Translations under genes and position numbers: made by a program
IMG/VR virus record: IMGVR_UViG_3300017528_000567
Span: 186,001-250,000 of that record
Strand: one strand, 5' to 3'
Length of the DNA: 64,000 nt
Shown here: one piece after another, positions 1 to 64,000 of the stretch
How the letters are laid out: each line of letters begins with the position of its first letter
Position numbering within the stretch: position 1 is the stretch's first letter
The notes under the pieces: model-generated
The model's database searches: none
The model's input: the letters and a program-made list of their open reading frames with translations, nothing else
What the model was told of the DNA's origin: nothing

Positions 1-489
1 CGCCATGCCGGGGAACCGACCCAAGTGCATCCCCTCTACGCGGGCGACGGTCTCTTCATACACTTCACGGCGCAGCAACTCAGGCAGATAGCGTGCGTAC
101 TTGCTCGCGTGGATGTAATCAGAGAGCCCCTTCGGATCGATCGCTTTCTCATGCAGCTGCCGCATCTCCTGACGGTGATGCCGATACAAGATGTAAGCTT
201 TGGCGACCTTGTACTGATGGAGCCGCATCAACGCGATCTCCACAGCATTCTGAATCAGCTCAACGTCAACCACGTCACCCGGCAGCGAGAGCACCACTGT
301 GGTGACCACCTCGTTGATGGCCTTATCGTCGGCAGCTCCTACGCTATCTACCCACGCGGCGTAGATAGCATTGCGCAGCTTCAAAGGATCGAAGGGCTGG
401 ACAGTGACACCATCTCGCTTGCGGATCGAGCTCGGCTGGTGACTGTAGCTGACATGAGAGCCGTTGTGGACTTGAGGTTGGGCCTGCAT
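1..489 (-). CDS. nrdJ: Ribonucleotide reductase, probably class II, with N-terminal ATP-cone (5' part; runs off window edge)
   Basis: Hand translation (absent from ORF track): MQAQ...IRKRDGVTVQPFDPLKLRNAI...VELIQNAVEIALM...VAKAYILYR (ATP-cone) then SKYARYLPELLRREVYEETVARV. Confidence 0.75.
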   Translation of the reverse strand, partial: MQAQPQVHNGSHVSYSHQPSSIRKRDGVTVQPFDPLKLRNAIYAAWVDSVGAADDKAINEVVTTVVLSLPGDVVDVELIQNAVEIALMRLHQYKVAKAYILYRHHRQEMRQLHEKAIDPKGLSDYIHASKYARYLPELLRREVYEETVARVEGMHLGRFPGMA

Positions 490-512
490 GATTACCTAAG
501 ATCTCCTTGTTT

Positions 513-1475
513 TCATTGTGCCATCGATAGGATGACCATCTCGATCATCGTTCGCTTGAATGGGGAAGACGACTTCACATCAACATCTAATTTGCTGAGC
601 TGTCCCATGTAGCGAACGAGTGACCGCAGCTCATGTTTGCGGGCCGTAGGCGCTACGGCATTATTGAAGCGCCAGAGATTCTGGCCGAGAAGTCCCGCCA
701 CATCCGCCGCTGACATCCCTTTGTCAAACATGCTGCGGACCACGGTTGTGTTTTCGACGTGCTTCATCAGCTGATAGACCACGGCGCCGTACTGGGTTTC
801 GCCCGACTTGGCGCAGACTGCTCCAAACAGCTGCAAAGCGCGTTTGACGTCCTTTGCCATCACCGCCTCAGCCACGAGGCTGGGCTCCGCCTCGGGGGCC
901 TGCGTAGCAATCTGAGCTACATGTGCTTCTGTGATCTCGCCGACACTCCCGGCATAGATCGCAAGCTTTTTGATCTCATTGGCGAGCCGATACAGGTCAG
1001 GGCCTGTTGATTGGTACAGCAACTCCACCGCTCGCTTTCGAATCGCGACGCCATTACGTGTCGCCTCCTTGCTGATGAAGTCGGTGTGATATGCCTCCTT
1101 GTCCCAAGGCTTGCACTTTTTCCATTCCAGAGACTTGCCCTTGCTGGCAACAAACGACCACAGCTCCGACAAGCTCTCAGACCTAACGATGGCCGCCAGT
1201 ATCACCGATTGATCAACAGGGTTGCGCCTCTCGACATAGCGCCGCAGTTCCTTGTTCCCCTTCAGCTCTTGAGCATTGTCTAACACAATGGTCCTGGGGT
1301 CCTCCGAGCTAGCTTCGCAGAGCTCAACGAGCTCAATGTCAGTGAGCCCGTCGCCGTCCAACAAGAGCACGCGGCGACGACTCTGCCTGGTCTGTTCAAT
1401 GTAACGGTCGAGGTAAAAAGGCTCACCGCCATATGCGACGTAGAACGCGTTGAATGTGGATCCCTTGCCAGCCAC
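513..1475 (-). CDS. holA: DNA polymerase III delta subunit-like clamp loader
   Basis: YVAYGGEPFY N-terminus, GPDLYRLANEIKKLAIY, C-terminal LSKLDVDVKSS; adjacent to delta-prime. Confidence 0.8.
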   Translation of the reverse strand: MAGKGSTFNAFYVAYGGEPFYLDRYIEQTRQSRRRVLLLDGDGLTDIELVELCEASSEDPRTIVLDNAQELKGNKELRRYVERRNPVDQSVILAAIVRSESLSELWSFVASKGKSLEWKKCKPWDKEAYHTDFISKEATRNGVAIRKRAVELLYQSTGPDLYRLANEIKKLAIYAGSVGEITEAHVAQIATQAPEAEPSLVAEAVMAKDVKRALQLFGAVCAKSGETQYGAVVYQLMKHVENTTVVRSMFDKGMSAADVAGLLGQNLWRFNNAVAPTARKHELRSLVRYMGQLSKLDVDVKSSSPFKRTMIEMVILSMAQ

Positions 1476-1488
1476 ACATCACCCCGCC

Positions 1489-2436
1489 TTAGACGAACGA
1501 TTCTGCGAGCACGGTCTTGAACTGGAAGGACAGATTGACGCTGACCTTGTTGGCGGTGTCTCGCAATGCCCCGACCTTCCGAGCAAGTTTGACCCACGCC
1601 GCCATTGGCACTTTCGCGCCCAGGGCAACGAGTGTATCGGTCACATCCACGTTGGTAGCCCGCAGAGGGTCGAGCCCGCAGATGAGCACGTCGTGAATGA
1701 CCTGCTCCATGAACTGCGCGGCTAATTCCAGGTCCTTCTTCATGGCATCTACCAAAGAAAACACTGCCCAGAGGTCTTTCTCCACGCTCGCGTGGAGGGC
1801 CTTCACGACCTGGTCTCGTAGGACTAACCTACTAGCGTTACAGTAGTCGATCGCTCTACCGGCCGATCCGTCACCCATTCGGCTATAGACAAGTGCTTTA
1901 GTAGGGTCCTCTTCGGACCGCTGAACTATCGATAGGATGAAGTCATCCGGCAAGCGGCGGTATGTGACTACCCCACAACGCGAACGAATCGTCAGCGGCA
2001 CCCTAGATAGGTCTTCCGCGAGTAGAAAGAATCGAGATGTGACCGGAGGCTCCTCGAGTGTTTTCAGGAGCGCATCCGCTGCTTCAGTCGTGAACCGATC
2101 TGCACCGTCAAGAATGAAAACGCTGAACTTGGAGGCCGATGGACAGTTGTGTGCCTCAACGATCAGCGCCCTGATCTCCTTCACATCGATGTGCTTGTCC
2201 GCAGTGACCACATGAATGTCAGAGTGCAAGTTCCGTTGCACCTGGTAGCATCCCGCGCACGGGCAATTGGCGGCGCGGGTCCCCGTACACAGAATCTCGC
2301 GCATCAAGCAGAGCAGAGAATGTCGCTTACCAACCCCCGAAGGCCCGGCCAACAGCAACGGAGACACGAGCGCGCCGGACGCTACTCGACGCAGAAATCT
2401 AGTCGCCGCCTCCTGGTGTCGAATCTCGGAGAGCAT
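1489..2436 (-). CDS. holB: DNA polymerase III delta-prime-like clamp loader AAA+ subunit
   Basis: GPSGVGK P-loop, Cys cluster, DALLKTLEEPP, TIRSRC motifs. Confidence 0.85.
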   Translation of the reverse strand: MLSEIRHQEAATRFLRRVASGALVSPLLLAGPSGVGKRHSLLCLMREILCTGTRAANCPCAGCYQVQRNLHSDIHVVTADKHIDVKEIRALIVEAHNCPSASKFSVFILDGADRFTTEAADALLKTLEEPPVTSRFFLLAEDLSRVPLTIRSRCGVVTYRRLPDDFILSIVQRSEEDPTKALVYSRMGDGSAGRAIDYCNASRLVLRDQVVKALHASVEKDLWAVFSLVDAMKKDLELAAQFMEQVIHDVLICGLDPLRATNVDVTDTLVALGAKVPMAAWVKLARKVGALRDTANKVSVNLSFQFKTVLAESFV

Positions 2437-2605
2437 CGGATAACAGCAGTCCTTCCGTCCTGACGATCGGGGGCACCTGTATGAACTGCAGCACGGCCTG
2501 GAAGTTGCGGTCGCACGTGCTGCAAATGAATCGATGAACCTCTACACCACTAGGCAAGAGTTGCCCTCGACACTCGGGGCAACGGATGAACCCGTCATCG
2601 ATCAC
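2399..2605 (-). CDS. Small zinc-ribbon protein (start approximate)
   Basis: CPEC...CSTC pairs in the 3' part of ORF 2399..2725. Confidence 0.5.
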   Translation of the reverse strand: MIDDGFIRCPECRGQLLPSGVEVHRFICSTCDRNFQAVLQFIQVPPIVRTEGLLLSDALRDSTPGGGD

Positions 2606-2814
2606 AAGTGGATTCTGCCGCCTACCGCGATCCCCCGGGTCACCTTGCACTTGCAGCACTGATACAGCCGGTGCCCGGGTTCTTGGCCTGAAAGCTTGAG
2701 CTCGATGGCTACGATCGAGTCGCAATCAGGGTTCTTACAACGTATGTTGATCTTTGGTGCTTCTGCCGGCTCAGAGGTCAAGCCGGGAGCGGTTCCAGTC
2801 TGATCTACTCGCAT
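2602..2814 (-). CDS. Small zinc-ribbon protein
   Basis: CKNPDC...CCKC motifs; packed in the gene run. Confidence 0.6.
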   Translation of the reverse strand: MRVDQTGTAPGLTSEPAEAPKINIRCKNPDCDSIVAIELKLSGQEPGHRLYQCCKCKVTRGIAVGGRIHL

Positions 2815-2817
2815 GTA

Positions 2818-3402
2818 TCAAACCTGAGATGTAGGAAAGTCTTTAGGGAAGAGGTGCTGAAGTATCTCCACGAGGCGATCATAGACATCTGGCATTCCAG
2901 ACTGGTCAGTACGACGCGGAGGGGGATTGATCTCTATTGGGTCCGGCACAGGATTTGACGGCTTGTAAGCCGTGCCCTTAGCCTCGCGCCCCACATTGGT
3001 CATTGGCAGTAGTCGCTGGATCGCGCTGTACTCGTCCCATGTGAAAAAAGACAGGAACGAGGTGAACCCGTCGCCGGGCTTCTCGGGCGGCACCTGCATT
3101 GTCCTGTTGGGCTGAGGGGACGGGATCGGATCCGGCCGAATCGCCGGTGGGGTCACCGGATGAAAATAGCCGGAACCGTAGCGAACAAACGGAAAGATTC
3201 TTCGCCAGTCCTCCCCGCGAATCACGACCGAGTACGCCCCCGGATACCGGAACTCGATATACGGGGTGCTCCCCACTACCCCGGAAAAGACTTTCGCGCG
3301 GCCGAGCAACTTGTCGACCAAGGCCTGAGCCACTCTAGGAGCGTCCGAATAGAGCAAAGGGACAAGACGCTGCCCACTCACGGTCTTAAGCCTGGAGTCC
3401 AC
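2818..3402 (-). CDS. Hypothetical protein
   Basis: 194 aa ORF preceded by TTTATG-N13-GTG motif. Confidence 0.6.
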   Translation of the reverse strand: MDSRLKTVSGQRLVPLLYSDAPRVAQALVDKLLGRAKVFSGVVGSTPYIEFRYPGAYSVVIRGEDWRRIFPFVRYGSGYFHPVTPPAIRPDPIPSPQPNRTMQVPPEKPGDGFTSFLSFFTWDEYSAIQRLLPMTNVGREAKGTAYKPSNPVPDPIEINPPPRRTDQSGMPDVYDRLVEILQHLFPKDFPTSQV

Positions 3403-3425
3403 ACTAGGGCCGAAGCATAAAACCG

Positions 3426-5433
<2,008 letters not shown>

Positions 5434-5463
5434 CCCTCCGGCTACACCAGGAGGTGACCAGCC

Positions 5464-5859
5464 CTACGCGTCGGGCGATAAACCGATCTGCGGGGCAGCG
5501 CTCGCCGCTTGCTGCCGGTTGTGGCGACGCAACGCATATCCCGCTTCCCGGGTGTAAAACAAAAAAAGGTTGCGTGCGTAGTTGGCCGTATTCCGCTGGT
5601 TTCCCGCCGCCTGCGCCTCACGCCACTGCAACCAATACCCATGCGCTTTAAGGGCGAGCTTCCCCACGCGAGGCGGCACGCTGACACCACCTTGGTGTTG
5701 AGTCAGCTGCCATTGCTCGCGCCGAGACCAGGCTGCGATCCTTCTCTGTGCCAGCCGGCGTCTCGACTCGCTGGTTTCAATTGCAGCGCGCCGCTCCGTT
5801 TTTTCGATATACCAGCGGTACATTTGCGCGGCGAGAAAATGATAGCTGAGTGCTTCCAT
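5464..5859 (-). CDS. Hypothetical basic protein
   Basis: 131 aa ORF on the coding strand. Confidence 0.45.
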   Translation of the reverse strand: MEALSYHFLAAQMYRWYIEKTERRAAIETSESRRRLAQRRIAAWSRREQWQLTQHQGGVSVPPRVGKLALKAHGYWLQWREAQAAGNQRNTANYARNLFLFYTREAGYALRRHNRQQAASAAPQIGLSPDA

Positions 5860-5905
5860 AGCGGTCGTGTTCGTACGCTAACATGACCCGGAGGCCTCGC
5901 TTCGC

Positions 5906-7309
5906 TCAATCCGTGCCCTTCAAATTAGCCACGGGATAGAGCCGGCTCCGGACCGTCGCGATCCTCTCCGCCTCCAGCACCGCAAGGACTTCATCAAGGT
6001 CCTTGTAGACGTGGCCGCACTCGTCCAGCGGCGTGTGCCGATGGTTGCCGATGATGCCCTCGACCATCGTACCGCCGAAGGAGCGCTGCACATTGGCCAT
6101 CTCGTCATCGATGTACTTCTGCTTGTGCTCCAGCTTCCGCTTTGCCTCACCCCGCGCAAGCAGCCGCCCAGACCCATGGTTCACAGAGCAAGCCGACTTG
6201 TGAGCCTCGGAACCGGGGAAAAGGATTGCCGCGCCCTCGTACATCGAGCCAGGAATCAAACATGGGTGTCCCGTCGCCTCCCAAACCGTGCCCATCAGGT
6301 CCGGGTGCCCCGCGGGGAACGCACGGGTCGAGCCCTTGCGATGAACAAAGCCCTTTCTATGCGTCCCGTCCGGCAACACGAGTGTCTCCTGTTGCACCAG
6401 GTTGTGCGAGATCTCGAAATAGACCTCAAGATCCGCGTTGAAGACCTCCTGCGTTGCTTCTCTCACGCCTTCGACGATCAAGTGCCGATTGGCTACCGCA
6501 AAGTTTGCCGCCGAGTTGTGATGCGCCCAGTACTCCTGTCCGAGCGGCTCGTCCATGCGTAGCCAGGATTCTTCGCGGCGGTTCTTTGCCAACCCGCGCA
6601 GCTCCGCACCTGCATAGAAGAAGTGGTTAGCCGTCTGCCACCCGTAACCGCGTGACCCGCAATGCACCATCACCCAAACTTCGCCGGTGTCCCGGTCACA
6701 CTGCATCTCGATGAAATGGTTGCCGCCGCCGACCGAGCCCAGCTGGTCCGAGACCTTGTCGTAGGCCTTCTCGATCTTGTGAAGGTCGAGCGTGTCCGGG
6801 ATTGGGATAAATCTCCGCTCACACAGAGCCTCATCAACCCCGAGCGCCTTCGCCCCATAACGCAGGATCTCATCCGCCTTGTTCTGCGAAAAACGCTTCA
6901 TCAGCGCGGGGCGATTATGTCCCACCCCCGTCGCGACTCGCTTCTCAACTTCATCGATCCACTCGCGCCGCTTGTGCTTGCTCTTGACGGATCCAGCCGA
7001 AAGGTGCGCCTTCATGTACAGAACCCCACAAGAGATGTCGTAGCCAGACCCGCCCTGGATGACGGTATCCTCCGTCACAATCACTGACCCCACGGGCACA
7101 CCGTAGCCAACATGGCAATCGGGAAGCAGGTACGCTCCAATCACACCTTCATAAGACGCCCCATTGGCGATCTGTTGCCACACACCCTCTTCTGACGCCG
7201 CGTAGAGCTCATCAGACAGGAAAGCATGCGCCTCCGTTCGCATGGTGCCGACTCTAGGAAGGACATAATGCGCATCACCAACTTTGTAGGCCTGGTACTT
7301 GAAAGACAT
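5906..7309 (-). CDS. rtcB: RNA-splicing/repair ligase RtcB
   Basis: PDCHVGYGVPVG, GYDISCG, GGGNHFIE, HCGSRG, HRKG, PGSM, HGSGR, DE..YK motifs; start set at MSFKY. Confidence 0.95.
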   Translation of the reverse strand: MSFKYQAYKVGDAHYVLPRVGTMRTEAHAFLSDELYAASEEGVWQQIANGASYEGVIGAYLLPDCHVGYGVPVGSVIVTEDTVIQGGSGYDISCGVLYMKAHLSAGSVKSKHKRREWIDEVEKRVATGVGHNRPALMKRFSQNKADEILRYGAKALGVDEALCERRFIPIPDTLDLHKIEKAYDKVSDQLGSVGGGNHFIEMQCDRDTGEVWVMVHCGSRGYGWQTANHFFYAGAELRGLAKNRREESWLRMDEPLGQEYWAHHNSAANFAVANRHLIVEGVREATQEVFNADLEVYFEISHNLVQQETLVLPDGTHRKGFVHRKGSTRAFPAGHPDLMGTVWEATGHPCLIPGSMYEGAAILFPGSEAHKSACSVNHGSGRLLARGEAKRKLEHKQKYIDDEMANVQRSFGGTMVEGIIGNHRHTPLDECGHVYKDLDEVLAVLEAERIATVRSRLYPVANLKGTD

Positions 7310-7320
7310 GACCCGACTCC

Positions 7321-7355
7321 AAAAGAAAAGGGGCGATGACTCGCGCCACCGCCCC
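7321..7355 (-). terminator. Intrinsic terminator-like hairpin
   Basis: GGGGCGGTGGCGCGAGTCATCGCCCC followed by TTTTCTTTT. Confidence 0.6.
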
Positions 7356-7378
7356 AGCATACTACAGTTTAGGAAAGG

Positions 7379-8959
7379 CTACCAACGCTTTGACTTTTGA
7401 CTGATCTTCCGCTTCTTAGGCTTTTCGGCAGGCAGCTTGTTATCTGCAACCGCGTCCAGTGGCTGGACAACCCATGGCATGGCTCCTGTGGTCAAGGTGC
7501 CAGCCCACGCCGCTGCATCATTCGACCCGCCTGCAATCTGAAAGTCCGCAAGAGCATCGCTGATGCTGAGATGGCCGGTCGGCAAACCTGTATCAGCGAC
7601 ATGGACATCGGGACCTGCGAACGTGGCAGAGACCGTTGCCTGCGATGAGTTCGTCAAGTTGACGCCCAGCGACTGCAGGTCCTGAGCGGCAGACGTCTCA
7701 TAGGTGCCGCTATACCCCCGAGTGCCGCCCCGTGTGACGCTAGCCCGATATGCCTGACTGCCAATATAGCTGTCTCGCGAGCGCAGCTGATCACCGATGT
7801 TCGTAGCCACGTTCCCGAGTCCAACGAGACCACGCGTCGTCACGTCCGTGGAAATAGTATTCATGACGCTCTGCGCACTGATGAAGTCGCCGCGCTTAGC
7901 GTGATCCTCAGCCTCAAGCTGTGCCCGGACCAGTTGAGCCAAGCCTACAACCTGGTCGAGCTCCGGGGTCGGGGTCTCCTGGTGCTCGCCGGCCTTGACG
8001 AACTGCACCTTCGCATTCGTTCCGAGGCTCTTGTGCTCGCGCCGGAGGTTGGCGTCCAAGACGTCGTAGCCGGCCTGGATATTGAACACGTTGACCTCGC
8101 GCGGGAGGGCGGACTTCTGTGCCTGCAACTTCACTGCGAGCACGAAATTCCGCGTCTCACCGGCCAGGATGTCAGACACCTTGAGCTTGACTTGGCCCGT
8201 CTCCTCCTCGTCGGCATCCACGTCCGTGATGACTTGGGTGACCTCATGGCCAGCGAGTGGGCCGATGGCAACCGTCAAATTTGTCGCGTACGTGCTCAGT
8301 AAGCCGCCGAGCTCCTTGCCGAACGCCGTGAGCGCATCGTCCGGATTCTCGACGAATGAATAGTTGCCGTTGCCCGCCTTGGACAGATCCGAAAGAAAGT
8401 CCTGAACCGCATCCTTGCCGTAACCAAAGGCACTGACCGACGCGATCCCGATATTGGGCTTCACCAGGGCAAGGAGCTCCGGCGGGGTCTTGGCCGGACC
8501 TGTGTTGGCCGCCCCATCCGTGAACAAGATGACGCGGGTGATCACCTCACTCGGCAAATCCATGTTGTTCGCGACACGGAAGCCTTCCAGCAAGGCATCG
8601 GCGATGTTCGTGGCGCCACTGAGCGTGAGCCCCTGCACCTTGCGTTTGAGGTCTTCCTTGGCCTCCGGCGTGCACTTCACAGGCTTTGACAACGTCTGCG
8701 CCGAATACGAAAACGCGATCAACCCGCAGTAGTCATTCGCGGAGAGATGATCGATGAGCTTGATCAAAGAGCGCTTCGCATACAGAAGCTTTGCGCCTTC
8801 CATCGAAGGGGATACGTCGATTAGTGGAACGATGCAGAGCGACGGGCGCTTCTCTTCGTTCGTGGTTGCCTCGGGGGCCGAGACGGTGACCACCAAATGG
8901 GCGGCCGTCTCTTGGTCAAAACGGACCTTACCGTATGTGAGTCTAGCTTCTACTTTCAT
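7379..8959 (-). CDS. von Willebrand factor A domain protein
   Basis: MIDAS DVSPSM, GATNI, ILFTDG motifs. Confidence 0.9.
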   Translation of the reverse strand: MKVEARLTYGKVRFDQETAAHLVVTVSAPEATTNEEKRPSLCIVPLIDVSPSMEGAKLLYAKRSLIKLIDHLSANDYCGLIAFSYSAQTLSKPVKCTPEAKEDLKRKVQGLTLSGATNIADALLEGFRVANNMDLPSEVITRVILFTDGAANTGPAKTPPELLALVKPNIGIASVSAFGYGKDAVQDFLSDLSKAGNGNYSFVENPDDALTAFGKELGGLLSTYATNLTVAIGPLAGHEVTQVITDVDADEEETGQVKLKVSDILAGETRNFVLAVKLQAQKSALPREVNVFNIQAGYDVLDANLRREHKSLGTNAKVQFVKAGEHQETPTPELDQVVGLAQLVRAQLEAEDHAKRGDFISAQSVMNTISTDVTTRGLVGLGNVATNIGDQLRSRDSYIGSQAYRASVTRGGTRGYSGTYETSAAQDLQSLGVNLTNSSQATVSATFAGPDVHVADTGLPTGHLSISDALADFQIAGGSNDAAAWAGTLTTGAMPWVVQPLDAVADNKLPAEKPKKRKISQKSKRW

Positions 8960-9164
8960 GGCCTATGCCTCTCGTTGCCGTCTGGCTATGCACTCGAGCG
9001 ACGCGGGACTGGACGGCCCCCAAAATCGGCGCGAGCGAACAGCTGGTTTTCAGAACGTCCTCTGGCAAACCCAAACCCCAGGGGGCGCGGTCAACCAGTA
9101 CGAAAAGCCCAAAACCCAAAGGCGCGGCCTCACGTGCAGATCTCTACACCAACTCCAACAAGAG

Positions 9165-9205
9165 AAACGCAAAAGGGGCGCCGGGGCTACTAACCCCGAC
9201 GCCCA
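9165..9205 (-). terminator. Intrinsic terminator-like hairpin
   Basis: GGGCGTCGGGGTTAGTAGCCCCGGCGCCC then CTTTTGCGTTT, right after the stop of 9212..10015. Confidence 0.6.
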
Positions 9206-9211
9206 CAAGTG

Positions 9212-10015
9212 CTACCCGATCTCGCTCAGACGCTCATTCAAACGCTCGCGCCGGATCACTCGAGAACCGACCTGCTCCCGGCGATGGGCAACACGAGCTC
9301 CCCCGTGCGTCTCAACCAACTCGTTGATCCCATATCCCTTATCGAGTTCCCAGCGGTAGAACTCGTGGAGCTGGTATTTGGTGGGTGGGTAATGCTTGCA
9401 GCGGACCCAATCCTTAAGCACAAGATCATACAAGGGTGCGAACCCAGCGTCGGCTCCGGGCAACGCCTTGTACCAAACCCGGTACCACACCGCATCGATC
9501 TTGTAGTATGCGCTCTGCTCGTCGATCACGATGCCAATGGGCTTGGGCTTGGGCCGCTTCCGGGACTTAGCCGGGACCTGCCGAAGAAACCCGAGCCGGT
9601 CAACATAGAAGCCCTCATTGCGGCTCCGCGTGATCGGCGACGGCTTGTTCCGCCAGAAAAAGCTTAGGTGGGGCGGGTAGCAGGGCACATTGCCGTCCCA
9701 CACGGGCTTGAGGATCACAAAGTCGCGCAGCACGTGGAGTTTCACGTGGTCGACGACCGCCCCTCCGCCGCTCAGTGACGAGCTCAATTCAGAGAACACC
9801 TTGTCCCAAGGACGGCCCACGCTCTTGCGCAGGAACCCCTTGATGGGCGCGAAGTACTCCCCGAATTCCTTCCGTTCAAAATAGAGCCGTCGCATCCCCA
9901 GCTTGGCCGGGGCCTCTTCAGGGTCGCGATTAGCGATGCGCCGGTGCTCGCGGTAGAGTTCCCCTGCGTTGTGCCGGGGGTGCTCCACGAGCAACTGCGC
10001 CATGTCTTTACGCAT
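9212..10015 (-). CDS. Conserved-looking basic hypothetical protein
   Basis: 267 aa, GGAGG RBS, FLRKSVGRPWDKVFSE motif. Confidence 0.75.
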   Translation of the reverse strand: MRKDMAQLLVEHPRHNAGELYREHRRIANRDPEEAPAKLGMRRLYFERKEFGEYFAPIKGFLRKSVGRPWDKVFSELSSSLSGGGAVVDHVKLHVLRDFVILKPVWDGNVPCYPPHLSFFWRNKPSPITRSRNEGFYVDRLGFLRQVPAKSRKRPKPKPIGIVIDEQSAYYKIDAVWYRVWYKALPGADAGFAPLYDLVLKDWVRCKHYPPTKYQLHEFYRWELDKGYGINELVETHGGARVAHRREQVGSRVIRRERLNERLSEIG

Positions 10016-10032
10016 AGTTGCCTCCAGGTTAA

Positions 10033-10098
10033 CTACAAATGACCAGGCTCGAAGCCAGGCATTGTGTTGCCAACCGGGAACATGAGAGCGATGCGCAT
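10033..10098 (-). CDS. Putative 21-aa leader peptide MRIALMFPVGNTMPGFEPGHL
   Basis: AGGAG RBS; stop 17 nt before the downstream start. Confidence 0.4.
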   Translation of the reverse strand: MRIALMFPVGNTMPGFEPGHL

Positions 10099-10170
10099 GG
10101 GTAGCTCCTAAGGGGACTTTGTATAGCCCAGTAAAGGGACGGGCACAAGCTCAATACCAAGAATGGGACA

Positions 10171-10932
10171 CTAGAAGAGCCGTCCCTGTCTGTCCATCGC
10201 AGCATACACCGCACTGAGCACGCGGCGCTTGTTGGCAGGGGTCAAGAACGGCCCGATCTCCCTCCACGTGGCGGACACCTTGAGCCCGGTGTCAACGAGC
10301 TTCCGATTGTTACCGCCGGCATAGTCACGGATCGTGTCGAGCCCGACGTAATGCAGGACCTCATCCGCCACTTGCTGCATGAAGGCACGGACCTCCTTCG
10401 GGTCGTTGTAGTAATCCCGACGGTCGAGGTTCTCCGGATCGTACCCCGGCTTTTTCTTGAACATGGCCTCCGCGGCATGCGTGAGCTCATGAATCAGCAG
10501 GGAGTACAGCCCATATTGGATGTTCTGGTCCAAGCGGTTCGGCGACATTCGATGCTTCAGATAGTCGTGTGCGCTGACACCAGCGTTGAGCCAGGCGTGA
10601 ACGCCAATCTTAAACTCGCCCCGATCCTCGTGTACCTCGGTGACCGCGCCGCCGATCACTGCGTCTCGCGACTGCGATGCCTTGCTTATGACAAACACTT
10701 GCGCTTCGATGAACTCCGCATGGGGGAAACTGCGCGACCGACTTCGCACAGTTTCGATTTCAATCACCCCCTTCGCAATCCGCCTGCCCGCGCCGATCGG
10801 CTCATTCGGGTCCGGGTGGGCACGTAGCCAATGCTCGATATCCGGCATCAAATCATTGGCAACGAAGTGCTGGACCTGGTGAAGGTCGACGCGGACCGTG
10901 CCCGATCCGCGTCGATAGTCATAACGCCACAT
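10171..10932 (-). CDS. HExxH zinc-metallopeptidase-like protein
   Basis: LIHELTHAAE and YYNDPKEVRAF. Confidence 0.65.
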   Translation of the reverse strand: MWRYDYRRGSGTVRVDLHQVQHFVANDLMPDIEHWLRAHPDPNEPIGAGRRIAKGVIEIETVRSRSRSFPHAEFIEAQVFVISKASQSRDAVIGGAVTEVHEDRGEFKIGVHAWLNAGVSAHDYLKHRMSPNRLDQNIQYGLYSLLIHELTHAAEAMFKKKPGYDPENLDRRDYYNDPKEVRAFMQQVADEVLHYVGLDTIRDYAGGNNRKLVDTGLKVSATWREIGPFLTPANKRRVLSAVYAAMDRQGRLF

Positions 10933-10957
10933 GCCAGAGCCAGGCTACAAGCTGATC

Positions 10958-13327
10958 TTAGATCCGGCACTCAATCTCGCGCATCTCAACCTTGCCATCA
11001 ATCTTGGTCCCAGGAACCGGCTCGAACGTGAGAGTTTGGTCATCCAAGGTAGCGAACTCCTTGAACCAGATTTGACCTACGACCAAAACGAAGGTGGTCT
11101 GGGCAATCTTGAAGATCAAGTCACGGACCTTAGCCTTAGCGGCGTCCGCCTGAATGTCCAGCCACGCCCGAACGGTATTATTTCTGCCATTGGCCTTGAC
11201 GAGAAGCTCATCGACCTCCCTGATAGTTGGCTCCATCAAAGCCGTCGGCCCGTTGATCTTGCCCTTCGCGATCGCCGCCTGTGCTTCCTTCAGGCTTGGT
11301 AGCTTAGAGTAGCCCTTGAGCGAGACCTTGAGCTCCTTACCCATATAGAAGTCAGTGCTCTCCGCCTGGACACTCTTCGGAGCAAACCCACCGTCGGTGA
11401 TGCCTTGCTCTTTGAGCCATTGCGCCGCTTCTTCACCGTACTGCTCCTTGATGCCCTCGGAGCGCTCCTTAGGGGCCAGTTCTTTGACGTACCCGTTGTA
11501 TACTTTCTGCTCTGCTTGCGCGGCGAGCAGCTGGTACTGGAGCCCGAAGAAGTCCTTCGCGCTCACGTCCCTGACCATCTTGCGATTGATTACCGGCAGC
11601 TCGCGCAGATTCAGAGTGCCAACCGCCCCGCCCTCATACTCCCAGTTGTCAGACTCGAAAACCTGATCGAGCTTAGCCCCGAGCTTCTCGCGCAAAGCCG
11701 CATAGCTCTCCTCGGTCAGCTTGACCGTCAACCGGTCGATATTGATTAGCCCATCCTTGATCACCGTGTAGTTGCGAAAGACCTGCGTCTTAAACTCAGC
11801 GGGCACCGCGGTGGGCGTCGATGACAGGCTCGCCGGCAACCGATCACTCAAATTGACCGTTCCGGGCTTGCGAATGAGAAACGAAACGTTCGGGCGATCT
11901 TCATTGAAGGTCAATGATGACACCGGATAGCCCGTGGGCGCGGCGTCCTCCTTGAACTTCAAGGCAACCGGCTTGCTCGACGTGATCTCGGTGATGCGAG
12001 CGGTGATTGCAGCAATGCGCGAAGCCTTCTTGGTCAGGCCCATCTCCTCGGTGAGCGTGCGAATCTCTTCCTGCTCCGCGTCAGTGAGCTGGTCACTACT
12101 GTCGACGCGACCGCGGCCAATGCGGCTGTACCGGAAGCGATTGTCGTTAAGCAGTACACGATTGCCGTCATCATTGGAGAGGAGCTGCAGCAGATCCAAA
12201 ACAGTGAAGGCATCATCCGCGGGCACCCGATTGGGGTCATACCCCTTGCTGAACGCCCCCTCACCGAACGCCGCTTTCTTGGCGTGTTCCTGGAACTCCG
12301 AGTACCGCTGCTTGCCGAAGCAATTCGCAAACTCCTCAACGAGCGAGACATCACCGAGCACCTTGAGCAGCGGGTACACGATGTTGGGCTTCATCCTCAC
12401 GGCGTAGAGCGAGACGGCGGCAAAGGCTGCGCAGATGTTGTCTGCGAGCTGCGGCGTCGGCTGCGCGGCTTCATAGGCAACGCTGTCAGCAAACGCCATC
12501 GAGCTCGGGACGCCGACCTGTGCCGGGGAGACGAACCAGAAGCCCGAGAGGTTCTCGGGCACTCGAACCTTGCCGCCCTCGACCGAGTAGGTGACCAAGT
12601 CGCCGTCCTGCAGAGCAAACACAAAGCCCTGGATCGGATCGCCGTCAATCGCCACCTCGACCCGGGGCGCGCCCACCGGCCGCTTCTGCATCGTCGCCTC
12701 GAAGGTCGGCTCGTAACGATTGAAGTCCTCTGCAAAGATATGAGATCCGCCCGCCTTCTCAGCCATAGCGGCCAAGAGATTGCGGTCCGCGTAGTAACCG
12801 TACTCCACAACCGTGGTGCACTGGAAACCGTTGGCGGCTTCTTCCATCGCCTTGAGAATGCTGGCCCGGGTGCCCTGGTTGTCACAGCCATCAGATAGGA
12901 AAAGAAGGCTACTGACACTACCTGGGCGAGCCTTCGCGACGCGCTCCACAACCCTACCCGCTTCTTGAATCGGCTCCGTGAATCCCGTCAGACCGCATGG
13001 CTTGAGCCAGCGATCGATCGCGTGCTCCACGGCCTTGAGGTCCGTGAGCGTTGCTACCGGCTCCGCCTCCAAGAGGGTCCCGAATTCACCCCGACCGCTG
13101 AACCAGATCAGCGAAATCGTGTCCTGCTCCTTCAGCAGCTTGGGAAGCTTTCGCTTCAGCTGCTCGCGGATGCGCGGAAGGTCCCAGTACATCGAGCCCG
13201 AGCAATCGATGACCGCAAAGTGGTTTGTCGGGAGCTCGACTGCGACTACCGGTGCTTGGTCAGCTGCGTGCCTCTGATGAACTAAAAATAGGTCCTTGGA
13301 TATTTGGTACGAAACGGTGTTCGGCAT
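10958..13327 (-). CDS. Large vWA-domain protein (phage type)
   Basis: DCSGSM MIDAS and FLSDG in the N-terminal third; GGTGTA-N9-ATG. Confidence 0.85.
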   Translation of the reverse strand: MPNTVSYQISKDLFLVHQRHAADQAPVVAVELPTNHFAVIDCSGSMYWDLPRIREQLKRKLPKLLKEQDTISLIWFSGRGEFGTLLEAEPVATLTDLKAVEHAIDRWLKPCGLTGFTEPIQEAGRVVERVAKARPGSVSSLLFLSDGCDNQGTRASILKAMEEAANGFQCTTVVEYGYYADRNLLAAMAEKAGGSHIFAEDFNRYEPTFEATMQKRPVGAPRVEVAIDGDPIQGFVFALQDGDLVTYSVEGGKVRVPENLSGFWFVSPAQVGVPSSMAFADSVAYEAAQPTPQLADNICAAFAAVSLYAVRMKPNIVYPLLKVLGDVSLVEEFANCFGKQRYSEFQEHAKKAAFGEGAFSKGYDPNRVPADDAFTVLDLLQLLSNDDGNRVLLNDNRFRYSRIGRGRVDSSDQLTDAEQEEIRTLTEEMGLTKKASRIAAITARITEITSSKPVALKFKEDAAPTGYPVSSLTFNEDRPNVSFLIRKPGTVNLSDRLPASLSSTPTAVPAEFKTQVFRNYTVIKDGLINIDRLTVKLTEESYAALREKLGAKLDQVFESDNWEYEGGAVGTLNLRELPVINRKMVRDVSAKDFFGLQYQLLAAQAEQKVYNGYVKELAPKERSEGIKEQYGEEAAQWLKEQGITDGGFAPKSVQAESTDFYMGKELKVSLKGYSKLPSLKEAQAAIAKGKINGPTALMEPTIREVDELLVKANGRNNTVRAWLDIQADAAKAKVRDLIFKIAQTTFVLVVGQIWFKEFATLDDQTLTFEPVPGTKIDGKVEMREIECRI

Positions 13328-13355
13328 CTCCGGCCCTACACCGAGACGCCAAAAC

Positions 13356-13601
13356 TCAACTCCTGGAGCGCGCCACTCCCTGCAGCACTTTCGATGCCTG
13401 CAAAATGGACTGCCGCTCAGACGCGCTCAGGTCTTCGGAGAAAGCCTTCACGAGGGCATGCGCCAAATCCCCGGCCCGGTGCAGAGAGTCGACCAGATAA
13501 GTCTGGCGCTCCTCAGCGTCCATCCTGGCCCACTCATCCGGAGTAATCCCTAAGACCGACGGATCCCAATACGCCGTCCGGTGATCATACGCGTGTGGCA
13601 T
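13356..13601 (-). CDS. Hypothetical protein (MPHAYDHRTA N-terminus)
   Basis: ORF with the shared YDxR motif. Confidence 0.55.
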   Translation of the reverse strand: MPHAYDHRTAYWDPSVLGITPDEWARMDAEERQTYLVDSLHRAGDLAHALVKAFSEDLSASERQSILQASKVLQGVARSRS

Positions 13602-13663
13602 CGATACAGCTGCTCCGATAAGATGAAATGCCACCTGTTGAGGCCGGTGGCCCGCCGAGTCTA

Positions 13664-14200
13664 TCAGCCGGATGCGAACTCAAGGTGCGGAATCCCCTGG
13701 AGATAGAACACCCAAGCCTCCGGGACCTTCGCGAGCGGGACCGCCGGCATCTTCAGCGGCAGCCACTTCGGCCGCTCCGGGACCTTGAGTAACTGCATCC
13801 CGGCCTGCTTTGGCGTGCGACCACCCTTCCAAGAGTTGCACGGAATACAGCTGGAAACCACATTGGTCCAGACGGTCTTGCCGCCCTGCGCTCTCGGGAT
13901 CACATGGTCGTAGTTCAGCTGACGGCGCGGAAAGCGGTGCCCGCAGTACTGGCACTGATAGTTGTCACGTGACAGCACGTTCTCGCGCGAGAACTTCACA
14001 CCCTTCTTGTTGTGCGGGACCTCTGTCTTGATTCGCGCCACAGACGGGATGTAGAAGGTAACACTCGGAGACGACACGGTTGCGTCGTGATTCACGAGCA
14101 CCTCGATCTCACCCTCGACTAGCTTGCAGATAGCCGTCCGCCAATCGACGATTCTGTGAGGTTGCATCCAAGACGTTAGTAGAAGTGTGTGATGTTCCAT
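13664..14200 (-). CDS. HNH endonuclease (McrA-like)
   Basis: RDNYQCQYCG, DHVIPRAQGG, CIPCNSWKG. Confidence 0.92.
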   Translation of the reverse strand: MEHHTLLLTSWMQPHRIVDWRTAICKLVEGEIEVLVNHDATVSSPSVTFYIPSVARIKTEVPHNKKGVKFSRENVLSRDNYQCQYCGHRFPRRQLNYDHVIPRAQGGKTVWTNVVSSCIPCNSWKGGRTPKQAGMQLLKVPERPKWLPLKMPAVPLAKVPEAWVFYLQGIPHLEFASG

Positions 14201-14204
14201 GCAA

Positions 14205-14231
14205 TTACCGCCTGCGTCTTAACCGCTTCAT
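14205..14231 (-). CDS. Arg-rich micro-ORF MKRLRRRR
   Basis: GAGAGG RBS, ATG AAG CGG TTA AGA CGC AGG CGG TAA, ending 4 nt before the HNH start. Confidence 0.45.
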   Translation of the reverse strand: MKRLRRRR

Positions 14232-14263
14232 CTGGCGCCTCTCTGTTGTGTCAATGAACGTGT

Positions 14264-14354
14264 CGGTACTCGGGGCAGGAGTTCGAACCTGCATGCGTTT
14301 CCGCAGCCGGGCCAACTAGACCCTGCCGTGTCTACCAAATTCCACCACCCGAGC
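14264..14354 (-). tRNA. Atypical tRNA-Leu-like gene (irregular anticodon arm, 8-nt T loop)
   Basis: GCTCGGG/CCCGAGT acceptor, Leu-type D arm GTGGAATTTGGTAGACAC, GCAGG-TTCGAACT-CCTGC. Confidence 0.6.
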
Positions 14355-14381
14355 GTAGTTTGCCTAACATAAGATGCCAGG

Positions 14382-14597
14382 CTAATTCAGACGTGAAAGT
14401 TTGAGCTTCAAGATTGCCTGGCGGCTGATCGCGACTACCCGTCCAGCAGCGCCAACCTCGAGGGCGCTCAACGGGAGCTGCACGGCGCCGTGAGCGCACC
14501 AACCAAGCCCGGCCTTCTCGACCGCGAGCCTGCCGCAGCTCAGGCAAACATATGCCAGCGCGGAAGGAATAGCTGTTGCGGTGAGGTCTTTACCCAC
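14382..14597 (-). CDS. Small Cys-containing hypothetical protein
   Basis: CLSC...WCAH. Confidence 0.45.
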   Translation of the reverse strand: MGKDLTATAIPSALAYVCLSCGRLAVEKAGLGWCAHGAVQLPLSALEVGAAGRVVAISRQAILKLKLSRLN

Positions 14598-14623
14598 ACC
14601 CTAGCCGTGACACCAGAACAATC

Positions 14624-15115
14624 TCACGCCCCAGGATCGGGACTTTCTTGATGGTCCATTTTGACCCCCTCCAAGAACTTCGCGAGCACCTGGGCAAAGA
14701 AATCTCGATTCATGCTCTCATTGTCGCAATGAATGAGCCCATCCTTGCCCATGTAGAAGCTGGTCTCCCCGTCCCCGACGCCGATCGCCGTCCACGAAAG
14801 CGTGAAGCCCATCTCGCCCTCGCCTGGCCTCCGCTCCTGCCCCTCCGCGCCGTTCCAAGCATCGATGAGCTTGGATTCCGTCACGACCCACTTCCCACCA
14901 AGCATCGCCTCTAGATCAGCGATCGTCTGGTGCATAGAGCTCACGTGGCCCTTATGGTAATCAGTGAGGCCGAGCATCGCCTCGACCCCCAACATGAACT
15001 CGATGATTGCGCGCTTGTTCTCCAGCATCACCCGGATCTTACTGATCAAGTCCAAGGCAGCTTCCTTGAGACGCGGGTGCGGAGTGCGCTCTGGGTCATT
15101 CCAGGTCCACGCCAT
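14624..15115 (-). CDS. Hypothetical protein
   Basis: 163 aa with AGGAGA RBS. Confidence 0.65.
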   Translation of the reverse strand: MAWTWNDPERTPHPRLKEAALDLISKIRVMLENKRAIIEFMLGVEAMLGLTDYHKGHVSSMHQTIADLEAMLGGKWVVTESKLIDAWNGAEGQERRPGEGEMGFTLSWTAIGVGDGETSFYMGKDGLIHCDNESMNRDFFAQVLAKFLEGVKMDHQESPDPGA

Positions 15116-15126
15116 GTCAATCTCTC

Positions 15127-15696
15127 CTAGGTCCTGGTTACACCAGTAGGATGGACCTCGAAGCCAATCTTACGGCCGTCCCTCAAAAACTCTTGAGCAG
15201 CGCGAGACAAGAGGGATGACACTAGAGAGATGAAAGGCAGGTGCTCCCCATCCTCGCAGGTGGCCGCCCCCGGAGCCGCGGCATCGATCACGAAGTACTC
15301 ATCCCAGACGACGCGTCCATATTGCCCATTCGCTGCCAACGCACCATGCAGACACGGGGTGCCCCTAGAGCGAGCAAAGGACTGAACGAGCTCACGTGAA
15401 GGCGCGTTGTCCAAGCAATCGACCAAGAGGTCCGCATCACCAAGCAGCTTCTGCTGATTGTACAGGGTGAGCCGGTGCGGCACTGCTACGAGCTTAACCC
15501 CAAACAAGAACTGCATGGTCTGCTGGAGAGCCGGCGCCTTGCTGCGGTCAACCTGCGTCTTGCTATGGAACTGTGACAGAGGGCTCTTCGACTTCACACG
15601 ACCATCATCGATGACTGTCAGCTCTGCGAAGTTCCGTGCGCACAAAATGAAATGGGAGCCAAGGGCTCCCACTCCGATGACCGTGACCTTTCTCAT
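15127..15696 (-). CDS. ThiF/E1-like ubiquitin-activating adenylyltransferase
   Basis: MRKVTVIGVGALG nucleotide-binding loop, DDGRV, DCLDN, candidate catalytic Cys in ATCE. Confidence 0.88.
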   Translation of the reverse strand: MRKVTVIGVGALGSHFILCARNFAELTVIDDGRVKSKSPLSQFHSKTQVDRSKAPALQQTMQFLFGVKLVAVPHRLTLYNQQKLLGDADLLVDCLDNAPSRELVQSFARSRGTPCLHGALAANGQYGRVVWDEYFVIDAAAPGAATCEDGEHLPFISLVSSLLSRAAQEFLRDGRKIGFEVHPTGVTRT

Positions 15697-15866
15697 TCTG
15701 TCTTTCGCCTTGTCCATGTCCCAGTCTCCGGATCAAGCACGCAACCCCCAGGGCATTTAGGCGGTGGACCACCGCCCCACCCGTGCTGACTCTCTACTAT
15801 GGCGCCACACGCTAGACAGCTATATCTGTGCACCCTCTGCCAGCCTTCCCAACCTAGGAAATACAT
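15693..15866 (-). CDS. 57-aa zinc-ribbon protein (missed by ORF track)
   Basis: MYFLGWEGWQRVHRYSCLACGAIVESQHGWGGGPPPKCPGGCVLDPETGTWTRRKTE; TGATG overlap with Ubl stop, ATGA overlap with E1 start. Confidence 0.7.
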   Translation of the reverse strand: MYFLGWEGWQRVHRYSCLACGAIVESQHGWGGGPPPKCPGGCVLDPETGTWTRRKTE

Positions 15867-16144
15867 CAGGCCCCGGCACCAAAAGGCGTCTTGGGTCTCA
15901 AAAACATGACGTGATGCCCTCGCTCAGCAGAAGCGCTGAACCGATCCACCATGTAATCGCTGAGCTCGACATCCTTATCCAGAGGGATGCCAGGAAGGCT
16001 GCCCGTCCGGATCGCCTCCTCAACAAGCCCTTTGACTACAGAATCCGTCGTGTCGAAAGGCACAGGATCCGGGAGGTCCGCGTTGACCCCAGCATAGGTA
16101 ACGTTGACGCGAGCTTCAAAGTCTTCCATCGATCCTCCAATCAA
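15866..16144 (-). CDS. Ubiquitin-like (beta-grasp) small protein
   Basis: 92 aa between JAB and E1; C-terminus LRPKTPFG-AGA; fold inferred from size and context. Confidence 0.7.
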   Translation of the reverse strand: MIGGSMEDFEARVNVTYAGVNADLPDPVPFDTTDSVVKGLVEEAIRTGSLPGIPLDKDVELSDYMVDRFSASAERGHHVMFLRPKTPFGAGA

Positions 16145-16515
16145 AATCTAGAGAGCGTGCGCAGCTCCGACATCCATTCGGGCTCGTACATCACTGGCAC
16201 CGTGCCGTACGAAAGCTTGCCAGGCCCCGACCAAAACAACTCCACAGACTCGTCTCGGCTGGTGACCCACCACACGAGCCGCTTACCAAGAGCCGACTCA
16301 ACCGCCGCAAATGTCGTCAAATCCTCATCTGACGGTACAGGCACACCCGAACCTGGGTGACTATGCGCGAAGCCCAGCACCTCGTCTCTGTGATCCCAGA
16401 TGATGGTCCACAGGTCCCGACTATCCGGCAGCGATCCGACTGCGCGGCCCTCGGGGAGATGCCAAAAAAGGGGCTCGCTATCGAGATTGACTAGTACGCC
16501 GGCTTCGAGGCTCAT
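16141..16515 (-). CDS. JAB/MPN metallo-isopeptidase
   Basis: N-terminal EAG and HSHPGSGVPVPSDED JAMM motif. Confidence 0.88.
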   Translation of the reverse strand: MSLEAGVLVNLDSEPLFWHLPEGRAVGSLPDSRDLWTIIWDHRDEVLGFAHSHPGSGVPVPSDEDLTTFAAVESALGKRLVWWVTSRDESVELFWSGPGKLSYGTVPVMYEPEWMSELRTLSRF

Positions 16516-16538
16516 CTTCACCTATTACACCGAAATCG

Positions 16539-17498
16539 TTAATCGACGTGGCGGAACACAACGAGCTTCCCCTCCCGGTCCGCTTGCCTAATGACTGCCG
16601 GCAAACTCTCGAGAGTGAAGAACGAATCACCTTTGGTACCACGCTCAAAATCATCGTCGTCCCCGTGAGCTGTCAGACAGATACCAGCATCGAGAATCCG
16701 CAGACTGCGGCGATCGCAGGTGCATTCAAAGCGACGACCGTCGAGCCGAAACCGCACCACCATCTCTTCCGGACGATGCGACCTCCGGTACTCCAGATAC
16801 GTCACGCCGCCAACCGTCAGTGCAGCTCGCGCCGCCGCCTCGAAATCGACACCAGCCATCTCCCGACGCGATGCACCATCACCCAGCCTCGAGAGAAGAT
16901 CCCGACGACGGGCCTCTTGATCTCTCGCTTCTTCCTCTCGACGGAGCTGGATCTCTACCTCCGCTCGCCTGCGGTCGGCCTCGATACGCTGCCAGCGCGC
17001 CATGCGAAAAGCGGCGTCCAACGCAGGCGTGACCCCAGGGACGTCATCGACGGTTGCCTTGCGATCATAATAGGCCGCTCGCACCTCCACATCCGGCCCA
17101 AGAGGCATCTCCTGTTGAATGAAGACCAGCGGCCCACCCTCCTGGGCGCGACCCGCTGAGATCCGAACAAACCGATCCAAGCCAGGGTCGATCAAATGCA
17201 CGCGCTCGGAATAAGCGGCGATGACTTTAGGATGAGGGTCCACCCGAACATCGGCGGCCATGATTCGGTCGCCCACCAAGTACCCGACGACCCGCTGAGA
17301 CAAGCTGTCCGGCTCCGGGTAACAGACCTCCATCACCCTCGCTTTACGGCCAGTCAACTGGAACTTGACCCAAGCGTGTTCCTTGGGAAGAACCCCCTCG
17401 ATAGACCAAACTCGAACGCCGGAACAGAGAGACCTACCACCAACCCAAGGCAGCACGATTGAGCTGCCCTCTGTCTCAAGCAAGTCTCTCCAGCCCAT
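16539..17498 (-). CDS. Unknown protein of the Ubl operon (charged helix, C-terminal Cys motifs)
   Basis: 319 aa; RRAEVEIQLRREEEARDQEARRR; FECTC...DAGICL. Confidence 0.75.
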   Translation of the reverse strand: MGWRDLLETEGSSIVLPWVGGRSLCSGVRVWSIEGVLPKEHAWVKFQLTGRKARVMEVCYPEPDSLSQRVVGYLVGDRIMAADVRVDPHPKVIAAYSERVHLIDPGLDRFVRISAGRAQEGGPLVFIQQEMPLGPDVEVRAAYYDRKATVDDVPGVTPALDAAFRMARWQRIEADRRRAEVEIQLRREEEARDQEARRRDLLSRLGDGASRREMAGVDFEAAARAALTVGGVTYLEYRRSHRPEEMVVRFRLDGRRFECTCDRRSLRILDAGICLTAHGDDDDFERGTKGDSFFTLESLPAVIRQADREGKLVVFRHVD

Positions 17499-17510
17499 GA
17501 TTGTCTCCGG

Positions 17511-19382
17511 TCATGCCGCCCACGTGGGCTTCACCAGCAGCTTAGTCTTCAAGATCGTGTCTACCAGGGACACCCGCGGAACAAAGACCGGGCCGCCGTG
17601 AGTCTTACCCACTGGAGTAGCTGAGATCAACGCACGCAGAACACGAGGGATAGCATAGACGTCGGAAAAGGTCTGCGGTTCGATCATGAAGCAGGGGATC
17701 CCCAGTCTTGCTGCAGTGTCGCGCACACTAGACGACACGCACTCACGCACCTTGAGTAGACCGAACGCAACCGGGTTGATACCAGACTCGCGCACGGCCA
17801 CTTCGAATGTTGAGTGCTCTTCTTCATCGCCGACGAAAATCATCAGCGCATCCTCATCTGCCGTTGGCTTGTACTTGCTAAGAACCCGCACGCCCTGGGA
17901 GTGCAATGTGCCGCCGCCCGCTGTAATGCCGCGGAACGCGTTCTCAACGCCAGCTGCTGATGCGTGAGTGATCTTGACCTCACGACCCGAGGTGCTGAAC
18001 ACCGAGACATGCAGCTGCTCCGGTGGGAACGCCTGCAAGAACTTTGCGATATACTGCTTGGCCTGAACGATCGCGTTGTTCATTGATCCCGAGATATCCA
18101 CGATCACATAGATGCGGAGACCCTTGACGACCTCAGCCACAGCTAGCTTGACCGCGTTATCCGCCGCTTCGTGTAGCTTCTCTTGAGTGGCCAAAGACTT
18201 GACGCGAGTCGCGATGTTCGCAGCACGCATATCCTCAGCAGCCTGGATCGCCCTCTCCCAACGCCCTCGAACCTCCTGGACCTCCAAGAGCCCGAGCTCC
18301 TCAAGCGTCGGAGTGGCGATGATCAAATCCTTGTCAGACATCGACCCAACCTCGATTGCCGCAGCGACGATCGCACGAGTGAGCCCCTGACCCTTCGGTA
18401 AAAGCCCGACCACGCGCTTGAAGCTTGGCCTGGTGCGAACAATCGCCTCACAAATCTGTTGCTCGGTGAAGCCTTCCCAAGATTCAGCCGCCTGCACCGC
18501 CTGGCCAATCGCAATCGAGCGACGGCCGTCCTGGGCCTGCACCTGCTTCCAGCGCAGAGCCTCAAAGAATCGAGGCGTCGCCGGCCGATAGTGAATGCGA
18601 CGCGCGAGCTCCATCACCGTACGACGGAAGCCAGCCTTCACCAGCCCGTCGAGCAGCTTTGGGTTTTCCTCACGGTAAAGCAACCACTTCTCTACAGCCT
18701 TAGTCCAACGACCCAAGAATGGATTGCGCGCCGAGCTCCCAAAGCCGAGCTCGCGGTTGATCTCCGCCACGCCTGGCAGCATCAACACGTCATGCACCCG
18801 GAGCAAGAGCTTCGGGTTGAACGTCTTTACATCCTTAAAGTCCTTGCCGCCCAAGAGCAACATCGCCTCGCCAACGTCGCGTAGATCGTCATCGAAGAAG
18901 GCGACTTTGCCAGCATCGATCACCGGGTCGCCCTTGCGAGACTGAACCAAGAGAAATGCCGCCATGATCACCTTGAGGTCACGGCGCTCCTGCAATAGCA
19001 AGAACTCGTGCGACGCCCAGCGAGCCGCAAACTCGTTGTCGAGTTTCCAGACCTCAGCAACCTGGCGATACAACCAAACCGCCACGTCTGCGAAGATCCC
19101 TGCCGGCTGGTAGCGGCCAACGACCCGATTCACATCCTTGATGCGACCGTCATCCTTGAGCTTGCCAAGCTTAACCTTGGCGGTCTTCTTCCCAACCTTG
19201 CGGAGCTCGTAGACGACCTTATCCCCGTCTTCAACGACGTGGGTGACCGGAAGCCACTTTACCCCGATCACAGAGCCGACGTCCGGGATCACAATACCAG
19301 CGCGATTGTGGACACAGTGATCCGAATACCCAATCACAGTCTCGAGAATGCGCTCTGCCGGGCCTAGGTTTTCGTTTGCCAT
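17511..19382 (-). CDS. Ro60/TROVE-like protein with C-terminal vWA domain
   Basis: vWA DISGSM, GGT, VGDEE; helical N-part DNEFAARWAS..RRDLKVIMAAFL and MELARRIHYRP reminiscent of TROVE motifs. Confidence 0.65.
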   Translation of the reverse strand: MANENLGPAERILETVIGYSDHCVHNRAGIVIPDVGSVIGVKWLPVTHVVEDGDKVVYELRKVGKKTAKVKLGKLKDDGRIKDVNRVVGRYQPAGIFADVAVWLYRQVAEVWKLDNEFAARWASHEFLLLQERRDLKVIMAAFLLVQSRKGDPVIDAGKVAFFDDDLRDVGEAMLLLGGKDFKDVKTFNPKLLLRVHDVLMLPGVAEINRELGFGSSARNPFLGRWTKAVEKWLLYREENPKLLDGLVKAGFRRTVMELARRIHYRPATPRFFEALRWKQVQAQDGRRSIAIGQAVQAAESWEGFTEQQICEAIVRTRPSFKRVVGLLPKGQGLTRAIVAAAIEVGSMSDKDLIIATPTLEELGLLEVQEVRGRWERAIQAAEDMRAANIATRVKSLATQEKLHEAADNAVKLAVAEVVKGLRIYVIVDISGSMNNAIVQAKQYIAKFLQAFPPEQLHVSVFSTSGREVKITHASAAGVENAFRGITAGGGTLHSQGVRVLSKYKPTADEDALMIFVGDEEEHSTFEVAVRESGINPVAFGLLKVRECVSSSVRDTAARLGIPCFMIEPQTFSDVYAIPRVLRALISATPVGKTHGGPVFVPRVSLVDTILKTKLLVKPTWAA

Positions 19383-19475
19383 ATTACCATCCGATCTGCG
19401 CGCCAAATAAGAGTGGGCCGACGCGTGCCCAAATAGACATCGAGCTGGCAACTGAATAGGAATTCGAGACCATCA

Positions 19476-19796
19476 CTACACCTCTTTGAGGTGCTGCCAG
19501 ATCGTCTTGCGTGGGCGCCCCACTGCGAACGCCTGCAAGAGCTGCTCACGACCTTCCCGAGTCCGGAACTGTTCAAAGAGAAGCTCTTCCCGGTGACAGC
19601 TAGGGCAAGCACTCTTCACCGAAACCAGGCTGATCCACCAGACGTTCTCAGAGCTTCGCATGCCAAGCATACGACTCACAGGATCGTTGCATGACACGAC
19701 GTGCTCGCCAGCCAGCACGTGCTTGCGAACATCCTCAAGCATCGAAAATAGATCCGTCCAGGTGGTTTCGACCATCAAGACCCCGGCCAACCACAA
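19476..19796 (-). CDS. Hypothetical protein
   Basis: 106 aa ORF between the SpoU and TROVE-like genes. Confidence 0.5.
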   Translation of the reverse strand: MWLAGVLMVETTWTDLFSMLEDVRKHVLAGEHVVSCNDPVSRMLGMRSSENVWWISLVSVKSACPSCHREELLFEQFRTREGREQLLQAFAVGRPRKTIWQHLKEV

Positions 19797-20347
19797 TCAT
19801 CGTAGAGCCCCATCCCCTTGGGGTCGGTCTCCACGTATGGCAGCTCGGGTTCCTCTTCAGGAATCTCCCCAAGCTTGAGAGCTCGGTCCCATAGGATCGT
19901 CGCCGTAGCTGTCGCGAGGTTGAGGCAATACCGGTTGCGCGTCGGGATGATCACGAAGCGATGGCAATGCCGGAGCACCGATTGCGGGATGGAGCCGTCC
20001 TCGGGGCCGAACACATAGACGGCGTTCTTCGGGTGCTCGAAGTCCTGCAGCCGCTCCGAGCTCGGACGCACCTCGACAGCCACGGGCGTGCAGTCGCGAA
20101 ACTGCTCAAGCGGACGATCGAACTGGACGATCTCCACTTCCTTGTAGCCCTTCATCCGCTCTTCACGTGGGAGCTTGCCGCGGCGCTCGACCTCCATGCG
20201 GACGCGGTCGCCTGTGTACCAGACCTGCTGGAGCCCGTAGCAGCTCGCGAGCCGCACGACCATTCCGACGTTGTAGGCGAACCGTGGATCGATGAGCGCG
20301 ATTGCCGGGGCGACGCCCGCGGGTGCAGCGTTCTTGCCGATGAGCAT
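19775..20347 (-). CDS. SpoU/TrmH-family RNA 2'-O-methyltransferase
   Basis: PRFAYNVGMVVR, YVFGPEDGSI, CLNLATA SPOUT motifs. Confidence 0.88.
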   Translation of the reverse strand: MLIGKNAAPAGVAPAIALIDPRFAYNVGMVVRLASCYGLQQVWYTGDRVRMEVERRGKLPREERMKGYKEVEIVQFDRPLEQFRDCTPVAVEVRPSSERLQDFEHPKNAVYVFGPEDGSIPQSVLRHCHRFVIIPTRNRYCLNLATATATILWDRALKLGEIPEEEPELPYVETDPKGMGLYDDCGWPGS

Positions 20348-20364
20348 GCGGCTGGTTACACCGC

Positions 20365-20438
20365 TGGTTCGGGGTGAGAGGATCGAACTCCCACAGCGAG
20401 TTCCAAAGACTCGCGTCCTACCATTAGACGAACCCCGA
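20365..20438 (-). tRNA. tRNA-Gln(TTG)
   Basis: Cloverleaf, loop CTTTGGA, CCA end. Confidence 0.9.
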
Positions 20439-20442
20439 ATAG

Positions 20443-20514
20443 TAGGCCTGGCGGGGATCGAACCCGCTGCTTTTTCCTTGTCGAGGAAACACTCTACCAG
20501 TGAGTTACAGGCCT
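20443..20514 (-). tRNA. tRNA-Val(GAC)
   Basis: Loop TCGACAA. Confidence 0.88.
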
Positions 20515-20518
20515 ATTT

Positions 20519-20591
20519 TGTTGGGGCGGAAAGACTCGAACTTTCGAGCACAGGTGTCAGAGACCCGGCTACCAACCCGTGGCGCGCCCCA
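20519..20591 (-). tRNA. tRNA-Gln(CTG), reduced D arm
   Basis: TGGGGCG/CGCCCCA acceptor, loop CTCTGAC. Confidence 0.75.
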
Positions 20592-20595
20592 ATAA

Positions 20596-20964
20596 TCACT
20601 CCCGAATCGCGTGCCGCACATACTGCTCTGGCGACATGTTCTTCAGATCATTCGTGTCATACGAAACAGTTCGTGCGTCTCCGAAGTCGTGACGCCCCCC
20701 GCCGCTCGACAGATACACGGCCTGCGTCTTGAACCATAGACGATGCTTGCCGTCCGGCGATGTCGCGTACGGGATCTTCAGCGTTCGGCTCGAAAGCTTC
20801 CAGTGCTTGGATTCAAGGTAATCGAGCAGACGGTTCCGAGCTTCCATGAAGGTCTTCGGCTTGCCGCTCTTTTTGTCATCGGCTGGCGCATCGTCCTCCT
20901 TCGCGAAGCGTTGAGCTACCCGATCCACCACTAGTGCGCTCTCAAAGGCTTGTCTGGCATCCAT
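20596..20964 (-). CDS. Hypothetical protein with RVAQRF motif
   Basis: Start MDARQ, TTTGTG-N13-ATG. Confidence 0.65.
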   Translation of the reverse strand: MDARQAFESALVVDRVAQRFAKEDDAPADDKKSGKPKTFMEARNRLLDYLESKHWKLSSRTLKIPYATSPDGKHRLWFKTQAVYLSSGGGRHDFGDARTVSYDTNDLKNMSPEQYVRHAIRE

Positions 20965-20998
20965 GCCCTTGCAGGCGCACAAAACCATTCGCGACATT

Positions 20999-21087
20999 CG
21001 GCGGAGAGAGGAAGGCTCGAACTCCAGACCCTTGCAGGTCCGCACTGTTTAGCAAACAGGCTTCGCCCCACGGCGAATTCACTCTCC
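20999..21087 (-). tRNA. tRNA-Ser(GCT), 8/4 fold
   Basis: 8-position acceptor (one mismatch), AA linker, 6-bp D stem, 4-bp T stem, loop TTGCTAA. Confidence 0.85.
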
Positions 21088-21094
21088 AAAGACT

Positions 21095-21181
21095 AGCGGA
21101 AAATCGAGGTCCCGACCCCCACAGACTTTCGCCTGCCCACCGCTTTCAAGGCGGGTCCCGCACCTTGCGAGTTGATCTTCC
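21095..21181 (-). tRNA. tRNA-Ser(TGA), 8/4 fold
   Basis: GGAAGATC/GATTTTCC, loop CTTGAAA. Confidence 0.85.
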
Positions 21182-21182
21182 G

Positions 21183-21272
21183 TGGCGGAAGCCGGAGGTC
21201 TCGATCCCCAGACCCCTTTCGGGGTCCGCACCGTTTTCGAAACGGGCTCGGCCCTTGGCCGATTCAGCTTCC
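21183..21272 (-). tRNA. tRNA-Ser(CGA), 8/4 fold
   Basis: GGAAGCTG/CGGCTTCC, loop TTCGAAA, CCA. Confidence 0.88.
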
Positions 21273-21276
21273 ATGT

Positions 21277-21564
21277 CTAATTCTTGCCGCCCTCTCGGAG
21301 CGACTTCATCTTCTCGAGCTCGAGCAGCGCCGCCGCAGAGACCTCCGGATTCGAAGACTCAGCCTGCAGCATCAGCAGCACGGCACACAGCGGCCACAGC
21401 TTGCGGACCTCCGCCCGTACAGCTCGGGCCTCTGCCGGCGAAGCGCTCGCCATGTACTGCTCAAACCAGTGGCTCATCTCGGGGAGCTTATGGCGGTCCG
21501 CTTCAGTGGCGTGCGCCATGAGGTGCCCGAGCTCTCTAATCTTGTCTGCGACTGCTTGGTTCAC
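21277..21564 (-). CDS. Hypothetical helical protein
   Basis: GGTGTA-N9-GTG. Confidence 0.65.
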   Translation of the reverse strand: MNQAVADKIRELGHLMAHATEADRHKLPEMSHWFEQYMASASPAEARAVRAEVRKLWPLCAVLLMLQAESSNPEVSAAALLELEKMKSLREGGKN

Positions 21565-21580
21565 AAGAGTCGCTACACCA

Positions 21581-21655
21581 TGGCGCCCACGGAGAGACTC
21601 GAACTCTCAGCATCTGCGTTCGAAGCGCAGCGCTCGTCCATTGAGCTTCGCGGGC
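21581..21655 (-). tRNA. tRNA-Arg(TCG)
   Basis: Loop CTTCGAA, CCA. Confidence 0.9.
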
Positions 21656-21656
21656 G

Positions 21657-21731
21657 TGGCGTCCTCGACAGGACTCGAACCTGTGTAGCGACCTTCGGAG
21701 AGTCGTGCCTGATCCACTAGGCTACGAGGAC
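21657..21731 (-). tRNA. tRNA-Arg(CCG)
   Basis: Loop CTCCGAA, CCA. Confidence 0.9.
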
Positions 21732-21734
21732 ATA

Positions 21735-21923
21735 TCACCAAGAATCGTAGTCTGTGACGTTCTTCTCCTTGTGGCAGTAACAGCATCGCACGTGGACCCC
21801 GAGCCCGATGCCGGTGATGGTGAATGTCACCTCCATCGTCCCCTGGCATTTTTTTGAGTGGCGCTTCTCGAACCCAATGAGCGCCTTGTGCTCCTTCTCA
21901 TTCGGCTTGAACACGCTCAACAT
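21735..21923 (-). CDS. Small Cys-rich phage protein
   Basis: TITGIG...CCYC...TDYDSW; AGGAG RBS. Confidence 0.65.
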   Translation of the reverse strand: MLSVFKPNEKEHKALIGFEKRHSKKCQGTMEVTFTITGIGLGVHVRCCYCHKEKNVTDYDSW

Positions 21924-21936
21924 GGCCAGACTCCTT

Positions 21937-22010
21937 TGGCGCCCCCGGAAGGAATTGAACCTTCACCATCGGCTTAGGAAACCGCCGCTCGTCCATCGAG
22001 CTGCGAGGGC
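21937..22010 (-). tRNA. tRNA-Arg(CCT)
   Basis: Loop TTCCTAA, CCA. Confidence 0.9.
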
Positions 22011-22015
22011 ATTCT

Positions 22016-22091
22016 TGGCGCTCCCGGAAGGAATCGAACCCTCGCGGTCCCGAGGTAGAAACTCGGCGCTCTTCCTCTGAGCTACGGGAGC
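22016..22091 (-). tRNA. tRNA-Arg(TCT)
   Basis: Loop TTTCTAC, CCA. Confidence 0.9.
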
Positions 22092-22106
22092 ATGGTGTCA
22101 GTACAC

Positions 22107-22180
22107 CGGAGGCGCGGGCCGGAATCGAACCGACGTAGGCTGGGTTGCAACCAGCTGCCTAACCATTCGACCACCGCGCC
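22107..22180 (-). tRNA. tRNA-Cys(GCA)
   Basis: Loop TTGCAAC, U73. Confidence 0.9.
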
Positions 22181-22189
22181 GTTATCTAG

Positions 22190-22260
22190 TGCGAGCAGGG
22201 ATAATCGAAATCCCGTCTACTGGTTGGGAACCAGCCATCCTACCACTGAACGATGCTCGC
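22190..22260 (-). tRNA. tRNA-Gly(CCC)
   Basis: Loop TTCCCAA. Confidence 0.88.
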
Positions 22261-22261
22261 G

Positions 22262-22335
22262 CGGTGCGGGTAGAGGGGGTCGAACCCACTCGAACTGGTT
22301 GGAAGCCAGCCATGCAGCCGTTACATCTTACCCGC
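22262..22335 (-). tRNA. tRNA-Gly(TCC)
   Basis: Loop CTTCCAA. Confidence 0.88.
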
Positions 22336-22341
22336 AGAATC

Positions 22342-23076
22342 TTAGTGCCCGCCGTGCGCGCCGGTCTCGTACTTGGGCTTGCCGTCCCATTTATGAGCAT
22401 ACGCGAAACTCGTGATCTTGATCGAGTTCCCAGGCGACACGCGCTTCTTCATCTCGGGGCCAATATAGTCCCCCGGGGTCGGCATCATGTAGTCGTTGCC
22501 GGCGCTATCAGTCCGCCTAGTTGTTGCGCCGATCTCGCGGATAATAACTGACTGCGGCCCTGTGACCTCGACGACCTCGTACCAATCGACGTTCGTCTGG
22601 TCGTAGCCCCAACTCGTATACAGGATGTCACCCATGAAAAGGTCGGTCGAGAACTTCCGCTTCTCTGCTTGCTCCTCCTCCTTGACCTTCATCCGAGCCT
22701 TGCGGCTGTCTATAAGCTTCTGGATGGCTTCATCGCGCTCATGCGCTCGAGTCCCGAACGAATGGTGCCAGATGGGCTTGCTCTGCTTACCCACGAAGGC
22801 GATTGCATAATAGATGACCCTGCCGGTCTTATCGGTCCCATCGTACGTCCAGGCCGAGACATCGGTGCCTTGCGGATCAACTGGTTCCGTGTCGCGGGCT
22901 TGAGGCGGCAAGTACCGTGTGGGAGCGATCCGAGCCTCATGTTGCCCCGCGACCCGTTCGCTGAGGTCCTGACAAGCACTGGCCAGCTGTAGACGTGAGG
23001 GGCGCTGGCTCTGCGCATAACTCAGCAGGCGGCGGAGCTCGCGTTGCAACTCACTGGTGTTGGCGATCTTCTGCAT
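22342..23076 (-). CDS. Hypothetical phage protein (WGYDQTNVDWYEV motif)
   Basis: 244 aa with AAGGA RBS. Confidence 0.75.
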   Translation of the reverse strand: MQKIANTSELQRELRRLLSYAQSQRPSRLQLASACQDLSERVAGQHEARIAPTRYLPPQARDTEPVDPQGTDVSAWTYDGTDKTGRVIYYAIAFVGKQSKPIWHHSFGTRAHERDEAIQKLIDSRKARMKVKEEEQAEKRKFSTDLFMGDILYTSWGYDQTNVDWYEVVEVTGPQSVIIREIGATTRRTDSAGNDYMMPTPGDYIGPEMKKRVSPGNSIKITSFAYAHKWDGKPKYETGAHGGH

Positions 23077-23157
23077 CGGTCAAATCCTTTGGGCTCGGAC
23101 CGCACGTCACGCCGTGCCTTGCCTCGCAGAAAATGGCGAAAGATAAGAGCTTTACCG

Positions 23158-23247
23158 CAGCGGAGAGAGACGTACTCGAAACGCGCCCCCCTTGCGGGGT
23201 GCCCTCCGCTTTCCAGGCGGTGACAGGCCCTGCCTGCTTCACTCTCC
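23158..23247 (-). tRNA. tRNA-Ser(GGA), 8/4 fold
   Basis: GGAGAGTG-AA-GCAGGC D stem, loop CTGGAAA, GCGT/ACGT T stem. Confidence 0.85.
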
Positions 23248-23248
23248 T

Positions 23249-23326
23249 CGGTAGGCCGTGCTGGAATTGAACCAGCCTGATGCCCGCATATAAGGCGGGT
23301 GAATTCGACCAGATTTCTAACGGCCC
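23249..23326 (-). tRNA. tRNA-Ile(TAT)
   Basis: CCCGC-CTTATAT-GCGGG anticodon arm. Confidence 0.82.
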
Positions 23327-23334
23327 ACAAGCCT

Positions 23335-23409
23335 AGAGCCTACGACTGGAGTCGAACCAGCAAACTCTAACATACCAAGTTAGCGCTCCGCCTCCGGAGC
23401 AACGTAGGC
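23335..23409 (-). tRNA. tRNA-Thr(GGT)
   Basis: Loop TTGGTAT. Confidence 0.85.
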
Positions 23410-24153
23410 AAATTCTGGTACCCGCGGACGGTCTCGCACCGACACTACACCGGGCTTAAGCCGGTTGCCTCTGCTTTGGGCTACGCGGGCATGATAACGA
23501 ACAAATGTGCGCACTCTGTGACAGTTGGAACAGACCAGATCGCACTTCGCAATCTCAGTCTGGATGGCCTCAAGGGACAAGCGACTCGCCATCCTAGAGA
23601 CGTTAAACCTCTTCGCCTCGCCCTCTCGATGATCGAAGTCCATGGCACACGGATGAAATTTTCCCCCACAATCCATGCAGGGTTTCGTGGCTTTGTGCTC
23701 CTGCAGCCACTCCCTATTACGAGCCGCGACCCTAGGGGCGCTACACCGCGCCCGCTGAGCGTACGCTGCCTTGTTGGACTTATAATGCCCGGCTGCGTAG
23801 GTTTTATGACACTGCTTGCATTGCGACTGCCGTACCCCTGACGCCTTTCGCTTGAACCCGAACTGATCTTGGTGCTTGTAAGCGTCACACTTCGCGCAAT
23901 AGAGCAGGGCCTGCCCAGAGGAATCATACGTCCGTTTCCGAGGCACGCCTCCTTTGTGCGCCGCCCCGTAATTAGTGGCCAGCCTTCTGAAGTGAGCAGT
24001 GCTGATCCCCAAAGATTGGATCTTCTGCTTCAGGTGGCTTTGGGTGCCACCTCCTTGCTTTAGCCCCAACGCGCGAAGCACTCCCGCCATTGAAACGTTG
24101 CCGGAGACCGCTCTTTCAAGGGACTGTCTTGAGTGGTGATCCGTCATGACCAC
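23380..24153 (-). CDS. HNH (homing-type) endonuclease; 3' end overlaps tRNAs
   Basis: CAKC, CKQC, CMDCG, MDFDH, EIAKCDLVCSNCHRVRT. Confidence 0.85.
   Translation of the reverse strand: MVMTDHHSRQSLERAVSGNVSMAGVLRALGLKQGGGTQSHLKQKIQSLGISTAHFRRLATNYGAAHKGGVPRKRTYDSSGQALLYCAKCDAYKHQDQFGFKRKASGVRQSQCKQCHKTYAAGHYKSNKAAYAQRARCSAPRVAARNREWLQEHKATKPCMDCGGKFHPCAMDFDHREGEAKRFNVSRMASRLSLEAIQTEIAKCDLVCSNCHRVRTFVRYHARVAQSRGNRLKPGVVSVRDRPRVPEFAYVAPEAER
23417..23490 (-). tRNA. tRNA-Leu(TAA), short variable arm
   Basis: ACCGG-CTTAAGC-CCGGT, CCA. Confidence 0.82.
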
Positions 24154-24197
24154 GACCCAGATGGCGCATAAGTGCCTTTGCGCCTAGTCTGCCCTTC

Positions 24198-24283
24198 AGT
24201 GCGAGCGACAGGAGTCGAACCTGCAGGTGCCACTAGGGTAGTCGGGTTTGAGCCGACCGCGTTTGCCGTTACGCCACGCTCGC
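24198..24283 (-). tRNA. tRNA-Leu(CAA)
   Basis: Loop CTCAAAC, long variable arm. Confidence 0.88.
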
Positions 24284-24457
24284 AACACATACTTGAAGAT
24301 GCCCCATCGCTAGTACGCTTAGGCACCCTCCAAAATTCAAACCACAAGCCGAGTGTCAATGCCGCGCACCCCTCCCGCCGCACAGCTCAGCACAGGTCGG
24401 CGCCTCGTTCTGGAAGGCGAGGCAGGACCACAGCACCGAGTTGAAAGCTGCGTGCTA

Positions 24458-24497
24458 TCTTGAGGGAGCCGCCTCCTGCCAATTGGGCTACGTCCGC
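24458..24497 (-). pseudogene. 5' half of a short-arm tRNA-Leu(CAA)
   Basis: GCGGACGTAGCCCAATTGGCAGGAGGCGGCTCCCTCAAGA with no 3' half found. Confidence 0.6.
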
Positions 24498-24670
24498 ATT
24501 TTGAGCAGGTTGGTCGCGACATTACTAACCGCGGCCCGCCATGCTTCCTGAATCCTAGGCGTGAGCTCCTCCCACTTCGGCATGGGCAGCCCCGCATAGT
24601 TTTTGAAACCAGTGACCTCCCCATAGGCGTTGTATGCGCTCATAGCGAAGGCCTCAACATCGTATAGCAT
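24488..24670 (-). CDS. Small phage protein (MPKWEELTPRIQEAW)
   Basis: GGTGTA-N9-ATG. Confidence 0.65.
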   Translation of the reverse strand: MLYDVEAFAMSAYNAYGEVTGFKNYAGLPMPKWEELTPRIQEAWRAAVSNVATNLLKMRT

Positions 24671-24685
24671 CCCGATCCCTACACC

Positions 24686-24760
24686 AGGGTGACCGACGGG
24701 AATCGAACCCGCTAACACGTGATCCACAATCACGCCGCGATCCTAGTTGCGTTCGGCCAC
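24686..24760 (-). tRNA. tRNA-His(GTG)
   Basis: Loop TTGTGGA. Confidence 0.88.
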
Positions 24761-24835
24761 AGTGCGGATAGGAGGAGTCGAACCTCCACTGGACGGCTTC
24801 TCGAACCGTTGCCTCTGCCGTTGGGCTACATCCGC
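24761..24835 (-). tRNA. tRNA-Leu(GAG), short variable arm
   Basis: Loop TCGAGAA; D arm GCCCAACGGCAGAGGC. Confidence 0.82.
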
Positions 24836-24841
24836 ATCATC

Positions 24842-24927
24842 AGTGCATGAGAGAGGACTCGAACCTCCACGGTCTTGCGACCAGTCGGACCTGAGCCGAC
24901 CGCGTTTGCCTATTACGCCACCCATGC
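24842..24927 (-). tRNA. tRNA-Leu(CAG)
   Basis: Loop CTCAGGT, long variable arm. Confidence 0.88.
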
Positions 24928-24929
24928 AT

Positions 24930-25004
24930 TGGTACGGGGTGAGGGATTCGAACCCCCGGCCAGTTGCTTGTAGGGCAACCACTCTACCGCTGAGTTAACC
25001 CCGC
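24930..25004 (-). tRNA. tRNA-Val(TAC)
   Basis: Loop CCTACAA, CCA. Confidence 0.9.
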
Positions 25005-25318
25005 GTACCGAAATCTTGCCTTTGCTCCGCAGCTACTCGCAACGCCTGGACGTCGCGCGCCGAAAGCCAGCCCTCGAAAACCAGGTCCCGCTCCTCTTGA
25101 GTGAGCTCAAAACCCGGGCACCCGGCCTTGGTCAACGTGCCCTCCACACCCCCGCAGCGCCCGCAGATCCATAGATTGCAGAGACGGCAGTCTCCACAAT
25201 CTTTAGGGCAACGAGCTCTAAAGTGTACATAGGCGACCTTGACTGATATTTCACGACATCCCCGAGCAACTTCCCGCATCCTGCGTGGCTGGGGGGCCGC
25301 GTGAGTGTCTCTATTCAT
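24995..25318 (-). CDS. Cys-rich hypothetical protein
   Basis: CPKDCGDCRLC..CGRCGG..CPG. Confidence 0.55.
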   Translation of the reverse strand: MNRDTHAAPQPRRMREVARGCREISVKVAYVHFRARCPKDCGDCRLCNLWICGRCGGVEGTLTKAGCPGFELTQEERDLVFEGWLSARDVQALRVAAEQRQDFGTRG

Positions 25319-25473
25319 AGAGCAGATGCTACCCGTACAACCGCTCCATGCAACCTTCTGCAGAACCCTTTTTAAGTGGTCTCAAGATCTTGGTAACACA
25401 AGGTGATCCAAGTACCAGCTTACCCCTAACGCCACATGACTCCTGCCAATCGGCCATTCCTAAGAACCGTCAC

Positions 25474-26049
25474 TCATGCGCGCAACACAACAAATGGCTG
25501 TCTGACTCCCCCTGAGAACTTCTCTGCTACTGCCAATGCCTGCCTAACGCGCTTCTCGGGATCGATGACTGAAGATGCCTCAAGAGCTCCCAAGGCATAA
25601 CAGTCACCGCACCCTATGGCGGCGTAGTCAGCGATAGCCTCGCCGACCTGAAAATCCGAGTCGACCTCAAAGATGCGCCCCCGAAAGCCGACCAAGAAGT
25701 GCCCACCACGCTCGACGTTGCTGTCAACCTGGGAGAAACCACCCTTCTTGAGCGTTCGCCGCACCGCATCCACGAAGCTCGTACACATGTATCGGAACGG
25801 GTCCGTGCCTTGCTTCATCGGAGGTGGTTGAAACTTGAACCGCAGCAGCTGACCCATCCGAAAGCTGCTCGTGTAGCCAATCAAGCACTCCCCATTCCTA
25901 AATACCTTAGGGTCCTTCCGGACCGTGACATCCAGGTGGGAGACACCGGCTGAATCACCGCCCATCACCACTTGGTGGCGCGAGTCTCTCTTGACCTTGA
26001 GCGCTACGATGCAGGTCACCCCAACCAGTACACCGAGCTGGTGGGGCAA
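25474..26049 (-). CDS. HslV/proteasome-beta-like Ntn threonine protease
   Basis: (V)TCIVAL...GGDS...KVF...IG...AAIGCG...ALGAL pattern; alternative start at 26019 places Thr at the N-terminus. Confidence 0.8.
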   Translation of the reverse strand: MPHQLGVLVGVTCIVALKVKRDSRHQVVMGGDSAGVSHLDVTVRKDPKVFRNGECLIGYTSSFRMGQLLRFKFQPPPMKQGTDPFRYMCTSFVDAVRRTLKKGGFSQVDSNVERGGHFLVGFRGRIFEVDSDFQVGEAIADYAAIGCGDCYALGALEASSVIDPEKRVRQALAVAEKFSGGVRQPFVVLRA

Positions 26050-26081
26050 CCGCTTTCGTACACCGAGGGGACGCGATCGAA

Positions 26082-28040
26082 TCAGACGGGTGGGGACCCT
26101 ACGTCACTCGTACGATCACTGGACGCGAATTGGCGCCTGATCACCCTCACGAAGTCTTCCAAGTTCACGGGCTTCGTCAGGTAGTCCAAGAATCCTGCAC
26201 GCAAACCGCGCTGCTTGTCCTGCTCCGAGGCTGCCGCCGACACCGCGATCACCGGCACGTGTTGCGTCTTCGGGTCATTGCGAAGTTCGCGTAGCGCATC
26301 AAACCCTGACATTCCCGGCAGGTTGATGTCCATGACGATCACATCCAACCTGTGAGCCCGTGCCAGCTGCAAACCGAGCTCGCCGGTGGTCGCGCTCATC
26401 AACGAGACGTCCTCGAGAAGACTGGCGACGATATCTTGCATGAACGCGAGGTTGTCTGGACTGTCTTCTACGTACAAAACGGTCCGACGCACTTGCTGCT
26501 GCTTGGTGCGCACAGCCGGTAGGTCCACCCAGAACTCCGAGCCCTCACCGAGCACACTGCGGAACCCCACATCGCCGTGCATAAGCTGAGCAAGGCGCTT
26601 CGTGATGAACAGACCGACGCCCGTACCTTCGATTGGCCCGAGCTCCTGTCCAGCGCGTTGAAATGCCTGGAAGAGCTTGCCTTGCTTGTCGAGCGGGATT
26701 CCGATGCCCGTATCCGACACCGTCAACCGAACGTGGTTCGCATCCACAACCGAGAGGTGCAGCCCAACTTTGCCCCCAGGCCGATTGTACTTGATCGCGT
26801 TCGTAGCGAAGTTCATCAAGATCTGCGTAAACCGCAGACGATCGGCGGCTATCAGCGGCAGCTCCGCGGCTGGCGGCTCCAACGTAATTTCAACCTCTGA
26901 GCGCACCGCGAGCGGCTCAAGGGTGGGCAGCACTTGCACAAGGACCTCATACGCATTCGTCGGCTCGATGGAGACGGTCACACCGCCCGAATCGATCTGC
27001 GACAAGTTCAGGATGTCCTCGATCAAGCACCGCAAGTGCTCGCCGCTGGTCAAGATCCGAGCGACTCGTTCCCGCTGTAGGCCGGACAGCGGCTGCTTCT
27101 GGTCGAGCTGCATCAGTTGTGCGAACCCCAGGATGACACTCAGCGGCGTGCGTAGCTCGTGGCTAATCAACGAGAAAAACTCGCTCCTTGCCCTGCTAGC
27201 CACGTCAGCACGCAGCTCCTCCGCACGCTTGCTATCGCTCAGATTCAAAACAAAGCGCAGCCCCTTATCCGGGTTGTTGTCAAAAGTGGTTCCGCCGACC
27301 AAAATCGGAATACGTCGGCCATCCTTGTTTAGGAGTTCTTTCTCGTAGGGATGAACCACTTTCGTAGCCCGACTCTGCTCCAGCGCACGTGCGTCTAGCT
27401 CCCACCACTCCGGTGGCGTGACTTGATCCCACCGCACTTGTTGGGTGGCCAGTTCGGCCGCGGAGTAACCGATCATATCCAAGAACGCCGTATTGGCGTC
27501 CAGTATCCACCCCTCATAGTCAGTCGTGACAATGCCGATAATCCCGGAGCTGACGAGGCCTTGGAGGAGCAATTCGCCCTTGCGGAGCGCAGCGTCTATG
27601 CGTATGTGCGCCTCTCGGAGCTGCTCGGCACGCTTGCGATCGCTCAGATCGAGTACGAAGCAGATGCCCTCACTTCCGTCGCTCACGGAACCGCCAAGCA
27701 AGATGGGGATTCGGCGACCGCCCTTATGGATGAGTTCGCTCTCATACGGAGGCCCCTCTTTCGCCCCCTCCGCCTCTTGCGACAACAACCCCAAAGGGGT
27801 GAGTTGGTCCCAGCGGACTTGTCCAGACAACAATTCTTCTTGCGAGTAACCAGTCATCTCCAAGAAGGCCGCATTCGCGTCCAGGAGGATCCCACGGCCG
27901 TCAACCGTAACGAGGCCAAGACCTCCAGAGTCGAAAAATCTCTGAAGCCGCGCCTCACTCTTGCTGAGTGCCGCTCCTACGCGTTTGCATTCAACGAGCT
28001 CGGAACGCAGTTCGTCTTCAACGGGGTAGTCAGCGCCCAT
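26082..28040 (-). CDS. Hybrid sensor histidine kinase (2 PAS, HisKA, HATPase, REC)
   Basis: SHELRTPL, NFATNAIKY, DTGIG, GTGVGL, VEDS...MDINLP...TKP. Confidence 0.95.
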   Translation of the reverse strand: MGADYPVEDELRSELVECKRVGAALSKSEARLQRFFDSGGLGLVTVDGRGILLDANAAFLEMTGYSQEELLSGQVRWDQLTPLGLLSQEAEGAKEGPPYESELIHKGGRRIPILLGGSVSDGSEGICFVLDLSDRKRAEQLREAHIRIDAALRKGELLLQGLVSSGIIGIVTTDYEGWILDANTAFLDMIGYSAAELATQQVRWDQVTPPEWWELDARALEQSRATKVVHPYEKELLNKDGRRIPILVGGTTFDNNPDKGLRFVLNLSDSKRAEELRADVASRARSEFFSLISHELRTPLSVILGFAQLMQLDQKQPLSGLQRERVARILTSGEHLRCLIEDILNLSQIDSGGVTVSIEPTNAYEVLVQVLPTLEPLAVRSEVEITLEPPAAELPLIAADRLRFTQILMNFATNAIKYNRPGGKVGLHLSVVDANHVRLTVSDTGIGIPLDKQGKLFQAFQRAGQELGPIEGTGVGLFITKRLAQLMHGDVGFRSVLGEGSEFWVDLPAVRTKQQQVRRTVLYVEDSPDNLAFMQDIVASLLEDVSLMSATTGELGLQLARAHRLDVIVMDINLPGMSGFDALRELRNDPKTQHVPVIAVSAAASEQDKQRGLRAGFLDYLTKPVNLEDFVRVIRRQFASSDRTSDVGSPPV

Positions 28041-28198
28041 ACGCGATGTTTTAGCCGCCCTCCCATGGCCACGTCCAGTACGTGAGGCAATTGGCGCACG
28101 ACTGCCTCAGTTGGGCATCGGATCGAATGGCTCTAGCGCCGTTGCGATTGTATCGAGCCTCGATACAGATGAGCAGCTAAGCCGTCTGCGATCTCAAC

Positions 28199-31100
28199 TC
28201 ATTCGGTCACGGGACGCGAAGCGAATTGGCGCCTGATCACACTCACGAACTCCTCAACAATCAATGGCTTCGTGAGGTACGCCACAAAGCCAGCCCGCAC
28301 TCCTCGCTGTTTATCGCGCTCCGATACAGCTGCCGAAATCGCAATCACCGGCACATGTTGCGTCTTTGGGTCATTACGAAGTTCGTAGAGCGCCTCAAGC
28401 CCCGACATTCCCGGCAGGTTGATATCCATGAGTATCACATCCAACCTGTGAGCCCGAGCGATCTCGAGGCCAAGCTCACCGGTCGTCGCAGTCAGCAACG
28501 CAACATCTTCAAAAAAGTTGCTTACCAAGTCCTGCATGAGCACGAGATTGGCAGGGTTATCCTCCACATAAAGGATGCGCCGTGCGTTCACCGACGCAAC
28601 TTTTGACTGCAGTGGGCGGTCCTGTAAGCGACTTCGGTCGTCAGGAGACGCGATCGGGATGTCAACCCAAAACTCCGAGCCCTCACCGAGCACACTGCGA
28701 AAGCCCACCTCGCCGTGCATGAGTTGCACCAACCGTTTTGCAACGAACAGACCGACGCCCGTGCCTTCGATCACTCCCGCTTCCTGTCCAGCGCGTTGGA
28801 AGGCTTGGAAGAGTTTGTCTTGCTTATCTTTCGGAATACCGCAGCCCGTATCCGATACGGCGAGTCGCACGTGGTTCGCATCCACAACCGAGAGGTGCAG
28901 CCCGACTTTGCCCCCAGGCCGATTGTACTTGATCGCGTTCGTAGCGAAGTTCATCACGATTTGATTAAGGCGTGTGCGGTCGGCAGCCACCAACGGCAAC
29001 TTCTCGGGAGCGGGTTCCAGAGTGATCGTGATGTCGGACTGAGCTGCCAACGGCTCAAGCGTAGGCATCAGCTCTTCCATGGCATCGTACGCGCTCGTCG
29101 GTTCGATAGACATCGACATGCCCCCCGATTCGATCCGCGACAAGTCCAAAATGTCCTCGATCAAGCGCAGCAAGTGCTCGCCGCCTTTGAGCACGTGTTG
29201 AGCTCGCTCGCGTTGGCGTTCAGGCAGCGGCGTCTTCCTGTCTTGCAACAAGAGCTGGGTGAACCCCAGGATGGAATTGAGCGGCGTACGCAGCTCGTGG
29301 CTCACTAGCGAGAGAAACTCGCTCTTGGCTCTGCTTGAAGCTTCGGCGATGGCGTGCGCCTCACGCAGTTCCTCGGCTCGCTTGCGATCACTCAGGTCCA
29401 ATACAAAGCAGATACCCTCGTCGCCGGTGCCATCGCGCAGAGCGCCACCCATCAAGACCGGGATCCGGTGGCCGTCCTTGTGGACGAATTCTTGCTCGTA
29501 CACGGGAATCACTCCCGTGCGCCGACACTGCTCCGCCACAAGAGCGCCTTGCTCCCAATACTCCGGAGGCGTGAAGTCACGCCAGCTGAGTTGTCCGGAG
29601 GCCAGTTCCTCGCGCGAGTATCCGATCATCTCCGCGAACGAAGCATTGGCATCCAAGATCGTCCCTTCATAGTTGCCCGTGACAACGCCGAAAATCCCAG
29701 ACTCAACCAGTCTTTGGAAGCGGGACTCACTATGGCGCAGCGCGGTTTCTACACGTAGGCGTTCGGCTGTTTCAGCTTCAGCAACTGCATGCGCCCCGCG
29801 CAACTGCTCTGCCCGCTTGCGATCGGTCAGATCCAGCACAAAGCAGATGCCCTCGCTCCCAGCGTCGTCAGTCAGGGCAGAGCCGATCAGGACGGAGATT
29901 CGGCGGCCGTCTTTATGGATAAATTCTTTCTCGTACGCCGGATGCGATCTCGTACTGGAGGCCCGAGACAGCTTAATCACACTCGCATCTAGCTCCCGAT
30001 ACTCTCTGGGTGTGAGGTCGTCCCAGCGCATTTGTCCGGAGGCCAAATCGTCTCGCGAGAAACCGAGCAGATTCAGAAACGCATCATTGGCATCCAGGAT
30101 GTCTCCTTGCGTGCCCGCCGTGAAAATGCCGATGATCCCGCTGGCACCGAGCCTTTCGAAACGCGCCTCACTCTGGTGGAGCGCAGCTTCGATGCGCTTA
30201 AACCCAGTTAGGTCCAGCACGAAGCATGTGCCCTGTGCAGCGTCCTCGATCTGAGCCCCACCGATCAAAACGGGTACTCGGTGGCCGTCTTTGTGTAGAT
30301 ATTCCTTCTCGTACACGGGAATCACACCCGTGCTCTGACATCGCTCCACCATCAGCGCATCTTGCGCCCGCAACTCCTGTGGCGTGATTTGATCCCAGCG
30401 TATCTGGCCAGAGGTGTAATCCTCTCGCGAGTAACCAAGCATATCCAGGAACGCCCCATTAACATCCAGGATGTTCCCCTTGAGGTCGCCCGTAATGATC
30501 CCGATGATCCCGGACTCGGCGAGTCTTTGAAAACGCCGTTCACTCTTGCGTAGCTCGAGCTCGGCGCGCTTACGTTCGGCCTCCACACGCTTGCGGTCGC
30601 TCAGGTCCAAGACGAAACAAACACCCTCATCGGGGTCGTCGTCGATCTGGGCACCGCCAATCAAGACAGGGACTCGGCTGCCGTCCTTGTGGAAGTACTC
30701 TTTCTCGTACACGGGAGCCACTCTCGTGTCCCGACAGGCCGCCGTCACACGCGCATCCTGCTCCCAGAACTCCGGAGGCGTGAGTCGATCCCAACGGAGC
30801 GATCCAGAGGCCACATCCTCTCGCGAATAGCCGAGCATCTCCAAGAATGCGGCGTTGGCTTCCACGATTGTGCCGTCATATCCGGCGGTGATAATCCCGA
30901 TGACTCCGGCCTCAGCCAGTCTGTGGAAGCGCGACTCGCTCCTACGGAGCGCAGTTTCGGTCCGCTTGTGCTCCCTCAGGTCGAGAACACAGCTGATAGC
31001 CTCGCGCCCCTGCCCAGGCTCATCAAGCACCGCAGAACCAATCAGAACTGGGACTCGGCTGCCGTCCTTGTGGAAGTACTCTTTCTCGTACCCGTGAAGT

Positions 31101-31960
31101 ACTCCCGTGCGCTCTAATTGTTCGCGCGCACGATCGTCTCTCTCCCAATACTCCGGAGGCGTGAGCCGCCTCCCGCCAAGTCGGCAGAATTCCTCCCGCG
31201 AGTAACCCAGCATCGTCACGAACGCCTCATTGACATCCACGATGTTCCGATCCAGGTCGGCCGACACGATGCCAAGAATCCCCGCATCGGCCAGTCGCTT
31301 GAAGCGTCTTTTACTCTTGACGAGCTCCGCTTCTACGCGCTGACGTTCAGCGATTTCTGCCTCAGCAATCGCTTGCGCCTTCTTGACCTCCTCAGCGCGC
31401 TTCTGACCACTCAGGTCCAGGACAATGCAGATGGCTTCGTCCGCGGTACTGTCGAGATGGGCACCACCGATCAATACTGGGATTCGCCGGCCGTCTTTAT
31501 GTACGAGTTCTTTCTCGTACGGGAGGACCACGCCTGTGCCCCGGCCGTCCGCCTTCACCCTCATGTCCCGGTCCAATAACTCCGGAGGAGTCAGCCGGTC
31601 CCAACGGATTTTCCGCGAGATCAGTTCGTCTCGCGAGTAACCAACCATACCCAGAAAAGCGGCATTCGCCTCTAGGATGGTCATTTGAGAGTTGGTCGTG
31701 AAAATGCCGATGAGCCCGGTATCGGCGAGGCGCTGGAACCGCAACTCGCTCTTACGGAGCGCTGCTTCTACGCGCTCGCGTTCGGCGATTTCGGCCTGCA
31801 GAGCGGCCTCCAGTCGTTTACACTCGAGGGTCTGTGCCGTCAATCGTGACAGCTCTAGTTGAGGGTCGCAGGCCCCTGGTTCAGTACCCATGTGTCTCTT
31901 TACATGCTCATGACTGCGCTCGTCCAGTGCATGTTTCGATCGGCTTATCAAAAACCACAA
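28199..31960 (-). CDS. Hybrid sensor histidine kinase (6 PAS, HisKA, HATPase, REC)
   Basis: Six TPxE..YEKE..HKDG-type repeats plus the same kinase/receiver motifs; start uncertain. Confidence 0.95.
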   Translation of the reverse strand: MWFLISRSKHALDERSHEHVKRHMGTEPGACDPQLELSRLTAQTLECKRLEAALQAEIAERERVEAALRKSELRFQRLADTGLIGIFTTNSQMTILEANAAFLGMVGYSRDELISRKIRWDRLTPPELLDRDMRVKADGRGTGVVLPYEKELVHKDGRRIPVLIGGAHLDSTADEAICIVLDLSGQKRAEEVKKAQAIAEAEIAERQRVEAELVKSKRRFKRLADAGILGIVSADLDRNIVDVNEAFVTMLGYSREEFCRLGGRRLTPPEYWERDDRAREQLERTGVLHGYEKEYFHKDGSRVPVLIGSAVLDEPGQGREAISCVLDLREHKRTETALRRSESRFHRLAEAGVIGIITAGYDGTIVEANAAFLEMLGYSREDVASGSLRWDRLTPPEFWEQDARVTAACRDTRVAPVYEKEYFHKDGSRVPVLIGGAQIDDDPDEGVCFVLDLSDRKRVEAERKRAELELRKSERRFQRLAESGIIGIITGDLKGNILDVNGAFLDMLGYSREDYTSGQIRWDQITPQELRAQDALMVERCQSTGVIPVYEKEYLHKDGHRVPVLIGGAQIEDAAQGTCFVLDLTGFKRIEAALHQSEARFERLGASGIIGIFTAGTQGDILDANDAFLNLLGFSRDDLASGQMRWDDLTPREYRELDASVIKLSRASSTRSHPAYEKEFIHKDGRRISVLIGSALTDDAGSEGICFVLDLTDRKRAEQLRGAHAVAEAETAERLRVETALRHSESRFQRLVESGIFGVVTGNYEGTILDANASFAEMIGYSREELASGQLSWRDFTPPEYWEQGALVAEQCRRTGVIPVYEQEFVHKDGHRIPVLMGGALRDGTGDEGICFVLDLSDRKRAEELREAHAIAEASSRAKSEFLSLVSHELRTPLNSILGFTQLLLQDRKTPLPERQRERAQHVLKGGEHLLRLIEDILDLSRIESGGMSMSIEPTSAYDAMEELMPTLEPLAAQSDITITLEPAPEKLPLVAADRTRLNQIVMNFATNAIKYNRPGGKVGLHLSVVDANHVRLAVSDTGCGIPKDKQDKLFQAFQRAGQEAGVIEGTGVGLFVAKRLVQLMHGEVGFRSVLGEGSEFWVDIPIASPDDRSRLQDRPLQSKVASVNARRILYVEDNPANLVLMQDLVSNFFEDVALLTATTGELGLEIARAHRLDVILMDINLPGMSGLEALYELRNDPKTQHVPVIAISAAVSERDKQRGVRAGFVAYLTKPLIVEEFVSVIRRQFASRPVTE

Positions 31961-32067
31961 GCACTACAGACGCTTGTGGCCGCTGTAGCTAGCCACCGTC
32001 CCGCGACGCACTCATGACACCCAGCGGAGCCGCGGCCCCATTGTTCTTTTTCTGCCGTCTCTGAAGC

Positions 32068-32598
32068 GTGAGCCACTCCGCGCGAAAAGTCTTGGCCAGA
32101 TTTCTTGCTGCCGACCTGCAACCACCGCTAGGCGATCCGGGTGGCCCATGTCAAGTGGTTCGGCGGATTCGAGACGAAGTACTCTCCCCGGCACTACAAA
32201 AGCACCTAATAGACGAGGTCGAACACGGAGACGACCTCTCTAACCCGGAGGCAGCCAAGATCTATCAGCTCGATCGTGAGCCCGGCGCGGGCTTCATCAG
32301 GCAGCTCCTGATTGGCCCCCACGCTCAATACCGAATGGACCTCCGGTCAGTTACGGTCGACGATGTACGGAGCGCATTGGGTATGTTCAACAAACAGCTC
32401 GAAGAGCACCTGACCCGAAACCCCAAGCTGCACACACAGCTCACGACAAAGCTGACGTACGGCGACGAAATTCGTTTTGAGAGCCCCTCCGGCCTCACCG
32501 TGGTTTTCGCCATGAAGAGCGCGGGCGCGATGATCATCACGACATTCTGGGACGGGATCCCGGACCCGCGGATGCCATCGCAAGGTTGCCCGACCTAG
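32068..32598 (+). CDS. Hypothetical protein (KVLARFLAA N-terminus)
   Basis: TTTCTG-N13-GTG. Confidence 0.65.
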   Translation: MSHSARKVLARFLAADLQPPLGDPGGPCQVVRRIRDEVLSPALQKHLIDEVEHGDDLSNPEAAKIYQLDREPGAGFIRQLLIGPHAQYRMDLRSVTVDDVRSALGMFNKQLEEHLTRNPKLHTQLTTKLTYGDEIRFESPSGLTVVFAMKSAGAMIITTFWDGIPDPRMPSQGCPT

Positions 32599-32801
32599 CG
32601 CGGCGGCAAGACAATCCGAGCAAGGTGCTTGACCCAGTCCCCCTCGATGCGCTTCTCCACCGCGTCCTTCCGGACCACGATGTCGATCGTATGGGCGTCC
32701 TGGACCCTCGGGTCAGCCCCGAGGCTCCGGACCATGAGCTCGAACAGGTCATCGCCGAGCGCAACGCGCAAGAGATAGATTTGCTGCTCAGTCGCTTCCA
32801 T
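32595..32801 (-). CDS. Small hypothetical protein
   Basis: MEATEQQ... portion of ORF 32595..32966. Confidence 0.45.
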   Translation of the reverse strand: MEATEQQIYLLRVALGDDLFELMVRSLGADPRVQDAHTIDIVVRKDAVEKRIEGDWVKHLARIVLPPR

Positions 32802-32803
32802 GC

Positions 32804-33274
32804 TCACCGGAGATTGAAGAAGTACAGAAACGCAGCCCACCCCGACTCCAGCAACTGCGGCGCCGTATCCTGCTCCCTGAACTTCCGACCGTGCCGGACC
32901 GCCATCTCCAGCATGAATTTCGCGTGGAAAAATGCCTCGACCATCGGCCGAGCTCGCTCTAGCCAATTCTCGTTATGGCACCACTCGAACGTGTGCCCGA
33001 TGCCCCGCTGATATATCTCGAGAAAGAAGGGATTGAGCGTGGCGTCGGGAGCGAGCGCCTGCAGCGCCTCGACGATCTCTACCGTGTACGGCTGAATCTT
33101 ATAGACCTTGAAGCTCTGGTGGTAGAACCGATACACGTGATCTTCGTAGATCCACCCATCATCGATACGCCTATACAGCTCCTCCAGCTGCGGGAGATGA
33201 TCCCGCAGGCGAAAAAACAGGATGGATTGGGTCGTCGGATTATGAGTAGCGGCTTCTGGCTGGTCCATAGTCAT
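32804..33274 (-). CDS. Hypothetical protein
   Basis: YRFYHQSFKVY, EAFFHAKF, SGWAAFLY conserved-looking blocks. Confidence 0.7.
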   Translation of the reverse strand: MTMDQPEAATHNPTTQSILFFRLRDHLPQLEELYRRIDDGWIYEDHVYRFYHQSFKVYKIQPYTVEIVEALQALAPDATLNPFFLEIYQRGIGHTFEWCHNENWLERARPMVEAFFHAKFMLEMAVRHGRKFREQDTAPQLLESGWAAFLYFFNLR

Positions 33275-33295
33275 CCGAATGAGCCTTCACTACGT

Positions 33296-33370
33296 CAGAG
33301 CCCAGTGCGGGGCACGATCCCGCATCACCGGGGTACAAATCCGGTGCACTGCCTATTGTGCTAACTGGGC
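33296..33370 (-). tRNA. tRNA-Thr(TGT)
   Basis: GCCCAGT/ACTGGGC acceptor, loop TTTGTAC. Confidence 0.8.
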
Positions 33371-33378
33371 AAACTTCT

Positions 33379-33780
33379 TCACTCCCCAGAGTCACAGACT
33401 CGGCACCACAAGCCGCATACCCGTCCCATCACTCTATTGTAGAGAGCGTGCTTTGCCGGGTCCAACTCGTTGTCTGTGATGGCTGACTCCAGAAGTGTTG
33501 TCAGCTGCTTCCTGACCCGGTCTAGGCTTGTGTGCTCGGTATCGACAAACACGCCTTGAGGCGTCTGCACGATCGTGAACTCCCCCCATCCGACTCCGCT
33601 CTCAGAGTGCTGCAACACTACGGCAAGCCGTTCGGGCTCGACCTGCCCCCTATATTGCCCGGCCTTGGGGACACCCTCTTTGTAATACGCATGTTGCAGC
33701 CGCGCTCGTGTTGGCAAACCATCCAAGAGTTCTCGAAAGCTTGTCCTCATATCGGCAATCCCTATTTCGTGGTCGTTCAC
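33379..33780 (-). CDS. Hypothetical protein, paralog A (start approximate)
   Basis: Similar to 33777..34145. Confidence 0.65.
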   Translation of the reverse strand: MNDHEIGIADMRTSFRELLDGLPTRARLQHAYYKEGVPKAGQYRGQVEPERLAVVLQHSESGVGWGEFTIVQTPQGVFVDTEHTSLDRVRKQLTTLLESAITDNELDPAKHALYNRVMGRVCGLWCRVCDSGE

Positions 33781-34145
33781 TCTTCCGGGAAACAGACGCG
33801 ACACCGCGGGCCGCATCCGCGCTTCATGACTTCATTGTAGAGAGCGTGCTTCTCGGGGTCTTGATCATTGTCCGTGATGGCTGAGTCTACTAGCGCCGCC
33901 AGGTATTTCTTGACCCGCTCTGAGCTCATACACTCCGTGTTGAGAAACACGCCTTGAGCGGTTTGCTTGATCGTGATCTCGCCGAAACCGAAGCCACTCT
34001 CGCTGAACTGGAGCCCGACCACAACCATCTCCGGCGGAGTGTCCCACTCTCGCCCCCCGTCCTTGGGTACGCCCGCCTTGCTATCGGCGTAGCACAACGA
34101 CACATGGGTTGGCAGACCCTTCAGAACCTCTATAAAATCAGGCAT
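33777..34145 (-). CDS. Hypothetical protein, paralog B
   Basis: SESGFGFGE...SAITDN..DPEKHALYN..CGPRCRVC. Confidence 0.7.
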   Translation of the reverse strand: MPDFIEVLKGLPTHVSLCYADSKAGVPKDGGREWDTPPEMVVVGLQFSESGFGFGEITIKQTAQGVFLNTECMSSERVKKYLAALVDSAITDNDQDPEKHALYNEVMKRGCGPRCRVCFPEE

Positions 34146-34220
34146 GGTCGCTCCGTCGGGTAACGATCCCGCAGCCTTGCCACCTTATGAGAGTGGGGCA
34201 CCCACCATGGGCGCGGAGCG
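34145..34220 (-). tRNA. tRNA-Met/Ile2(CAT), reduced D arm
   Basis: CGCTCCG/CGGAGCG acceptor, loop CTCATAA, CCA. Confidence 0.75.
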
Positions 34221-34221
34221 A

Positions 34222-34297
34222 TGGTAGCGACGAGAGGATTTGAACCTCCACTAAACACGGCCTAAACGTGTCGCCTCTGCCGTTGGGCTACGTCGCC
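34222..34297 (-). tRNA. tRNA-Leu(TAG), short variable arm
   Basis: Loop TTTAGGC, CCA. Confidence 0.82.
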
Positions 34298-34317
34298 AAA
34301 CAATCACAATCACTTCT

Positions 34318-34453
34318 TAGAGGCCGCCCGTGGAGTCGAACCACTGACTTGTAAGAGCGATGCGGTGTCCCCTCGCGGGAACGAGTTCATCACTCTGGGA
34401 GCTTGCGCTCCAGCTCCGTAGGCTGGCGGGGAACCGATCCCCTGTAGGCGGCC
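34318..34453 (-). ncRNA. Expanded tRNA-like RNA
   Basis: GGCCGCCT/GGGCGGCC acceptor, GTGG-TTCGACT-CCAC T arm, multi-hairpin middle domain. Confidence 0.7.
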
Positions 34454-34462
34454 AAGACTTCG

Positions 34463-34601
34463 TTCTCGCTCGAGTGCCGGACCTGGTTAGCTTGTATGCC
34501 TGGTTAATAGCCGGGTGCGAGTACCATCTCGCGTTCATAGGGCTTGCGCCTTATGTCAGGATTCGAACCTGTGCGTGTAAGGTCATGCTAGTGAACGAGA
34601 A
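34463..34601 (-). ncRNA. YrlA-like (circularly permuted tRNA-mimic) RNA
   Basis: Paired termini TTCTCGTTC/GAGCGAGAA; order T arm, GCAA-capped acceptor-like stem, D-like arm. Confidence 0.7.
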
Positions 34602-34602
34602 C

Positions 34603-34715
34603 TGGTGGGGCCTGAAAGAGTCGAACTTTCAAGGTCTTGTGGGCACTCGAGAGGGATCCTTGCAGACCCGAGGTACTAGTGCCGTGTCAGTAGGCGGCCA
34701 CCCGCCAAAAGCCCC
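34603..34715 (-). ncRNA. Expanded tRNA-like RNA with CCA end
   Basis: GGGGCTT/AGGCCCC-ACCA, GAAAG-TTCGACT-CTTTC, long bulged stem instead of an anticodon arm. Confidence 0.7.
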
Positions 34716-34931
34716 ATGTGACCGTCTTTCCGGCCTGTCACTCAACTCGCTCGATGCCACTCTAGATAGAGGGTGACACAAGCTAACTCCTTGCGTGCTT
34801 GCTACACAGCCGGTGCCGAACAGGACAACCGACAGCGCAATCAATGCGTTCATCTCTATAACTCCGTCGCGCCACAGTGCCATCCCTTCATACACCGAAA
34901 GATCACAAAACCGCGCGACGCACCAAAAAAG

Positions 34932-36098
34932 TCACTTCATCTGAGCAGCCGCGGCTTGCAGAACCGCACGCGTGTCATCTGAAATTCCCGTCAGTTTCTG
35001 CACCATCCACTCAAGAATGACTTTGCCCTTCTGCATGCGCGTGAGGACCTTGGAGCCACCTTGATAGAAGTACTCGCCAAAAACCGCGTTCAGCAGGCGT
35101 TTGCCGCCAAGTCTCACGGAGATCAGCGCCACAGTATCGTGCTCACCCAACACAACAGGCTTGCCATTGAGAACGAGCGTGACCTGATACCCATCCTTGT
35201 TATACGCGCCAGCCTTGGGGTCATTGTAATGACCGGGCTCCGGCCCAAAAGTCGCCACATGCAGCTTGAGCTCGACAACCTGCTTGCGGCCCGCCACTGC
35301 TGGCGCGTCACCGGCAACTTGGCCGGACTCTACTAGCCAGTGCTTGAGAGAGATCTCTGGGCTGGCCGGCAGTTTCTCGGAGAGGCTCCAGCCTCTCGCA
35401 TCCCGCACCTTGGAGTTGAAGCGCCCGTTGTACTCGAAGTCGCCGGTCGGTAGCCCGAACGCCGTCGAGATCTGGCGATGCAGCCACGCCGGGTTACTCT
35501 GCTCGTCCTTCTTGATCGGCAGCTTGTGTGTCTGCATATCCCAGACATCACGCCGCCCACCGCCGCCAACGTAGTAGTCACTTCTTGAGACATGGACAGC
35601 AACCACAAACACATGCTGGTCAGCCGTTCGCCCATAGTACGCATACGCGTGTCGCGAGAACGATGACTCGTCACCCGAGTAGCCCCCCTTATCCCGCTGT
35701 GTCGCGGTCGTGAACTGCCACTCCACCCCACCCGGGATACCAGCGCCAGCTCGGGCCTGCTCCCAAGTGACCACCACATCCTTCGGCGGCGTCCACTGCT
35801 GCCGTGGTGGCGCATCATCAGCCCACGAAGGTTCTGTCTGCGGGACTGGCTGTGATGACCCCGGATCCTCACGGTACAGAGGCTGAGGCTTTTTCGGAAA
35901 GAGCAGATCGTACGCCCGATTGACCTCTTGCATCGCGAAGGTAGAACCGCCGCTATCGGGGTGCACATCGCGTAGCTTCGACCGAACCGCTTTCTTAGCG
36001 TCTGCCTCGGTCGGTGCGTCGTGAGGCCCGAAACCAAGCAAAGCCAGAGCTTCCTGCCTGGTCATCGTGATTCGAGCTTCGCGAAAATCGTACGTCAT
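34932..36098 (-). CDS. Protein with N-terminal DnaJ-like J domain
   Basis: ALALLGF...RDVHPDSGGS...EVNRAYDLL; starts MTYDFR. Confidence 0.75.
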   Translation of the reverse strand: MTYDFREARITMTRQEALALLGFGPHDAPTEADAKKAVRSKLRDVHPDSGGSTFAMQEVNRAYDLLFPKKPQPLYREDPGSSQPVPQTEPSWADDAPPRQQWTPPKDVVVTWEQARAGAGIPGGVEWQFTTATQRDKGGYSGDESSFSRHAYAYYGRTADQHVFVVAVHVSRSDYYVGGGGRRDVWDMQTHKLPIKKDEQSNPAWLHRQISTAFGLPTGDFEYNGRFNSKVRDARGWSLSEKLPASPEISLKHWLVESGQVAGDAPAVAGRKQVVELKLHVATFGPEPGHYNDPKAGAYNKDGYQVTLVLNGKPVVLGEHDTVALISVRLGGKRLLNAVFGEYFYQGGSKVLTRMQKGKVILEWMVQKLTGISDDTRAVLQAAAAQMK

Positions 36099-36283
36099 AC
36101 GTTGGAGCCTCAGAAGCGCAGTAGGCGGCCAAAGAAGGGGTGGCGCGCCCGACTCCCCAGGTTGAGCTCTAGCGCTACACCGGAGCGCGCAGAGCTCGAC
36201 CTGTTCAGGTCGATCCAACAATAGAAAAGCGGTGGAGGGCCGCAGCCTGTTGCGTAATTTGGAAGCGCCGCAGCGACGCAGGA

Positions 36284-36790
36284 CTAGGTCAAGTCAACGC
36301 GTCGATTGAAAGGCTGCGATCGCCAAGCCCCAAAGAGCCCAAACTCTCGCGCCTGGCGGACGGCTGGGACGAGATGCAACCAAGCTTCGTAGGGCATGGA
36401 TCCCCGCATATAGTTACATCTCAAGCAGGCGGGCAGGACGTTGGCTCGAGTATGCGCCAGCGAGTTGTCGATACGGTCAAGAGTGATCCGCATCTCGGTC
36501 TCACCACAATAGCAGCACCCCTGCCTAATCAACGCGGCCACAAAATCGCGATTCAGATCGTTACCCGGCCTACCGCGCTTCTTGTCAGAACTTCTAGAAT
36601 CCGTAACCAGAACCACAACAGGATGGTTAGCTCTGTACCGAGCATCTTTTTTGCTTCGCGCCTCCGGATGGAGAGCCCTTTTGCGCTGCGTACGGCAATT
36701 GCTACACGTCCTCCGTCGGTACCCAGAGGACGAAAGGTCAAAGCCGGACAACGGCTTCTCAACCTGACAAACTCTACAGACCCTTGTCAT
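36284..36790 (-). CDS. HNH endonuclease
   Basis: CRVC, CSNC, CCYCG, LDRIDNSLAHTRANVLPACLRCN. Confidence 0.85.
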   Translation of the reverse strand: MTRVCRVCQVEKPLSGFDLSSSGYRRRTCSNCRTQRKRALHPEARSKKDARYRANHPVVVLVTDSRSSDKKRGRPGNDLNRDFVAALIRQGCCYCGETEMRITLDRIDNSLAHTRANVLPACLRCNYMRGSMPYEAWLHLVPAVRQAREFGLFGAWRSQPFNRRVDLT

Positions 36791-36793
36791 CGT

Positions 36794-36930
36794 TAGTGGG
36801 GGATGAAGGAGTCGAACCTTCTATGCTTGAAAGCACCCGAAAGGGTTCCCGACGACTGCCGAAAACGAGTGTGCGGTGCTGGTCGATGCTTTCGATTTAC
36901 CGTCGAAGTGGGGCCAACCCCCAACCCCCC
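36794..36930 (-). ncRNA. Expanded tRNA-like RNA
   Basis: GGGGGGT/ATCCCCC acceptor, GAAGG-TTCGACT-CCTTC, GAAAGCA/TGCTTTC stem. Confidence 0.68.
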
Positions 36931-36947
36931 AATGGACCGAGTCCCTG

Positions 36948-37016
36948 ACTGCCGCGCCGTCGTTCGACCCAGGTACTCGGCGGAGCTGGGCAACTCTTTG
37001 GCGACGTGGCAGCACC
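36948..37016 (-). ncRNA. Hairpin RNA with Y-RNA-like bulged helix
   Basis: GTTG-CCCAG pairs with CTGGG-T-CGAAC; begins 9 nt after GGTGTA. Confidence 0.45.
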
Positions 37017-37044
37017 TCAGCGAGCTACACCACTAGGGTGCCGC

Positions 37045-37117
37045 AGTGCGGGTAGAGGGAATTGAACCCTCACCTCATGCTTGGCAAGCATGCGTTCGAC
37101 CGTTGAACTATACCCGC
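37045..37117 (-). tRNA. tRNA-Gly(GCC)
   Basis: Loop TTGCCAA. Confidence 0.9.
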
Positions 37118-37134
37118 GAAACTACTGCCACTAC

Positions 37135-38220
37135 TCAAAAGGAGTAGTCGAATAACGCTGATGACGCCGTCTTCTCCTCACCGGCCTCACTCAACACCTT
37201 GTTGAGATGCGCTGCCAGATACTCCGCAATCTTGGCGGGCGTGCCTGACTTGGCGCGGAGCAATGTCTTGGCGCGGTCACCGCCGAAGAAGTTCGTGAAC
37301 TGCTCGACCTTGACCTTGACCACCGCCTGGTCGCGATCCTTCCGATCAAACCCAGCAATGGTGAACTGCAGGCGGCCCTTATCTTTGATGAAGAGTTTGC
37401 AGTACAGCGCCCCACTTCCACCGAGCTGGTGCTCCGACCGGTCGATCGTAAACTCTGCGTCACCCTTGACCTTGACCTTGACCTTGACCTTCGATTCGAG
37501 CCAATCGGCGAACTTGTTGAAGCTCATCGCGCCGGGAGTCTTCTTGACCTCTTCAGCCTTCGCCGCCGCGGCCTCCTCCTGCTCGACCTTCATCTTTGCT
37601 TTCATCTCTTCGGGATCGACAACCGTCGGAGCGACCTTGCCATCGATCAGGTCCTGCACAAGCGGCGCGGCCTTCAGCCCAACTTCCTTGCCGATCGCCG
37701 ACCAAGTTTCCAATTCCTTGCGCGCCTCGCCGAGCTCGTGCATCGACGCTGGCTTCGGCTCACCGTTGATGACCCAAGTCGCCCCCTTCAGTTGGGCTAC
37801 CAGGTGCTTGGTCTGCGCAAATACCAGCGCCTTGATCCCATCAAAGTCAGCCTTCGGAAACTCTTTCATGAACTCCGAGACGGCAGAGGCATTCGAGTAC
37901 CCGGTAAGACCAGCCCACTGAACGTGGTCTTGTGCATCCAGATACATACACCCTGCCACACCCGCATACGTACTGGCCTTGGGTTTGTTCCAGCTCAACG
38001 CGGCATCCTTCTCAGGCTCACCACCCGGATACCACGCCTTCGAAGTCTGCTCGACAAGGCGAAAGCCCTGCCTCGCCTTGAACTCTAGCCATACACGCTT
38101 GCGGCACCTGGCTTTGAAGCCACTAGGATAGTCGTCGATCACATAAGCGTTCTGAGGGCTATCGTGTCCGTACAGAGGTTTCTTGCTGCTGGCGGTGCGC
38201 ACTCGAAAGTCGTAGGTCAT
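37135..38220 (-). CDS. Hypothetical protein (MTYDFRVRTA N-terminus)
   Basis: CTTATG-N13-ATG. Confidence 0.75.
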   Translation of the reverse strand: MTYDFRVRTASSKKPLYGHDSPQNAYVIDDYPSGFKARCRKRVWLEFKARQGFRLVEQTSKAWYPGGEPEKDAALSWNKPKASTYAGVAGCMYLDAQDHVQWAGLTGYSNASAVSEFMKEFPKADFDGIKALVFAQTKHLVAQLKGATWVINGEPKPASMHELGEARKELETWSAIGKEVGLKAAPLVQDLIDGKVAPTVVDPEEMKAKMKVEQEEAAAAKAEEVKKTPGAMSFNKFADWLESKVKVKVKVKGDAEFTIDRSEHQLGGSGALYCKLFIKDKGRLQFTIAGFDRKDRDQAVVKVKVEQFTNFFGGDRAKTLLRAKSGTPAKIAEYLAAHLNKVLSEAGEEKTASSALFDYSF

Positions 38221-38492
38221 GTCTAGAACGTGACATAAGAAGCCTATGGCAGTTAGGGGGCAACGTCCCAATCTATGAAGATCTATTGCAGACTATTTGC
38301 CAGACTATTTTGCACCTACATCTCGAGTGAAAAGCGCTAGGTTTCCCCACCGCGTCCCCTAGCGGACGCCCATTCGCCAAGCCCCCGGCTCGGCTGGTGG
38401 TCATTGCGCTCTGTGCGCTGCTTCTGGCGCGGGCAGGGAGGCACCCTACGCGCCGTAATCCTCTGGTGAGCCCGCTCATAAGAAGGGCTCTC

Positions 38493-38660
38493 ATGACTCA
38501 TTTCGTTTGCTCTAGTTGCGGCGCCGGCGTCCATCACGATGAACACCCGGAAGGCCGGCCTGTCCTTGCCTGCGATTGCGACCCCAACGAAGCCAAGCCG
38601 ATCGAGGTTCCCTACTATTCTGAAGCCGAAGAGTGGGATGACTGGATTCGAAGGCGTTGA
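38493..38660 (+). CDS. Small zinc-binding protein
   Basis: MTHFVCSSCG...CDC. Confidence 0.5.
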   Translation: MTHFVCSSCGAGVHHDEHPEGRPVLACDCDPNEAKPIEVPYYSEAEEWDDWIRRR

Positions 38661-38673
38661 CTCCCGGCACAGC

Positions 38674-38748
38674 TGGCGCACACGACCCGACTCGAACGGG
38701 CATTATCCTGGGTGAAAACCAAGGGTCCTACCATTAGACGACGTGTGC
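38674..38748 (-). tRNA. tRNA-Glu(TTC)
   Basis: Loop TTTTCAC, CCA. Confidence 0.88.
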
Positions 38749-38750
38749 AG

Positions 38751-38870
38751 AGGTCCGTGACGGCGGCATAGAACGCAAGCCTCGCAGCCGGGCGCAGACC
38801 TCGTTGATCAAGCGAGCGCCGCCACTACGACTTAGAAGGTCGCCGCGTATTCTTAAAGCCTGTGTCACGA
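38751..38870 (-). ncRNA. tRNA-like RNA with Arg(TCT)-type anticodon arm and expanded T arm
   Basis: TCGTGAC/GTCACGG-ACC, GCGAC-CTTCTAA-GTCGT, GGCGGC...GCCGCC enclosing about 50 nt. Confidence 0.5.
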
Positions 38871-38872
38871 AC

Positions 38873-38949
38873 CGGCACCCCCACGGGGCGACGATCCCCG
38901 TTCACGTCACTGAGAATGACGTATCCTAACCAACGTAGACGATGGGGGC
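38873..38949 (-). tRNA. tRNA-Glu(CTC)
   Basis: Loop TTCTCAG. Confidence 0.85.
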
Positions 38950-39239
38950 ATGTAACCTGTAACCATACATCATGCAGGCGCTTGAACATTCACCGGCGCC
39001 CGATTGTATTCGCAGGGTCACGCAAACCGAACAGGAGTCGCCATGAAGCCACGCATGACCGCCCTCACTTGCACCTTGCTTGTACGAACCTTCGCCTCTT
39101 TAGAAGCCGGAGCCAAAGAGGTAACCGAGGCACTTGGCTGGGTGAACTATTTTCTCGCCACTTGGATCAGCCTCGACCATTCGAGCTCGGTCGGACGTAA
39201 ACGTGCGGTCAAACTGCCGCCAGCTTCGAACTAGGCGTG

Positions 39240-39317
39240 TGGTGGGTTGTCCAGGAGTCGAACCCGGTTCTACCGCTCTTCAGGCGGTCGCTGAATAACC
39301 GTACTAGCTCACAACCC
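39240..39317 (-). tRNA. tRNA-Phe(GAA)
   Basis: Loop CTGAAGA, CCA. Confidence 0.88.
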
Positions 39318-39319
39318 AT

Positions 39320-39395
39320 AGAGCCCGTGATGGGGATCGAACCCACCGAAGTCCGCGGTACGAGTGCGGTGCCTCACCATTGAGGCGACACGGGC
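39320..39395 (-). tRNA. tRNA-Thr(CGT)
   Basis: Loop CTCGTAC. Confidence 0.85.
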
Positions 39396-39416
39396 AGAAT
39401 CATAAGGCGATCACGC

Positions 39417-40031
39417 TCAAGTCACGGGGCTCTCTATCGGAGCGATTGCGAAGCGGATGCGGCGGACCTGGGCCGTGTTTGCCGAGCCCACTCTGCGCAG
39501 CTGCAGCACAAGCGAAGGTGCGTCGAGTGCATTAGCCGCCAAGATAACAGACCCCGAAAAAGAAGTGTAGAAAGTCAGGTTGTTGGAGCTTTCAGCCCGC
39601 TCCACCCCCGCCCACAAGATTCTAGCCGAGACCCCTGATGTTGAATCCGCGGTCACGACGGCTAGCTCACTGTAAAAGGAGACCAGATAGTTTCCGCCTG
39701 CCAAAAGCCCTGACTGCATCGTAGCCTTGGTAACGTAAGTCGTGCCCGGCTCCGTTTGAACGCCCTCCGAAAACAACGTCTGAGCTCCACGCACGTACCC
39801 CACACCAGTGTGAGTATTACAGACATTGTCGATGGCGGTCAGATCTGCGGCGCTCGGGGTAACGTTGAACTGAAGGACGAGGGTCCCAGTCGCCACAGTG
39901 GAAAAAGTGCTCACACACTTGGCACTGGTAATGGCCGCACCGATCTGCGCCTCAAGGACCTCGATGTTTGGCCAAGAGGTAGTGAGGGCCGAGAAGCCCC
40001 CGGGCACATTCTTAGTGATTTGGTAAGCCAT
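39417..40031 (-). CDS. Hypothetical beta-rich, possibly virion protein
   Basis: Thr/Ser/Ala-rich 204 aa, AAGGA RBS. Confidence 0.65.
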   Translation of the reverse strand: MAYQITKNVPGGFSALTTSWPNIEVLEAQIGAAITSAKCVSTFSTVATGTLVLQFNVTPSAADLTAIDNVCNTHTGVGYVRGAQTLFSEGVQTEPGTTYVTKATMQSGLLAGGNYLVSFYSELAVVTADSTSGVSARILWAGVERAESSNNLTFYTSFSGSVILAANALDAPSLVLQLRRVGSANTAQVRRIRFAIAPIESPVT

Positions 40032-40173
40032 CGGTCGTCCTTTGGACCTTGGTACACCGAGAACTCCCGCCGTCCCATGCCGGCCGCGGCGGAAACCAAA
40101 ATATGCGGTTGCCTACTGATTTGTTCGGGCCGCACCCGGCACTCTCGGGCCTATCTCTCACGTAGGTGGTTCT

Positions 40174-40247
40174 CGGCACGCCGCCCGGGACTCGAACCCG
40201 GATGAAGAGTTTTGGAGGCTCCCATCTTGCCATTAGATGAACGACGT
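40174..40247 (-). tRNA. tRNA-Trp(CCA)
   Basis: Loop CTCCAAA. Confidence 0.87.
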
Positions 40248-40252
40248 AAGAC

Positions 40253-40345
40253 CCACGGGCACCACTGGAACGTCTCGAGGACGACTTACCCAGAGTAACC
40301 GCAACGTTCTTAGAACGACTTACGCGGCTTTGGTGCTGGACGTGG
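40253..40345 (-). ncRNA. Twin-hairpin small RNA
   Basis: Closing stems CCACG/CGTGG and GCACCA/TGGTGC; two GTAAGTCGT..ACGTT hairpins. Confidence 0.55.
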
Positions 40346-40346
40346 T

Positions 40347-40421
40347 TGGTCGAGCTGGCGGGAATTGAACCCGCTGCCTCCTGTTCCCGAAACAGGCGTC
40401 ATACCGATTGACTACAGCTCG
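40347..40421 (-). tRNA. tRNA-Pro(CGG)
   Basis: Loop TTCGGGA, CCA. Confidence 0.9.
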
Positions 40422-40422
40422 T

Positions 40423-40499
40423 TGGTCTAGATGGAGGGATTCGAACCCACGGCCTCACCGCCCCAAACGGTGCGCACTACCAGGCTGTGCTACATCTAG
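40423..40499 (-). tRNA. tRNA-Pro(TGG)
   Basis: Loop TTTGGGG, CCA. Confidence 0.9.
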
Positions 40500-40518
40500 A
40501 TACTCGTCACAACATTCT

Positions 40519-40594
40519 CGGTCGGCCGTAGAGGAGTTGAACCTCTTTCTCCACGTTATCAGCGTGGCAAACTAAACCCTAGTTATAACGGCCG
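40519..40594 (-). tRNA. tRNA-Ile(GAT)
   Basis: Loop CTGATAA. Confidence 0.85.
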
Positions 40595-40654
40595 TGGCTA
40601 AAGCCGCCTCTCGCGAGACGGCCTCGTTGCTCCTTCCGCACATGGCGGATGAGC

Positions 40655-40846
40655 TCAGTTCGGGAGATCTTCCTCTGAGTTGACCAACGCCACCACGAGC
40701 TCGGTACCATTCGGCCCGATGCCTTCGGCGTTGAGGTAGACCTCATCAAGCGACGCCGAGTACCTCTGCCTCTTGATACCGATGGTCACGGGCCGGTCAG
40801 GGTCCGTGCATTGACTCAAGATGCGGATGAGCTCGCCGACGGTCAT
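40655..40846 (-). CDS. Small phage protein (MTVGELIRIL)
   Basis: Typical phage small-ORF start motif. Confidence 0.6.
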   Translation of the reverse strand: MTVGELIRILSQCTDPDRPVTIGIKRQRYSASLDEVYLNAEGIGPNGTELVVALVNSEEDLPN

Positions 40847-40857
40847 ACGAAAAAAAT

Positions 40858-40991
40858 AGAGAGCGCTCGAGGAATCAGGCAGGATAACCTCTTTCGAGGG
40901 CGACTGGGATCGAACCAGCAACATTCTGTGTACAAGACAGATGCTCTACCAAATGAGCTACGCGTGTATGCCTGATGAAGTGAACGCTCTC
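40858..40991 (-). ncRNA. Y-like RNA: conserved terminal stem enclosing a tRNA-Thr(TGT)-like domain with a broken acceptor
   Basis: GAGAGCG-TTCACTTC-ATCAGGCA...TGCCTGAT-TCCTCGAG-CGCTCTC, followed by a U tract. Confidence 0.7.
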
Positions 40992-41067
40992 GGATGCGAA
41001 CCCCTGGAGTCGAACCAGGTTTCTCCGGCTTATGAGGCCGGCGGATTGCCGTCTTCCCCGGCCGCCA
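40992..41067 (-). tRNA. tRNA-Met(CAT), irregular acceptor
   Basis: CCGGC-CTCATAA-GCCGG, canonical T arm. Confidence 0.72.
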
Positions 41068-41094
41068 TGTAGAGAACTTACACCAAAAGAAAAT

Positions 41095-41226
41095 GAGAGC
41101 AGCGCTCGAGAGATCAAGCAGAGAGTTCGCAAAGCGGGGATTGAACCCGCCTAGTCTTTTTTGGATGAAAGGTGCCCCACCTTGGGGCGATTTGCTTGTG
41201 TGCTCGATCGAAGTGAATGCTGCTCG
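41095..41226 (-). ncRNA. Y-like RNA: same terminal stem enclosing a degenerate tRNA domain
   Basis: GAGCAGC-ATTCACTTC-GATCGAGCA...TGCTTGATC-TCTCGAGC-GCTGCTC; D arm GCCCC/GGGGC; T arm GCGGG-TTCAATC-CCCGC; U tract. Confidence 0.7.
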
Positions 41227-41299
41227 GCTCCTAGGGAGGGTAACGATCCCCCAACCACGCCGTTAACAGCGGCGCGCTCTACCGTTGAGCTACCTAGGA
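41225..41299 (-). tRNA. tRNA-Asn(GTT)
   Basis: Loop CTGTTAA. Confidence 0.87.
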
Positions 41300-41302
41300 A
41301 AA

Positions 41303-41380
41303 TGGCTGGGACGGAGGGCCTCGAACCCCCAAATCACTTGGTTAACAGCCAAGCGGCTTACCTGCTTTGCCTACATCCCA
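41303..41380 (-). tRNA. tRNA-Asn(GTT), second copy
   Basis: Loop CTGTTAA, CCA. Confidence 0.87.
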
Positions 41381-41408
41381 ATGAACCGGGGACACCCCGG
41401 CAGAAACT

Positions 41409-41624
41409 TTAGAAGCAGCTCTCAACGCCCATCCCGATCGGAGCGGGGCGATGATACTGACAGCGGACTTTCTCGAGCTGCAGCTTGAGCTTACCGTCCG
41501 CGCCGACCACGTGTTGAAAATAGTGCCCGTGAGCCACGCCATCTTGGATGGCATCTGTGGAGGGCTGCAGGACTGCGATCCCACAAATGCCACACACCCC
41601 TGGTCTGATGTTCTTGTTCGGCAT
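41409..41624 (-). CDS. Small Cys/His-containing protein
   Basis: CGIC...CQYH; GGAG RBS. Confidence 0.55.
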   Translation of the reverse strand: MPNKNIRPGVCGICGIAVLQPSTDAIQDGVAHGHYFQHVVGADGKLKLQLEKVRCQYHRPAPIGMGVESCF

Positions 41625-41639
41625 TGGTCTCCCCGATGG

Positions 41640-42008
41640 TCACCAATCGTAACAAGGGCGTTTGAAGTCCTCCAACGAGTGCCGGCTCGGAACCGTCTGC
41701 CCTGACCGCGCTCCAAGCATGTCCTTGCGAACCACTGCCGTCCCGTCAGCTCGAACGTCTTCTCGATACCACGCGCCAAAGTTTACAGCCTTCGGGACCC
41801 TCTGGCCCTCTACCACGAACAAGCACAAGCGAGGTGGTCCCCCTAATGTGCCGGCCATGTCCGTAAATTCGAGGATTGCTTTACCCGCTAGCAGCCGGTT
41901 AATCACCTTCAAGGTGGCTATACACGGCTTGTCCGGACCCAGGATCCTCATGAGATAGTTGAACCTCTTCGTTTCAAAATCTATCGCTTTTGGCATTGAC
42001 TGGCTCAA
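41640..42008 (-). CDS. Hypothetical protein
   Basis: 122 aa ORF. Confidence 0.55.
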   Translation of the reverse strand: MSQSMPKAIDFETKRFNYLMRILGPDKPCIATLKVINRLLAGKAILEFTDMAGTLGGPPRLCLFVVEGQRVPKAVNFGAWYREDVRADGTAVVRKDMLGARSGQTVPSRHSLEDFKRPCYDW

Positions 42009-42024
42009 TGAACCGGGCCTCTCC

Positions 42025-42103
42025 CCGGTAGGTCACGCCTGATTCGGTCGACTGGCTTTGTGCCAAGTGGCAGTGGCGTTCCTTCGTGCGGCGCTACACC
42101 GCG
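42025..42103 (-). repeat. About 80-nt promoter/leader repeat, copy 1 (copy 2 at 43146..43224)
   Basis: CCGCGGTGTAG.GCCGCAC.AAGGAACGC.ACTGCCACT...GTCGACCGAATCAGGCGTGACCTACCGGGGA. Confidence 0.85.
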
Positions 42104-42107
42104 GCGC

Positions 42108-42491
42108 CTACCTGCGAGCGCCGATAATCTCAAGAACCATTTCGGCAACCATGTCGACAGTGATGAGGCCGATCTTGGCCGCGTGCGACCGCTGAACCTT
42201 CCGCTTGTACATGGAATCGAAGTCCAGATGGACCGTCGCCTCGAAGTTCGCCGACGCCAACGTGAGGGACACCGAGCCACTCAAGTCGAAGTCGCTGATG
42301 TCCGTGCCCTCGACGATGAGGAAACTCATCGAGATGCCATCGCGGACCCTACATGTACAGTACTTCTGCTTGGCATTCACAATCCTGCCAACTTCCCCGA
42401 GGAACTCCGCTTCAGCGCGCTTCAGGTAGTCGTTGAAGGACTTGCTAGTGTCGGTGCGGGGATCGGAGGACTCGGTTGCTGACTTGGACAT
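42108..42491 (-). CDS. Hypothetical protein
   Basis: MSKSATES... portion of ORF 42108..42590. Confidence 0.55.
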   Translation of the reverse strand: MSKSATESSDPRTDTSKSFNDYLKRAEAEFLGEVGRIVNAKQKYCTCRVRDGISMSFLIVEGTDISDFDLSGSVSLTLASANFEATVHLDFDSMYKRKVQRSHAAKIGLITVDMVAEMVLEIIGARR

Positions 42492-42652
42492 GTTCTTTAC
42501 CTTCCGGTCTAGGAACAATCCACAGGGGCCATTCTTCAAGCTCAAGATGCGTTTTCCAGAACGCACCCTTGCACACACTGACCCCTCCATCGAGCTACCC
42601 CGGCGCGGGACCCTGAGTGGACCCCATAAATCTCTGATTTGAGGCCTTATGC

Positions 42653-43066
42653 ATGCGTACCATAGGTCTCGCTCTACTATTCGCCCTCATCGCGCCCTTC
42701 TCAGCTAACGCACAGGAAAACACCCCTGCTGCGACGGGAGGATCGACCGAGGTAACATCAACCCCAAGCCACCATTCCGACACAGAGCACAAATTCGGGT
42801 TCGGGCTTCGCTTGAAAGCTGCTGTTGGTGTCCACGCTCGCGACATAGTCGACGGGCGGAGACTTCTTGACTCCGGAGACGTCGGAATAATGATTGAGCC
42901 GCTCCACTTTTACCGCGCTAACCTGAACGCGTTCGCAAGCTTTCGCTCCGTTGGAATAGGTCTCGGCCACGATGTCACTCCGCACTTCGGCCTAGCAATC
43001 CTGGCCAACACGCCCTGGGAACAATGGCGACCTACGCCATTCCTAAGTGCGTACTTCGTATTTTGA
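42653..43066 (+). CDS. Secreted/outer-membrane beta-strand protein
   Basis: Signal peptide ending ANA-Q; amphipathic strands; C-terminal YFVF. Confidence 0.6.
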   Translation: MRTIGLALLFALIAPFSANAQENTPAATGGSTEVTSTPSHHSDTEHKFGFGLRLKAAVGVHARDIVDGRRLLDSGDVGIMIEPLHFYRANLNAFASFRSVGIGLGHDVTPHFGLAILANTPWEQWRPTPFLSAYFVF

Positions 43067-43089
43067 GAGGGGCGTACTCTGACGAGGGC

Positions 43090-43143
43090 TGGCGTCCCCG
43101 GAAGGATTTGAACCTTCACGCCAGCCTTCGTGGCGCCTTTCCA
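43090..43143 (-). pseudogene. Degenerate 3' copy of tRNA-Arg(ACG)
   Basis: GGAAAGGCGC..ACG.AGGCTG..TGAAGGTTC.A.TCCTTCCGGGGACGCCA matches 44134..44207. Confidence 0.7.
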
Positions 43144-43145
43144 TC

Positions 43146-43224
43146 CCCGGTAGGTCACGCCTGATTCGGTCGACCGGCCGATGGCCAGTGGCAGTTGCGT
43201 TCCTTTGTGCGGCTCTACACCGCG
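43146..43224 (-). repeat. About 80-nt promoter/leader repeat, copy 2
   Basis: Near-identical to 42025..42103. Confidence 0.85.
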
Positions 43225-43347
43225 GCGACGAAAGGTTGTGCCGCCAAGAGCTTGCGCGCGGACACATTATGGCGGTAACTTGAGAGCTTGCGCGCAGGGC
43301 CAGTTCGGCGGTAACGTTCAGGGCATTGCGCTTGGAGGAGCGTAACC

Positions 43348-44121
43348 ATGCCAGAAAACAGCCTGCAGGATTTAAGGGACGACTGGGCCGTCGGCGACGA
43401 TGTCCTGGTTGAATATCCAGGTTATGGCGGCGTAACGAGCTCGGTGAAAGCTGGCCGCATAGTGGACAAGGAGTCGGCGTTCGCGACAGTCCGGGTCGAA
43501 AATGGCGGGAATCAGAAGATCCCCTACAAACGCCTGAGACCAGTCGCCAGGCCAACCCGCCGTGTCCCGAACCCACAAGCGGCGCAACAATCGTTGCCCT
43601 TGCCGCAGTCGGTGCCGGGGCTGAGAGCAGTCCCACCAGCGCTTGCAGGTCTCGCTGAGGCACTCACGCCCGCATCAGCCGTGGTGACAGCCGAGCCCAC
43701 TCTCGCTCCCAGTCCCGCGCCTGTAGAAGAACAGAAACTCGTCAGGCTCGCCCCACGGTCCGCAGCACCGCGAGTCATACCGGCGCAGCCAGAGCTCGAA
43801 GCGACGCCAGAGCTCGAAGCGACGCCAGTGCCCGTGCCGACACCGGTAGCGACACCGAGGAAGCGCAAAACTGACAACATCGCTGCCTGGCTTGAGAACG
43901 GCGAAACAATCCTTGATCAGCTAGCCGCCAAGGAAAAAGATCTCAAAGCAGAGACCAAGGAGCTGGAGGAACTCCGGAGAGAGGTCGAAGAGGAAGCCGC
44001 CGCGAAGCTGGCCGCCCTAGTGAAAATCCAGGCGGACATCGAGTCTTTCCGGAAGCTCAGGAAGTTCATCGCTACAGTTCGCCCGAACATCCCCCTCGTT
44101 CAGGCCGAGCAGCACGCCTAG
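43348..44121 (+). CDS. Protein with SH3/Tudor-like N-terminus, Pro/Ala linker and C-terminal coiled coil
   Basis: GGAGGAG RBS; WAVGDDVLVEY; PELEAT repeat. Confidence 0.7.
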   Translation: MPENSLQDLRDDWAVGDDVLVEYPGYGGVTSSVKAGRIVDKESAFATVRVENGGNQKIPYKRLRPVARPTRRVPNPQAAQQSLPLPQSVPGLRAVPPALAGLAEALTPASAVVTAEPTLAPSPAPVEEQKLVRLAPRSAAPRVIPAQPELEATPELEATPVPVPTPVATPRKRKTDNIAAWLENGETILDQLAAKEKDLKAETKELEELRREVEEEAAAKLAALVKIQADIESFRKLRKFIATVRPNIPLVQAEQHA

Positions 44122-44133
44122 GATTCAGTGCCT

Positions 44134-44207
44134 TGGCGTCCCCGGAAGGACTCGAACCTTCATAGCAGCCTCCGTAGGACTGCGCCTTTCCTTTAGACGA
44201 CGGGGAC
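44134..44207 (-). tRNA. tRNA-Arg(ACG)
   Basis: Loop CTACGGA, CCA. Confidence 0.88.
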
Positions 44208-44261
44208 AACGGGGATAAGGGTGCCCACATCTGGCCCTTATCCCCACTGAGTGTTCAGAGA

Positions 44262-44336
44262 CGGTGGAGTCACGGGGACACGATCCCCGATTTCCTGGGT
44301 GCAAACCAGGTGTCTTCCCAATTGGACGATGACCCC
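44262..44336 (-). tRNA. tRNA-Ala(TGC)
   Basis: G3-U70, loop TTTGCAC. Confidence 0.88.
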
Positions 44337-44347
44337 GAACATTGATC

Positions 44348-44421
44348 TGGTGGAGAGCACGGGAATCGAACCCGCCAACCGCTGAATGCGAAACAGCGCC
44401 GGCCCCTTGCCTGTCACCCCC
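44348..44421 (-). tRNA. tRNA-Ala(CGC)
   Basis: G3-U70, anticodon CGC, CCA; irregular stems. Confidence 0.75.
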
Positions 44422-44520
44422 CGTCGACGCCGCTGCGAGTACGGTCGCGGCTACCGGCTAGATTCTCGACACTCGCTGTGATCTAACAGACCCTCTGTCA
44501 GATTGGCTCTGCAGCCGTCT

Positions 44521-44595
44521 AGGCGCCCCCGACAGGAGTCGAACCTGCCTCAGCTGATCGACAATCAGCCCGCCTCACCCGATGCGTACGAGGGC
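44521..44595 (-). tRNA. tRNA-Asp(GTC)
   Basis: Loop TTGTCGA. Confidence 0.85.
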
Positions 44596-44837
44596 ACAAC
44601 ACGTTGCGATAGCTCCGCAATGGAGCTACATGTCTTTCGCGGGGGCCTCGGGCCTTAGGAGCCCAAGACCCCCGCTAAGACGGATGACACACGTCACACT
44701 CATCGCCCAGGGATCCGCCCGGTACGACCCCAATGACGTGGTCATCTCGAATTCCTATATTCAGTTGTCAACGAACGAAGACGCCACAATCGCTTATCCA
44801 GGCTGATCCCGGTATTCGGGGCCTTTCGCGTCTTCAC

Positions 44838-44911
44838 AGTGCCGCACCAGGGAGTCGAACCCTGTGGAGCCATCTTAAGAGGATGGTGCTCGACCGTTGA
44901 GCGTGCGCGGC
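44838..44911 (-). tRNA. tRNA-Lys(CTT)
   Basis: Loop CTCTTAA. Confidence 0.88.
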
Positions 44912-44913
44912 GT

Positions 44914-44988
44914 TGTAGGGTCGGAGGGGATCGAACCCTCGATCGTCCGATTAAAAGTCGGCTGCTTTGTCCACTTAGCTACGACCCC
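44914..44988 (-). tRNA. tRNA-Lys(TTT)
   Basis: Loop CTTTTAA. Confidence 0.9.
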
Positions 44989-45046
44989 AAAATAGGCGGC
45001 GTCGCAGCGTTCGTTTGAGTCGTCTCATGGATACCTATTTTCTCTC

Positions 45047-45130
45047 TAGTGGTGGGGGGCGGAATTTGCACCGCCACAGGATTAACGGCTGATTTACAGT
45101 CAGTTGGGCTCACTCGTGCCCAGCCCCACC
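45047..45130 (-). tRNA. tRNA-Tyr(GTA)
   Basis: Loop CTGTAAA, long variable arm. Confidence 0.85.
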
Positions 45131-45202
45131 AGAATCATCTGGGTAGCGGCTGAGCGTCGATAGCGTTCGTGTAGCGGTTCGTGTCGCATGGTCTGAGCTC
45201 TA

Positions 45203-45240
45203 GAAACGAAAAGAGCCGCCTGGTTTCCCGGGCGGCTCTC
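45203..45240 (-). terminator. Attenuator terminator upstream of the tRNA array
   Basis: GAGAGCCGCC-CGGGAAACCA-GGCGGCTCTT then TTCGTTTCT. Confidence 0.8.
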
Positions 45241-45266
45241 GATTCAATCCTACTTTCGTGGATTGG

Positions 45267-45461
45267 TTAGTCGAGTGCCGCCCTATGATCTGCCTCGGGT
45301 CGCGGATTGCGGGTGCTAAACACCGAGGCTTGGTGGGACGTAATGTTCTTACCGCCGAGATAGCTCGCCGACAGACCTTCAGAGCCCAAGCTCAGGACGC
45401 ACCACATCCCCGCGGTTTTCACCGACTGGGATAAGGGTCTTGATGTGAGCTGAGTCGTCAT
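45267..45461 (-). CDS. 64-aa attenuator leader peptide
   Basis: Last codons (GGGCGGCACTCGA) complementary to the terminator 5' arm; upstream GGTGTA at 45524-45529. Confidence 0.7.
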   Translation of the reverse strand: MTTQLTSRPLSQSVKTAGMWCVLSLGSEGLSASYLGGKNITSHQASVFSTRNPRPEADHRAALD

Positions 45462-45659
45462 GTCCGTGTTCTCTTGAACCAAGGGCGGGCGCCTAGCCCA
45501 CCAGCTACTGGTTCGTGGGTTGTTACACCTGCGAGCCTAGCACGCAAGCGGTTTCATAAAGAAAAGTGCAAAGGTTTCTTGAGAAAGTTGCAAGTTGTTG
45601 AAAGGACGGCTGGAATCACGGGCCAAGGGTAAAGATGAAGGGGTGTAGGCTCCGAGCTC

Positions 45660-46751
45660 CTACCGAAACTGCGTGGGAGGCGGTTTGATCGCCTGGCCCT
45701 CTTCGGGCAACGGCTGCGGCTTCCATTCTGCGATGAGCTTGCGGAGTACCTGCAGATCTTTCACAAGCCGCTGTAGGATGTGCTTCGTGTCGTCAATCCG
45801 GCCCTTGAGTAAGCGGTCCCAAGCCGGCTCTCCTGGCTTGACCATTTTTACATTGCCGGACAACTCATAGGCCAGCTGGTCGACCTCTCCATTCTCGAGG
45901 CGTCGAAGGAAGTCCTTGTGGTGAGCTTCACTCTTGTCGAGCACGCCCACTAGATGCTCAGTGCCTTCACATGAGAGCTCGAAAGGCTGGTAGCCAACCC
46001 CGTAGCAACTACCCTGAATCTGCCCCCAACCGGGCCGCTGGTAGCCGTGGAGCACGACAGTGGGCGGCGCACTACTGCGGGCCTTCAGCTTGATGTTGCG
46101 AAAACAGCACGAGCACGTCCCGCTGGCGCTACGCGTCTTGGGCTTCTTCTTCTCTCGCTCGGCCTCGTGCGTTTCCAAGCCAAGGTAGTTAGAGGCCTGC
46201 TCTTTCAGCTTGGTCTTCTTGTCGAGCCAAGCGGCGAGTGCGTAAGGCGTCATCTTTTTGTAGTCGCCGCGCTCCACCTGATTTAGATCGGCGCCCAGCT
46301 CGAAGACTTGTCCCTCCGGTGACGTAATAAGGAACCCGTCGGTCCCGACGAACTCGTGATAGGTGACATACCAAGATCCCGGCTGTCCCTCCTTCACATC
46401 CGAGAGGTCCATCACGTACTTTTGCCCGAACTTCGGAGCAGAGGGCTTGCTCGAAACCTCGAGGCGCTTCAGCTGCGTGTGCCGCGCCTGAATCTGCTCA
46501 AGGCCATACTCGAAGTGGTGTTGGGGCCGGTTATCCGCCGTCTCATAGCCCCGGGTGGTAACGAAGGCGACGGTCTTTTCCACCTTCCAGCCCCCGCCCA
46601 ACCGAGCCAGCACCTCCAACCACTGCTTGATCGTCAAGCTCGTGGTCGCGCCCTTGCGTATCTTGATGAGCAGCTCCCGGAACTTCTCTTCGGACATTGC
46701 CGCTGCGGCATAGCGCCGCGCAACACGATTTGCAATTCGCTCTCTAATCAT
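45660..46751 (-). CDS. Hypothetical protein (RVARRYAAA N-terminus)
   Basis: 363 aa; CSCC..HGY..C cluster. Confidence 0.75.
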   Translation of the reverse strand: MIRERIANRVARRYAAAAMSEEKFRELLIKIRKGATTSLTIKQWLEVLARLGGGWKVEKTVAFVTTRGYETADNRPQHHFEYGLEQIQARHTQLKRLEVSSKPSAPKFGQKYVMDLSDVKEGQPGSWYVTYHEFVGTDGFLITSPEGQVFELGADLNQVERGDYKKMTPYALAAWLDKKTKLKEQASNYLGLETHEAEREKKKPKTRSASGTCSCCFRNIKLKARSSAPPTVVLHGYQRPGWGQIQGSCYGVGYQPFELSCEGTEHLVGVLDKSEAHHKDFLRRLENGEVDQLAYELSGNVKMVKPGEPAWDRLLKGRIDDTKHILQRLVKDLQVLRKLIAEWKPQPLPEEGQAIKPPPTQFR

Positions 46752-46757
46752 GAGGGG

Positions 46758-47366
46758 TCACATGGGTTGGTCGCCAACCTGAAAGTTCAGGAGTGTTCCG
46801 TTAAAATCGGCCAGGAGAGTGCCGTAGCCGACGCGGACGTATCTCATATAGTCCGTTGCCCATGGGTCGTTCGGGATATCACCCATGCCGCCAGGAACAG
46901 GGGCACCGTTCAGAAGCGTGAAGTCCACGTACTGACCACTAGGGAGCGGGTTTATCGAATTCCACGAAACGCGGACCTGGACTGTGGCCCCAGCGGGGAG
47001 CGCCGGACCGCCAGGCGTCGACGCTGTAATGATAGCGGCACCTTGAAAGGCAATCGTTAGCACCGGCCGATTCTGCGTATCGAGCGAAAGCTGGACCGTA
47101 TCCCGAGGTGGACTGGTCAACTCGGAAGTGAGTTTGATGAGCGCACGGGCCGCGCCGGGCGGCCCTGTGACAACCTCCGCGGTCAGCGATCCACAGGTTC
47201 CAATGTGCTCGACCTCGAACTGTCCAAGGCCACGGGTCTGAAGCAATTGACCAGGGACAGGCCGATACACGTAGCCGTTAAATGCGTCGGTCCCATTCAC
47301 TCGTGTCAGGATCTGGTTGCTGGTCTGCACCATTCCGGTGGAACTAGGGATGAAGAGGTCCGGCAT
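46758..47366 (-). CDS. Hypothetical beta-rich (virion-like) protein
   Basis: TTTATG-N13-ATG (MPDLF). Confidence 0.65.
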   Translation of the reverse strand: MPDLFIPSSTGMVQTSNQILTRVNGTDAFNGYVYRPVPGQLLQTRGLGQFEVEHIGTCGSLTAEVVTGPPGAARALIKLTSELTSPPRDTVQLSLDTQNRPVLTIAFQGAAIITASTPGGPALPAGATVQVRVSWNSINPLPSGQYVDFTLLNGAPVPGGMGDIPNDPWATDYMRYVRVGYGTLLADFNGTLLNFQVGDQPM

Positions 47367-47392
47367 ACCCAAGCAATCCCATAAAAGTTCTT

Positions 47393-48019
47393 TTGTCACG
47401 CTATGGCATGACCTCTATCCCCGAGGGGGTGCGCGAGACTCTCCGCACCGCCAGCACGGCGCTGCCGACCCAGAGTTTCACCTGTGCCTTTTACCCAGAC
47501 CACTGGAACGCATTCGTCGAGCTCTGGGCGCCCAAAATTCACGCGTTCGTTGAAGACGCCCTGGGTCCGTACGGAACCCAGCCCAAGAGCAAGATCCTAC
47601 CCCTGTCGGACGGCTTTCACATGGCCTGCGCAAACGCGAGCTTCGATCTCGTGTCAGGCCAGATCTGCTTAGGCTCTCATCTCTTTGACCAGCCCGGGGC
47701 CACGCTAGAGAAGCTCACGCACGAGATGATCCACGGCTCGCTGGCCGACTTCCCCGAGGGTGACCCGTTCTACGAAGAAGCCGTCGCTGATTACGGGACG
47801 TGGGTACTGGCACACGCGCCTCTGTGGGAGCCGTATCGCCAAGAAATGATCCAGGCTGCGGCGGACAACATCCGCAATCGCCGTGAGCGAGCTCTGAGAA
47901 CCGGCAGCGACTACGACCGCAAGAGATGGGCCGGAGGCGTCTACATGATGCACGCGTACGGCCCGTACGTGATCGCCACATTCCGGCAGCGGAAGGCTGA
48001 AGGCAACCTCACCTGGTGA
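47393..48019 (+). CDS. HExxH metallopeptidase-like protein
   Basis: LTHEMIH...YEEAVAD. Confidence 0.65.
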   Translation: MSRYGMTSIPEGVRETLRTASTALPTQSFTCAFYPDHWNAFVELWAPKIHAFVEDALGPYGTQPKSKILPLSDGFHMACANASFDLVSGQICLGSHLFDQPGATLEKLTHEMIHGSLADFPEGDPFYEEAVADYGTWVLAHAPLWEPYRQEMIQAAADNIRNRRERALRTGSDYDRKRWAGGVYMMHAYGPYVIATFRQRKAEGNLTW

Positions 48020-48028
48020 TCACAGACC

Positions 48029-48373
48029 GTGTCTCTGATCAAGAGCATTCAACGGGTGCTCACGCCAGATCTTCTCCTGCCTCAGTGGCGCGGCAACCCT
48101 CACCCATTGGCGGGGCACTGCTACGCAGCCGCCGAATCTCTATTTCACATGATCGGCGGGAGTGTGGCGGGGGCCAAACCCTACTCGGCCCCCTGCCCCG
48201 GCGGCGTGCATTGGTGGATACAGCAAGGCGGAACCCGGCTCGATCCCACGGGCGCGCAGTTCGATAGCGAGACGCGAAAAGAGATCTACGCCCAAGGTCG
48301 AGGCAGAGGGTTCTTAACCAAGCAGCCCAGCAAGCGAGCTCAAGAGATCATCCGGCGCGTCGAGAATCAGTGA
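48029..48373 (+). CDS. Hypothetical protein with Cys-His-Asp triad-like motif
   Basis: GHCYAAAE..HWW..DPT. Confidence 0.6.
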   Translation: MSLIKSIQRVLTPDLLLPQWRGNPHPLAGHCYAAAESLFHMIGGSVAGAKPYSAPCPGGVHWWIQQGGTRLDPTGAQFDSETRKEIYAQGRGRGFLTKQPSKRAQEIIRRVENQ

Positions 48374-48552
48374 TGCAGCAGCATCGCCAGCGCCACTCCA
48401 GCACCAAAGGACAGCGCGAGCATGAATAGCAATATCGGCAGGGCGATCCAATCAGCACGAGGCGTGCGGACCAAAGGACCCTTGGTCTCTACAGGTTCAA
48501 TCTCTGGGTCCATGCCGGTACCATTGCCATCGTAAGAAAAGGTCGAGATCAT
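48367..48552 (-). CDS. Small membrane protein
   Basis: Hydrophobic C-terminal helix. Confidence 0.45.
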   Translation of the reverse strand: MISTFSYDGNGTGMDPEIEPVETKGPLVRTPRADWIALPILLFMLALSFGAGVALAMLLHH

Positions 48553-49225
48553 CGTCCGACACAGCTTCTTCTTTTGAAGGGACCGCCTCGCTTACAGCTG
48601 GAGGTGCCTCCGATCCCCACGTGTCCCAGCCGGGCCACGCCTCCCTCGCGAAGAGCTCGATGCGGGGCCTGTCGCCCAGGAGCTCGACGATCAAGTCGCG
48701 GAAGATGGCGGGCTTGCGCGAGTGCACCTGCTGCTTGGGCGCCAGCACGTAATCGACCGGCCACTCTGGCGGCAGCACCTCATAACCATCGTGGTCGAGC
48801 TCAAACACATGCTGGACCTGGCTCTCACTGAGCAGCGGGAACACACGCTCATTCGGATGCGTCGAGAAGACCAGCAGCAGCTCATCGAGCGGCTTTACGA
48901 ATCGGGGCCGTGGGCCGCTTGCCCTGATGGGCGTGCCGTCCTTCGTGGTCTTCACCCAGATGTACGCGATGCCCTGGTAGTGCAGACCGTGCCGCTCACG
49001 CCATTGCTCGCCGCAACGCATCGCAAGGGCGAGCTTTGGACCCGTGACCCACGAAAAGACAGCGCAGCGTTTGGCCATGAACCGAGACCAATCGAACGCT
49101 GCGATCTCGAGCTCCGGCATTTGCTCGTACGTGAGCTTGGCAGTGCCGAATGACGTGTACGGCCACGGGAAGTCCGCGTAGATGATCTCGTACGGGCCGC
49201 TCTTTTCTGCGGCTGCGGCTGACAT
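48497..49225 (-). CDS. MT-A70-family adenine methyltransferase
   Basis: IIYADFPWPY, IWVK, HSRKP, RIELFAR, GWDTWG; GGTGTA-N9-ATG. Confidence 0.9.
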   Translation of the reverse strand: MSAAAAEKSGPYEIIYADFPWPYTSFGTAKLTYEQMPELEIAAFDWSRFMAKRCAVFSWVTGPKLALAMRCGEQWRERHGLHYQGIAYIWVKTTKDGTPIRASGPRPRFVKPLDELLLVFSTHPNERVFPLLSESQVQHVFELDHDGYEVLPPEWPVDYVLAPKQQVHSRKPAIFRDLIVELLGDRPRIELFAREAWPGWDTWGSEAPPAVSEAVPSKEEAVSDDDLDLFLRWQWYRHGPRD

Positions 49226-49295
49226 GTCATCGGCTACACCAAGGGGTTGGCGCGCCGTTCGACGGAACCACCCATTTGTGCTATCCTTACCTGTA

Positions 49296-49871
49296 ATGGC
49301 TAGCGCACTCCCAACCCCCAAGCTGACTCCGGCAGAGTTCATCGAATGGGAGAAGACGCAGCTAGACAGGCATGAGTTTGTTGGCGGTGAAGTCTTCGCA
49401 ATGGCCGGTGCTTCCCCGCGCCACAACAAACTCGCCTCTAACCTGCACTCTGTTCTAGGGCGTCTTCTCCGGGGCACGCCGTGCGATGCGTTAGAATCGA
49501 ATCAACGGGTCTGCGTAGAGACTGAGTCAGGTTACGTCTACCCAGACATGAGCATCGTGTGCGGAGAGCCTAATTTTGACGAGGTCGGCCAGGCCCTCTT
49601 GAACCCGACGGTGCTTGTGGAAATCCTGTCCAAGGGCACCGAGGCTTTTGACCGAGGCGACAAGTTCCGCCTCTACCGGGCTCGCCCGTCCCTTCTTGAC
49701 TACCTTCTGGTGTCGCAGCGTGCGGCGCTGATCGAGCATTTTCAGCGCCGCGATTCCACCTGGGTGCTTGTTGAAGCTGGCGCTGAAGCCAAGGTTACTC
49801 TGGCAAACGGGACCAGTTTCTCAGTCGACGAAGTCTATGAAGGCGCGTGGCGCTTCCCGGGCGACGACTGA
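49296..49871 (+). CDS. Uma2-family endonuclease
   Basis: HEFVGGEVFAMAG, YPDMSIVC, VEILSKGT, DRGDKF. Confidence 0.9.
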   Translation: MASALPTPKLTPAEFIEWEKTQLDRHEFVGGEVFAMAGASPRHNKLASNLHSVLGRLLRGTPCDALESNQRVCVETESGYVYPDMSIVCGEPNFDEVGQALLNPTVLVEILSKGTEAFDRGDKFRLYRARPSLLDYLLVSQRAALIEHFQRRDSTWVLVEAGAEAKVTLANGTSFSVDEVYEGAWRFPGDD

Positions 49872-49883
49872 AAAGGAGCCGGG

Positions 49884-51482
49884 TCATAGCCCCGCGAGCT
49901 CCTCAAAGAGGTCGGGCTCACGAGTCGTGCGAAGCACCGCAACCTGATGCGACTCCGGGTCGCGCTCGATGCCAATGAACCGGCAGCCCTCCTCGAGCGC
50001 CGCCAAGCATGTGGTGCCGCTTCCGCAATACGGGTCCAGGACCGTGCCGCCCTTGGGCGTGACGAGCCTGACCAGCCAACGCATCACAGCGAGCGGCTTC
50101 ACCGTCGGGTGCTTGTTGGTCCCCTTCGGCAGCCCGCGATCGCGCTCGGCCTTGCTGACCTTGGCTGAATAGAAGAACGGGGCGTCGGGCTCGAACTGTC
50201 CGAAGAAGCGAGAGGCACCTCCGGTATCGCCGAAGCCACCCGCAGTTGCCACGGGATTCGAACCACTGAAGCCGCCTTCATATGAGACAGCTCCAGCGAA
50301 TTTACCTCCGCTCTTCCCACCCAGCGATGTCGACACCCCACTCTGCTCATCCAGGGTCTTTACGGGGCAACCGTCAGCGCATTCGTAGACAGGTACTTCA
50401 GCGGCGTCGGTTTCAAACTGGCTGAAGAAGCGGGAGGCCCCTCCAGCATCCGAGTAGCCTTGCGACGTCCGCGCGTATTCTCGGCCCTTGGCTACGTTTG
50501 TCTCGCACGCCGAGTTGTTTCGAATCCCCGGAGCCCCACCCGCCGGCCCACTCTGCGCATCCAGAGTCTTGACCGGACACCCGACTTCGCATTCATAGAC
50601 AGGCACCTCCTCCATGCCGTCCGCGTCGCCCGTCTGCTCCGACGTGTAGGCGTGGCCGGCACCCTCACCGAAGGGCTTCATCCCGTCGTCGAAACGGTTG
50701 ATGACGGGCGCTGGCAAACGCTTGGTCCCGGTGATTTTGCAATCGGCTGCGTGAGTAAGCAGGAGGTTGGCGGGCCATCGACCGTGATTGTGAACCACGG
50801 TTTCAGTCCCTTGAGTCATGCCGCCAGTCTGCTTCGACCCCGGCCCACTAGTGCGCTCCGCTCTAGGTTTTGAGCTATTGGTGCGGGTCTGGACACCAAC
50901 GCGACAAGCATCGATGTTCATCGCCCCAGTGTCAGTCGCGAGCACTTGCTTGGCGACCGTCGACTCAGCGAGCGGCTTACGAAAAATCAGCGCCGGCTCC
51001 CAACTAGGCTTGAGCGCCGTGGCCCAGCCCTCCCAAGAGGAAGCTTCCTCAGCACTGAGCCCAGCCTTCTCAAGTGCTTTTTGAACAGATAGCGCTTTGG
51101 GAAAACCAGACCCGTTCAACCACTGAAAACACTGGACCCCGAACTGACTCGCGATCGTGTCGCGACACTCGAAACCCGCAGCGCGGATCCCGATCGAGAT
51201 CAGATCGAAAGTACGCGTTCCGCCGAATGAGACCAGGTGCCCACCAGGCTTCAGAACACGGAGGCACTCACGCCAAACCGAGATCGGCGGGATGCTCCAA
51301 TCACGACCCATGAAGTCGCCCGACGTATCGAGCTCCCCGCCCTGCAGGTACGCGATGATCTCGTCCGCGGTCGGCTCTCTCGTGCCTAGCCCATAGGGCG
51401 GGTCGGTCACGACCGAGTGCACCGACTCATCCGGCAACGTCTTAAGAACGTCCAGGCAGTCGCCAAGCAGGATCTGGTTCAC
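49884..51482 (-). CDS. DNA N4/N6 methyltransferase (beta class)
   Basis: VTDPPY, HPTVKP, VLDPYCGSGTT. Confidence 0.92.
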   Translation of the reverse strand: MNQILLGDCLDVLKTLPDESVHSVVTDPPYGLGTREPTADEIIAYLQGGELDTSGDFMGRDWSIPPISVWRECLRVLKPGGHLVSFGGTRTFDLISIGIRAAGFECRDTIASQFGVQCFQWLNGSGFPKALSVQKALEKAGLSAEEASSWEGWATALKPSWEPALIFRKPLAESTVAKQVLATDTGAMNIDACRVGVQTRTNSSKPRAERTSGPGSKQTGGMTQGTETVVHNHGRWPANLLLTHAADCKITGTKRLPAPVINRFDDGMKPFGEGAGHAYTSEQTGDADGMEEVPVYECEVGCPVKTLDAQSGPAGGAPGIRNNSACETNVAKGREYARTSQGYSDAGGASRFFSQFETDAAEVPVYECADGCPVKTLDEQSGVSTSLGGKSGGKFAGAVSYEGGFSGSNPVATAGGFGDTGGASRFFGQFEPDAPFFYSAKVSKAERDRGLPKGTNKHPTVKPLAVMRWLVRLVTPKGGTVLDPYCGSGTTCLAALEEGCRFIGIERDPESHQVAVLRTTREPDLFEELAGL

Positions 51483-51490
51483 CCGTGGGG

Positions 51491-53281
51491 CTACACCACT
51501 GCCACAAGGAAGCGGTGCGCGACGCGCTCAACCACGTTACCCCGGCGATGAGCGCCCGGCTTGGACAACACCGACCGGAACGATTCCATCTGGTCTCGCG
51601 TGATGTCGTAGTTCAGCACGTAGTGCGCGAACACTTCGGCGAAGGCTTCATCGATGTCGCTCTTCCCGTAGTCAGACACTGCCTCAACCGGCGCTGGGTT
51701 GTCGAAGTAACTTTGCTGCCAAGCCTTGGACTTGGGGTCAAGTTTAGCTTCCGCTTCCGCGTTGTGGACCTTGAGCGCGAGGTCAAGGGTCGCCATGGCA
51801 TTATCGACCAACTGCTTGAGCAGAACTCTCGCGGTAGTGACCCACTGATCTCGTTGCGCGGGCCTCACCTTGGAGAGGTCGTCGGCATGCCACCTGACGC
51901 TGACCCCCTCGCTCCAGGTGGCTCTATTCAACTTCTCAACATCCGGGTTCTTGAAGGCGTCGCGCAAGCCGCGGACCCCAGACAGAGCGTCGGTTATGTC
52001 CGACGAAAGATCTCGAATCTGTTTCCTGTGCCCATCTTCCTCCTCGGGAGTCGAGACACCTGTCGCTACTGCAGAGACCAGCGCTAGAATAGCACGCTCT
52101 GCAGTCCGTATCAGGTACTTGGGCTTACTGAGATGGTTCTCGCTGTAGAGCGCGACGTCCTTCGGAGCGTTGGCGGGCCGTGGAACAGTTCGAGCTTTCA
52201 CCAACTCGGAGAACCGATGGCGCTGCTCGGGCCGCATCTGCTTGAACCAGTAGCGGTGACCAAGTTCGTGTACAACCAGCTCAACAATGAACGTGCTCGG
52301 CCGAGAGTAGATCCGGACCGTGTCCGGACCAATGAAGTAATGGCCTCCAACGCCGCCACCCGTGTTCTGGTTCGCACCGCCGCAATCATTGCACTTGATG
52401 AACGTGGTCCCGTACCACGCGCTCTCCAGACCTCGGATCTTGAGCCGTGCGTGTGCCTCCCTCAGGTAGCCGATATATTCGCGGACCTCTTTGTCGATGA
52501 CGGTCGAGTCGTCCACCACGATCTTCATGCCGAGCAGGTCGAAGTTCCGATACGCGGTTGTCAGCCCTTGCCCGTAGTTCTCCTCGAAGATCTCGCGCGT
52601 CTTCTCGAACCACTCCAGCGGGCTCCAGTCGAGCTTGCTCTTCTTCGCAGCCTTGCCGGCCGCGGCATAGAAACCGACCCGCGTGAGAAACTCCCACTTG
52701 ACGCGCCACTCACTGTCAGAGTCACCCATGATGGACGCGATCTCAACGGGCGTCGCCTTCTTGACGGTCTTCTGCGCAAGCTTATCAAGGACGGTCTGAT
52801 CGACAGTCCACTCATACTTGATGAGGTCCGCAATGGTCGGGCAAGCCTTCTCCATTCTCGACGTGACCTCAGACCACCCAAACTGTTTCAAGGATCGGAC
52901 AGGGTCCCGCTGCTCGTCAGAGCCGTAGTACTGCGACGACAGCTCACCCTGTCTTCTGTGCTTGGCCGCCACCGCCTCAAGATACTCTATGGCAAAGTCG
53001 ACCGCTCGCTTGATCACGAGACGGGCCTGGTCGTTGCTAATCATGGCATCGAACTCGGACTGAAACTTCCTGAAGTACGAGACCAGCCGATCTTCGATGA
53101 CCCACCCCCAAGCCCGAGCGCTCTCGTGATGTGGGGTCTTCAAGAGTGCCTTCAGCTCGGCCAGCTTGGTCGCAAACCATTTCTTGGGCACAACCTCATC
53201 GGCCGCCAAACGGAAGCGCTCTGCCACCCGGAGAGCAGGACTATCAGCTACGTGAATCAGGCTCGACGATGACCGCGCCAT
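51491..53281 (-). CDS. Large protein with HExxH and EAFAE metallopeptidase-like motifs, probably virion-associated
   Basis: VHELGHRY, SDYGKSDIDEAFAEVF; RVAERF and RVAHRF at both ends. Confidence 0.7.
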   Translation of the reverse strand: MARSSSSLIHVADSPALRVAERFRLAADEVVPKKWFATKLAELKALLKTPHHESARAWGWVIEDRLVSYFRKFQSEFDAMISNDQARLVIKRAVDFAIEYLEAVAAKHRRQGELSSQYYGSDEQRDPVRSLKQFGWSEVTSRMEKACPTIADLIKYEWTVDQTVLDKLAQKTVKKATPVEIASIMGDSDSEWRVKWEFLTRVGFYAAAGKAAKKSKLDWSPLEWFEKTREIFEENYGQGLTTAYRNFDLLGMKIVVDDSTVIDKEVREYIGYLREAHARLKIRGLESAWYGTTFIKCNDCGGANQNTGGGVGGHYFIGPDTVRIYSRPSTFIVELVVHELGHRYWFKQMRPEQRHRFSELVKARTVPRPANAPKDVALYSENHLSKPKYLIRTAERAILALVSAVATGVSTPEEEDGHRKQIRDLSSDITDALSGVRGLRDAFKNPDVEKLNRATWSEGVSVRWHADDLSKVRPAQRDQWVTTARVLLKQLVDNAMATLDLALKVHNAEAEAKLDPKSKAWQQSYFDNPAPVEAVSDYGKSDIDEAFAEVFAHYVLNYDITRDQMESFRSVLSKPGAHRRGNVVERVAHRFLVAVV

Positions 53282-53283
53282 AA

Positions 53284-54117
53284 CTATTCCGCCGCGTCCT
53301 CCAGCTCCTCGACCATCGCCGGATACTCGCCCTTGATCGCTTGGAAGATGAGCTTCTTGTATCGGACCCAAGCCGTCGCCGTTAGCGGGCCGCCCGACGC
53401 ATTCGTCGCATGGTCCAGCATCGACGGCTTCCCCCGTGCAGGGTTACCAAGGATCTCAACATCGCTAAAGCCTTCCATCAAGAGCCGAACGTACTGCTCG
53501 GCCGACGGGTGAATGCGACGGAGCTTCGCTTTCATCTCGGGAGAGTCTAGGACGGTTTCCTCGTCCCCTGGCTCCATGCCTTGGCTCGGAGAGCGATCGA
53601 GGAACCCAGGCCCTTCATCTTCATCATCACGCCGCAGAGTCGACTCACCGAGCTCGAACCGCTTCCGCCGCAGAAGGTTGATCCCGTCGTTGTACAGACT
53701 GCGCATGACGTAGGCCTCAGCCTGCCGGAGCGAAGTGCCGGCTTTGATGTACTGGTCCGCCTTCCCCATGAACTTCACCAGGAACGCGCTCAGGATGTCC
53801 TCGACGATCTCTGGCTTGTGGTACTTGCGCATCAGCGACAAGAACGCCTTCTTGCCGAACTCGCGGCCGTAGGCCGCCGGCAAGCGGTTCACGGAATGCT
53901 GCGCGATCCACTCACTCGCGGGCTTCCCATTGATCGCCGGCATCCCCTCGACCCCGTTCTCAACGAACAGGCCGTACATGGCGACGCCGAAAGCGTCGGT
54001 TGTGCTACTGGCTAGTCGGCATACGACCTGTGCGAAGCGCTCCCATAAAGGGAGGGAGGCCCAAATCATGCGCCGGATCTGTGCGGCGGTCCTAATCAGC
54101 TGTGCGACGCGTTCCAT
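53284..54117 (-). CDS. Sigma-70/ECF-like protein
   Basis: VEDILSAFLVKF...AYVMRSLYNDGINLLRR (region 2-like), LLMEGFSDVEI (region 4-like). Confidence 0.55.
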   Translation of the reverse strand: MERVAQLIRTAAQIRRMIWASLPLWERFAQVVCRLASSTTDAFGVAMYGLFVENGVEGMPAINGKPASEWIAQHSVNRLPAAYGREFGKKAFLSLMRKYHKPEIVEDILSAFLVKFMGKADQYIKAGTSLRQAEAYVMRSLYNDGINLLRRKRFELGESTLRRDDEDEGPGFLDRSPSQGMEPGDEETVLDSPEMKAKLRRIHPSAEQYVRLLMEGFSDVEILGNPARGKPSMLDHATNASGGPLTATAWVRYKKLIFQAIKGEYPAMVEELEDAAE

Positions 54118-54146
54118 TACCCCTGCAGGGGCACAAAAGCACTAAC

Positions 54147-55112
54147 TCACCCCTCAGCGGCTTCATCGCTTTCGATCACGTCGTCAGCGGGCAAGCCCCC
54201 GCCCAGCTGGATGGATCTGATCACAGACTTGCGCACTCGTATTGGGAAGCCGGCGCCCCTGAGCGCCTGCGGTAGCGTCGCCCCCTCTTGAAGTTGGGCG
54301 AAGACCCGCTCTTCAGCAGTGCCGTCTGGTGGGACTCCAAACGCCACGAGGCACGATTGAAGGGTCTCAGCGAGCAGAGCTCGAGCCTCGCTCAAAGCGA
54401 TCTTCACCTCGGGGGGCGCTTGCCTCACCTCCTCCAAGGTATCCTCCCAAGGGATCGCGTCCCCCTCCTGCCCGCGAAGCGCTTGGGGTCGCTCCTTGTG
54501 GCGTCGCTTGAGGGTGCGACAGAAATTCGCGTAGTGATTGAGGACTGCCGTGGTCAAGTAATTTTTGAACTGGCTCTGGGTCGCTCGCGGCTCAGGGATC
54601 TTTGCATTCCCCTCGGGGCGACTCATCCCATAGATGCCGCCATCTTTTACATCCAGCCCCCAGACCTTAAACGGGTAACGAAGCTTCCCCTTGATGATCT
54701 CACCCCATGTGAGCGCGATCACATCTTCATAGGCAAAGCATGCGTCCTTGGCCGTGAGCCAATCGACCCCTCGAATCCTGAAGTCCGCTATGTTCACCGG
54801 CGTTGGCATCCACACCCGGCATTTGCCGGTGTGGTACGCCTTTGCCGCCTGAACCCATTGAAACCAGCTCACCCCAAGAAGGTCACAAGCTCCGATCGCT
54901 GTGAGCACCTTTGGTGTTTGCTTTTGAAGGTGAGCCTCAAATCGCTCTAAGAGGCGGGCTTCCAAGATTTTCACCCACACGTAGCTGTGAAGATCCTCGA
55001 AGTTACTCTCCACTTGGTTTGATCGCTGAAGAAGCTTTTTGATGTGTGATCCATACAGCCTTTGAAGCTCTGGGTAAGAACTCGGGACGATGAATCGCTC
55101 GGACGACATCAT
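54147..55112 (-). CDS. Sigma-70/ECF-like protein with insertion
   Basis: FEDLHSYVWVKIL...QFKNYLTTAVLNHYANFCR (split region 2-like). Confidence 0.55.
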   Translation of the reverse strand: MMSSERFIVPSSYPELQRLYGSHIKKLLQRSNQVESNFEDLHSYVWVKILEARLLERFEAHLQKQTPKVLTAIGACDLLGVSWFQWVQAAKAYHTGKCRVWMPTPVNIADFRIRGVDWLTAKDACFAYEDVIALTWGEIIKGKLRYPFKVWGLDVKDGGIYGMSRPEGNAKIPEPRATQSQFKNYLTTAVLNHYANFCRTLKRRHKERPQALRGQEGDAIPWEDTLEEVRQAPPEVKIALSEARALLAETLQSCLVAFGVPPDGTAEERVFAQLQEGATLPQALRGAGFPIRVRKSVIRSIQLGGGLPADDVIESDEAAEG

Positions 55113-55890
55113 AGCTTTCTCTAAGAACGTCGATTGACTCAGCTCAGCTGACTCAAACTCGGGCGAATCGGTCTCTGGGAAACATCTCTACGAAGTCGAG
55201 TGAAGTGTGTCAACGAAGACCTGAACGAAGTGGATCACTCGTGTGACCAAAAGGATGACTGTGAATGTTTTGTGTTTAGCGGGAGGGAGCAGGTGAACTC
55301 ATTGAAGCTGTTTCTCTCGGTGTCGGATGATTTGGTTGAGTCGATTGTGTCGGTTGATTTGAAGGAGTAGCGGGAGCCGGTCTTCTTATCGTGAGTTGAG
55401 AACGCGTTGCTTCTTGAGCTGGTTGATTTGGTTGAAGTAAATCATGGGTTGATGGAGGAGTTGAAAGAGAGGTAGTTCTGAGATGAGCGGTGGGACTGGG
55501 ATTTTGAGTAACTCCAACTTCAGCTAACCCTAGAGTGGAAAAGAACTAAAGATCTCTTCTGTCTAAGGGGAAAGTCTTATCTCTTAGGGATACGTTCAGA
55601 CTCTCTCAGCCTACTTAGCTGGGATACCCTGTCTCTGGGGAAGAACGATCCCCTGGGTACCCATAACCATCGAACACCTTGTAGTGCTTATCTACTCTGG
55701 CGGTGTTCGAAGCATCCGACCCTCGTAAGCGTCGGTTGGAGCAACGAGGCCTTTCCTCTCAGATCCCGAGTAAGCTCTCAGGTTGATGGGGTCACCGCGG
55801 TGACCAAGGGGCTTAGGACCTAGACCCGTGCGGCCACGGGTTATCATCCCCGTACACCGTGGGGCGGCGCCCTGGTGTACTAATTCGACC

Positions 55891-56187
55891 ATGACCCCTG
55901 CTTTTTTGACCCTCTCGGATGTCTTGGGAGAGCCCAAGGTACGCATGGATTTGCCACTGCTTAGGCTAGGGGACAGGCTGGAACTACGATTCAACCTTCA
56001 ACGGCGAAACTCTGGTCGGACCGAAGAACTCTGTGTGTCCGGCGAGTACAAGGTGATTTCTTTGGTAGTCGACACGACTCGAGGCGCACCGCGGCAACTC
56101 GTTCACGTGTCTGCCACCGGCGTAGCACCCGGGTGGAGGTCTATCAAGAATCCGCCACCGTCACGCTTCCCGCTTCATGGCCTCTAG
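55891..56187 (+). CDS. Hypothetical protein
   Basis: GGTGTA 11 nt before ATG. Confidence 0.55.
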   Translation: MTPAFLTLSDVLGEPKVRMDLPLLRLGDRLELRFNLQRRNSGRTEELCVSGEYKVISLVVDTTRGAPRQLVHVSATGVAPGWRSIKNPPPSRFPLHGL

Positions 56188-56592
56188 GTAACGCCAAAGG
56201 ACTGCCCTAGCGGAAGCTGTGACTACGGGGGAAAACTTCTTGAGCTTTTTCCACCGGCGCTTCGGTGAAGGCTCGGGCACCTTCATGGGCTTGACCTCGG
56301 GCACCTCGACGACGGGCTCGGTGAGCTTGAACGGCTTCTTTTCGTCCTGGGGGTGGATCGGGGCTGGGGGTGACTTGCGTGGCACCTCTGGCTTATCGGG
56401 CTTCCTGGGGCGTCTGGGAGGCTTTGCTTTGCCTCGCCAGCGTGGGTCGCCCGCCCGGTCCTTCGGAACCTTGCCGAAGTCACTCGGGTTCTCCTTGAGC
56501 GTCTCGGGCAAGACGTAGACCGTGCGCCCCGTATCCTTGTTTTTGACCGGGACGCCTTTGGTGCGTTTTTTGTATGCCTGCTTGGGGCTCAC
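56161..56592 (-). CDS. Basic Lys/Pro-rich protein
   Basis: 143 aa; C-terminal ASARAVLWRYL. Confidence 0.65.
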   Translation of the reverse strand: MSPKQAYKKRTKGVPVKNKDTGRTVYVLPETLKENPSDFGKVPKDRAGDPRWRGKAKPPRRPRKPDKPEVPRKSPPAPIHPQDEKKPFKLTEPVVEVPEVKPMKVPEPSPKRRWKKLKKFSPVVTASARAVLWRYLEAMKREA

Positions 56593-56719
56593 GCTTGAGG
56601 GATCCGAACGAAGGATCCGTCAACGCCGAGTCGCGTTTGGGCACGTCGAGCTCGACGGTCTCCAAACGCAATCAGGGCGGGACGCATAGCGCGCCCCGCC
56701 CTGATCGATTCAACGCCTG

Positions 56720-59700
56720 TTAGCGAGTGACGGCGGTCGCCCCGCTCCGAGCCTTTGCACGCTTCGCCGGCTTTGCTTCCGGCACCGTGCCGCTCGACAG
56801 CATTGCCCACAGCTGCTTACCAATACTGAGCCCGGTCAGGTAGTTGTCCGGCCCGACACCGGAAGCGAGCAACGAGGACTCGGGATCCAATCCGTCCGTG
56901 GCGGTGCTGACCGCCACCTTGTGGAGCAGGAGCTCGTGTAGTTGCTCCTGCAACGTGTCTTTGTAGATGGCAAACAGGATCCGGGTTTCTTTGTCCTGTC
57001 CGATACGGTCAACACGGCCCGTCGCTTGACGGTAAATCAAGGGGTTACAGGTCGGGTTCTCCAGCCAGATCTCGGTGGAAAAATGCACCAGGTTGTTAAG
57101 ACCGGTCTGAATGGCGACCGGATTCGTAACCAGCACGCGCGCCTTCTTCTTGACCACATTCTTAGTGATCCACTCCTGCCGCTTGGCCGTCCCCACCTTG
57201 TCAGCATACAGAATCGGGACCTTCTCGCCGATGGCGGCAGAGATGAGCCCCGCGATACGGGGCAACAAGCTAACGTGCCAAGGGAACACCATGACGTTAC
57301 GCCCCTCCGCGAGCTCGCTCTTGATGCGATCGAGCATCCACTGCTCTTTAGGCAGGATGGTACTCGCCGGTAGCCCTTCTTGAGAAGTGACCAGCTCGCC
57401 GCTCGCTGATTTCGGGTACCTGATCTCATAGGCACCCGAATCGGAGTTACCCAAGTCAACCGTGGCCCGATCCAAGAAGCTGGGAAACTCCGCCAGCTGC
57501 CCGAAGAGCTTACCCGACAGATCGGGAGTGAATTTATCCTTTTTGATACGCGCGATCAACTCGCTCTTGAGCCTGTCGTAGCGCGCCTTAAGAACCGGCC
57601 CCGGCTCGATAAGGTGCCGCTCTTGGATGCACTGCGGCAAGTCCAGAGCTAGATCGGCCTTGTGTAGAGTCACGGAGATCGGCAACAGGTGCCGCAGCAG
57701 GAATAGCGGCAGAACACCGGGAGCGTTGCCGATCACCCTCTCCGTGGTCGTCACGCGATCCGAGACTGCCCCGAAGGTGATCACCTCATCGTCTTTATCC
57801 GAGCGCTCCGTTACGAGGCGCTTGCGGTAGCCGTAGCGATCGATGAAGCGCTGCTTGTCGGCCCGTGAAAACTCAGCCCGAAACGCCGCAGAACACGACC
57901 ACATGGTCATGAATAGGTGTTCGGCGTAACCATTCATGATTGACCCGGACATCTGAATCGTAGGCAGTGCCAGCCCCGTGAGCCGGTGAGCGGACTTCTC
58001 TTGAGCCGACGACTCTGATCCGTACTCGTGACACTCATCCAAGACCAGGAAATCGAACGTCGAGGGATAGCGGGTCTGAATGTGCTTTGCGAGGGCAATG
58101 CGCCGTGGTTCGGGCACGGCCTGAAACAGAAACTCGCCACACTCGGCCCCCCAATGGAGATTAGAACGAGACGTGAGAGCGCGGGTTGCCCGGCAACAAG
58201 CCTCTAGACTGGTGGCCTCCACACCGCCAAGCTTGAGCTTTCCGCCCTCCCAGGACACCCCGAGGTCTAGGACCCTGACATGGGTCGCACCATTCTTAAC
58301 ATCCTCGACCGAGCTCTCAAAACCCGTCCAAGGGTTGTAGATTGTCGTAGCCGACGGTTTACGGTGCCGCGCCACCAGCTCGGTCTGTAGCGCGCAGCCG
58401 GGAGTCAAGAGATGGAGCAGTTGACGGCCGAACTCCTGATCCGAGTAGATGATCTGCCTTAGAAAATAGTCGGCCATATCGGCCGTCTTGGTCTGGTCAT
58501 TCAAGGCAACCAAGGACCAAGCGATGGCACGCCGGAGAGACTCGTTCGCAGCTTCGTCCGCTTGCGCGGTACTCTTGAGCTGTTCGATCGCGGCGTCCAA
58601 GTAGCCGCTAGGCAACCCGGCGAACGCCTGAACGTTGTCCTTGTGCCATGCCAGCGAGCGCAAGCCCCAGCGCTGCTTAACCAGGCTCTCGATGGTGTCG
58701 TTACCCGGAGCGAACCGCTTCAAGTAATGCACCAGCTGCAGGACCGTGCGAGAGATCACGCCCGTGCCGTGCAGAGTCTTTGCCTCGCAGCGGGTCCGCT
58801 TTTTGGCGTGGTCCTCCGTGGGCGTGAGTGCCCCGCACCGCGGGCAAATGTCGCCAACACTGATCCAGCCGTGGCCAAGCTTGGCGGTTTCTCGAGACAG
58901 AACCGAGATGATCATCCGCTCGGATGTGTCTCGCGCGACCGCCTCGAGCTCACTCACCTCGGTCAGGATCCTGACTTCGGCTTCCGGGATGACAGCGGCA
59001 ACTTCATCCGACCAGGACTTCAAAAGATGAGGCGGACACACCACAAGCGGGCGTTTAGAGCCGACAGTTTTGGCGACCACCAGGGCGACCGTGGTCTTGC
59101 CCGACCCGATCTCGCCGAGCAAGAAGGCAGACTTGCCGCGCCGTTTCCTAATGGGTAACCCGTGACCGCCGAGCAACATTACAAGCGCCTTCGCGGCGTC
59201 CTGTTGCGCCAGGAAAGGAGTCCGTGCCGTAGGTGCCAGTGGGATCGAGTCACGATCCCGTCGAGGGTCGTACAGGATCGGACACTGTTGCTCCATGACA
59301 CGCGTGAGGCTGTTGCCGTAGTGCTTGAGCAACCCCGACACCGATAGCGTGTCGATCGTCCCCGCGAAGTCCCCTTCGCTGTTCAACGTACGGTACTGGT
59401 AAGTCGAGAGGTCGAGGACCGTGACGTCAAGTTTGGGTTGCTGAACTTGAACCCACGCTTTGACCTCGCCGTGCTTGTCCTGCTTCTCTTCAACGGTCCG
59501 GTATTCTTGAGTAAAGACTCCCTTGACCAGCAGCGGCGGCAGCGTCGCATCATCGGAGGTTACGCGCGAGCCATTGAATATCCCCGACGCGATACCACTC
59601 GCGATATGCGCCGGCCTAGGCGGCGTGGCCACGGGGTACGTGCGAAGCAGCAGCTCATCGAGCGGGAGCTCTGGAAGTATCCCCGGGACCCTGACCCAAG

Positions 59701-60481
59701 AGCCGTTGCGCCCGGTCTGCACCCACGGCCTGACTTTCTTGAGCAACCCCGCGACATCCGCCGGGCGCTCCTTCCACTCGGTCAGGATATCCCCATGGCG
59801 AGCAACTTCAGGCATTGCCGCCAGCGGCGCATCCCCAAAACGCGGGAGCTCGGGAAGCCCTTTGCCCGTCGCGAAGCGCTCGACCTGGCTCACGATCTTC
59901 GGGTCTGGCTGCATGCGAGCCTCGACACGTTGGGCAAATAGGACGACCTGTTTGAACGCGTCGAAGTCCTGATCGGGGAACTTGAAGCAGTGGAGGTTAT
60001 GGTAGTGCGTGGCGAGCTCAGTCGCGGAAGCCTTCAAGGCGTAGAACGGCACCACGAAAAGCAGGATCCCTTGGTCTGCGAGCGCGCCAGTGAAGCGAAC
60101 GAGGAACTTGTTTTCGAGTCGCCCGTGCACCTTGTCTGTGTCGTAGGGCGGATTGAGGTACAACAGCGAGATCCCCGTGCCCCGCTTGTAAGTGATTCGG
60201 AACGCGTCACTGTGCAACGCATGCTTGATCATGCCGCCCGTCGACCGAAGCACCTCATAACGAGTGCTTTCCATCTCGCAGGCGTAGAGACGTGACGACG
60301 CCCCTTTTGACAGCGACTTCATCAACGCGTGTATGGCTTCGCCGTCGCCCGCACACGGGTCCATGAACGACACCTGGGTGTCTTTACCCAGGTAGGGTTT
60401 CACGAGGTGTGCGATACGCGGGATCAGGTGGCCCGGGGTAGGAAAGTAGCCGCCGATTGCAACGGATTCAAGGCGTGCCAT
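56720..60481 (-). CDS. N6-methyltransferase fused to a SNF2-like SF2 helicase
   Basis: GYFPTP, DPCAGDG, LNPPY; GEIGSGKT, DECHE, MSGS, QTGLN, QATGRVDRIGQ. Confidence 0.9.
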   Translation of the reverse strand: MARLESVAIGGYFPTPGHLIPRIAHLVKPYLGKDTQVSFMDPCAGDGEAIHALMKSLSKGASSRLYACEMESTRYEVLRSTGGMIKHALHSDAFRITYKRGTGISLLYLNPPYDTDKVHGRLENKFLVRFTGALADQGILLFVVPFYALKASATELATHYHNLHCFKFPDQDFDAFKQVVLFAQRVEARMQPDPKIVSQVERFATGKGLPELPRFGDAPLAAMPEVARHGDILTEWKERPADVAGLLKKVRPWVQTGRNGSWVRVPGILPELPLDELLLRTYPVATPPRPAHIASGIASGIFNGSRVTSDDATLPPLLVKGVFTQEYRTVEEKQDKHGEVKAWVQVQQPKLDVTVLDLSTYQYRTLNSEGDFAGTIDTLSVSGLLKHYGNSLTRVMEQQCPILYDPRRDRDSIPLAPTARTPFLAQQDAAKALVMLLGGHGLPIRKRRGKSAFLLGEIGSGKTTVALVVAKTVGSKRPLVVCPPHLLKSWSDEVAAVIPEAEVRILTEVSELEAVARDTSERMIISVLSRETAKLGHGWISVGDICPRCGALTPTEDHAKKRTRCEAKTLHGTGVISRTVLQLVHYLKRFAPGNDTIESLVKQRWGLRSLAWHKDNVQAFAGLPSGYLDAAIEQLKSTAQADEAANESLRRAIAWSLVALNDQTKTADMADYFLRQIIYSDQEFGRQLLHLLTPGCALQTELVARHRKPSATTIYNPWTGFESSVEDVKNGATHVRVLDLGVSWEGGKLKLGGVEATSLEACCRATRALTSRSNLHWGAECGEFLFQAVPEPRRIALAKHIQTRYPSTFDFLVLDECHEYGSESSAQEKSAHRLTGLALPTIQMSGSIMNGYAEHLFMTMWSCSAAFRAEFSRADKQRFIDRYGYRKRLVTERSDKDDEVITFGAVSDRVTTTERVIGNAPGVLPLFLLRHLLPISVTLHKADLALDLPQCIQERHLIEPGPVLKARYDRLKSELIARIKKDKFTPDLSGKLFGQLAEFPSFLDRATVDLGNSDSGAYEIRYPKSASGELVTSQEGLPASTILPKEQWMLDRIKSELAEGRNVMVFPWHVSLLPRIAGLISAAIGEKVPILYADKVGTAKRQEWITKNVVKKKARVLVTNPVAIQTGLNNLVHFSTEIWLENPTCNPLIYRQATGRVDRIGQDKETRILFAIYKDTLQEQLHELLLHKVAVSTATDGLDPESSLLASGVGPDNYLTGLSIGKQLWAMLSSGTVPEAKPAKRAKARSGATAVTR

Positions 60482-61288
60482 CTAGCGACTCCCCGCGTGC
60501 TTGAAAAAAGTTTCAACTTCTCGTGCCAAGACTGTCTCGAAATTCTCGTGGTTGGAGCGGAACACTAGCCCTTGCCTGAAGCCAACTGTTTGCACGTCTG
60601 TCTCATAATAGCTGTGTTCCTGATGGGTGCCAAAGTCACGCCCAACAGAAAAGCTATCTTTCGGGGCGAACGAGGCGAGGCTATTTTTGAGGCATGCTGT
60701 CATCAGTTGCATGTAGAATCGGCCATCAGCGATCAGAGGGCACCGCGTGCGGCGATCCAAGTAAGCCGCAAACAAGTACGCGGTTGTAGCCCACTGCTTG
60801 ACCCACTCCGGCCCGAGCTCATAGCCACATCGTTCAAGGTGCCGCGCGAGCGCCGCCGTGGGTAGACTCTGTTGCTCGTGCCACTCTTGCGTCGGCAAGA
60901 GCACGAAGCCGATCCCCTGTGGGTCAACCATTCCGGGATCTATCTTGAAGAGCTCAGGCAAGAAAATCGTGGCCAGGGATCCTTCTTCCTCTTTTTGCCA
61001 GATCGTTTGATAGTGTGCCGACCGCAAGAACTCGAAGCGATCTTCCTTACCACTGCGGTAGTATCCGTAACGTTTCTCGCAGGTTACCCGCCGCCCCGAC
61101 GTCAAATTCGCCATGAAGGCCCGGAGCTCCTGATCGGACCCGCCGAACATCGCCCAGACCGGACGCATGTTGTCAGACCCGGACGCACCGCCACTCCAGA
61201 GCAGATCGGCCTCTACCGAGGCCAGCAGGACAGCACGAAACGTGCGGCCCTTACCTTCGCTCTTGGGTTCTATCCAGACGTTGCGCAT
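60482..61288 (-). CDS. Hypothetical partner of the MTase-helicase
   Basis: Abutting gene, 268 aa. Confidence 0.7.
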   Translation of the reverse strand: MRNVWIEPKSEGKGRTFRAVLLASVEADLLWSGGASGSDNMRPVWAMFGGSDQELRAFMANLTSGRRVTCEKRYGYYRSGKEDRFEFLRSAHYQTIWQKEEEGSLATIFLPELFKIDPGMVDPQGIGFVLLPTQEWHEQQSLPTAALARHLERCGYELGPEWVKQWATTAYLFAAYLDRRTRCPLIADGRFYMQLMTACLKNSLASFAPKDSFSVGRDFGTHQEHSYYETDVQTVGFRQGLVFRSNHENFETVLAREVETFFKHAGSR

Positions 61289-61352
61289 CTACACTCCCGA
61301 CTTAGCCCGCCCTATACACGTCAGGCGTCGGGAAACTTCAAGCGCTTATGCA

Positions 61353-62096
61353 TCAAGTGCTGGTCGGCTGAAACCCGTCGTAATACACGGCTTTAGCGGG
61401 CACATGCGCAAATTCCACTCTTGGGTGGCCCGGGGTCACGATCATCGCCGTCAACTGGCCGCCGTACACGCACCCCGTGTCGATCCCATAGCAGGCCCCG
61501 CCCGCGAACCGATCGATGCGCGGCTCGGTCAACGAGTAGATCGCGTGCCCGTACACGACAGACTCCGGACCTGTCCAGCGGCTCGACCAAAAGACCGTGT
61601 CGGCGGGCTGCTCGAGACGCCCCTCTTGAAAGCCGACCATCTTACCCTCTGCATCCACGTACCGCACCCGTGCGACCGCATTGGATTGCTTGGCCACGGG
61701 GTATGCCGGCTCGAGCCCGCCGTGCACTGCGACCAGGCCCTCCCCTAAATCGAGCATCAGGGGGTTGCCGTTGAGCCACTGAAGGTCCTGGTCTGACAGG
61801 GCCAGGTTCTGCTCGGCACGTACTCCATGTATCCCCTGAACCGGATTCTTTTTGGCGCCGCGTGTTTGCTCGTGTCGACGCCAGCGGATGTGCTTGTCTT
61901 CATGATTGCCGCGCAGCACCTCGATGCCCTGCTCTTGCGCGAGACGCACACACCCCACCGGGTCTGGACCTCGGTCCATCAGGTCTCCGAGCTGCACAGC
62001 TCGATCGCGCCCGAGCTCGTACGAGACCAATGTCAACAACGCCCGGAACTCTTCCAAGCACCCGTGAACGTCGCCTATGATGATAGTACGGCCCAT
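61353..62096 (-). CDS. Calcineurin-like metallophosphoesterase (PrpA/ApaH/Pnkp-phosphatase type)
   Basis: GDVHG, GDLMDRG, GNHE, VHGG, GH, IDTGC. Confidence 0.92.
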   Translation of the reverse strand: MGRTIIIGDVHGCLEEFRALLTLVSYELGRDRAVQLGDLMDRGPDPVGCVRLAQEQGIEVLRGNHEDKHIRWRRHEQTRGAKKNPVQGIHGVRAEQNLALSDQDLQWLNGNPLMLDLGEGLVAVHGGLEPAYPVAKQSNAVARVRYVDAEGKMVGFQEGRLEQPADTVFWSSRWTGPESVVYGHAIYSLTEPRIDRFAGGACYGIDTGCVYGGQLTAMIVTPGHPRVEFAHVPAKAVYYDGFQPTST

Positions 62097-62141
62097 TTGG
62101 CCGATTACACCAAAGTCTCCTGAACGCCAGACGGTCGCCGG

Positions 62142-62495
62142 CTACACGGTCCAAGTATCGACGACGTGAACATCTCTGAGCGGGCGGTTCAGGGCTCCTG
62201 TGTAGCTCCCCGCTGAATAGTCAGGCGCACCGGTGACGACCCAGGTCGCATAGAGGCCATTTGTCGTCTGATCCATCCCTCGCATCTTGTAGTACGTGGC
62301 TCCAGCAGACCACTTCGTTGTGTTCTTGCTCAAGTCGCCTACCGTATCGTTGATCCAACATGAGAGCTGGTTCGTTGCCGCCGCGGCCAAGCTGTCATTA
62401 GCAGTCTGAACGTTTGCGTACACGTTCAACTTGCACGTTGACGCAGTGCTAGACGCGCTTGCCAGCCAATCGATGTTTAGCGCCGAATCTGCCAT
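62142..62495 (-). CDS. Hypothetical virion-like protein
   Basis: MADSAL... portion of ORF 62142..62603. Confidence 0.55.
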   Translation of the reverse strand: MADSALNIDWLASASSTASTCKLNVYANVQTANDSLAAAATNQLSCWINDTVGDLSKNTTKWSAGATYYKMRGMDQTTNGLYATWVVTGAPDYSAGSYTGALNRPLRDVHVVDTWTV

Positions 62496-62499
62496 CTTA

Positions 62500-63873
62500 T
62501 CACCCCGCCGGAGTTGTGACCCCATCCCAGGGAAGCCAGAAATCCCCCACAGCGATGAAGGACTTACCCTCGATAGTATCCTTGAACGTAGCTCTTGGCC
62601 CACCGGTATGCCTAACCATGGTTGACCAGCCCTTCACCCCTGAGTAAGGAACGGCTATAATCCCACCAGTTCCACCCGAGGTTGGGAAAGTCCAGGGGCT
62701 TGCCCTCATATACACGATGGGAAGAGCTTCTGGCTTTCCGCTAAACGGATTCGAGGCCAGTCCACGGGCCGCCTGAACCAGCATCTGGGTTGTACTGGTG
62801 TTGCCGATTCCATAGAAGCACGGTTGCACAAACAAGAATTGTGTAGCCGCTGGGTCCATAAAGGCCCAACAACCATCGTTGATAATGCCAGGAGCTAACC
62901 CCCACGTCGTAAGAGGCTGGGTCGCGTCCTTGATATATCCAAGACCCGTGGTCCCCGTATAGCCGCCAACTGCGGAGAACACGTTGGCTCCCCCGATATG
63001 AAAGACGAAAGGGTCGGGATCTTCAGGCACAGATCTTACAGGATCCATGATGATTCCACCTCGCAAGGCGCCGCGTGGGAACTCTTGCATGGCGAACCAG
63101 AAACCGTACGGCGCCGTACCGGAAGCGAACCCTTGACAGATGACTTGCGATTTCGTGACTCCTTGAGATATCCATTGACCAGGGGTAGAACTCGCGACCC
63201 CGCTGTAATAGTCATTATTGGACGACGTACCAACCTGCCCCGCGATGTACGCTTCATCGGTTGCAGTCGGTGGCAAGTCGAAGGCCACGGCACCTCCATA
63301 CGCGCCCGTGAACTTCGCCGCCCGAGAATATTTGATCTTCACTCTCCCCACGGCATCATGTTGGACCACCAGTTCGCGGACGCCAGCAGGATCCTGCAAT
63401 CTTGCCCACGCTGACGGGTTGTCCCATCCAAACGCCCCTGTTCCTGTGCCGGTGAACAACTTGGCTGAATTCGTTCCTGTGTGGGTACCAGACTGGGTAC
63501 CACCACTCGTACTGATACCGATTCCGCCTGGACTCGCCGATATTCGGAAGGAGTTGGTTGTCCACCCCGTAGGCAACACATAATATGTCGCACCGGCAGT
63601 AATCCCAGTCGGAAGAGTCCCTGTCGTCGTAATTACGAAGGGGGCATTCGAGTTCGAAGGCATACCATGGTTTACCCACGTTACTACTGCATTCACTGAA
63701 ATAGATATCGTGATCGTGGACGTGCCTGATGCCACAGAGTAGATAGGGGCAGTGAGGAACCCATTCCCAGAGCCCAGGTAGCGCCAGCCCGCACGAACCA
63801 ACATCTCAACCAGCGTTGAGATGACGCCACCGTAGCTATCGGGAAACTGATTCAAAACATACGCGTCTGGCAT
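62500..63873 (-). CDS. Gly/Thr-rich virion/tail-associated protein
   Basis: TTTGTLPTGITAGATYYV beta-rich module; C-terminal FWLPWDG. Confidence 0.65.
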   Translation of the reverse strand: MPDAYVLNQFPDSYGGVISTLVEMLVRAGWRYLGSGNGFLTAPIYSVASGTSTITISISVNAVVTWVNHGMPSNSNAPFVITTTGTLPTGITAGATYYVLPTGWTTNSFRISASPGGIGISTSGGTQSGTHTGTNSAKLFTGTGTGAFGWDNPSAWARLQDPAGVRELVVQHDAVGRVKIKYSRAAKFTGAYGGAVAFDLPPTATDEAYIAGQVGTSSNNDYYSGVASSTPGQWISQGVTKSQVICQGFASGTAPYGFWFAMQEFPRGALRGGIIMDPVRSVPEDPDPFVFHIGGANVFSAVGGYTGTTGLGYIKDATQPLTTWGLAPGIINDGCWAFMDPAATQFLFVQPCFYGIGNTSTTQMLVQAARGLASNPFSGKPEALPIVYMRASPWTFPTSGGTGGIIAVPYSGVKGWSTMVRHTGGPRATFKDTIEGKSFIAVGDFWLPWDGVTTPAG

Positions 63874-63875
63874 GG

Positions 63876-64000
63876 TCAGTCATTCCTCGGGGTTGTCGCG
63901 CCATCCCAAGGCAACCAGAACGGTCCCACACAGATCCATCGTTTGTCATCCATCGTGTCTGAAAAAGACGTTCTATAGACGGTCGTCCAACGCAACATGG
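63876..64000 (-). CDS. 3' end of a paralog of 62500..63873
   Basis: ...SFSDTMDDKRWICVGPFWLPWDGATTPRND-stop. Confidence 0.65.
   Translation of the reverse strand, partial: MLRWTTVYRTSFSDTMDDKRWICVGPFWLPWDGATTPRND

What the first reader, a model, noticed from the sequence alone, without database searches (positions are those of the whole stretch)
5433..62111. GGTGTA-N9-start motif: candidate phage promoter giving leaderless mRNAs
Seen: GGTGTA lies exactly 9 nt before start codons at 5433, 13327, 20347, 21564, 24670, 26049, 49225, 51482 and 62096, and 10-11 nt before 16515 and 55891. It also lies about 10 nt before RNA genes (22091, 37016, 41067). Most spacers lack a Shine-Dalgarno. Its presence before tRNAs argues for a promoter element rather than an RBS.
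Basis: partly seen in the sequence, partly recalled or inferred. Interest (0 to 1): 0.65.

Follow-up and report, generated by a model that had tools for sequence, protein, structure and literature searches.

The report
Huge-phage promoter making leaderless mRNAs
A strictly conserved six-base signal, GGTGTA, sits 9-10 bases in front of about one gene in ten of this giant soil phage and of many relatives; comparison between them indicates it is the phages' own minimal promoter, placed so that many messages begin at the start codon with no ribosome-binding leader.

Summary
The window is part of a 255-kb fragment of an uncultivated soil/rhizosphere giant phage. GGTGTA is the most enriched hexamer upstream of its ORFs. 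It tolerates essentially no mismatch. In 28 cases it lies 9 or 10 nt before an in-frame ATG/GTG with no usable Shine-Dalgarno sequence.

The same element with the same spacing is enriched in at least 14 related giant-phage genomes (300-530 kb, GC 44-65%). Three comparative results point to a promoter rather than a ribosome site:
- In the 411-kb relative G002, 49 copies carry a -35-like CTTGAAT exactly 17 bp upstream of the TA.
- 28 of those 49 copies do not abut a start codon, and 17 of these have an SD-like 4-mer further downstream.
- Upstream of one orthologous gene, the motif lies 9-10 nt from the ATG in some phages and 27-45 nt away, followed by an SD, in others.

The geometry puts the start codon's purine where transcription should start. 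No RNA data exist, so start sites remain inferred.

A very conserved phage protein with two sigma-region-4-like domains co-occurs with the motif and is a candidate reader. This is a new variant of known kinds: a phage-specific, -35-independent promoter and leaderless mRNA.

The parts
5431..5448 (-). GGTGTA (5448-5443), 9-nt spacer, GTG 5433; 118-aa ORF. Leaderless type.
   Evidence: The spacer holds GGAGG, but it abuts the start codon.
13325..13342 (-). GGTGTA, N9, ATG 13327; 789-aa VWA protein. Leaderless type.
   Evidence: M1 aligns with M1 of the orthologues. The orthologues carry the motif at variable distance.
16513..16531 (-). GGTGTA, N10, ATG 16515; 124-aa ORF.
20345..20362 (-). GGTGTA, N9, ATG 20347; 190-aa ORF. 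The motif begins 2 nt after the end of tRNA-Gln.
21562..21579 (-). GGTGTA, N9, GTG 21564; 95-aa ORF. The motif begins 1 nt after tRNA-Arg.
24668..24685 (-). GGTGTA, N9, ATG 24670; 60-aa ORF. The motif begins 1 nt after tRNA-His.
26017..26064 (-). Two motif copies 30 nt apart (26064-26059 and 26034-26029). Each is N9 from an in-frame start of the same ORF (TTG 26049, GTG 26019).
37013..37031 (-). GGTGTA, N10, GTG 37015; 64-aa ORF.
   Evidence: No Rfam or ARAGORN hit.
49223..49240 (-). GGTGTA, N9, ATG 49225; 242-aa ORF.
51480..51497 (-). GGTGTA, N9, GTG 51482; 532-aa DNA methyltransferase.
   Evidence: The Pfam/PHROG match starts at residues 1-21.
62094..62111 (-). GGTGTA, N9, ATG 62096; 247-aa ORF.
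5061..5098 (-). Leadered copy: GGTGTA, then 29 nt containing GAGGGA, then ATG 5063 of GroEL.
15113..15144 (-). Leadered copy: GGTGTA, then 23 nt containing AGGAGA, then ATG 15115 (163 aa).
40029..40058 (-). Leadered copy: GGTGTA, then 21 nt containing AAAGGA, then ATG 40031 (204 aa).
22091..22107 (-). GGTGTA 10 nt before the 5' end of tRNA-Arg(TCT) and directly after tRNA-Cys.
41065..41084 (-). GGTGTA 13 nt before a tRNA that only Rfam detects (40995-41065, 35.6 bits).
9145..9150 (-). GGTGTA directly after a strong terminator-like hairpin with a T-run. No start codon of a long ORF lies nearby.
42022..42106 (-). Motif copy 42100 heading a conserved ~85-nt non-coding block. It is the paralogue of the block at 43144-43227.
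43144..43227 (-). Motif copy 43221 heading the second copy of that block.
55853..55893 (.). Back-to-back divergent pair: the - strand copy at 55858-55853, and the + strand copy at 55874-55879 with ATG 55891 at N11.
   Evidence: Similar pairs occur in G010 and G018.

Best explanation
GGTGTA, more fully Y-GGTGTA-(G), is the core of a promoter specific to a clade of giant phages. The TA acts as the first two bases of a -10 element. The invariant GGTG just upstream supplies the specificity that a -35 box supplies elsewhere.

Transcription starts at a purine 10-11 nt after the A of the motif. Where an ATG or GTG sits 9-10 nt after the motif, the transcript therefore begins at, or within a base or two of, the start codon. 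The mRNA is then leaderless and is translated without a Shine-Dalgarno sequence. This applies to 28 genes in this record, 12 of them in the window. Other copies drive short leaders that carry an ordinary SD (GroEL, the DNA polymerase, and the ORFs starting at 15115 and 40031), one tRNA, and possibly small RNAs.

What is shown: the motif, its strictness, its spacing, its clade-wide conservation, its separability from SD sequences, and its pairing with a canonical -35 in one relative.

The best candidate factor is the conserved 208-aa protein with two sigma-region-4-like domains at G000:C1:163955-164581.
For: Strictness and spacing.

Clade conservation:
- G002 has 31 GGTGTA-N9-RTG against 4 in the control.
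- Among 22-kb loci of relatives sharing 45-62% VWA identity, the spacer histogram gives N9 = 27, N10 = 29, N11 = 10, N12 = 14, against a background of about 4.
- Whole genomes, GGTGTA-N9-ATG against the backwards control: G006 22/0, G010 24/1, G014 26/1, G018 39/5, G026 23/1, G028 23/2, G025 16/0.
- The motif is absent from the more distant group with VWA identity of 38% or less.

Promoter nature:
- G002 class I has CTTGAAT, 17 bp, then TAGTAA in 49 copies.
- Of the 28 class I copies without a start codon at N9, 25 have a purine at position 10 and 17 have an SD-like 4-mer downstream.
- The motif upstream of the VWA orthologues lies at 9-45 nt, with an SD whenever it is far.
- In G004 the variant is TG + TAAnnT, a textbook TANNNT -10, at the same N9/N10 distance (32 and 29 cases against about 9).
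- Close back-to-back divergent pairs leave no room for separate upstream elements.
- Clear terminator hairpins lie directly upstream at G000 33244, G000 21656 and window 9150.

Leaderless reading:
- 20 of 23 N9 start codons open ORFs of at least 50 aa.
- 1 of 28 has a usable SD, and 22 of 28 have no alternative SD-led start.
- M1 of the VWA protein aligns with M1 of its orthologues.
- Pooled start codons are ATG 84, GTG 27, TTG 6. A pyrimidine at -1 occurs in 74% against 56% of background (p = 9e-5).

Candidate reader:
- The protein is 73% identical between G000 and G002, where the VWA protein is 55%.
- Residues 42-105 match sigma region 4, with Z 9.5-9.7 and rmsd 1.1-2.6 A.
- A full-length close orthologue occurs in 12 of the motif-enriched genomes, with a two-piece match in two more. 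It was not found in G018, which is enriched (39/5) but only 65% complete.
- A diverged orthologue occurs where the motif is HTGTAA instead (G004 19/4, G008 12/1).
- The protein is absent from complete genomes that lack either motif.
Against: - No transcript data exist. Every public run that holds this phage is DNA.
- This record has no -35 box and no conserved T at -7. That would be a poor promoter for an unaided primary sigma.
- The TG abuts the TA, one base closer than in the canonical extended -10 (TGnTATAAT).
- The terminator association is modest: 9 of 91 sites against 4% of random positions.
- The purine at position 10 sits in a purine-rich context.
- The tRNA association is not significant.
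- The host is unknown, so its capacity for leaderless translation is unknown.
- The link between the protein and the motif rests on two or three subclades, so it is confounded by phylogeny.
- The record is about 54% complete.
Confidence: 0.75

Rival explanations
1. The motif is a promoter, but it is read by a phage-encoded polymerase or a complete phage sigma factor, independently of the host primary sigma, as in phiKZ/AR9 non-virion RNAPs or T4 gp55.
For: The hexamer is invariant in phages spanning GC 44-65%, which suggests a reader that travels with the phage. Most genomes have no -35 box. Many 1000-2000-aa proteins of this record match no PHROG or Pfam family, so a very divergent RNAP could be hidden among them.
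Against: Neither G000 nor the complete G002 gives a match to RNA_pol_Rpb1_2, Sigma70_r2, or the gp55 families phrog_234 and phrog_12791. The G002 class I copies have a textbook sigma-70 -35 box at 17 bp. The G004 variant is a textbook TANNNT.
Confidence: 0.13
2. The motif acts in RNA. It is a processing site, or a 5'-end or stability element, that creates or marks the 5' ends of mRNAs cut out of long transcripts.
For: Four copies begin 0-2 nt after a tRNA 3' end, where RNase processing takes place. Most copies sit in very short intergenic gaps, just after the stop codon of the upstream gene.
Against: A conserved -35-like box at a fixed 17 bp upstream has no role in an RNA signal. The G004 version is a -10 consensus. 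Some copies directly follow terminators. Divergent back-to-back pairs fit promoters.
Confidence: 0.07
3. The motif is an unconventional ribosome-binding or translation-enhancer site that replaces the Shine-Dalgarno sequence.
For: It occupies roughly the place of an SD. Genes that have it lack an SD. GGTG is complementary to CACC of the 16S 3' end (textbook knowledge).
Against: The invariant TA cannot pair with the anti-SD. GGTG would lie 11-12 nt from the start codon, whereas true GAGGTGA elements in G004 lie at 3-5 nt. Many copies are followed by their own SD and start codon 20-45 nt away. One copy precedes a tRNA. The -35 box in G002 also argues against it.
Confidence: 0.03
4. The motif is an operator for a phage repressor or activator and only happens to lie near start codons.
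For: A very conserved phage DNA-binding protein co-occurs with it. Some copies form inverted pairs.
Against: An operator alone gives no reason for a one-base-precise distance to the start codon, nor for a TA/TANNNT core with a -35 box at 17 bp. Most copies are single and asymmetric.
Confidence: 0.02

Closest known systems
Extended -10, -35-independent middle/late promoters of Thermus phage P23-45, used after gp39 displaces sigma region 4
   Same: A -10 element with a TG-containing extension and no -35 box. It is used by the host holoenzyme after a phage protein remodels sigma 4 and the beta flap (PMC7403470). From memory, not checked here: many of those transcripts are leaderless.
   Different: Here the TG abuts the TA, the upstream GG is invariant, and the rest of the hexamer is free. 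No gp39 relative was sought or found. The candidate factor is itself sigma-4-like. Nothing here has been tested biochemically.
T4 late promoters (TATAAATA) read by gp55
   Same: A single short, very strict -10-region element without a -35 box, repeated through a large phage genome.
   Different: No gp55 homologue was found in G000 or in the complete G002. The sequence is unrelated. T4 late mRNAs have SD-bearing leaders (textbook knowledge).
Leaderless genes of Actinobacteria and Deinococcus (TANNNT about 6-7 nt before ATG/GTG), and lambda cI from PRM
   Same: A -10 element at a fixed short distance from the start codon, so that the transcription start and the start codon coincide. ATG or GTG serves as the start codon. 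There is no SD.
   Different: In those cases the promoter is the host's ordinary one. Here an extra invariant GGTG marks a phage-specific class that is conserved across phages of very different GC content. The host is unknown; a weak hint points to Myxococcota.
Promoters of the jumbo phages phiKZ and AR9
   Same: Giant phages with their own short, conserved promoter motifs close to the transcription start.
   Different: Those motifs are read by phage multisubunit RNAPs. phiKZ showed no leaderless transcript (PMC8244752), and AR9 5' UTRs are 26-491 nt long (PMC5312081). No such RNAP was detected here.

Membership tests
sigma-70-type promoter | -10 hexamer TAnnnT | tested here: inconclusive
   TA is invariant. 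T at the sixth position is not conserved in G000. It is conserved in the G004 variant TGTAAnnT (21 of 32), and the G002 consensus is TAGTAA.
sigma-70-type promoter | -35 box (TTGACA-like) 17 +/- 1 bp upstream of the -10 | tested here: not met
   G000 has 0 copies with TTG at the right offset. The feature is met in the relative G002 (49 against 2) and weakly in G014 and G026.
sigma-70-type promoter | transcription starts at a purine 6-8 nt after the hexamer | not testable with these tools
   No RNA runs exist. The geometry fits: the A or G of the start codon is the 6th (N9) or 7th (N10) base after TAnnnn.
extended -10 promoter | TG at -15/-14, one base before the hexamer (TGnTAnnnT) | tested here: not met
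   TG is directly adjacent to TA in every copy (GGTGTA). The register is one base off.
T4-type late promoter | a gp55-family sigma is encoded by the phage | tested here: not met
   phrog_234 and phrog_12791 find nothing in G000 or in the complete G002. For phrog_12791 the tool's control genomes were silent too.
Shine-Dalgarno ribosome-binding site | complementarity to the 16S 3' end at 4-10 nt from the start codon | tested here: not met
   Only GGTG can pair, and it lies 11-12 nt away. The invariant TA cannot pair. Leadered copies carry a separate SD.
leaderless mRNA | the 5' end of the transcript coincides with the start codon | not testable with these tools
   No RNA data. Indirect support: no SD, 95% of start codons begin with a purine, and a pyrimidine at -1 is enriched.
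phiKZ/AR9-type phage RNAP promoter | phage-encoded multisubunit RNAP | tested here: inconclusive
   PF00623 finds nothing. Such RNAPs are very divergent, and many large ORFs here are unassigned.

The most novel reading that the evidence does not exclude
A whole clade of 300-530-kb soil and freshwater phages runs much of its gene expression from a minimal promoter. That promoter is read by a new kind of phage specificity factor: a 208-aa protein made of two sigma-region-4-like domains. The factor recognises GGTG immediately upstream of the -10 TA and so replaces -35 recognition. Protein and motif co-vary: a close orthologue goes with GGTGTA, a diverged orthologue with HTGTAA. The promoters are fused to start codons, so a tenth or more of the genes are expressed as leaderless mRNAs. 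That would be a route to translation that does not depend on the host's SD usage.
Probability: 0.25. Interest if true: 0.8.

Novelty: new variant of a known kind. Interest (0 to 1): 0.62.

Why it matters
Uncultivated giant phages are known almost only as gene lists, and nothing is known about how they are transcribed. This element gives several things.
- A way to annotate them. It fixes the true start codons of many genes and marks transcription units in at least 14 genomes.
- A concrete, testable promoter of only seven bases.
- A candidate reader protein that can be expressed and assayed without culturing the phage.

If the leaderless reading holds, this would be the first giant-phage lineage with a systematic leaderless programme. 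phiKZ and AR9 have none. The arrangement would suggest how phages with very different GC content and probably different hosts keep expression independent of host ribosome-binding preferences.

Tried and rejected
- RNA evidence. The look-up of sequencing runs returned 22 DNA-only soil, rhizosphere and freshwater runs and no RNA run.
- Strain variation. Laying the contigs of four runs on 20201-26200 showed strains only about 0.3% apart. No listed difference hits a motif, but the comparison has no statistical power.
- tRNA T-loop as a -35 box. I considered this because four copies follow tRNAs. I rejected it because the distance from T-loop to TA varies (19-22 nt) with encoded CCA.
- tRNA association across the clade. 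Not significant.
- Scan of viral contigs with a 14-mer from the G002 promoter. Only chance single hits. A 32-nt pattern including the -35 box found only G002 and one 15-kb contig. So the -35-bearing class is specific to G002.
- Megablast of 10 kb against cultured phages. No match. The best protein relatives among cultured phages are about 33% identical, in Ackermannviridae and Shewanella phages.
- Full-text search for the hexamer. Only primer sequences.
- Phage RNAP, sigma region 2 and gp55. Not found.
- Large ORFs. They are mostly without PHROG or Pfam matches.
- Host. The histidine kinase gives only a weak Myxococcota hint.
- The P23-45 primary paper could not be read.
- ARAGORN with intron and tmRNA options on the two paralogous blocks at 42-43 kb. 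Nothing found.
Full report
WHAT THE WINDOW IS. The window is bases 186001-250000 of a 255,478-bp IMG/VR virus record (GC 58.6%, CheckV completeness about 54%). Nearly all genes are on the - strand. The window holds 38 tRNA genes by ARAGORN and two more by Rfam. It also encodes GroEL, three VWA proteins, two PAS/histidine-kinase/receiver hybrids, a DNA methyltransferase and a methyltransferase-helicase. Near-identical DNA occurs in soil and rhizosphere metagenomes from several studies, but no RNA run holds it. No cultured phage is close. Megablast finds nothing, and the best protein matches are about 33% identical.

THE OBSERVATION. GGTGTA occurs 34 times in the window, 30 of them on the gene strand. 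Dinucleotide-preserving shuffles give 13.5 +/- 3.7, and none of 100 reaches 34.

Genome-wide there are 91 copies, 71 on the - strand. The + strand copies with downstream starts lie where the genes are on the + strand. A start codon opening an ORF of at least 50 aa follows at spacer 9 in 20 cases and at spacer 10 in 8, against 0-4 at every other spacer. I made 224 crude gene calls from a codon-usage score and counted all hexamers in the 30 nt before the longest-ORF start. GGTGTA came first (27 genes, 22.6-fold). SD-like hexamers (TAGGAG, AAAGGA, AGGAGA) were also enriched, but at spacers 6-11. So the phage uses ordinary SD sequences for other genes.

The hexamer is strict. Among its 18 one-mismatch variants, only two single instances occur at spacer 9/10. 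Only 1 of the 28 motif-led starts has an SD 4-mer at a usable distance, and 22 of 28 have no alternative in-frame SD-led start within 50 codons.

The typical anatomy is: stop codon of the upstream gene, 4-10 nt, a pyrimidine-rich stretch, GGTGTA (often followed by G), 9-10 nt, then ATG or GTG.

tRNA-Arg starts 10 nt after copy 22107. A tRNA seen only by Rfam starts 13 nt after copy 41084. Nothing is detected at 37016.

RELATIVES. The 789-aa VWA protein (10958-13327), itself motif-led, retrieved three kinds of relative. One is a near-identical 86.6-kb contig (G001). One is a complete 411,618-bp genome with terminal repeats and 44% GC (G002, 55% identity). The rest, found with an alignment of these three, are about 40 further giant-phage contigs of up to 529 kb with 45-62% identity, plus a more distant group at 38% or less.

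- G002 has 31 GGTGTA-N9-RTG against 4 for the backwards control.
- In the 22-kb loci of the 45-62% group, unique GGTGTA sites give N9 = 27, N10 = 29, N11 = 10 and N12 = 14, against a background of about 4. A pyrimidine stands immediately before the motif in 53 of 56 sites.
- In whole genomes, GGTGTA-N9-ATG against its control gives G006 22/0, G010 24/1, G014 26/1, G018 39/5, G026 23/1, G028 23/2, G025 16/0, G012 10/0 and G022 7/0.
- Some members of the clade (G004, G008, G011, G029, G031) and all distant genomes show nothing.

The element and its spacing are therefore conserved across phages spanning 44-65% GC.

WHY IT IS A PROMOTER AND NOT A RIBOSOME SITE.

First, I fetched G002 whole. In 49 of its 226 copies, TTG lies exactly 19 nt before the motif, against a control of 2. 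The consensus is an A-run, CTTGAAT, a pyrimidine-rich spacer, then C-GGTGTAGTAATAG. Reading TA as the start of the -10 hexamer (TAGTAA), the -35-like TTGAAT lies exactly 17 bp upstream. That is the classical sigma-70 geometry.

Second, 21 of these 49 copies have ATG or GTG at N9. The other 28 do not. In those 28, position 10 after the motif is a purine in 25, and 17 carry an SD-like 4-mer further on, in several cases with an evident start codon. The motif is thus separable from translation signals.

Third, I looked upstream of the orthologous VWA gene. The motif is at N9 in G000 and G001 and at N10 in L213. In L182, L187, L188, L191, L194, L198, L208, L214 and L234 it lies 27-45 nt upstream and is followed by AAAGGA, AGGAGG or a similar SD. 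M1 of the G000 protein aligns with M1 of the orthologues, so the N9 ATG is the true start codon.

Fourth, the same mixture exists in the window. Copies at 5098 (GroEL), 15144 and 40058 are followed, after 21-29 nt that contain an SD, by the start codon.

Fifth, G004 (376,674 bp, fetched) lacks GGTGTA enrichment, but its top upstream hexamers fall into two groups. One is GAGGTGA at spacers 3-5, a true SD. The other is TGTAA(T/A/C) at spacer 8. TGTA-N9 and TGTA-N10 starts number 32 and 29 against a background of about 9. There is no preference for GG upstream, and T stands at the sixth hexamer position in 21 of 32. That reads as TG + TAAnnT, a textbook TANNNT -10.

Sixth, back-to-back divergent pairs with only 5-15 nt between the motifs occur in the window (55853-55879), in G010 and in G018. 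Clear terminator hairpins lie directly upstream of some copies (G000 33244, G000 21656, window 9150), although overall this enrichment is modest: 9 of 91 sites against 4% of random positions.

Against an SD role: GGTG can pair with only CACC of the anti-SD, the invariant TA cannot pair at all, and GGTG sits 11-12 nt from the start codon.

WHERE TRANSCRIPTION SHOULD START. With TA as the first two bases of the hexamer, the first base of the start codon is the sixth (N9) or seventh (N10) base after the hexamer. That is where sigma-70 holoenzymes start. The clade-wide spread N9 = N10 > N12 > N11, with little outside 9-12, matches this tolerance. Pooled motif-led start codons are ATG 84, GTG 27 and TTG 6. 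The base before them is a pyrimidine in 74%, against 56% in a background of SD-preceded start codons (p = 9e-5). That background contains false starts, so this is only supportive. All of this fits initiation at the A or G of the start codon, but it is inference. No 5' ends could be examined.

WHO READS IT. Neither G000 nor the complete G002 matches Sigma70_r2, RNA_pol_Rpb1_2 or the gp55 families. Many very large ORFs are unassigned, so a divergent polymerase cannot be excluded.

Both genomes do encode a protein of about 210 aa with two Sigma70_r4-like segments (G000:C1:163955-164581, read as L250:1174-1800:-).
- It is 73% identical between G000 and G002, where the VWA protein is 55%.
- It has 714 homologues, all about 210 aa, many of them on contigs of 300-550 kb.
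- In an AlphaFold model (pLDDT 77), residues 42-105 superpose on sigma region 4 of many sigma factors (Z 9.5-9.7, rmsd 1.1-2.6 A). Residues 106-186 form a second HTH of the LuxR / sigma-4 kind (Z 6-7). No full-length match exists.

Its distribution follows the motif:
- Full-length close orthologues (E below 1e-90) occur in 12 of the GGTGTA-enriched genomes, and G025 and G026 give a two-piece match. The one exception is G018, which is enriched (39/5) but gave no match. That record is only 65% complete.
- Diverged orthologues (E 1e-44 to 1e-59) occur in G004, G008, G011 and G020. There GGTGTA is not enriched, but HTGTAA-N8-ATG is: G004 19/4 and G008 12/1, against G000 2/0, G006 1/0 and G010 0/3.
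- The protein is absent from the complete genomes G029, G031, G034 and G037, which have neither motif.

This is a correlation over a few subclades and is confounded by descent. It nevertheless makes the protein the obvious candidate for the factor that reads GGTG or that frees the polymerase from the need for a -35 box. My working model is that the host holoenzyme recognises the TA-led -10 and the phage factor supplies or replaces the upstream contact. G002 would add a real -35 box to a subset, perhaps genes expressed before the factor is made. That last point is speculation.

COMPARISON WITH KNOWN SYSTEMS. The closest analogues are four.
- The -35-independent extended -10 middle/late promoters of Thermus phage P23-45, used after gp39 displaces sigma region 4 (PMC7403470).
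- T4 late promoters, which also consist of a single strict -10-region element but depend on gp55, absent here.
- The leaderless genes of Actinobacteria and Deinococcus, with TANNNT 6-7 nt before the start codon (textbook knowledge).
- The promoters of the jumbo phages phiKZ and AR9. These are read by phage RNAPs and give no leaderless transcripts (PMC8244752, PMC5312081).

The present element differs in four ways. Its GG is invariant. Its TG abuts the TA, one base off the canonical extended -10 register. It is conserved across a large clade of uncultivated giant phages. It is systematically fused to start codons. I found no description of it, though the literature search was limited.

VERDICT. 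The interpretation as a phage promoter giving leaderless mRNAs is supported by comparative evidence, though not by the tRNA argument and not yet by any transcript data. It is a new variant of known kinds. Its value is as an annotation rule, and as an entry point to the transcription of giant phages that can be tested without culturing them.

LIMITS. The gene calls are crude and of my own making. The record is incomplete. The host is unknown; the histidine kinases give only a weak hint of Myxococcota.

Noticed in passing
window 42022-42106 and 43144-43227 (- strand): Two paralogous blocks of about 85 nt, roughly 90% alike. Each begins 6 nt before a GGTGTA copy. A 1-nt indel inside the blocks argues against coding, and neither Rfam nor ARAGORN finds anything. 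They may be a small RNA or a conserved 5' UTR driven by the motif.
   Followed up: partly
G000:C1:163955-164581 (outside the window; L250:1174-1800:-): A 208-aa protein with two sigma-region-4-like HTH domains. It is one of the most conserved proteins of the clade (73% identity to G002; 714 homologues of about 210 aa). Its presence and its divergence follow the presence and the variant of the motif.
   Followed up: partly
window 26082-28040 and 28199-31960 (- strand): Two PAS / histidine-kinase / receiver hybrid sensor proteins encoded by the phage. The best cellular relatives of the 652-aa protein (26082-28040) are in a delta-proteobacterial MAG (57% identity) and a Polyangiaceae MAG (48%). 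This is a weak hint that the host is a myxobacterium.
   Followed up: partly
window 20357-24685: Four motif copies begin 0-2 nt after the 3' end of a tRNA gene (tRNA-Gln, Arg, Cys, His). Promoter and tRNA are packed without any spacer. The tRNA T-loop is not at a fixed -35 distance.
   Followed up: yes
window 26017-26064: Two motif copies 30 nt apart, each 9 nt before an in-frame start (TTG 26049, GTG 26019) of the same ORF. They could be tandem promoters giving two protein isoforms.
   Followed up: no
window 2543-2548; G002 79921-79926: This GGTGTA lies inside a stretch conserved at the nucleotide level between G000 and G002. It looks like a Cys-rich small ORF, so the copy is probably a coding Gly-Val and not a signal.
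   Followed up: partly
window 40900-40963 and 40995-41065: Two tRNA-like genes detected by Rfam but not by ARAGORN, one of them matched only to model positions 5-66.
   Followed up: no
G014 (IMGVR_UViG_3300048599_000213): A subset of its GGTGTA copies carries TTGATC at the -35 position (10 against 1 in the control). This may be a second, independent -35-bearing class in a high-GC relative.
   Followed up: no

What the first reader, a model, noticed from the sequence alone, without database searches (positions are those of the whole stretch)
5906..45461. About 40-kb co-oriented translation-rescue region
Seen: downstream of the attenuator on one strand lie about 44 tRNAs for all 20 amino acids, many tRNA mimics, a SpoU methyltransferase, the Ro60-like/Ubl operon, HNH, vWA proteins and RtcB. 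Known: phages use tRNAs and RNA ligases against tRNA-targeting defences, and Ro60-Y RNA-RtcB form an RNA repair operon in bacteria. Inference: one integrated replace/decoy/repair/tag counter-defence programme.
Basis: partly seen in the sequence, partly recalled or inferred. Interest (0 to 1): 0.72.

Follow-up and report, generated by a model that had tools for sequence, protein, structure and literature searches.

The report
Jumbo-phage tRNA island with Ubl module
This is the tRNA island of an uncultivated soil jumbo phage: about 45 tRNA genes and an RtcB RNA ligase, a known combination, surrounding a five-gene block (Ro60-like protein, partner protein, JAB protease, ubiquitin-like protein, E1-like enzyme) that every relative examined keeps and that I did not find described in the papers I could search.

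Summary
The inventory is largely correct. ARAGORN finds 38 tRNAs, all on the minus strand between 14265 and 44988, and none elsewhere in the 255-kb contig. Rfam, low-threshold calls and synteny raise this to 45 plausible tRNAs, covering 20 amino acids with 42 anticodons. RtcB, SpoU, HNH, three vWA proteins, a ThiF-type E1 and a JAB peptidase are confirmed, and so is a small protein with an invariant C-terminal RPKTPFG motif.

"Ro60-like" holds only at fold level. Foldseek's top PDB hits are Ro60 proteins, but no sequence method detects TROVE. "Many tRNA mimics" is overstated: two elements are clearly aberrant.

The "one integrated programme" reading is only partly supported. Across five near-complete relatives (376-497 kb):
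- tRNAs: 5/5
- the five-gene Ro60-like/Ubl block: 5/5
- RtcB: 2/5
- SpoU, histidine kinase, vWA526: 0/5 each

The conserved core is therefore a tRNA island with an embedded Ro60-like, partner, JAB, Ubl and E1 module. That module also persists in distant low-GC phages. The remaining genes are variable cargo. Tagging, decoy and counter-defence roles are inferences; nothing here tests them. The tRNA plus RtcB plus TROVE theme is published; the Ubl linkage appears not to be.

The parts
14265..45130 (-). tRNA island: 45 plausible tRNA genes (20 amino acids, 42 anticodons) plus 2 aberrant tRNA-like elements, interspersed with ORFs
   Evidence: the island's Tyr-Lys-Lys start recurs in relatives
17511..19382 (-). 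Ro60-like protein (623 aa from the ATG used by the database copy P0001; the mechanical ORF runs to 19451). N-terminal beta domain (about residues 29-92), helical repeat region (about 98-415), C-terminal vWA domain with invariant MIDAS residues D429, S431, S433, T492, D519
   Evidence: No Pfam TROVE match
16539..17498 (-). 319-aa partner protein: N-terminal beta-rich domain (weakly OB-like), long charged coiled coil (158-203), C-terminal alpha/beta domain with invariant C259, C261, C274
   Evidence: Follows the Ro60-like gene, directly or after inserted DNA, in every relative long enough to show it, and in distant phages L032, L034 and L036 at hhalign 95-97% (L033 weak)
16141..16521 (-). JAB/JAMM metallopeptidase with invariant E6, H53xH55, S64xxD67
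15866..16129 (-). Ubiquitin-like protein. Probable start is Met6 of the 92-codon ORF 15866-16144. Invariant C-terminal RPKTPFG followed by 0-4 variable residues (11-60 in three relatives)
   Evidence: The model of its nearest ESM Atlas cluster resembles Prok_Ub and Ub-RnfH/ThiS beta-grasp proteins, TM 0.53-0.58
15127..15717 (-). Minimal E1-like adenylyltransferase (ThiF family, 196 aa) with invariant GxGALGS, D100-C101-x-D103-N104 and T153-C154-E155
14265..14354 (-). Aberrant tRNA-like RNA. Acceptor, D and T arms look tRNA-Leu-like, but the 'anticodon' arm folds as an interrupted 8-bp stem with a 5-nt loop
40900..40963 (-). tRNA-Thr(TGT)-like element with a broken acceptor stem (Rfam 50.3 bits, model positions 5-66 only)
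19775..20347 (-). SpoU/TrmH-class RNA 2'-O-methyltransferase (weakly TrmJ-like); strain-specific cargo
   Evidence: Absent from 5 of 5 relatives
13664..14200 (-). HNH endonuclease, probably a mobile homing-type gene
   Evidence: Variable position in relatives
10958..13327 (-). 789-aa protein with an N-terminal vWA domain; variable cargo
7379..8959 (-). 526-aa protein with an N-terminal vWA domain, next to RtcB. A 47%-identical homologue lies upstream of RtcB in L030
   Evidence: Absent from 5 of 5 relatives
5906..7360 (-). RtcB 3'-phosphate/2',3'-cyclic-phosphate RNA ligase; the conserved RtcB sequence blocks are present
   Evidence: Present in 2 of 5 relatives
26082..31960 (-). Two paralogous PAS-rich hybrid histidine kinases (652 and 1253 aa) inside the island; not translation-related
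45205..45461 (-).
   Evidence: free energy -27.1 kcal/mol, z -3.8

Best explanation
The region is the tRNA island of an uncultivated soil jumbo phage. Its relatives are 376-497 kb, several with direct terminal repeats, and the host is possibly a member of Myxococcota.

The island has two layers.

Layer 1 is conserved across the clade. It comprises a near-complete, co-oriented tRNA set and, embedded in it, a five-gene block: a Ro60-like vWA protein, a 319-aa partner, a JAB peptidase, a ubiquitin-like protein and a minimal E1.

Layer 2 is strain-specific cargo inserted between tRNA clusters: RtcB, SpoU, HNH, two further vWA proteins, two hybrid histidine kinases and about 25 ORFs of unknown function.

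Proposed mechanism (inferred, not shown):
- The tRNAs supplement the host pool for phage translation.
- RtcB, where present, reseals tRNAs cut by anticodon nucleases.
- In the five-gene block, JAB trims the Ubl to expose Gly89 and the E1 adenylates it.
- The Ubl is then passed through a cysteine to a target. E1 Cys154 is invariant, and Cys274 of the partner's C-terminal domain is a candidate E2-like site.
- The likely target is the Ro60-like ring and its partner, or their clients. That would couple Ubl tagging to an RNA-binding scaffold that handles structured RNAs such as the phage's own tRNAs.

Shown: the gene content, the motifs and the synteny. Inferred: every biochemical step, RNA binding, and any counter-defence role.
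For: - tRNA clustering and completeness.
- The five-gene block keeps the same order in the 22 relatives whose fetched stretch reaches all five genes, at 38-86% identity. In L014 and L022 the ThiF gene runs off the stretch; three shorter loci stop earlier.
- The block is present in 5 of 5 near-complete relatives that carry 29-49 tRNAs.
- It lies within a co-oriented tRNA island in most loci.
- It persists in distant phages of GC 32-45%. The u319-like partner scores hhalign 95-97% in L032, L034 and L036 (weak in L033), and ThiF scores 98-99% in L033, L034 and L036.
- The Ubl has an invariant RPKTPFG followed by a variable tail.
- The JAMM motif is complete.
- The E1 nucleotide-binding and DCxDN motifs and Cys154 are invariant.
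- The MIDAS site is invariant.
- Foldseek's top ten PDB hits for the Ro60-like model are all Ro60, including a phage Ro60. AFDB clusters named TROVE, Ro and DUF7788 also match. Language-model features of residues 1-420 point to TROVE and DUF2828 clusters.
- RtcB is full-length by Pfam with the conserved sequence blocks present, and sits at the island edge in L030 too.
- Cargo is variable: RtcB 2/5; SpoU, HisKA and vWA526 0/5 each.
- Published background: jumbo phages combine tRNAs, RtcB or Rnl ligases and occasionally ROT/TROVE proteins (PMC7824862). A Thermus phage Ro60 binds Y-like RNAs (PMC12135203).
Against: - No sequence method detects TROVE in this family or in its distant homologues.
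- Foldseek TM scores are low, at 0.19-0.25. VIA-align's listed rows (best 50) all cover only the vWA domain.
- No Y-RNA family match, and I saw no conserved non-coding partner.
- The complex prediction gave the formal verdict 'no answer' and is not used as evidence.
- The block is not always next to tRNAs, so the link to tRNA biology could be positional only.
- There are no expression data.
Confidence: 0.6

Rival explanations
1. One reading: the whole 40 kb is one co-regulated counter-defence programme. tRNAs replace the host pool, tRNA mimics act as decoys, RtcB and Ro60 repair, and the Ubl tags, all against tRNA-targeting host defences.
For: All genes are co-oriented, and a terminator-like hairpin lies at the island's upstream edge. 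RtcB and the tRNAs are adjacent here and in L030. The literature supports tRNA plus ligase as an answer to anticodon nucleases (PMC7824862).
Against: RtcB is in 2 of 5 relatives, and SpoU and vWA526 in 0 of 5. Only two aberrant tRNA-like elements exist. The island carries unrelated cargo such as histidine kinases. Promoter-like and terminator-like sites in 32000-48000 are no more frequent than in shuffled sequence, so nothing there marks the region as a unit. The whole 64-kb window is co-oriented, so co-orientation is not specific to this region.
Confidence: 0.12
2. The Ubl, E1 and JAB proteins form a sulfur-carrier pathway of the ThiS, MoaD, TtuB or CysO type. It would make a thiocarboxylate for tRNA thiolation or a thio-cofactor, not for protein tagging.
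For: The E1's best family matches are ThiF, MoeB and UbaA adenylyltransferases. The block sits among tRNAs. JAB-trimmed sulfur carriers such as CysO/Mec+ and QbsE/QbsD are established (own knowledge). No E2 was detected by sequence.
Against: The block has no rhodanese domain, cysteine desulfurase or PP-loop thiolase. The Ubl ends in FG, whereas the sulfur carriers I know of end in GG (own knowledge). The strict linkage to a 623-aa vWA protein and a 319-aa coiled-coil protein is unexplained by this model.
Confidence: 0.15
3. The five-gene block serves virion assembly, replication or protein turnover and has nothing to do with RNA. It lies among tRNAs only because the island is an insertion hot spot around an ancestral backbone gene cluster.
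Against: The fold and feature searches point to Ro60/TROVE for the large protein. The block is adjacent to tRNAs in most loci, including the distant L036, where a PTH2 peptidyl-tRNA hydrolase gene lies about 3.5 kb upstream.
Confidence: 0.13

Closest known systems
Jumbo-phage tRNA arrays with RNA-repair genes (RtcB, Rnl1/2 and sporadic ROT/TROVE), as surveyed by Iyer et al. 2021, Viruses 13:63 (PMC7824862). Example: Xanthomonas phage XacN1, which that paper cites for its high complement of tRNA genes
   Same: A large co-oriented tRNA set, an RtcB ligase, and a TROVE-like protein in a phage of more than 200 kb.
   Different: The TROVE-like protein here is too divergent for Pfam. It carries an extra N-terminal beta domain. 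It is fixed in a block with a Ubl, an E1 and a JAB protein, none of which that paper's text mentions.
Bacterial rsr-yrlBA-rtcBA RNA-repair operon (Ro60, tRNA-like Y RNAs, RtcB) and the Thermus phage phiLo Ro60 with its Yrl RNAs (PMC4201824, PMC12135203)
   Same: A helical-repeat ring plus a vWA domain with a MIDAS site, an RtcB gene in the neighbourhood, and tRNA-like RNAs nearby.
   Different: No TROVE sequence signature. No YrlA match above noise (29.5 bits against a gathering score of 69, on two tRNA-Asn genes). RtcB is about 10 kb away and is missing from most relatives.
Prokaryotic Ubl systems with E1, JAB and Ubl: PRTRC cassettes, CBASS Cap2/Cap3, Bil and Bub operons, and the Ubl-bearing vWA-MoxR 'FtsH ternary' systems (PMC1779556, PMC7159879, PMC10097602, PMC11601596)
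   Same: A ThiF-type E1 with a conserved Cys, a JAMM peptidase, a small beta-grasp-like protein with an invariant C-terminal Gly, and linkage to a vWA protein.
   Different: Phage-encoded and conserved across the clade rather than a bacterial defence island. The E1 is minimal at 196 aa, with no fused E2. No recognisable E2 or RING. The partners, a Ro60-like protein and a 319-aa coiled-coil protein, are different.

Membership tests
Ro60 / TROVE family | Sequence match to the TROVE domain (Pfam PF05731) or to solved Ro60 proteins | tested here: not met
   No TROVE hit in any of 26 family members at E<=1 or in 10 distant homologues at E<=0.01. phmmer and the family profile against PDB sequences find no Ro60.
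Ro60 / TROVE family | Helical-repeat ring capped by a C-terminal vWA domain with a MIDAS site | tested here: inconclusive
Ro60 / TROVE family | Binding of a Y RNA or of misfolded non-coding RNA | not testable with these tools
   No Rfam Y-RNA match at gathering score. RNA binding needs experiment.
Prokaryotic Ubl activation/conjugation system | E1-like adenylyltransferase with nucleotide-binding and Mg/ATP motifs and a conserved Cys | tested here: met
   Pfam ThiF E 1.1e-17. PADLOC E1-E2 models match the E1 part. GxGALGS, DCxDN and TCE are invariant.
Prokaryotic Ubl activation/conjugation system | Small beta-grasp protein with a conserved C-terminal Gly, exposed by a JAB peptidase | tested here: met
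   Invariant RPKTPFG with tails of 0-60 residues. The adjacent JAB protein has a complete JAMM motif. The beta-grasp fold is supported only indirectly, through a related Atlas cluster's model (TM 0.53-0.58 to Prok_Ub and RnfH/ThiS).
Prokaryotic Ubl activation/conjugation system | E2 (UBC-fold) enzyme with a catalytic Cys | tested here: inconclusive
ThiS/MoaD-type sulfur-carrier pathway | Sulfurtransferase (rhodanese or desulfurase) and a thiolase or synthase that uses the thiocarboxylate; a carrier ending in GG | tested here: not met
   No such domains among the ORFs scanned between 5906 and 25318. The carrier ends in FG. Host enzymes could substitute, so the activity itself is not excluded.
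RtcB RNA ligase | Full-length RtcB domain with the metal-binding and His-nucleophile sequence blocks | tested here: met
   Pfam match over 1-426 of 426 positions, 288 bits. The alignment to TTHA1785 shows the conserved blocks PDxHxGYG, DIxCGV, GNHF, HxGSRG, HN and NHGSGR; I assign their roles from my own knowledge of RtcB structures.
Phage tRNA island | Many tRNA genes clustered and co-oriented far beyond chance | tested here: met
   38-45 tRNAs in 31 kb on one strand and none in the other 224 kb. Relatives have 29-49.

The most novel reading that the evidence does not exclude
A very large clade of soil and sediment jumbo phages carries a self-contained ubiquitin-like tagging system (JAB, Ubl, minimal E1, and a new Cys-bearing E2-like partner). 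It would be physically built around a highly divergent Ro60-like RNA-binding ring. That would make it a virus-encoded link between Ubl conjugation and surveillance of structured RNA or tRNA, with no described cellular or viral counterpart. The family has more than 1,400 clusters at 90% identity and 202 at 50% identity.
Probability: 0.3. Interest if true: 0.8.

Novelty: new variant of a known kind. Interest (0 to 1): 0.62.

Why it matters
Large phage tRNA sets and RtcB are already read as independence from, or defence of, the host translation apparatus. This window adds little to that.

The new element is the conserved five-gene block. If it is a working Ubl system attached to a Ro60-like RNA-binding protein, phages would use ubiquitin-like chemistry themselves, not only suffer it from Bil-type or CBASS defences. 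It would also give the poorly understood vWA/MIDAS face of Ro60-type proteins a testable partner.

The block is compact at about 4.3 kb. It is abundant in soil metagenomes and conserved from GC 32% to 59%, so it can be expressed and assayed without cultivating the phage.

Tried and rejected
- DNA search of cultured phages: megablast of 6 kb against 50,697 phage records found no match. The best cultured-phage RtcB is 32% identical or less. No cultured relative was available.
- Y RNA: Rfam at E<=1 gives only a sub-threshold YrlA hit on two tRNA-Asn genes. The 423-nt gap 14201-14623 folds no better than shuffles, z -0.38.
- Transitive link to TROVE: a profile of the N-terminal 414 positions against 1.84 billion representatives found only 202 relatives. 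Ten distant ones have no Pfam TROVE.
- E2 test by complex prediction: the formal verdict was 'no answer', so it is not used as evidence.
- A covariance model built from the window's own tRNAs was abandoned, because the MAFFT alignment was too poor. I used Rfam tRNA on the whole contig instead.
- Promoter and terminator scan of 32000-48000: counts no higher than in shuffles.
- Expression: no RNA run holds this DNA. Metatranscriptome contigs from related samples give only pieces under 140 nt at about 80-85% identity, which is below a usable level.
- Burroughs & Aravind 2016 (NAR 44:8525) could not be read. Whether it mentions a TROVE-Ubl linkage is unchecked.
- Provirus or host-island reading rejected. 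Relatives have direct terminal repeats and sizes of 376-393 kb. The island's flanks encode a chaperonin-family protein, clamp-loader-like proteins and DNA methyltransferases, and the distal flank genes recur beside RtcB in relative L030.

Full report
WHAT THE WINDOW IS

The window is bases 186001-250000 of a 255,478-bp IMG/VR virus record, labelled 'provirus' with a CheckV completeness estimate of 54%. GC is 55-61% throughout with no compositional break. Every long ORF lies on the minus strand. Megablast of a 6-kb stretch against 50,697 cultured-phage records found nothing. Soil and rhizosphere metagenomes from at least four separate studies hold 58-89% of the sampled words of the central 6 kb. 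The element is therefore real and recurrent.

Relatives found through one of its proteins are virus contigs of up to 497 kb. Three of these are 376-393 kb, have direct terminal repeats and are rated 100% complete. This is a virulent-type jumbo phage, and the 'provirus' label is doubtful.

CHECK OF THE OBSERVATION: tRNAs

- ARAGORN with default settings finds 38 tRNAs, all on the minus strand between 14265 and 44988. There are none in the other 224 kb of the contig.
- Rfam confirms 33 at gathering score. Two of these ARAGORN missed: 40900-40963 and 40995-41065.
- An Infernal scan of the whole contig adds 44840-44911 at 45.2 bits. Read by hand, this is tRNA-Lys(CTT).
- At a lower ARAGORN threshold, six more intergenic minus-strand candidates appear: Ser x3 at 21000-21272, Met 34145-34220, Gly 41125-41197 and Tyr 45049-45130.
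- Relatives back part of this. The order Ser(cga)-Ser(tga)-Ser(gct) recurs in L010. An island start of Tyr(gta)-Lys(ttt)-Lys(ctt) recurs in L007, L020, L023, L024 and L026.
- The total is 45 plausible tRNAs for all 20 amino acids, with 42 anticodons. Met and Tyr depend on the lower-confidence calls.

'Many tRNA mimics' is overstated. I found two clearly aberrant elements:
- 14265-14354 has acceptor, D and T arms that look tRNA-Leu-like. Its 'anticodon' arm folds as an interrupted 8-bp stem with a 5-nt loop, so it cannot decode.
- 40900-40963 is Thr(TGT)-like with a broken acceptor stem.

CHECK OF THE OBSERVATION: proteins

Pfam confirms the following:
- RtcB, 5906-7360, E 1.7e-85
- vWA proteins, 7379-8959 and 10958-13327
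- HNH, 13664-14200
- ThiF-type E1, 15127-15717
- JAB, 16141-16521
- SpoU, 19775-20347

RtcB aligns with solved RtcBs, and the conserved sequence blocks are present, including NHGSGR under the block that I know to hold the His nucleophile.

It also passed over about 25 ORFs with no family match.

A 63-codon ORF (45270-45461) and a strong terminator-like hairpin (45205-45243; -27.1 kcal/mol, z -3.8) lie just upstream of tRNA-Tyr.

IS THE 646-CODON ORF 'RO60-LIKE'?

By sequence it is not:
- Only the C-terminal vWA domain is recognised.
- phmmer and a family profile against PDB sequences find no Ro60.
- None of 26 family members matches Pfam TROVE.
- A profile of the N-terminal 414 positions, searched against 1.84 billion representatives, finds only 202 relatives. 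Ten distant ones have no TROVE either.

By fold there is support:
- The AF2 model has mean pLDDT 77.8 and pTM 0.45.
- Its ten best Foldseek PDB hits are all Ro60/TROVE proteins, including the Thermus phage phiLo Ro60. E-values are 5e-8 to 4e-6 over 490-580 columns, but TM is only 0.19-0.25.
- AlphaFold DB clusters named TROVE, Ro and DUF7788 match residues of about 98-590.
- Language-model features of residues 1-420 rank TROVE and DUF2828 clusters first. The score of 0.79 makes this a lead only.
- The MIDAS residues D429, S431, S433, T492 and D519 are invariant.
- An extra N-terminal beta domain (about residues 29-92) has no Ro60 counterpart in these alignments.

My reading is a very divergent Ro60-like architecture, not a demonstrated member of the family.

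THE CONSERVED FIVE-GENE BLOCK

tblastn of all window proteins against 26 related loci shows one block in the same order in the 22 loci whose fetched stretch reaches all five genes. Identity runs from 38% to 86%. The order is Ro60-like protein, 319-aa protein, JAB, 92-codon ORF, ThiF. In L014 and L022 the ThiF gene runs off the stretch, and three shorter loci stop earlier.

- The small protein has an invariant C-terminal RPKTPFG. It is followed by 0-4 variable residues, or 11-60 in three relatives. This is the pattern expected of a ubiquitin-like protein whose terminal Gly is exposed by a peptidase.
- The model of its nearest ESM Atlas cluster resembles Prok_Ub and RnfH/ThiS beta-grasp proteins, TM 0.53-0.58.
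- The JAB protein has the full JAMM motif: E6, H53xH55, S64xxD67.
- The E1 is minimal at 196 aa. It has invariant GxGALGS, DCxDN and a TCE cysteine, C154.
- The 319-aa protein's model has pLDDT 83. It shows an N-terminal beta-rich domain, a long charged coiled coil and a C-terminal alpha/beta domain with invariant C259, C261 and C274.
- A four-chain complex prediction returned the formal verdict 'no answer', and I do not use it as evidence.

The block is older than this clade. Distant homologues of the Ro60-like protein, in phage contigs of GC 32-45%, keep the association:
- The u319-like partner scores hhalign 95-97% in L032, L034 and L036, and is weak in L033.
- ThiF scores hhalign 98-99% in L033, L034 and L036.
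- A protein that is only weakly JAB-like sits just upstream of ThiF in L033, L034 and L036.

THE SYNTENY TEST OF THE 'INTEGRATED PROGRAMME'

Five near-complete relatives (376-497 kb) give this table:
- tRNAs: 5/5, with 29-49 each
- Five-gene block: 5/5
- RtcB: 2/5
- SpoU: 0/5
- HisKA: 0/5
- vWA526: 0/5

The block lies inside a co-oriented tRNA island in most relatives, often with a tRNA immediately upstream of the Ro60-like gene. Of the 24 loci that hold all or most of the block, about 15 carry many co-oriented tRNAs on one or both sides. Six carry one to four, and three (L013, L014, L027) carry none within 10 kb. In G003 the main tRNA cluster is about 150 kb from the block. Of the distant phages, L036 has 12 tRNAs and a PTH2 gene upstream, while L033 and L034 have no tRNA nearby.

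RtcB, where present, sits near the island. L030 shows tRNAs, a vWA526-like gene, Ser tRNAs and RtcB. These are followed by homologues of the window's chaperonin-family (Cpn60/TCP-1) and clamp-loader-like genes, so the distal edge matches the window's.

The region is therefore a conserved core plus variable cargo. The core is the tRNA island with the embedded block. It is not a single fixed programme.

COMPARISON WITH WHAT IS KNOWN

Iyer et al. 2021 (PMC7824862) already describe jumbo phages that combine many tRNAs, RtcB or Rnl ligases and, in a small subset, a ROT/TROVE protein. They interpret these as RNA repair in phage-host conflict. Its text contains none of the words JAB, Ubl, E1-like or ThiF, and its two mentions of ubiquitin concern other matters.

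Phage Ro60 with Y-like RNAs is established for Thermus phage phiLo (PMC12135203). vWA proteins linked to Ubl conjugation exist in the bacterial 'FtsH ternary' conflict systems, but with different components (PMC7159879). I could not read Burroughs & Aravind 2016.

Within the literature I could search, the linkage of a Ro60-like protein, its partner, JAB, a Ubl and an E1 in phages is not described.

MECHANISM, AND WHAT IS INFERRED

Shown: the gene content, the catalytic and binding motifs, and the synteny.

Inferred:
- The tRNAs supplement host tRNAs.
- RtcB reseals cleaved tRNAs.
- JAB trims the Ubl at Gly89, the E1 adenylates it, and it is passed through Cys154, and perhaps C274 of the partner, to a target.
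- The Ro60-like ring binds structured RNA.

I give 0.6 to the 'conserved core plus cargo, Ubl system on a Ro60-like scaffold' reading. No expression data are available.

VERDICT

The tRNA plus RtcB theme is known. The conserved Ubl/Ro60-like block is the interesting part, and it is directly testable.

Noticed in passing
window 26082-28040 and 28199-31960 (-): Two paralogous PAS-rich hybrid histidine kinases sit inside the phage tRNA island. They are 61% identical over the shorter one's length. All five near-complete relatives lack a HisKA domain. The best cellular matches are a 'delta proteobacterium' MAG (57% identity) and a Polyangiaceae MAG (48%).
   Followed up: partly
whole contig G000; Ubl gene at window 15866-16144: Host lead: ESM Atlas clusters of the Ubl are labelled mostly Myxococcota, and the kinase's nearest cellular relatives are Polyangiaceae-like. 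DNA of this phage occurs in soil and rhizosphere metagenomes from at least four studies.
   Followed up: partly
G000 record as a whole: The IMG/VR 'provirus' label looks wrong. Relatives are 376-393 kb with direct terminal repeats, and no compositional break is seen in the window.
   Followed up: partly
window 45205-45461 (-): A 63-codon ORF is followed by a strong terminator-like hairpin (-27.1 kcal/mol, z -3.8), directly upstream of the first tRNA (Tyr). The simple terminator scan did not list it.
   Followed up: partly
window 48497-49477 and 49884-51482 (-): An MT-A70-family methyltransferase gene and an N6/N4 DNA methyltransferase gene lie just upstream of the island. A 1253-aa methyltransferase-helicase fusion lies at 56720-60481.
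   Followed up: no
window 513-5063 (-): A chaperonin-family (Cpn60/TCP-1) gene (3426-5063) and two clamp-loader-like genes with DNA pol III delta-type domains (513-2436) form the conserved backbone just beyond RtcB. The same order follows RtcB in L030.
   Followed up: partly
window 23250-23326 (-): A tRNA-Ile with anticodon TAT, which I believe is uncommon in bacteria, alongside Ile(GAT). Only two CAT-anticodon tRNAs were found, both low-scoring.
   Followed up: no
L033:11695-12573, L034:4330-5268, L036:12994-13854: Distant homologues of the 319-aa partner end in strongly acidic tails with a Trp at or near the end. That recalls the protein-recruiting tips of SSB-type proteins. The window's copy lacks such a tail.
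   Followed up: no
L034:6391-8607 and L036:6015-6455: In distant phages an FtsH-like protease (AAA plus Peptidase_M41) directly follows the E1 gene in L034. In L036 a PTH2 peptidyl-tRNA hydrolase gene lies about 3.5 kb upstream of the Ro60-like gene.
   Followed up: no
L010:15767-16201, L012:7103-7423, L013:16254-16562: Three Ubl homologues carry 11-60 extra residues after the invariant FG, and two of the tails are Cys-rich. Under the trimming model the JAB peptidase would have to remove them.
   Followed up: no

What the first reader, a model, noticed from the sequence alone, without database searches (positions are those of the whole stretch)
26082..31960. Two cytoplasmic multi-PAS hybrid histidine kinases inside a phage tRNA array
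Seen: tandem paralogs (2 and 6 PAS repeats) with intact H, N and G boxes and receiver Asp, near-identical DNA over part of the kinase core, no evident membrane segment and no separate response regulator or HPt in the window. Such kinases are unusual cargo for phages. Inference: interference with host phosphorelays (development, motility).
Basis: partly seen in the sequence, partly recalled or inferred. Interest (0 to 1): 0.6.

Follow-up and report, generated by a model that had tools for sequence, protein, structure and literature searches.

The report
Jumbo phage carries two sensor kinases
A soil jumbo phage carries, inside its tRNA gene island, two intact and selectively maintained sensor kinases derived from myxobacteria, whose cellular relatives usually sit next to a second kinase and often a sigma-54 activator, so the phage probably uses them to rewire host signalling.

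Summary
Window 26082-28040(-) and 28199-31891(-) encode two soluble PAS-HisKA-HATPase-REC hybrid kinases with 2 and 6 PAS units. All catalytic motifs are intact. The 255-kb record has no other receiver, no Hpt and no sigma-54 activator.

The contig is a real jumbo phage: terminase, portal, protease, baseplate and a replication module are present. The locus is not a chimera. Two independent assemblies are collinear at over 99% identity, soil-metagenome contigs bridge the gene junction, and a sister phage (~80% nt identity) has one orthologous kinase at the same place in its tRNA island.

The three phage kinases form one clade nested among Polyangia (Myxococcota) kinases. They match the phage's GC content and evolve under purifying selection (dN/dS 0.18-0.37).

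New findings:
- In 16 of 24 cellular loci the relative lies beside a REC-histidine kinase. In 10 of 24 an NtrC-type sigma-54 activator is also nearby. The phage took only the top sensor.
- All phage PAS units are copies of one type, the first PAS of the cellular proteins.

Best reading (inferred, not shown): the kinases feed into or drain a host two-component partner. This is a canonical protein family in an unusual carrier. Precedents are phiCDHM1 AgrC and the EsV-1 hybrid kinases.

The parts
26082..28040 (-). HK-A (P0001, 652 aa): PAS-PAS-HisKA-HATPase_c-REC soluble hybrid histidine kinase
   Evidence: ORF; Pfam domains; motifs and no membrane segment; AF2 model with mean pLDDT 76.6, CA and REC blocks mostly above 90; Foldseek hits to WalK, NifL, ShkA and LOV-HK
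27243..27953 (-). HK-A sensor: two PAS units (about aa 30-131 and 157-266) joined by helical linkers
   Evidence: Pfam PAS_9/PAS; secondary structure of the model; PAS unit alignment
26514..27191 (-). HK-A kinase core (HisKA + HATPase_c, aa 284-509; phospho-His 294)
26139..26480 (-). HK-A receiver domain (aa 521-634; phospho-acceptor Asp 571)
28199..31891 (-). HK-B (P0002 from residue 24; 1230 aa; the open frame runs up to a TTG at 31960): 6 PAS-HisKA-HATPase_c-REC soluble hybrid histidine kinase
29363..31744 (-). HK-B sensor: six tandem PAS units of one type
   Evidence: Pfam gives 6 PAS_9 stretches; DNA repeat families D1-D4 with 375-441 nt spacing; unit alignment at 39-62% identity
28652..29329 (-). 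HK-B kinase core (HisKA + HATPase_c)
28235..28576 (-). HK-B receiver domain
26731..26818 (.). Near-identical tract in the HK-A ATP-binding domain: 88 nt with one mismatch to 28869-28956, including 52 identical bases. Likely gene-conversion tract, and the point where short-read contigs break
28869..28956 (.). Partner copy of the near-identical tract, in HK-B
28041..28198 (-). 158-nt spacer between HK-B and HK-A. No consensus promoter or convincing terminator found
   Evidence: bridged by independent contigs
14265..25004 (-). tRNA island, part downstream of the kinases (20 tRNA genes)
33298..44988 (-). tRNA island, part upstream of the kinases (18 tRNA genes called by ARAGORN, plus two further Rfam tRNA matches)

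Best explanation
The two genes are functional, host-derived cytoplasmic sensor kinases kept by a lineage of soil jumbo phages.

Shown:
- They are genuine phage genes.
- They are complete HisKA-type hybrid kinases.
- They descend from one capture of a Polyangia-type (Myxococcota) kinase, which later duplicated in this phage.
- Their sensors are arrays of a single amplified PAS type.
- They evolve under purifying selection.
- The cellular relatives lie beside a REC-histidine kinase and often an NtrC-type (GAFTGA) sigma-54 activator. The phage has neither.

Inferred:
- During infection the PAS arrays read a cytoplasmic cue. The cue is unknown; PAS domains typically sense redox state, energy state or a small ligand.
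- The dimeric kinase autophosphorylates on the H-box His.
- The phosphoryl group goes to its own receiver and/or to the receiver of the host's cognate REC-kinase. That switches the host's NtrC-type sigma-54 regulon on or off to the phage's benefit.
- The phage therefore replaces the top sensor of a host cascade with its own.
For: Viral contig. PHROG hits across the record: TerL, portal, prohead protease, baseplate wedge, DNA polymerase, clamp loader, UvsX, helicases, ligase, GroEL and RtcB. Nearly all ORFs from 17.6 kb to the end run in one direction. GC is uniform at 0.55-0.61.

Not a chimera.
- An IMG/VR contig from another sample is collinear at 99.4-99.6% over window 16085-37798.
- An ENA contig is 99.86% identical over 19731-28291.
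- Logan contigs from two soil/rhizosphere runs of different studies bridge the HK-A/HK-B spacer, and 6 runs from 6 studies hold at least a fifth of the stretch's sampled words.

Conserved in a sister phage. It is about 80% identical in DNA and has 34 tRNAs in the 23-kb locus. One 1095-aa ortholog sits at the same site.

Origin. In the tree of kinase core plus REC, HK-A and HK-B are sisters (support 94). The sister-phage kinase joins them (95). That clade is nested in a 9-row clade (97) with cellular proteins.

Selection. dN/dS is 0.18-0.37 in all comparisons.

Composition. Gene GC is 0.585-0.59, equal to the phage background. The cellular loci are at 0.59-0.72.

Donor lineage. 18 of 301 sampled genomes of the class that holds a Polyangiaceae MAG have hits at E <= 1e-100. 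A phylum-wide sample gave 3 of 301. Named hits are Polyangiales or Polyangiaceae.

Cellular context. 16 of 24 loci have an orthologous REC-HisKA-HATPase gene, mostly within about 1-2 kb of the matched kinase core. Ten of 24 have an NtrC-type activator nearby. In two example loci these partners carry an H box with G1/G2 boxes (REC-kinase) and a GAFTGA motif (activator).

Partner interface. The DHp helix that carries the specificity positions stays close to the cellular consensus.

No alternative route in the phage. The record has no Hpt, no other REC and no activator.
Against: - No biochemical or expression data exist. No RNA run holds the stretch.
- The host is unknown. No relative of the phage terminase was found in 401 sampled Polyangia genomes.
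- 8 of the 24 cellular loci lack a full-length REC-kinase match, so the module link is frequent but not universal.
- Both paralogs changed 5 positions each in the first DHp helix relative to the cellular consensus. That may mean altered partner choice.
- The phage kinases lack the DHp-proximal PAS_7/PF24820 sensor found in most cellular relatives.
- The complex prediction of the HK-A core with a cellular REC-kinase receiver gave no verdict.
- The record may be incomplete (CheckV 54%), so a phage-encoded acceptor could lie outside it.
Confidence: 0.5

Rival explanations
1. Phage-internal sensing. The kinases read the state of the infected cell and control the phage's own programme, such as timing of late genes or lysis. 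They would act through a phage-encoded acceptor that is too divergent to recognise or lies in the part of the genome not in this record.
For: CheckV rates the record 54% complete. The nearest terminase is in a 485-kb uncultured phage, so much of the genome may be missing. Most neighbouring ORFs match no family. Both paralogs diverged in the DHp specificity helix.
Against: No REC, Hpt or sigma-54 activator is present in 255 kb. The 86.6-kb near-identical contig has only the two kinase receivers. Sigma-54 promoter-like sites are fewer than in shuffled sequence. The DHp region is still close to the cellular consensus.
Confidence: 0.2
2. Negative action. The proteins work mainly as phosphate sinks or phosphatases, with the receiver draining a host relay. 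Alternatively, the multi-copy PAS arrays act as a sponge for a small cytoplasmic ligand, so that a host response such as stress, dormancy or defence is silenced rather than driven.
For: The hybrid architecture has a C-terminal receiver and no Hpt. One PAS type is amplified to 2, about 5 and 6 copies in the phage lineage. HisKA kinases are commonly bifunctional (established knowledge).
Against: The ATP-binding boxes are fully conserved, and the core shows the strongest constraint (dN/dS about 0.18-0.19 against 0.30-0.37 in the PAS part). That is not expected if only the receiver or the PAS units mattered.
Confidence: 0.2
3. Not a phage function. The kinases would be host DNA at a provirus edge, an assembly chimera, or a recent neutral passenger.
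For: IMG/VR classes the record as 'provirus'. The genes have close cellular relatives. Short-read contigs break at the shared 52-nt tract, and one contig joins the two genes.
Against: - The genes lie 212 kb from one end and 37.5 kb from the other, with phage genes on both sides.
- No integrase was found.
- GC equals the phage background.
- Independent assemblies are collinear.
- An ortholog sits at the same site in a phage about 20% diverged in DNA.
- The genes are under purifying selection.
Confidence: 0.04

Closest known systems
Cellular PAS hybrid kinases of Polyangia (Myxococcota), e.g. P0015/P0019 (metagenome contig L101) and the copies in genomes G079, G179 and G472
   Same: Same HisKA-HATPase-REC core, 56-71% identical. 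Same first-PAS type. Soluble. The phage proteins nest among them in the tree.
   Different: Most cellular genes lie beside a REC-kinase, and many beside an NtrC-type activator. Most carry a different DHp-proximal sensor (PAS_7/PF24820). The phage genes are orphans with 2-6 copies of a single PAS type and phage-like GC.
ShkA of Caulobacter crescentus (PDB 6qrj), the best sequence match among solved structures
   Same: Cytoplasmic hybrid kinase with DHp-CA-REC (E 2.5e-50; Foldseek rank 3). From established knowledge, ShkA also heads a relay ending in a sigma-54 activator (TacA).
   Different: ShkA has no PAS array. It is activated by c-di-GMP on a pseudo-receiver and uses an Hpt protein (ShpA). 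It is a chromosomal gene. These points come from my own knowledge and were not tested here.
AgrC homolog of Clostridioides difficile phage phiCDHM1 (PMC3901668)
   Same: A histidine kinase carried by a phage and thought to act on host signalling.
   Different: AgrC is a membrane receptor kinase without PAS or receiver. It is part of an agr cassette in a temperate phage of a Firmicute.
Hybrid histidine kinases of the brown-alga giant virus EsV-1 (PMC12993054, PMC6324907)
   Same: Several virus-encoded hybrid kinases with no cognate regulator in the virus.
   Different: Eukaryotic host and an unrelated virus lineage. No tRNA island context. Their function is also unknown.
Orphan cytoplasmic hybrid kinases of Myxococcus xanthus development (EspA/EspC, RodK)
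   Same: Soluble PAS-containing hybrid kinases that work in multi-kinase networks without an Hpt (established knowledge; a lead, not a test).
   Different: No specific orthology was shown here. Those proteins belong to Myxococcia, whereas the closest relatives found here are in the class of a Polyangiaceae MAG.

Membership tests
HisKA-type sensor histidine kinase | DHp domain with the phospho-accepting His in an H box | tested here: met
   Pfam HisKA E 2e-18 and 9e-21. The SHELRTP motif lies at residue 293 in HK-A and 887 in HK-B.
HisKA-type sensor histidine kinase | GHKL ATP-binding domain with N, G1, F and G2 boxes | tested here: met
   HATPase_c E 6e-25 and 4e-26. All four boxes were found. 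In the model the CA domain blocks are mostly above pLDDT 90.
HisKA-type sensor histidine kinase | ATP-dependent autophosphorylation | not testable with these tools
   Needs purified protein.
Hybrid histidine kinase (kinase fused to a receiver) | C-terminal receiver with acidic pair, phospho-acceptor Asp, conserved Ser/Thr and Lys | tested here: met
   Response_reg E 4e-24 and 1e-20. Motif residues found.
His-Asp-His-Asp phosphorelay | An Hpt protein or domain and a terminal response regulator encoded with the kinase | tested here: not met
   The 255-kb record has no Hpt at E <= 1 and no further REC. The record may be incomplete.
PAS sensor domain | PAS fold: five-stranded sheet flanked by helices, recognised by PAS profiles | tested here: met
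   PAS_9 E 3e-63 in 6 stretches and 4e-19 in 2 stretches. Strand and helix pattern in the model.
PAS sensor domain | Identified cofactor or ligand | tested here: inconclusive
   Only weak matches to structural-genomics PAS entries 2r78 and 3bwl. By eye, no LOV-type Cys motif.
Polyangia hybrid kinase / REC-kinase / NtrC-type activator module | Kinase core orthologous to the module's hybrid kinase | tested here: met
   The phage clade is nested in a clade with the operon-linked P0015/P0019. Core identity reaches 71% to P0015 in the tree alignment (68.5% by BLASTP).
Polyangia hybrid kinase / REC-kinase / NtrC-type activator module | Adjacent REC-HisKA-HATPase gene | tested here: not met
   Present in 16 of 24 cellular loci. 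Absent from the phage.
Polyangia hybrid kinase / REC-kinase / NtrC-type activator module | Adjacent NtrC-type sigma-54 activator with GAFTGA | tested here: not met
   Present in 10 of 24 cellular loci. The phage has only weak AAA+ matches in an ATPase and a clamp loader.
Jumbo tailed phage (Caudoviricetes, genome above 200 kb) | Terminase, portal, prohead protease and tail/baseplate genes on a contig above 200 kb | tested here: met
   A major capsid protein was not identified among the ORFs scanned.
Host-derived auxiliary gene fixed in a phage lineage | Conserved position in related phages, phage-like composition, purifying selection | tested here: met

The most novel reading that the evidence does not exclude
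The phage has taken the top sensor of a myxobacterial multi-kinase cascade (hybrid kinase, then REC-kinase, then NtrC-type sigma-54 activator). It rebuilt the input as a tunable array of one PAS type, with copy number changing between phage lineages, and duplicated the gene. An infected Polyangia cell would then have its sigma-54 programme (stress, dormancy or development) driven by phage-owned sensors. This would be the first case of a phage kinase wired into a host multi-kinase network.
Probability: 0.3. Interest if true: 0.7.

Novelty: new member of a known kind. Interest (0 to 1): 0.45.

Why it matters
Phages are known to tamper with host regulation mostly through small inhibitors, sigma or anti-sigma factors and quorum-sensing receptors. 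A full sensor kinase carried by a phage is rarely reported.

Here a pair of such kinases is fixed in a jumbo-phage lineage, and there is a concrete candidate target: the REC-kinase / NtrC-type module that accompanies the cellular relatives. That turns 'what do phage kinases do?' into a defined phosphotransfer experiment.

The PAS arrays also give a natural series (2, about 5 and 6 copies of one unit) for studying how signals pass along tandem PAS domains. In addition, the kinase phylogeny offers a host clue (Polyangia) for a phage group with no cultured member.

Tried and rejected
- Megablast of the locus against GenBank phages found no match.
- tblastn of HK-A against the phage collection gave mostly mislabelled bacterial contigs. 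One exception is a 24%-identical PAS-kinase-receiver in a 735-kb uncultured phage.
- The nearest phage by terminase (LR745208.1, 485 kb, 45%) has no HisKA domain.
- Host inference from GroEL failed. It is about 45% identical to every genome tried.
- The phage terminase was not found in 401 sampled genomes of the Polyangiaceae MAG's class.
- No integrase was found.
- A scan of the phage genome for sigma-54 promoters gave 13 sites against about 35 in shuffles, and the single best site lies inside an ORF. The phage's own genes do not look sigma-54 dependent.
- The sigma-70 promoter and terminator scan around the kinases was at chance level.
- Neighbouring ORFs gave no Pfam hit. PHROGs named only an HslV-type peptidase, an endonuclease VII and one family of unknown function. 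The ORF downstream of HK-A is therefore not a hidden Hpt or regulator.
- The complex prediction of the HK-A DHp-CA dimer with the receiver of a cellular REC-kinase scored 0.15 against a mark of 0.34. That is no verdict, and is evidence neither for nor against binding.
- Sequence search of one PAS unit against solved structures gave only marginal hits and no ligand clue.
- The alignment-based scan of IMG/VR found only six other contigs, at 28-38% identity. At least one lies next to a tmRNA gene and so is probably host flank.
- The large representative-protein search was not used, because the word search and family scans left nothing open.
Full report
**What is at the coordinates**

Two adjacent minus-strand ORFs occupy 26082-28040 (HK-A, 652 aa) and 28199-31960 (HK-B). 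Pfam gives the same architecture for both: PAS units (2 in HK-A, 6 in HK-B), then HisKA, HATPase_c and a C-terminal Response_reg domain, all far above the curated cut-offs.

The H, N, G1, F and G2 boxes are present in both proteins. So are the receiver's acidic pair, phospho-acceptor Asp, conserved Ser and Lys. The most hydrophobic 19-residue window averages 1.3, so neither protein has a membrane segment.

HK-B's frame is open from a TTG at 31960. The ATG at 31891 aligns with the start of the ortholog in a sister phage, so 1230 aa is the likelier length.

An AlphaFold2 model of HK-A built on 26 homologs has mean pLDDT 76.6, with the ATP-binding and receiver blocks mostly above 90. It shows the expected PAS-PAS-DHp-CA-REC succession. 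Its best Foldseek matches are full-length PAS or hybrid kinases: WalK, NifL, ShkA and LOV-HK chimeras. By sequence the closest solved structure is the hybrid kinase 6qrj.

**How alike the two genes are**

HK-A aligns over its whole length with the C-terminal half of HK-B at 61% amino-acid identity and about 70% DNA identity.

One short tract stands out. Window 26731-26818 equals 28869-28956 apart from one base, with 52 identical bases in a row. Identity is 92% over 100 nt and 84% over 300 nt. It is best read as a gene-conversion tract between tandem paralogs.

**Partners in the phage**

Six-frame HMM searches of the whole 255,478-bp record gave the following:
- only these two receivers
- no Hpt even at E <= 1
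- only these two HisKA domains
- no sigma-54 activator, only weak AAA+ matches in an ATPase and a clamp loader
- no tyrosine integrase

The ORF directly downstream of HK-A is an HslV-family peptidase, not a hidden phosphotransfer protein. Absence carries a caveat. CheckV rates the record 54% complete. The nearest terminase, at 45% identity, is in a 485-kb uncultured phage, which is probably the source of that estimate.

**Is the contig viral?**

Yes. The window is bases 186001-250000 of a single 255-kb contig. PHROG scans across it find:
- virion genes: large terminase, portal, prohead protease, baseplate wedge
- replication and repair genes: DNA polymerase, clamp loader, UvsX-type recombinase, Dda/exonuclease V helicases, NAD-dependent ligase
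- others: GroEL, RtcB, a vWA protein shared with Ackermannviridae-like phages

Almost all ORFs from 17.6 kb to the end point the same way, and GC is flat at 0.55-0.61. All 38 tRNA genes called by ARAGORN lie in the window on the minus strand. Twenty are on one side of the kinases and 18 on the other. IMG/VR labels the record 'provirus', but I found no host-like flank and no integrase.

**Is it an assembly chimera?**

No.
- An IMG/VR contig from a different sample (86.6 kb) is collinear with window 16085-37798 at 99.4-99.6% identity, with both kinases and the same junctions.
- An ENA contig of 8.5 kb is 99.86% identical over 19731-28291.
- Six soil or rhizosphere runs from six studies hold at least a fifth of the stretch's sampled words, and six more hold smaller shares.
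- Laid on the locus, contigs from two of four runs bridge the HK-B/HK-A spacer (26789-28898 and 27673-28622). Contigs break at the 52-nt shared tract.
- In one run a single contig joins 26766 to 28905, skipping 2138 nt. With 52 bases fitting both sides, this may be a real deletion variant that fuses the two genes, or a k-mer mis-join. The same run also has contigs lying inside the skipped part.

**Conservation in a sister phage**

A 195.8-kb contig, with an 80.7-kb copy from another source, is about 80% identical in DNA and syntenic. Its 23-kb locus holds 34 tRNAs. At the same site it carries one 1095-aa kinase. An HK inside the tRNA island is therefore a lineage trait, not an accident of one assembly.

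**Origin and evolution**

A maximum-likelihood tree of the kinase core plus receiver (120 rows) gives this picture:
- HK-A and HK-B are sisters (SH-aLRT 94).
- The sister-phage kinase is their neighbour (95).
- All three are nested in a 9-row clade (97) with cellular proteins.

That fits one capture followed by a duplication in this phage.

dN/dS is 0.18-0.37 for every pair and region. Flanking phage genes are at 0.04-0.12 (one poorly aligned ORF excepted). Synonymous divergence between the paralogs (0.98) is similar to that between the two phages (0.74-0.97). The kinases are thus constrained but change faster than their neighbours.

Their GC (0.585-0.59) equals the phage background, while the cellular loci lie at 0.59-0.72. 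This argues against a recent transfer.

**The sensors**

All eight PAS units here, and the three sister-phage units that could be extracted, are of one type, 39-62% identical to each other (one orthologous pair reaches 86%). Each finds its best cellular match in the first PAS (about residues 60-208) of the cellular homologs, at about 49-61% identity.

Most cellular homologs carry other sensor types next to the DHp domain (PAS_7, PF24820). The phage proteins have none. The phage lineage has therefore rebuilt the input as a homotypic array whose copy number varies: 2, 6, and about 5 in the sister phage.

**Donor and likely host**

Named relatives are Polyangiales or Polyangiaceae MAGs and an 'uncultured delta proteobacterium'.

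In species-representative genomes:
- 18 of 301 sampled from the class of a Polyangiaceae MAG have hits at E <= 1e-100 (50-60% identity).
- A phylum-wide sample gave 3 of 301. Two of those three reappear in the class sample.

Hits outside this group are at or below 48%. The host assignment to Polyangia is an inference from this phylogeny only. GroEL was uninformative, and the phage terminase was not found in 401 sampled genomes of that class. As a parallel, Myxococcus phage Mx1 has 55.5% GC against 68.8% for its host and carries 22 tRNAs (PMC10720576).

**What the cellular relatives tell us**

The first two metagenomic contigs examined showed the relative followed by a REC-HisKA-HATPase gene and an NtrC-type activator. 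Across 24 cellular loci (first eight loci):
- 16 have a full-length ortholog of that REC-kinase (50-70% identical between loci), mostly within about 1-2 kb of the matched kinase core. A 17th has it in two pieces.
- 10 have the activator nearby.
- Several other contigs are too short to tell.

In two example loci the REC-kinase has a phospho-acceptor Asp (seen in the printed sequence for one locus and by pattern in the other), an H box and G1/G2 boxes. The activator has a Walker A motif and GAFTGA. The phage has the sensor kinase only.

In the first DHp helix, which carries the main partner-specificity positions, the sister-phage kinase keeps the cellular consensus apart from one Q-to-R change. 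HK-A and HK-B each differ at 5 positions, while the positions 7, 11 and 12 residues after the His are N/S, G and F. That these are the specificity positions is established knowledge from EnvZ and HK853 work, not something tested here.

**Most likely mechanism**

Shown: intact, conserved, selected, soluble hybrid kinases in a phage, derived from the top sensor of a cellular module.

Inferred: after infection the PAS arrays respond to a cytoplasmic cue. The kinase autophosphorylates and passes the phosphoryl group to its own receiver and/or to the receiver of the host REC-kinase, or removes it. Either way it sets the activity of the host NtrC-type sigma-54 activator.

The phage itself shows no excess of sigma-54 promoter-like sites (13 against about 35 in shuffles), so the target would be host genes. 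I put about 0.5 on 'acts on host two-component partners'. Within that, about 0.3 goes to the specific REC-kinase / NtrC route.

Rivals:
- Phage-internal signalling through an unseen acceptor (0.2).
- A sink or sponge role (0.2).
- Passenger gene or artefact (0.04).

The one complex prediction allowed gave no verdict and is not used.

**Comparison with what is known**

The proteins are ordinary members of the HisKA hybrid kinase family, and every sequence-level defining feature tested was met. What is unusual is the carrier and the arrangement.

A comparative survey of 224 jumbo phages mentions receivers only as a divergent, non-two-component type (PMC7824862). The nearest phage by terminase has no HisKA domain.

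Precedents exist:
- the AgrC homolog of phage phiCDHM1 (PMC3901668)
- the hybrid kinases of the brown-alga virus EsV-1 (PMC12993054, PMC6324907)
- a 24%-identical PAS-kinase-receiver in a 735-kb uncultured phage

I therefore rate this a new member of a known kind, of moderate interest. The REC-kinase / NtrC context and the homotypic PAS amplification are the new, testable elements.

Noticed in passing
window 25474-26019 (-): The ORF 33-63 nt downstream of HK-A (depending on the start codon used) is an HslV-family (proteasome-beta-like) peptidase (phrog_1040, E 5e-21). A Thr follows the likely GTG start. It is conserved next to the kinase in the sister phage (dN/dS 0.06).
   Followed up: partly
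window 26766 joined to 28905: In one soil run a contig skips 2138 nt at the 52-nt shared tract. That would fuse HK-B's sensor and DHp to HK-A's C-terminal part. It is either a real deletion variant, resembling the single kinase of the sister phage, or a k-mer mis-join.
   Followed up: partly
window 40900-40963 and 40995-41065 (-): Rfam's tRNA model finds two further tRNA-like genes that ARAGORN did not call. ARAGORN calls no tRNA-Met or tRNA-Tyr here, whereas the sister phage has both.
   Followed up: no
window 14265-14354 (-): A 90-nt 'tRNA-Arg(tct)' lies apart from the main array and was not matched by the Rfam tRNA model at gathering score. It may hold an insertion or be mis-typed. The phage also encodes an RtcB ligase (5906-7360).
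   Followed up: no
window 32802-32804 versus L100 4983-5239: The 99.5%-identical IMG/VR contig has about 255 extra bases just upstream of the kinase region. This is an indel polymorphism between near-identical phages.
   Followed up: no
window 36284-36790 (-); G000 11590-13200 and 13373-15013 (+): An endonuclease VII/HNH-type gene sits inside the tRNA island. Two large HNH endonuclease paralogs lie near the left end of the record. They may be mobile elements shaping the island.
   Followed up: no
window 34932-36221 (-) and G000 1504-2853 (+): Two ORFs far apart share the same ~60-residue N-terminal domain (phrog_13942/phrog_9210, unknown function). Between the two phages the 429-aa copy aligns over only 97 codons, with dN about 1.
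   Followed up: no
window 3426-5063, 5906-7360, 10958-13327 (-): GroEL, the tRNA ligase RtcB and a vWA-domain protein lie downstream of the tRNA island. The vWA protein is 33% identical to proteins of Ackermannviridae-like phages and Shewanella Thanatos phages.
   Followed up: partly
L121 7676-8063 (IMG/VR contig 2757320411_000003): Another 'viral' contig with a 38%-identical kinase has a tmRNA gene about 2 kb away. That kinase is probably host flank of a provirus rather than phage cargo.
   Followed up: no
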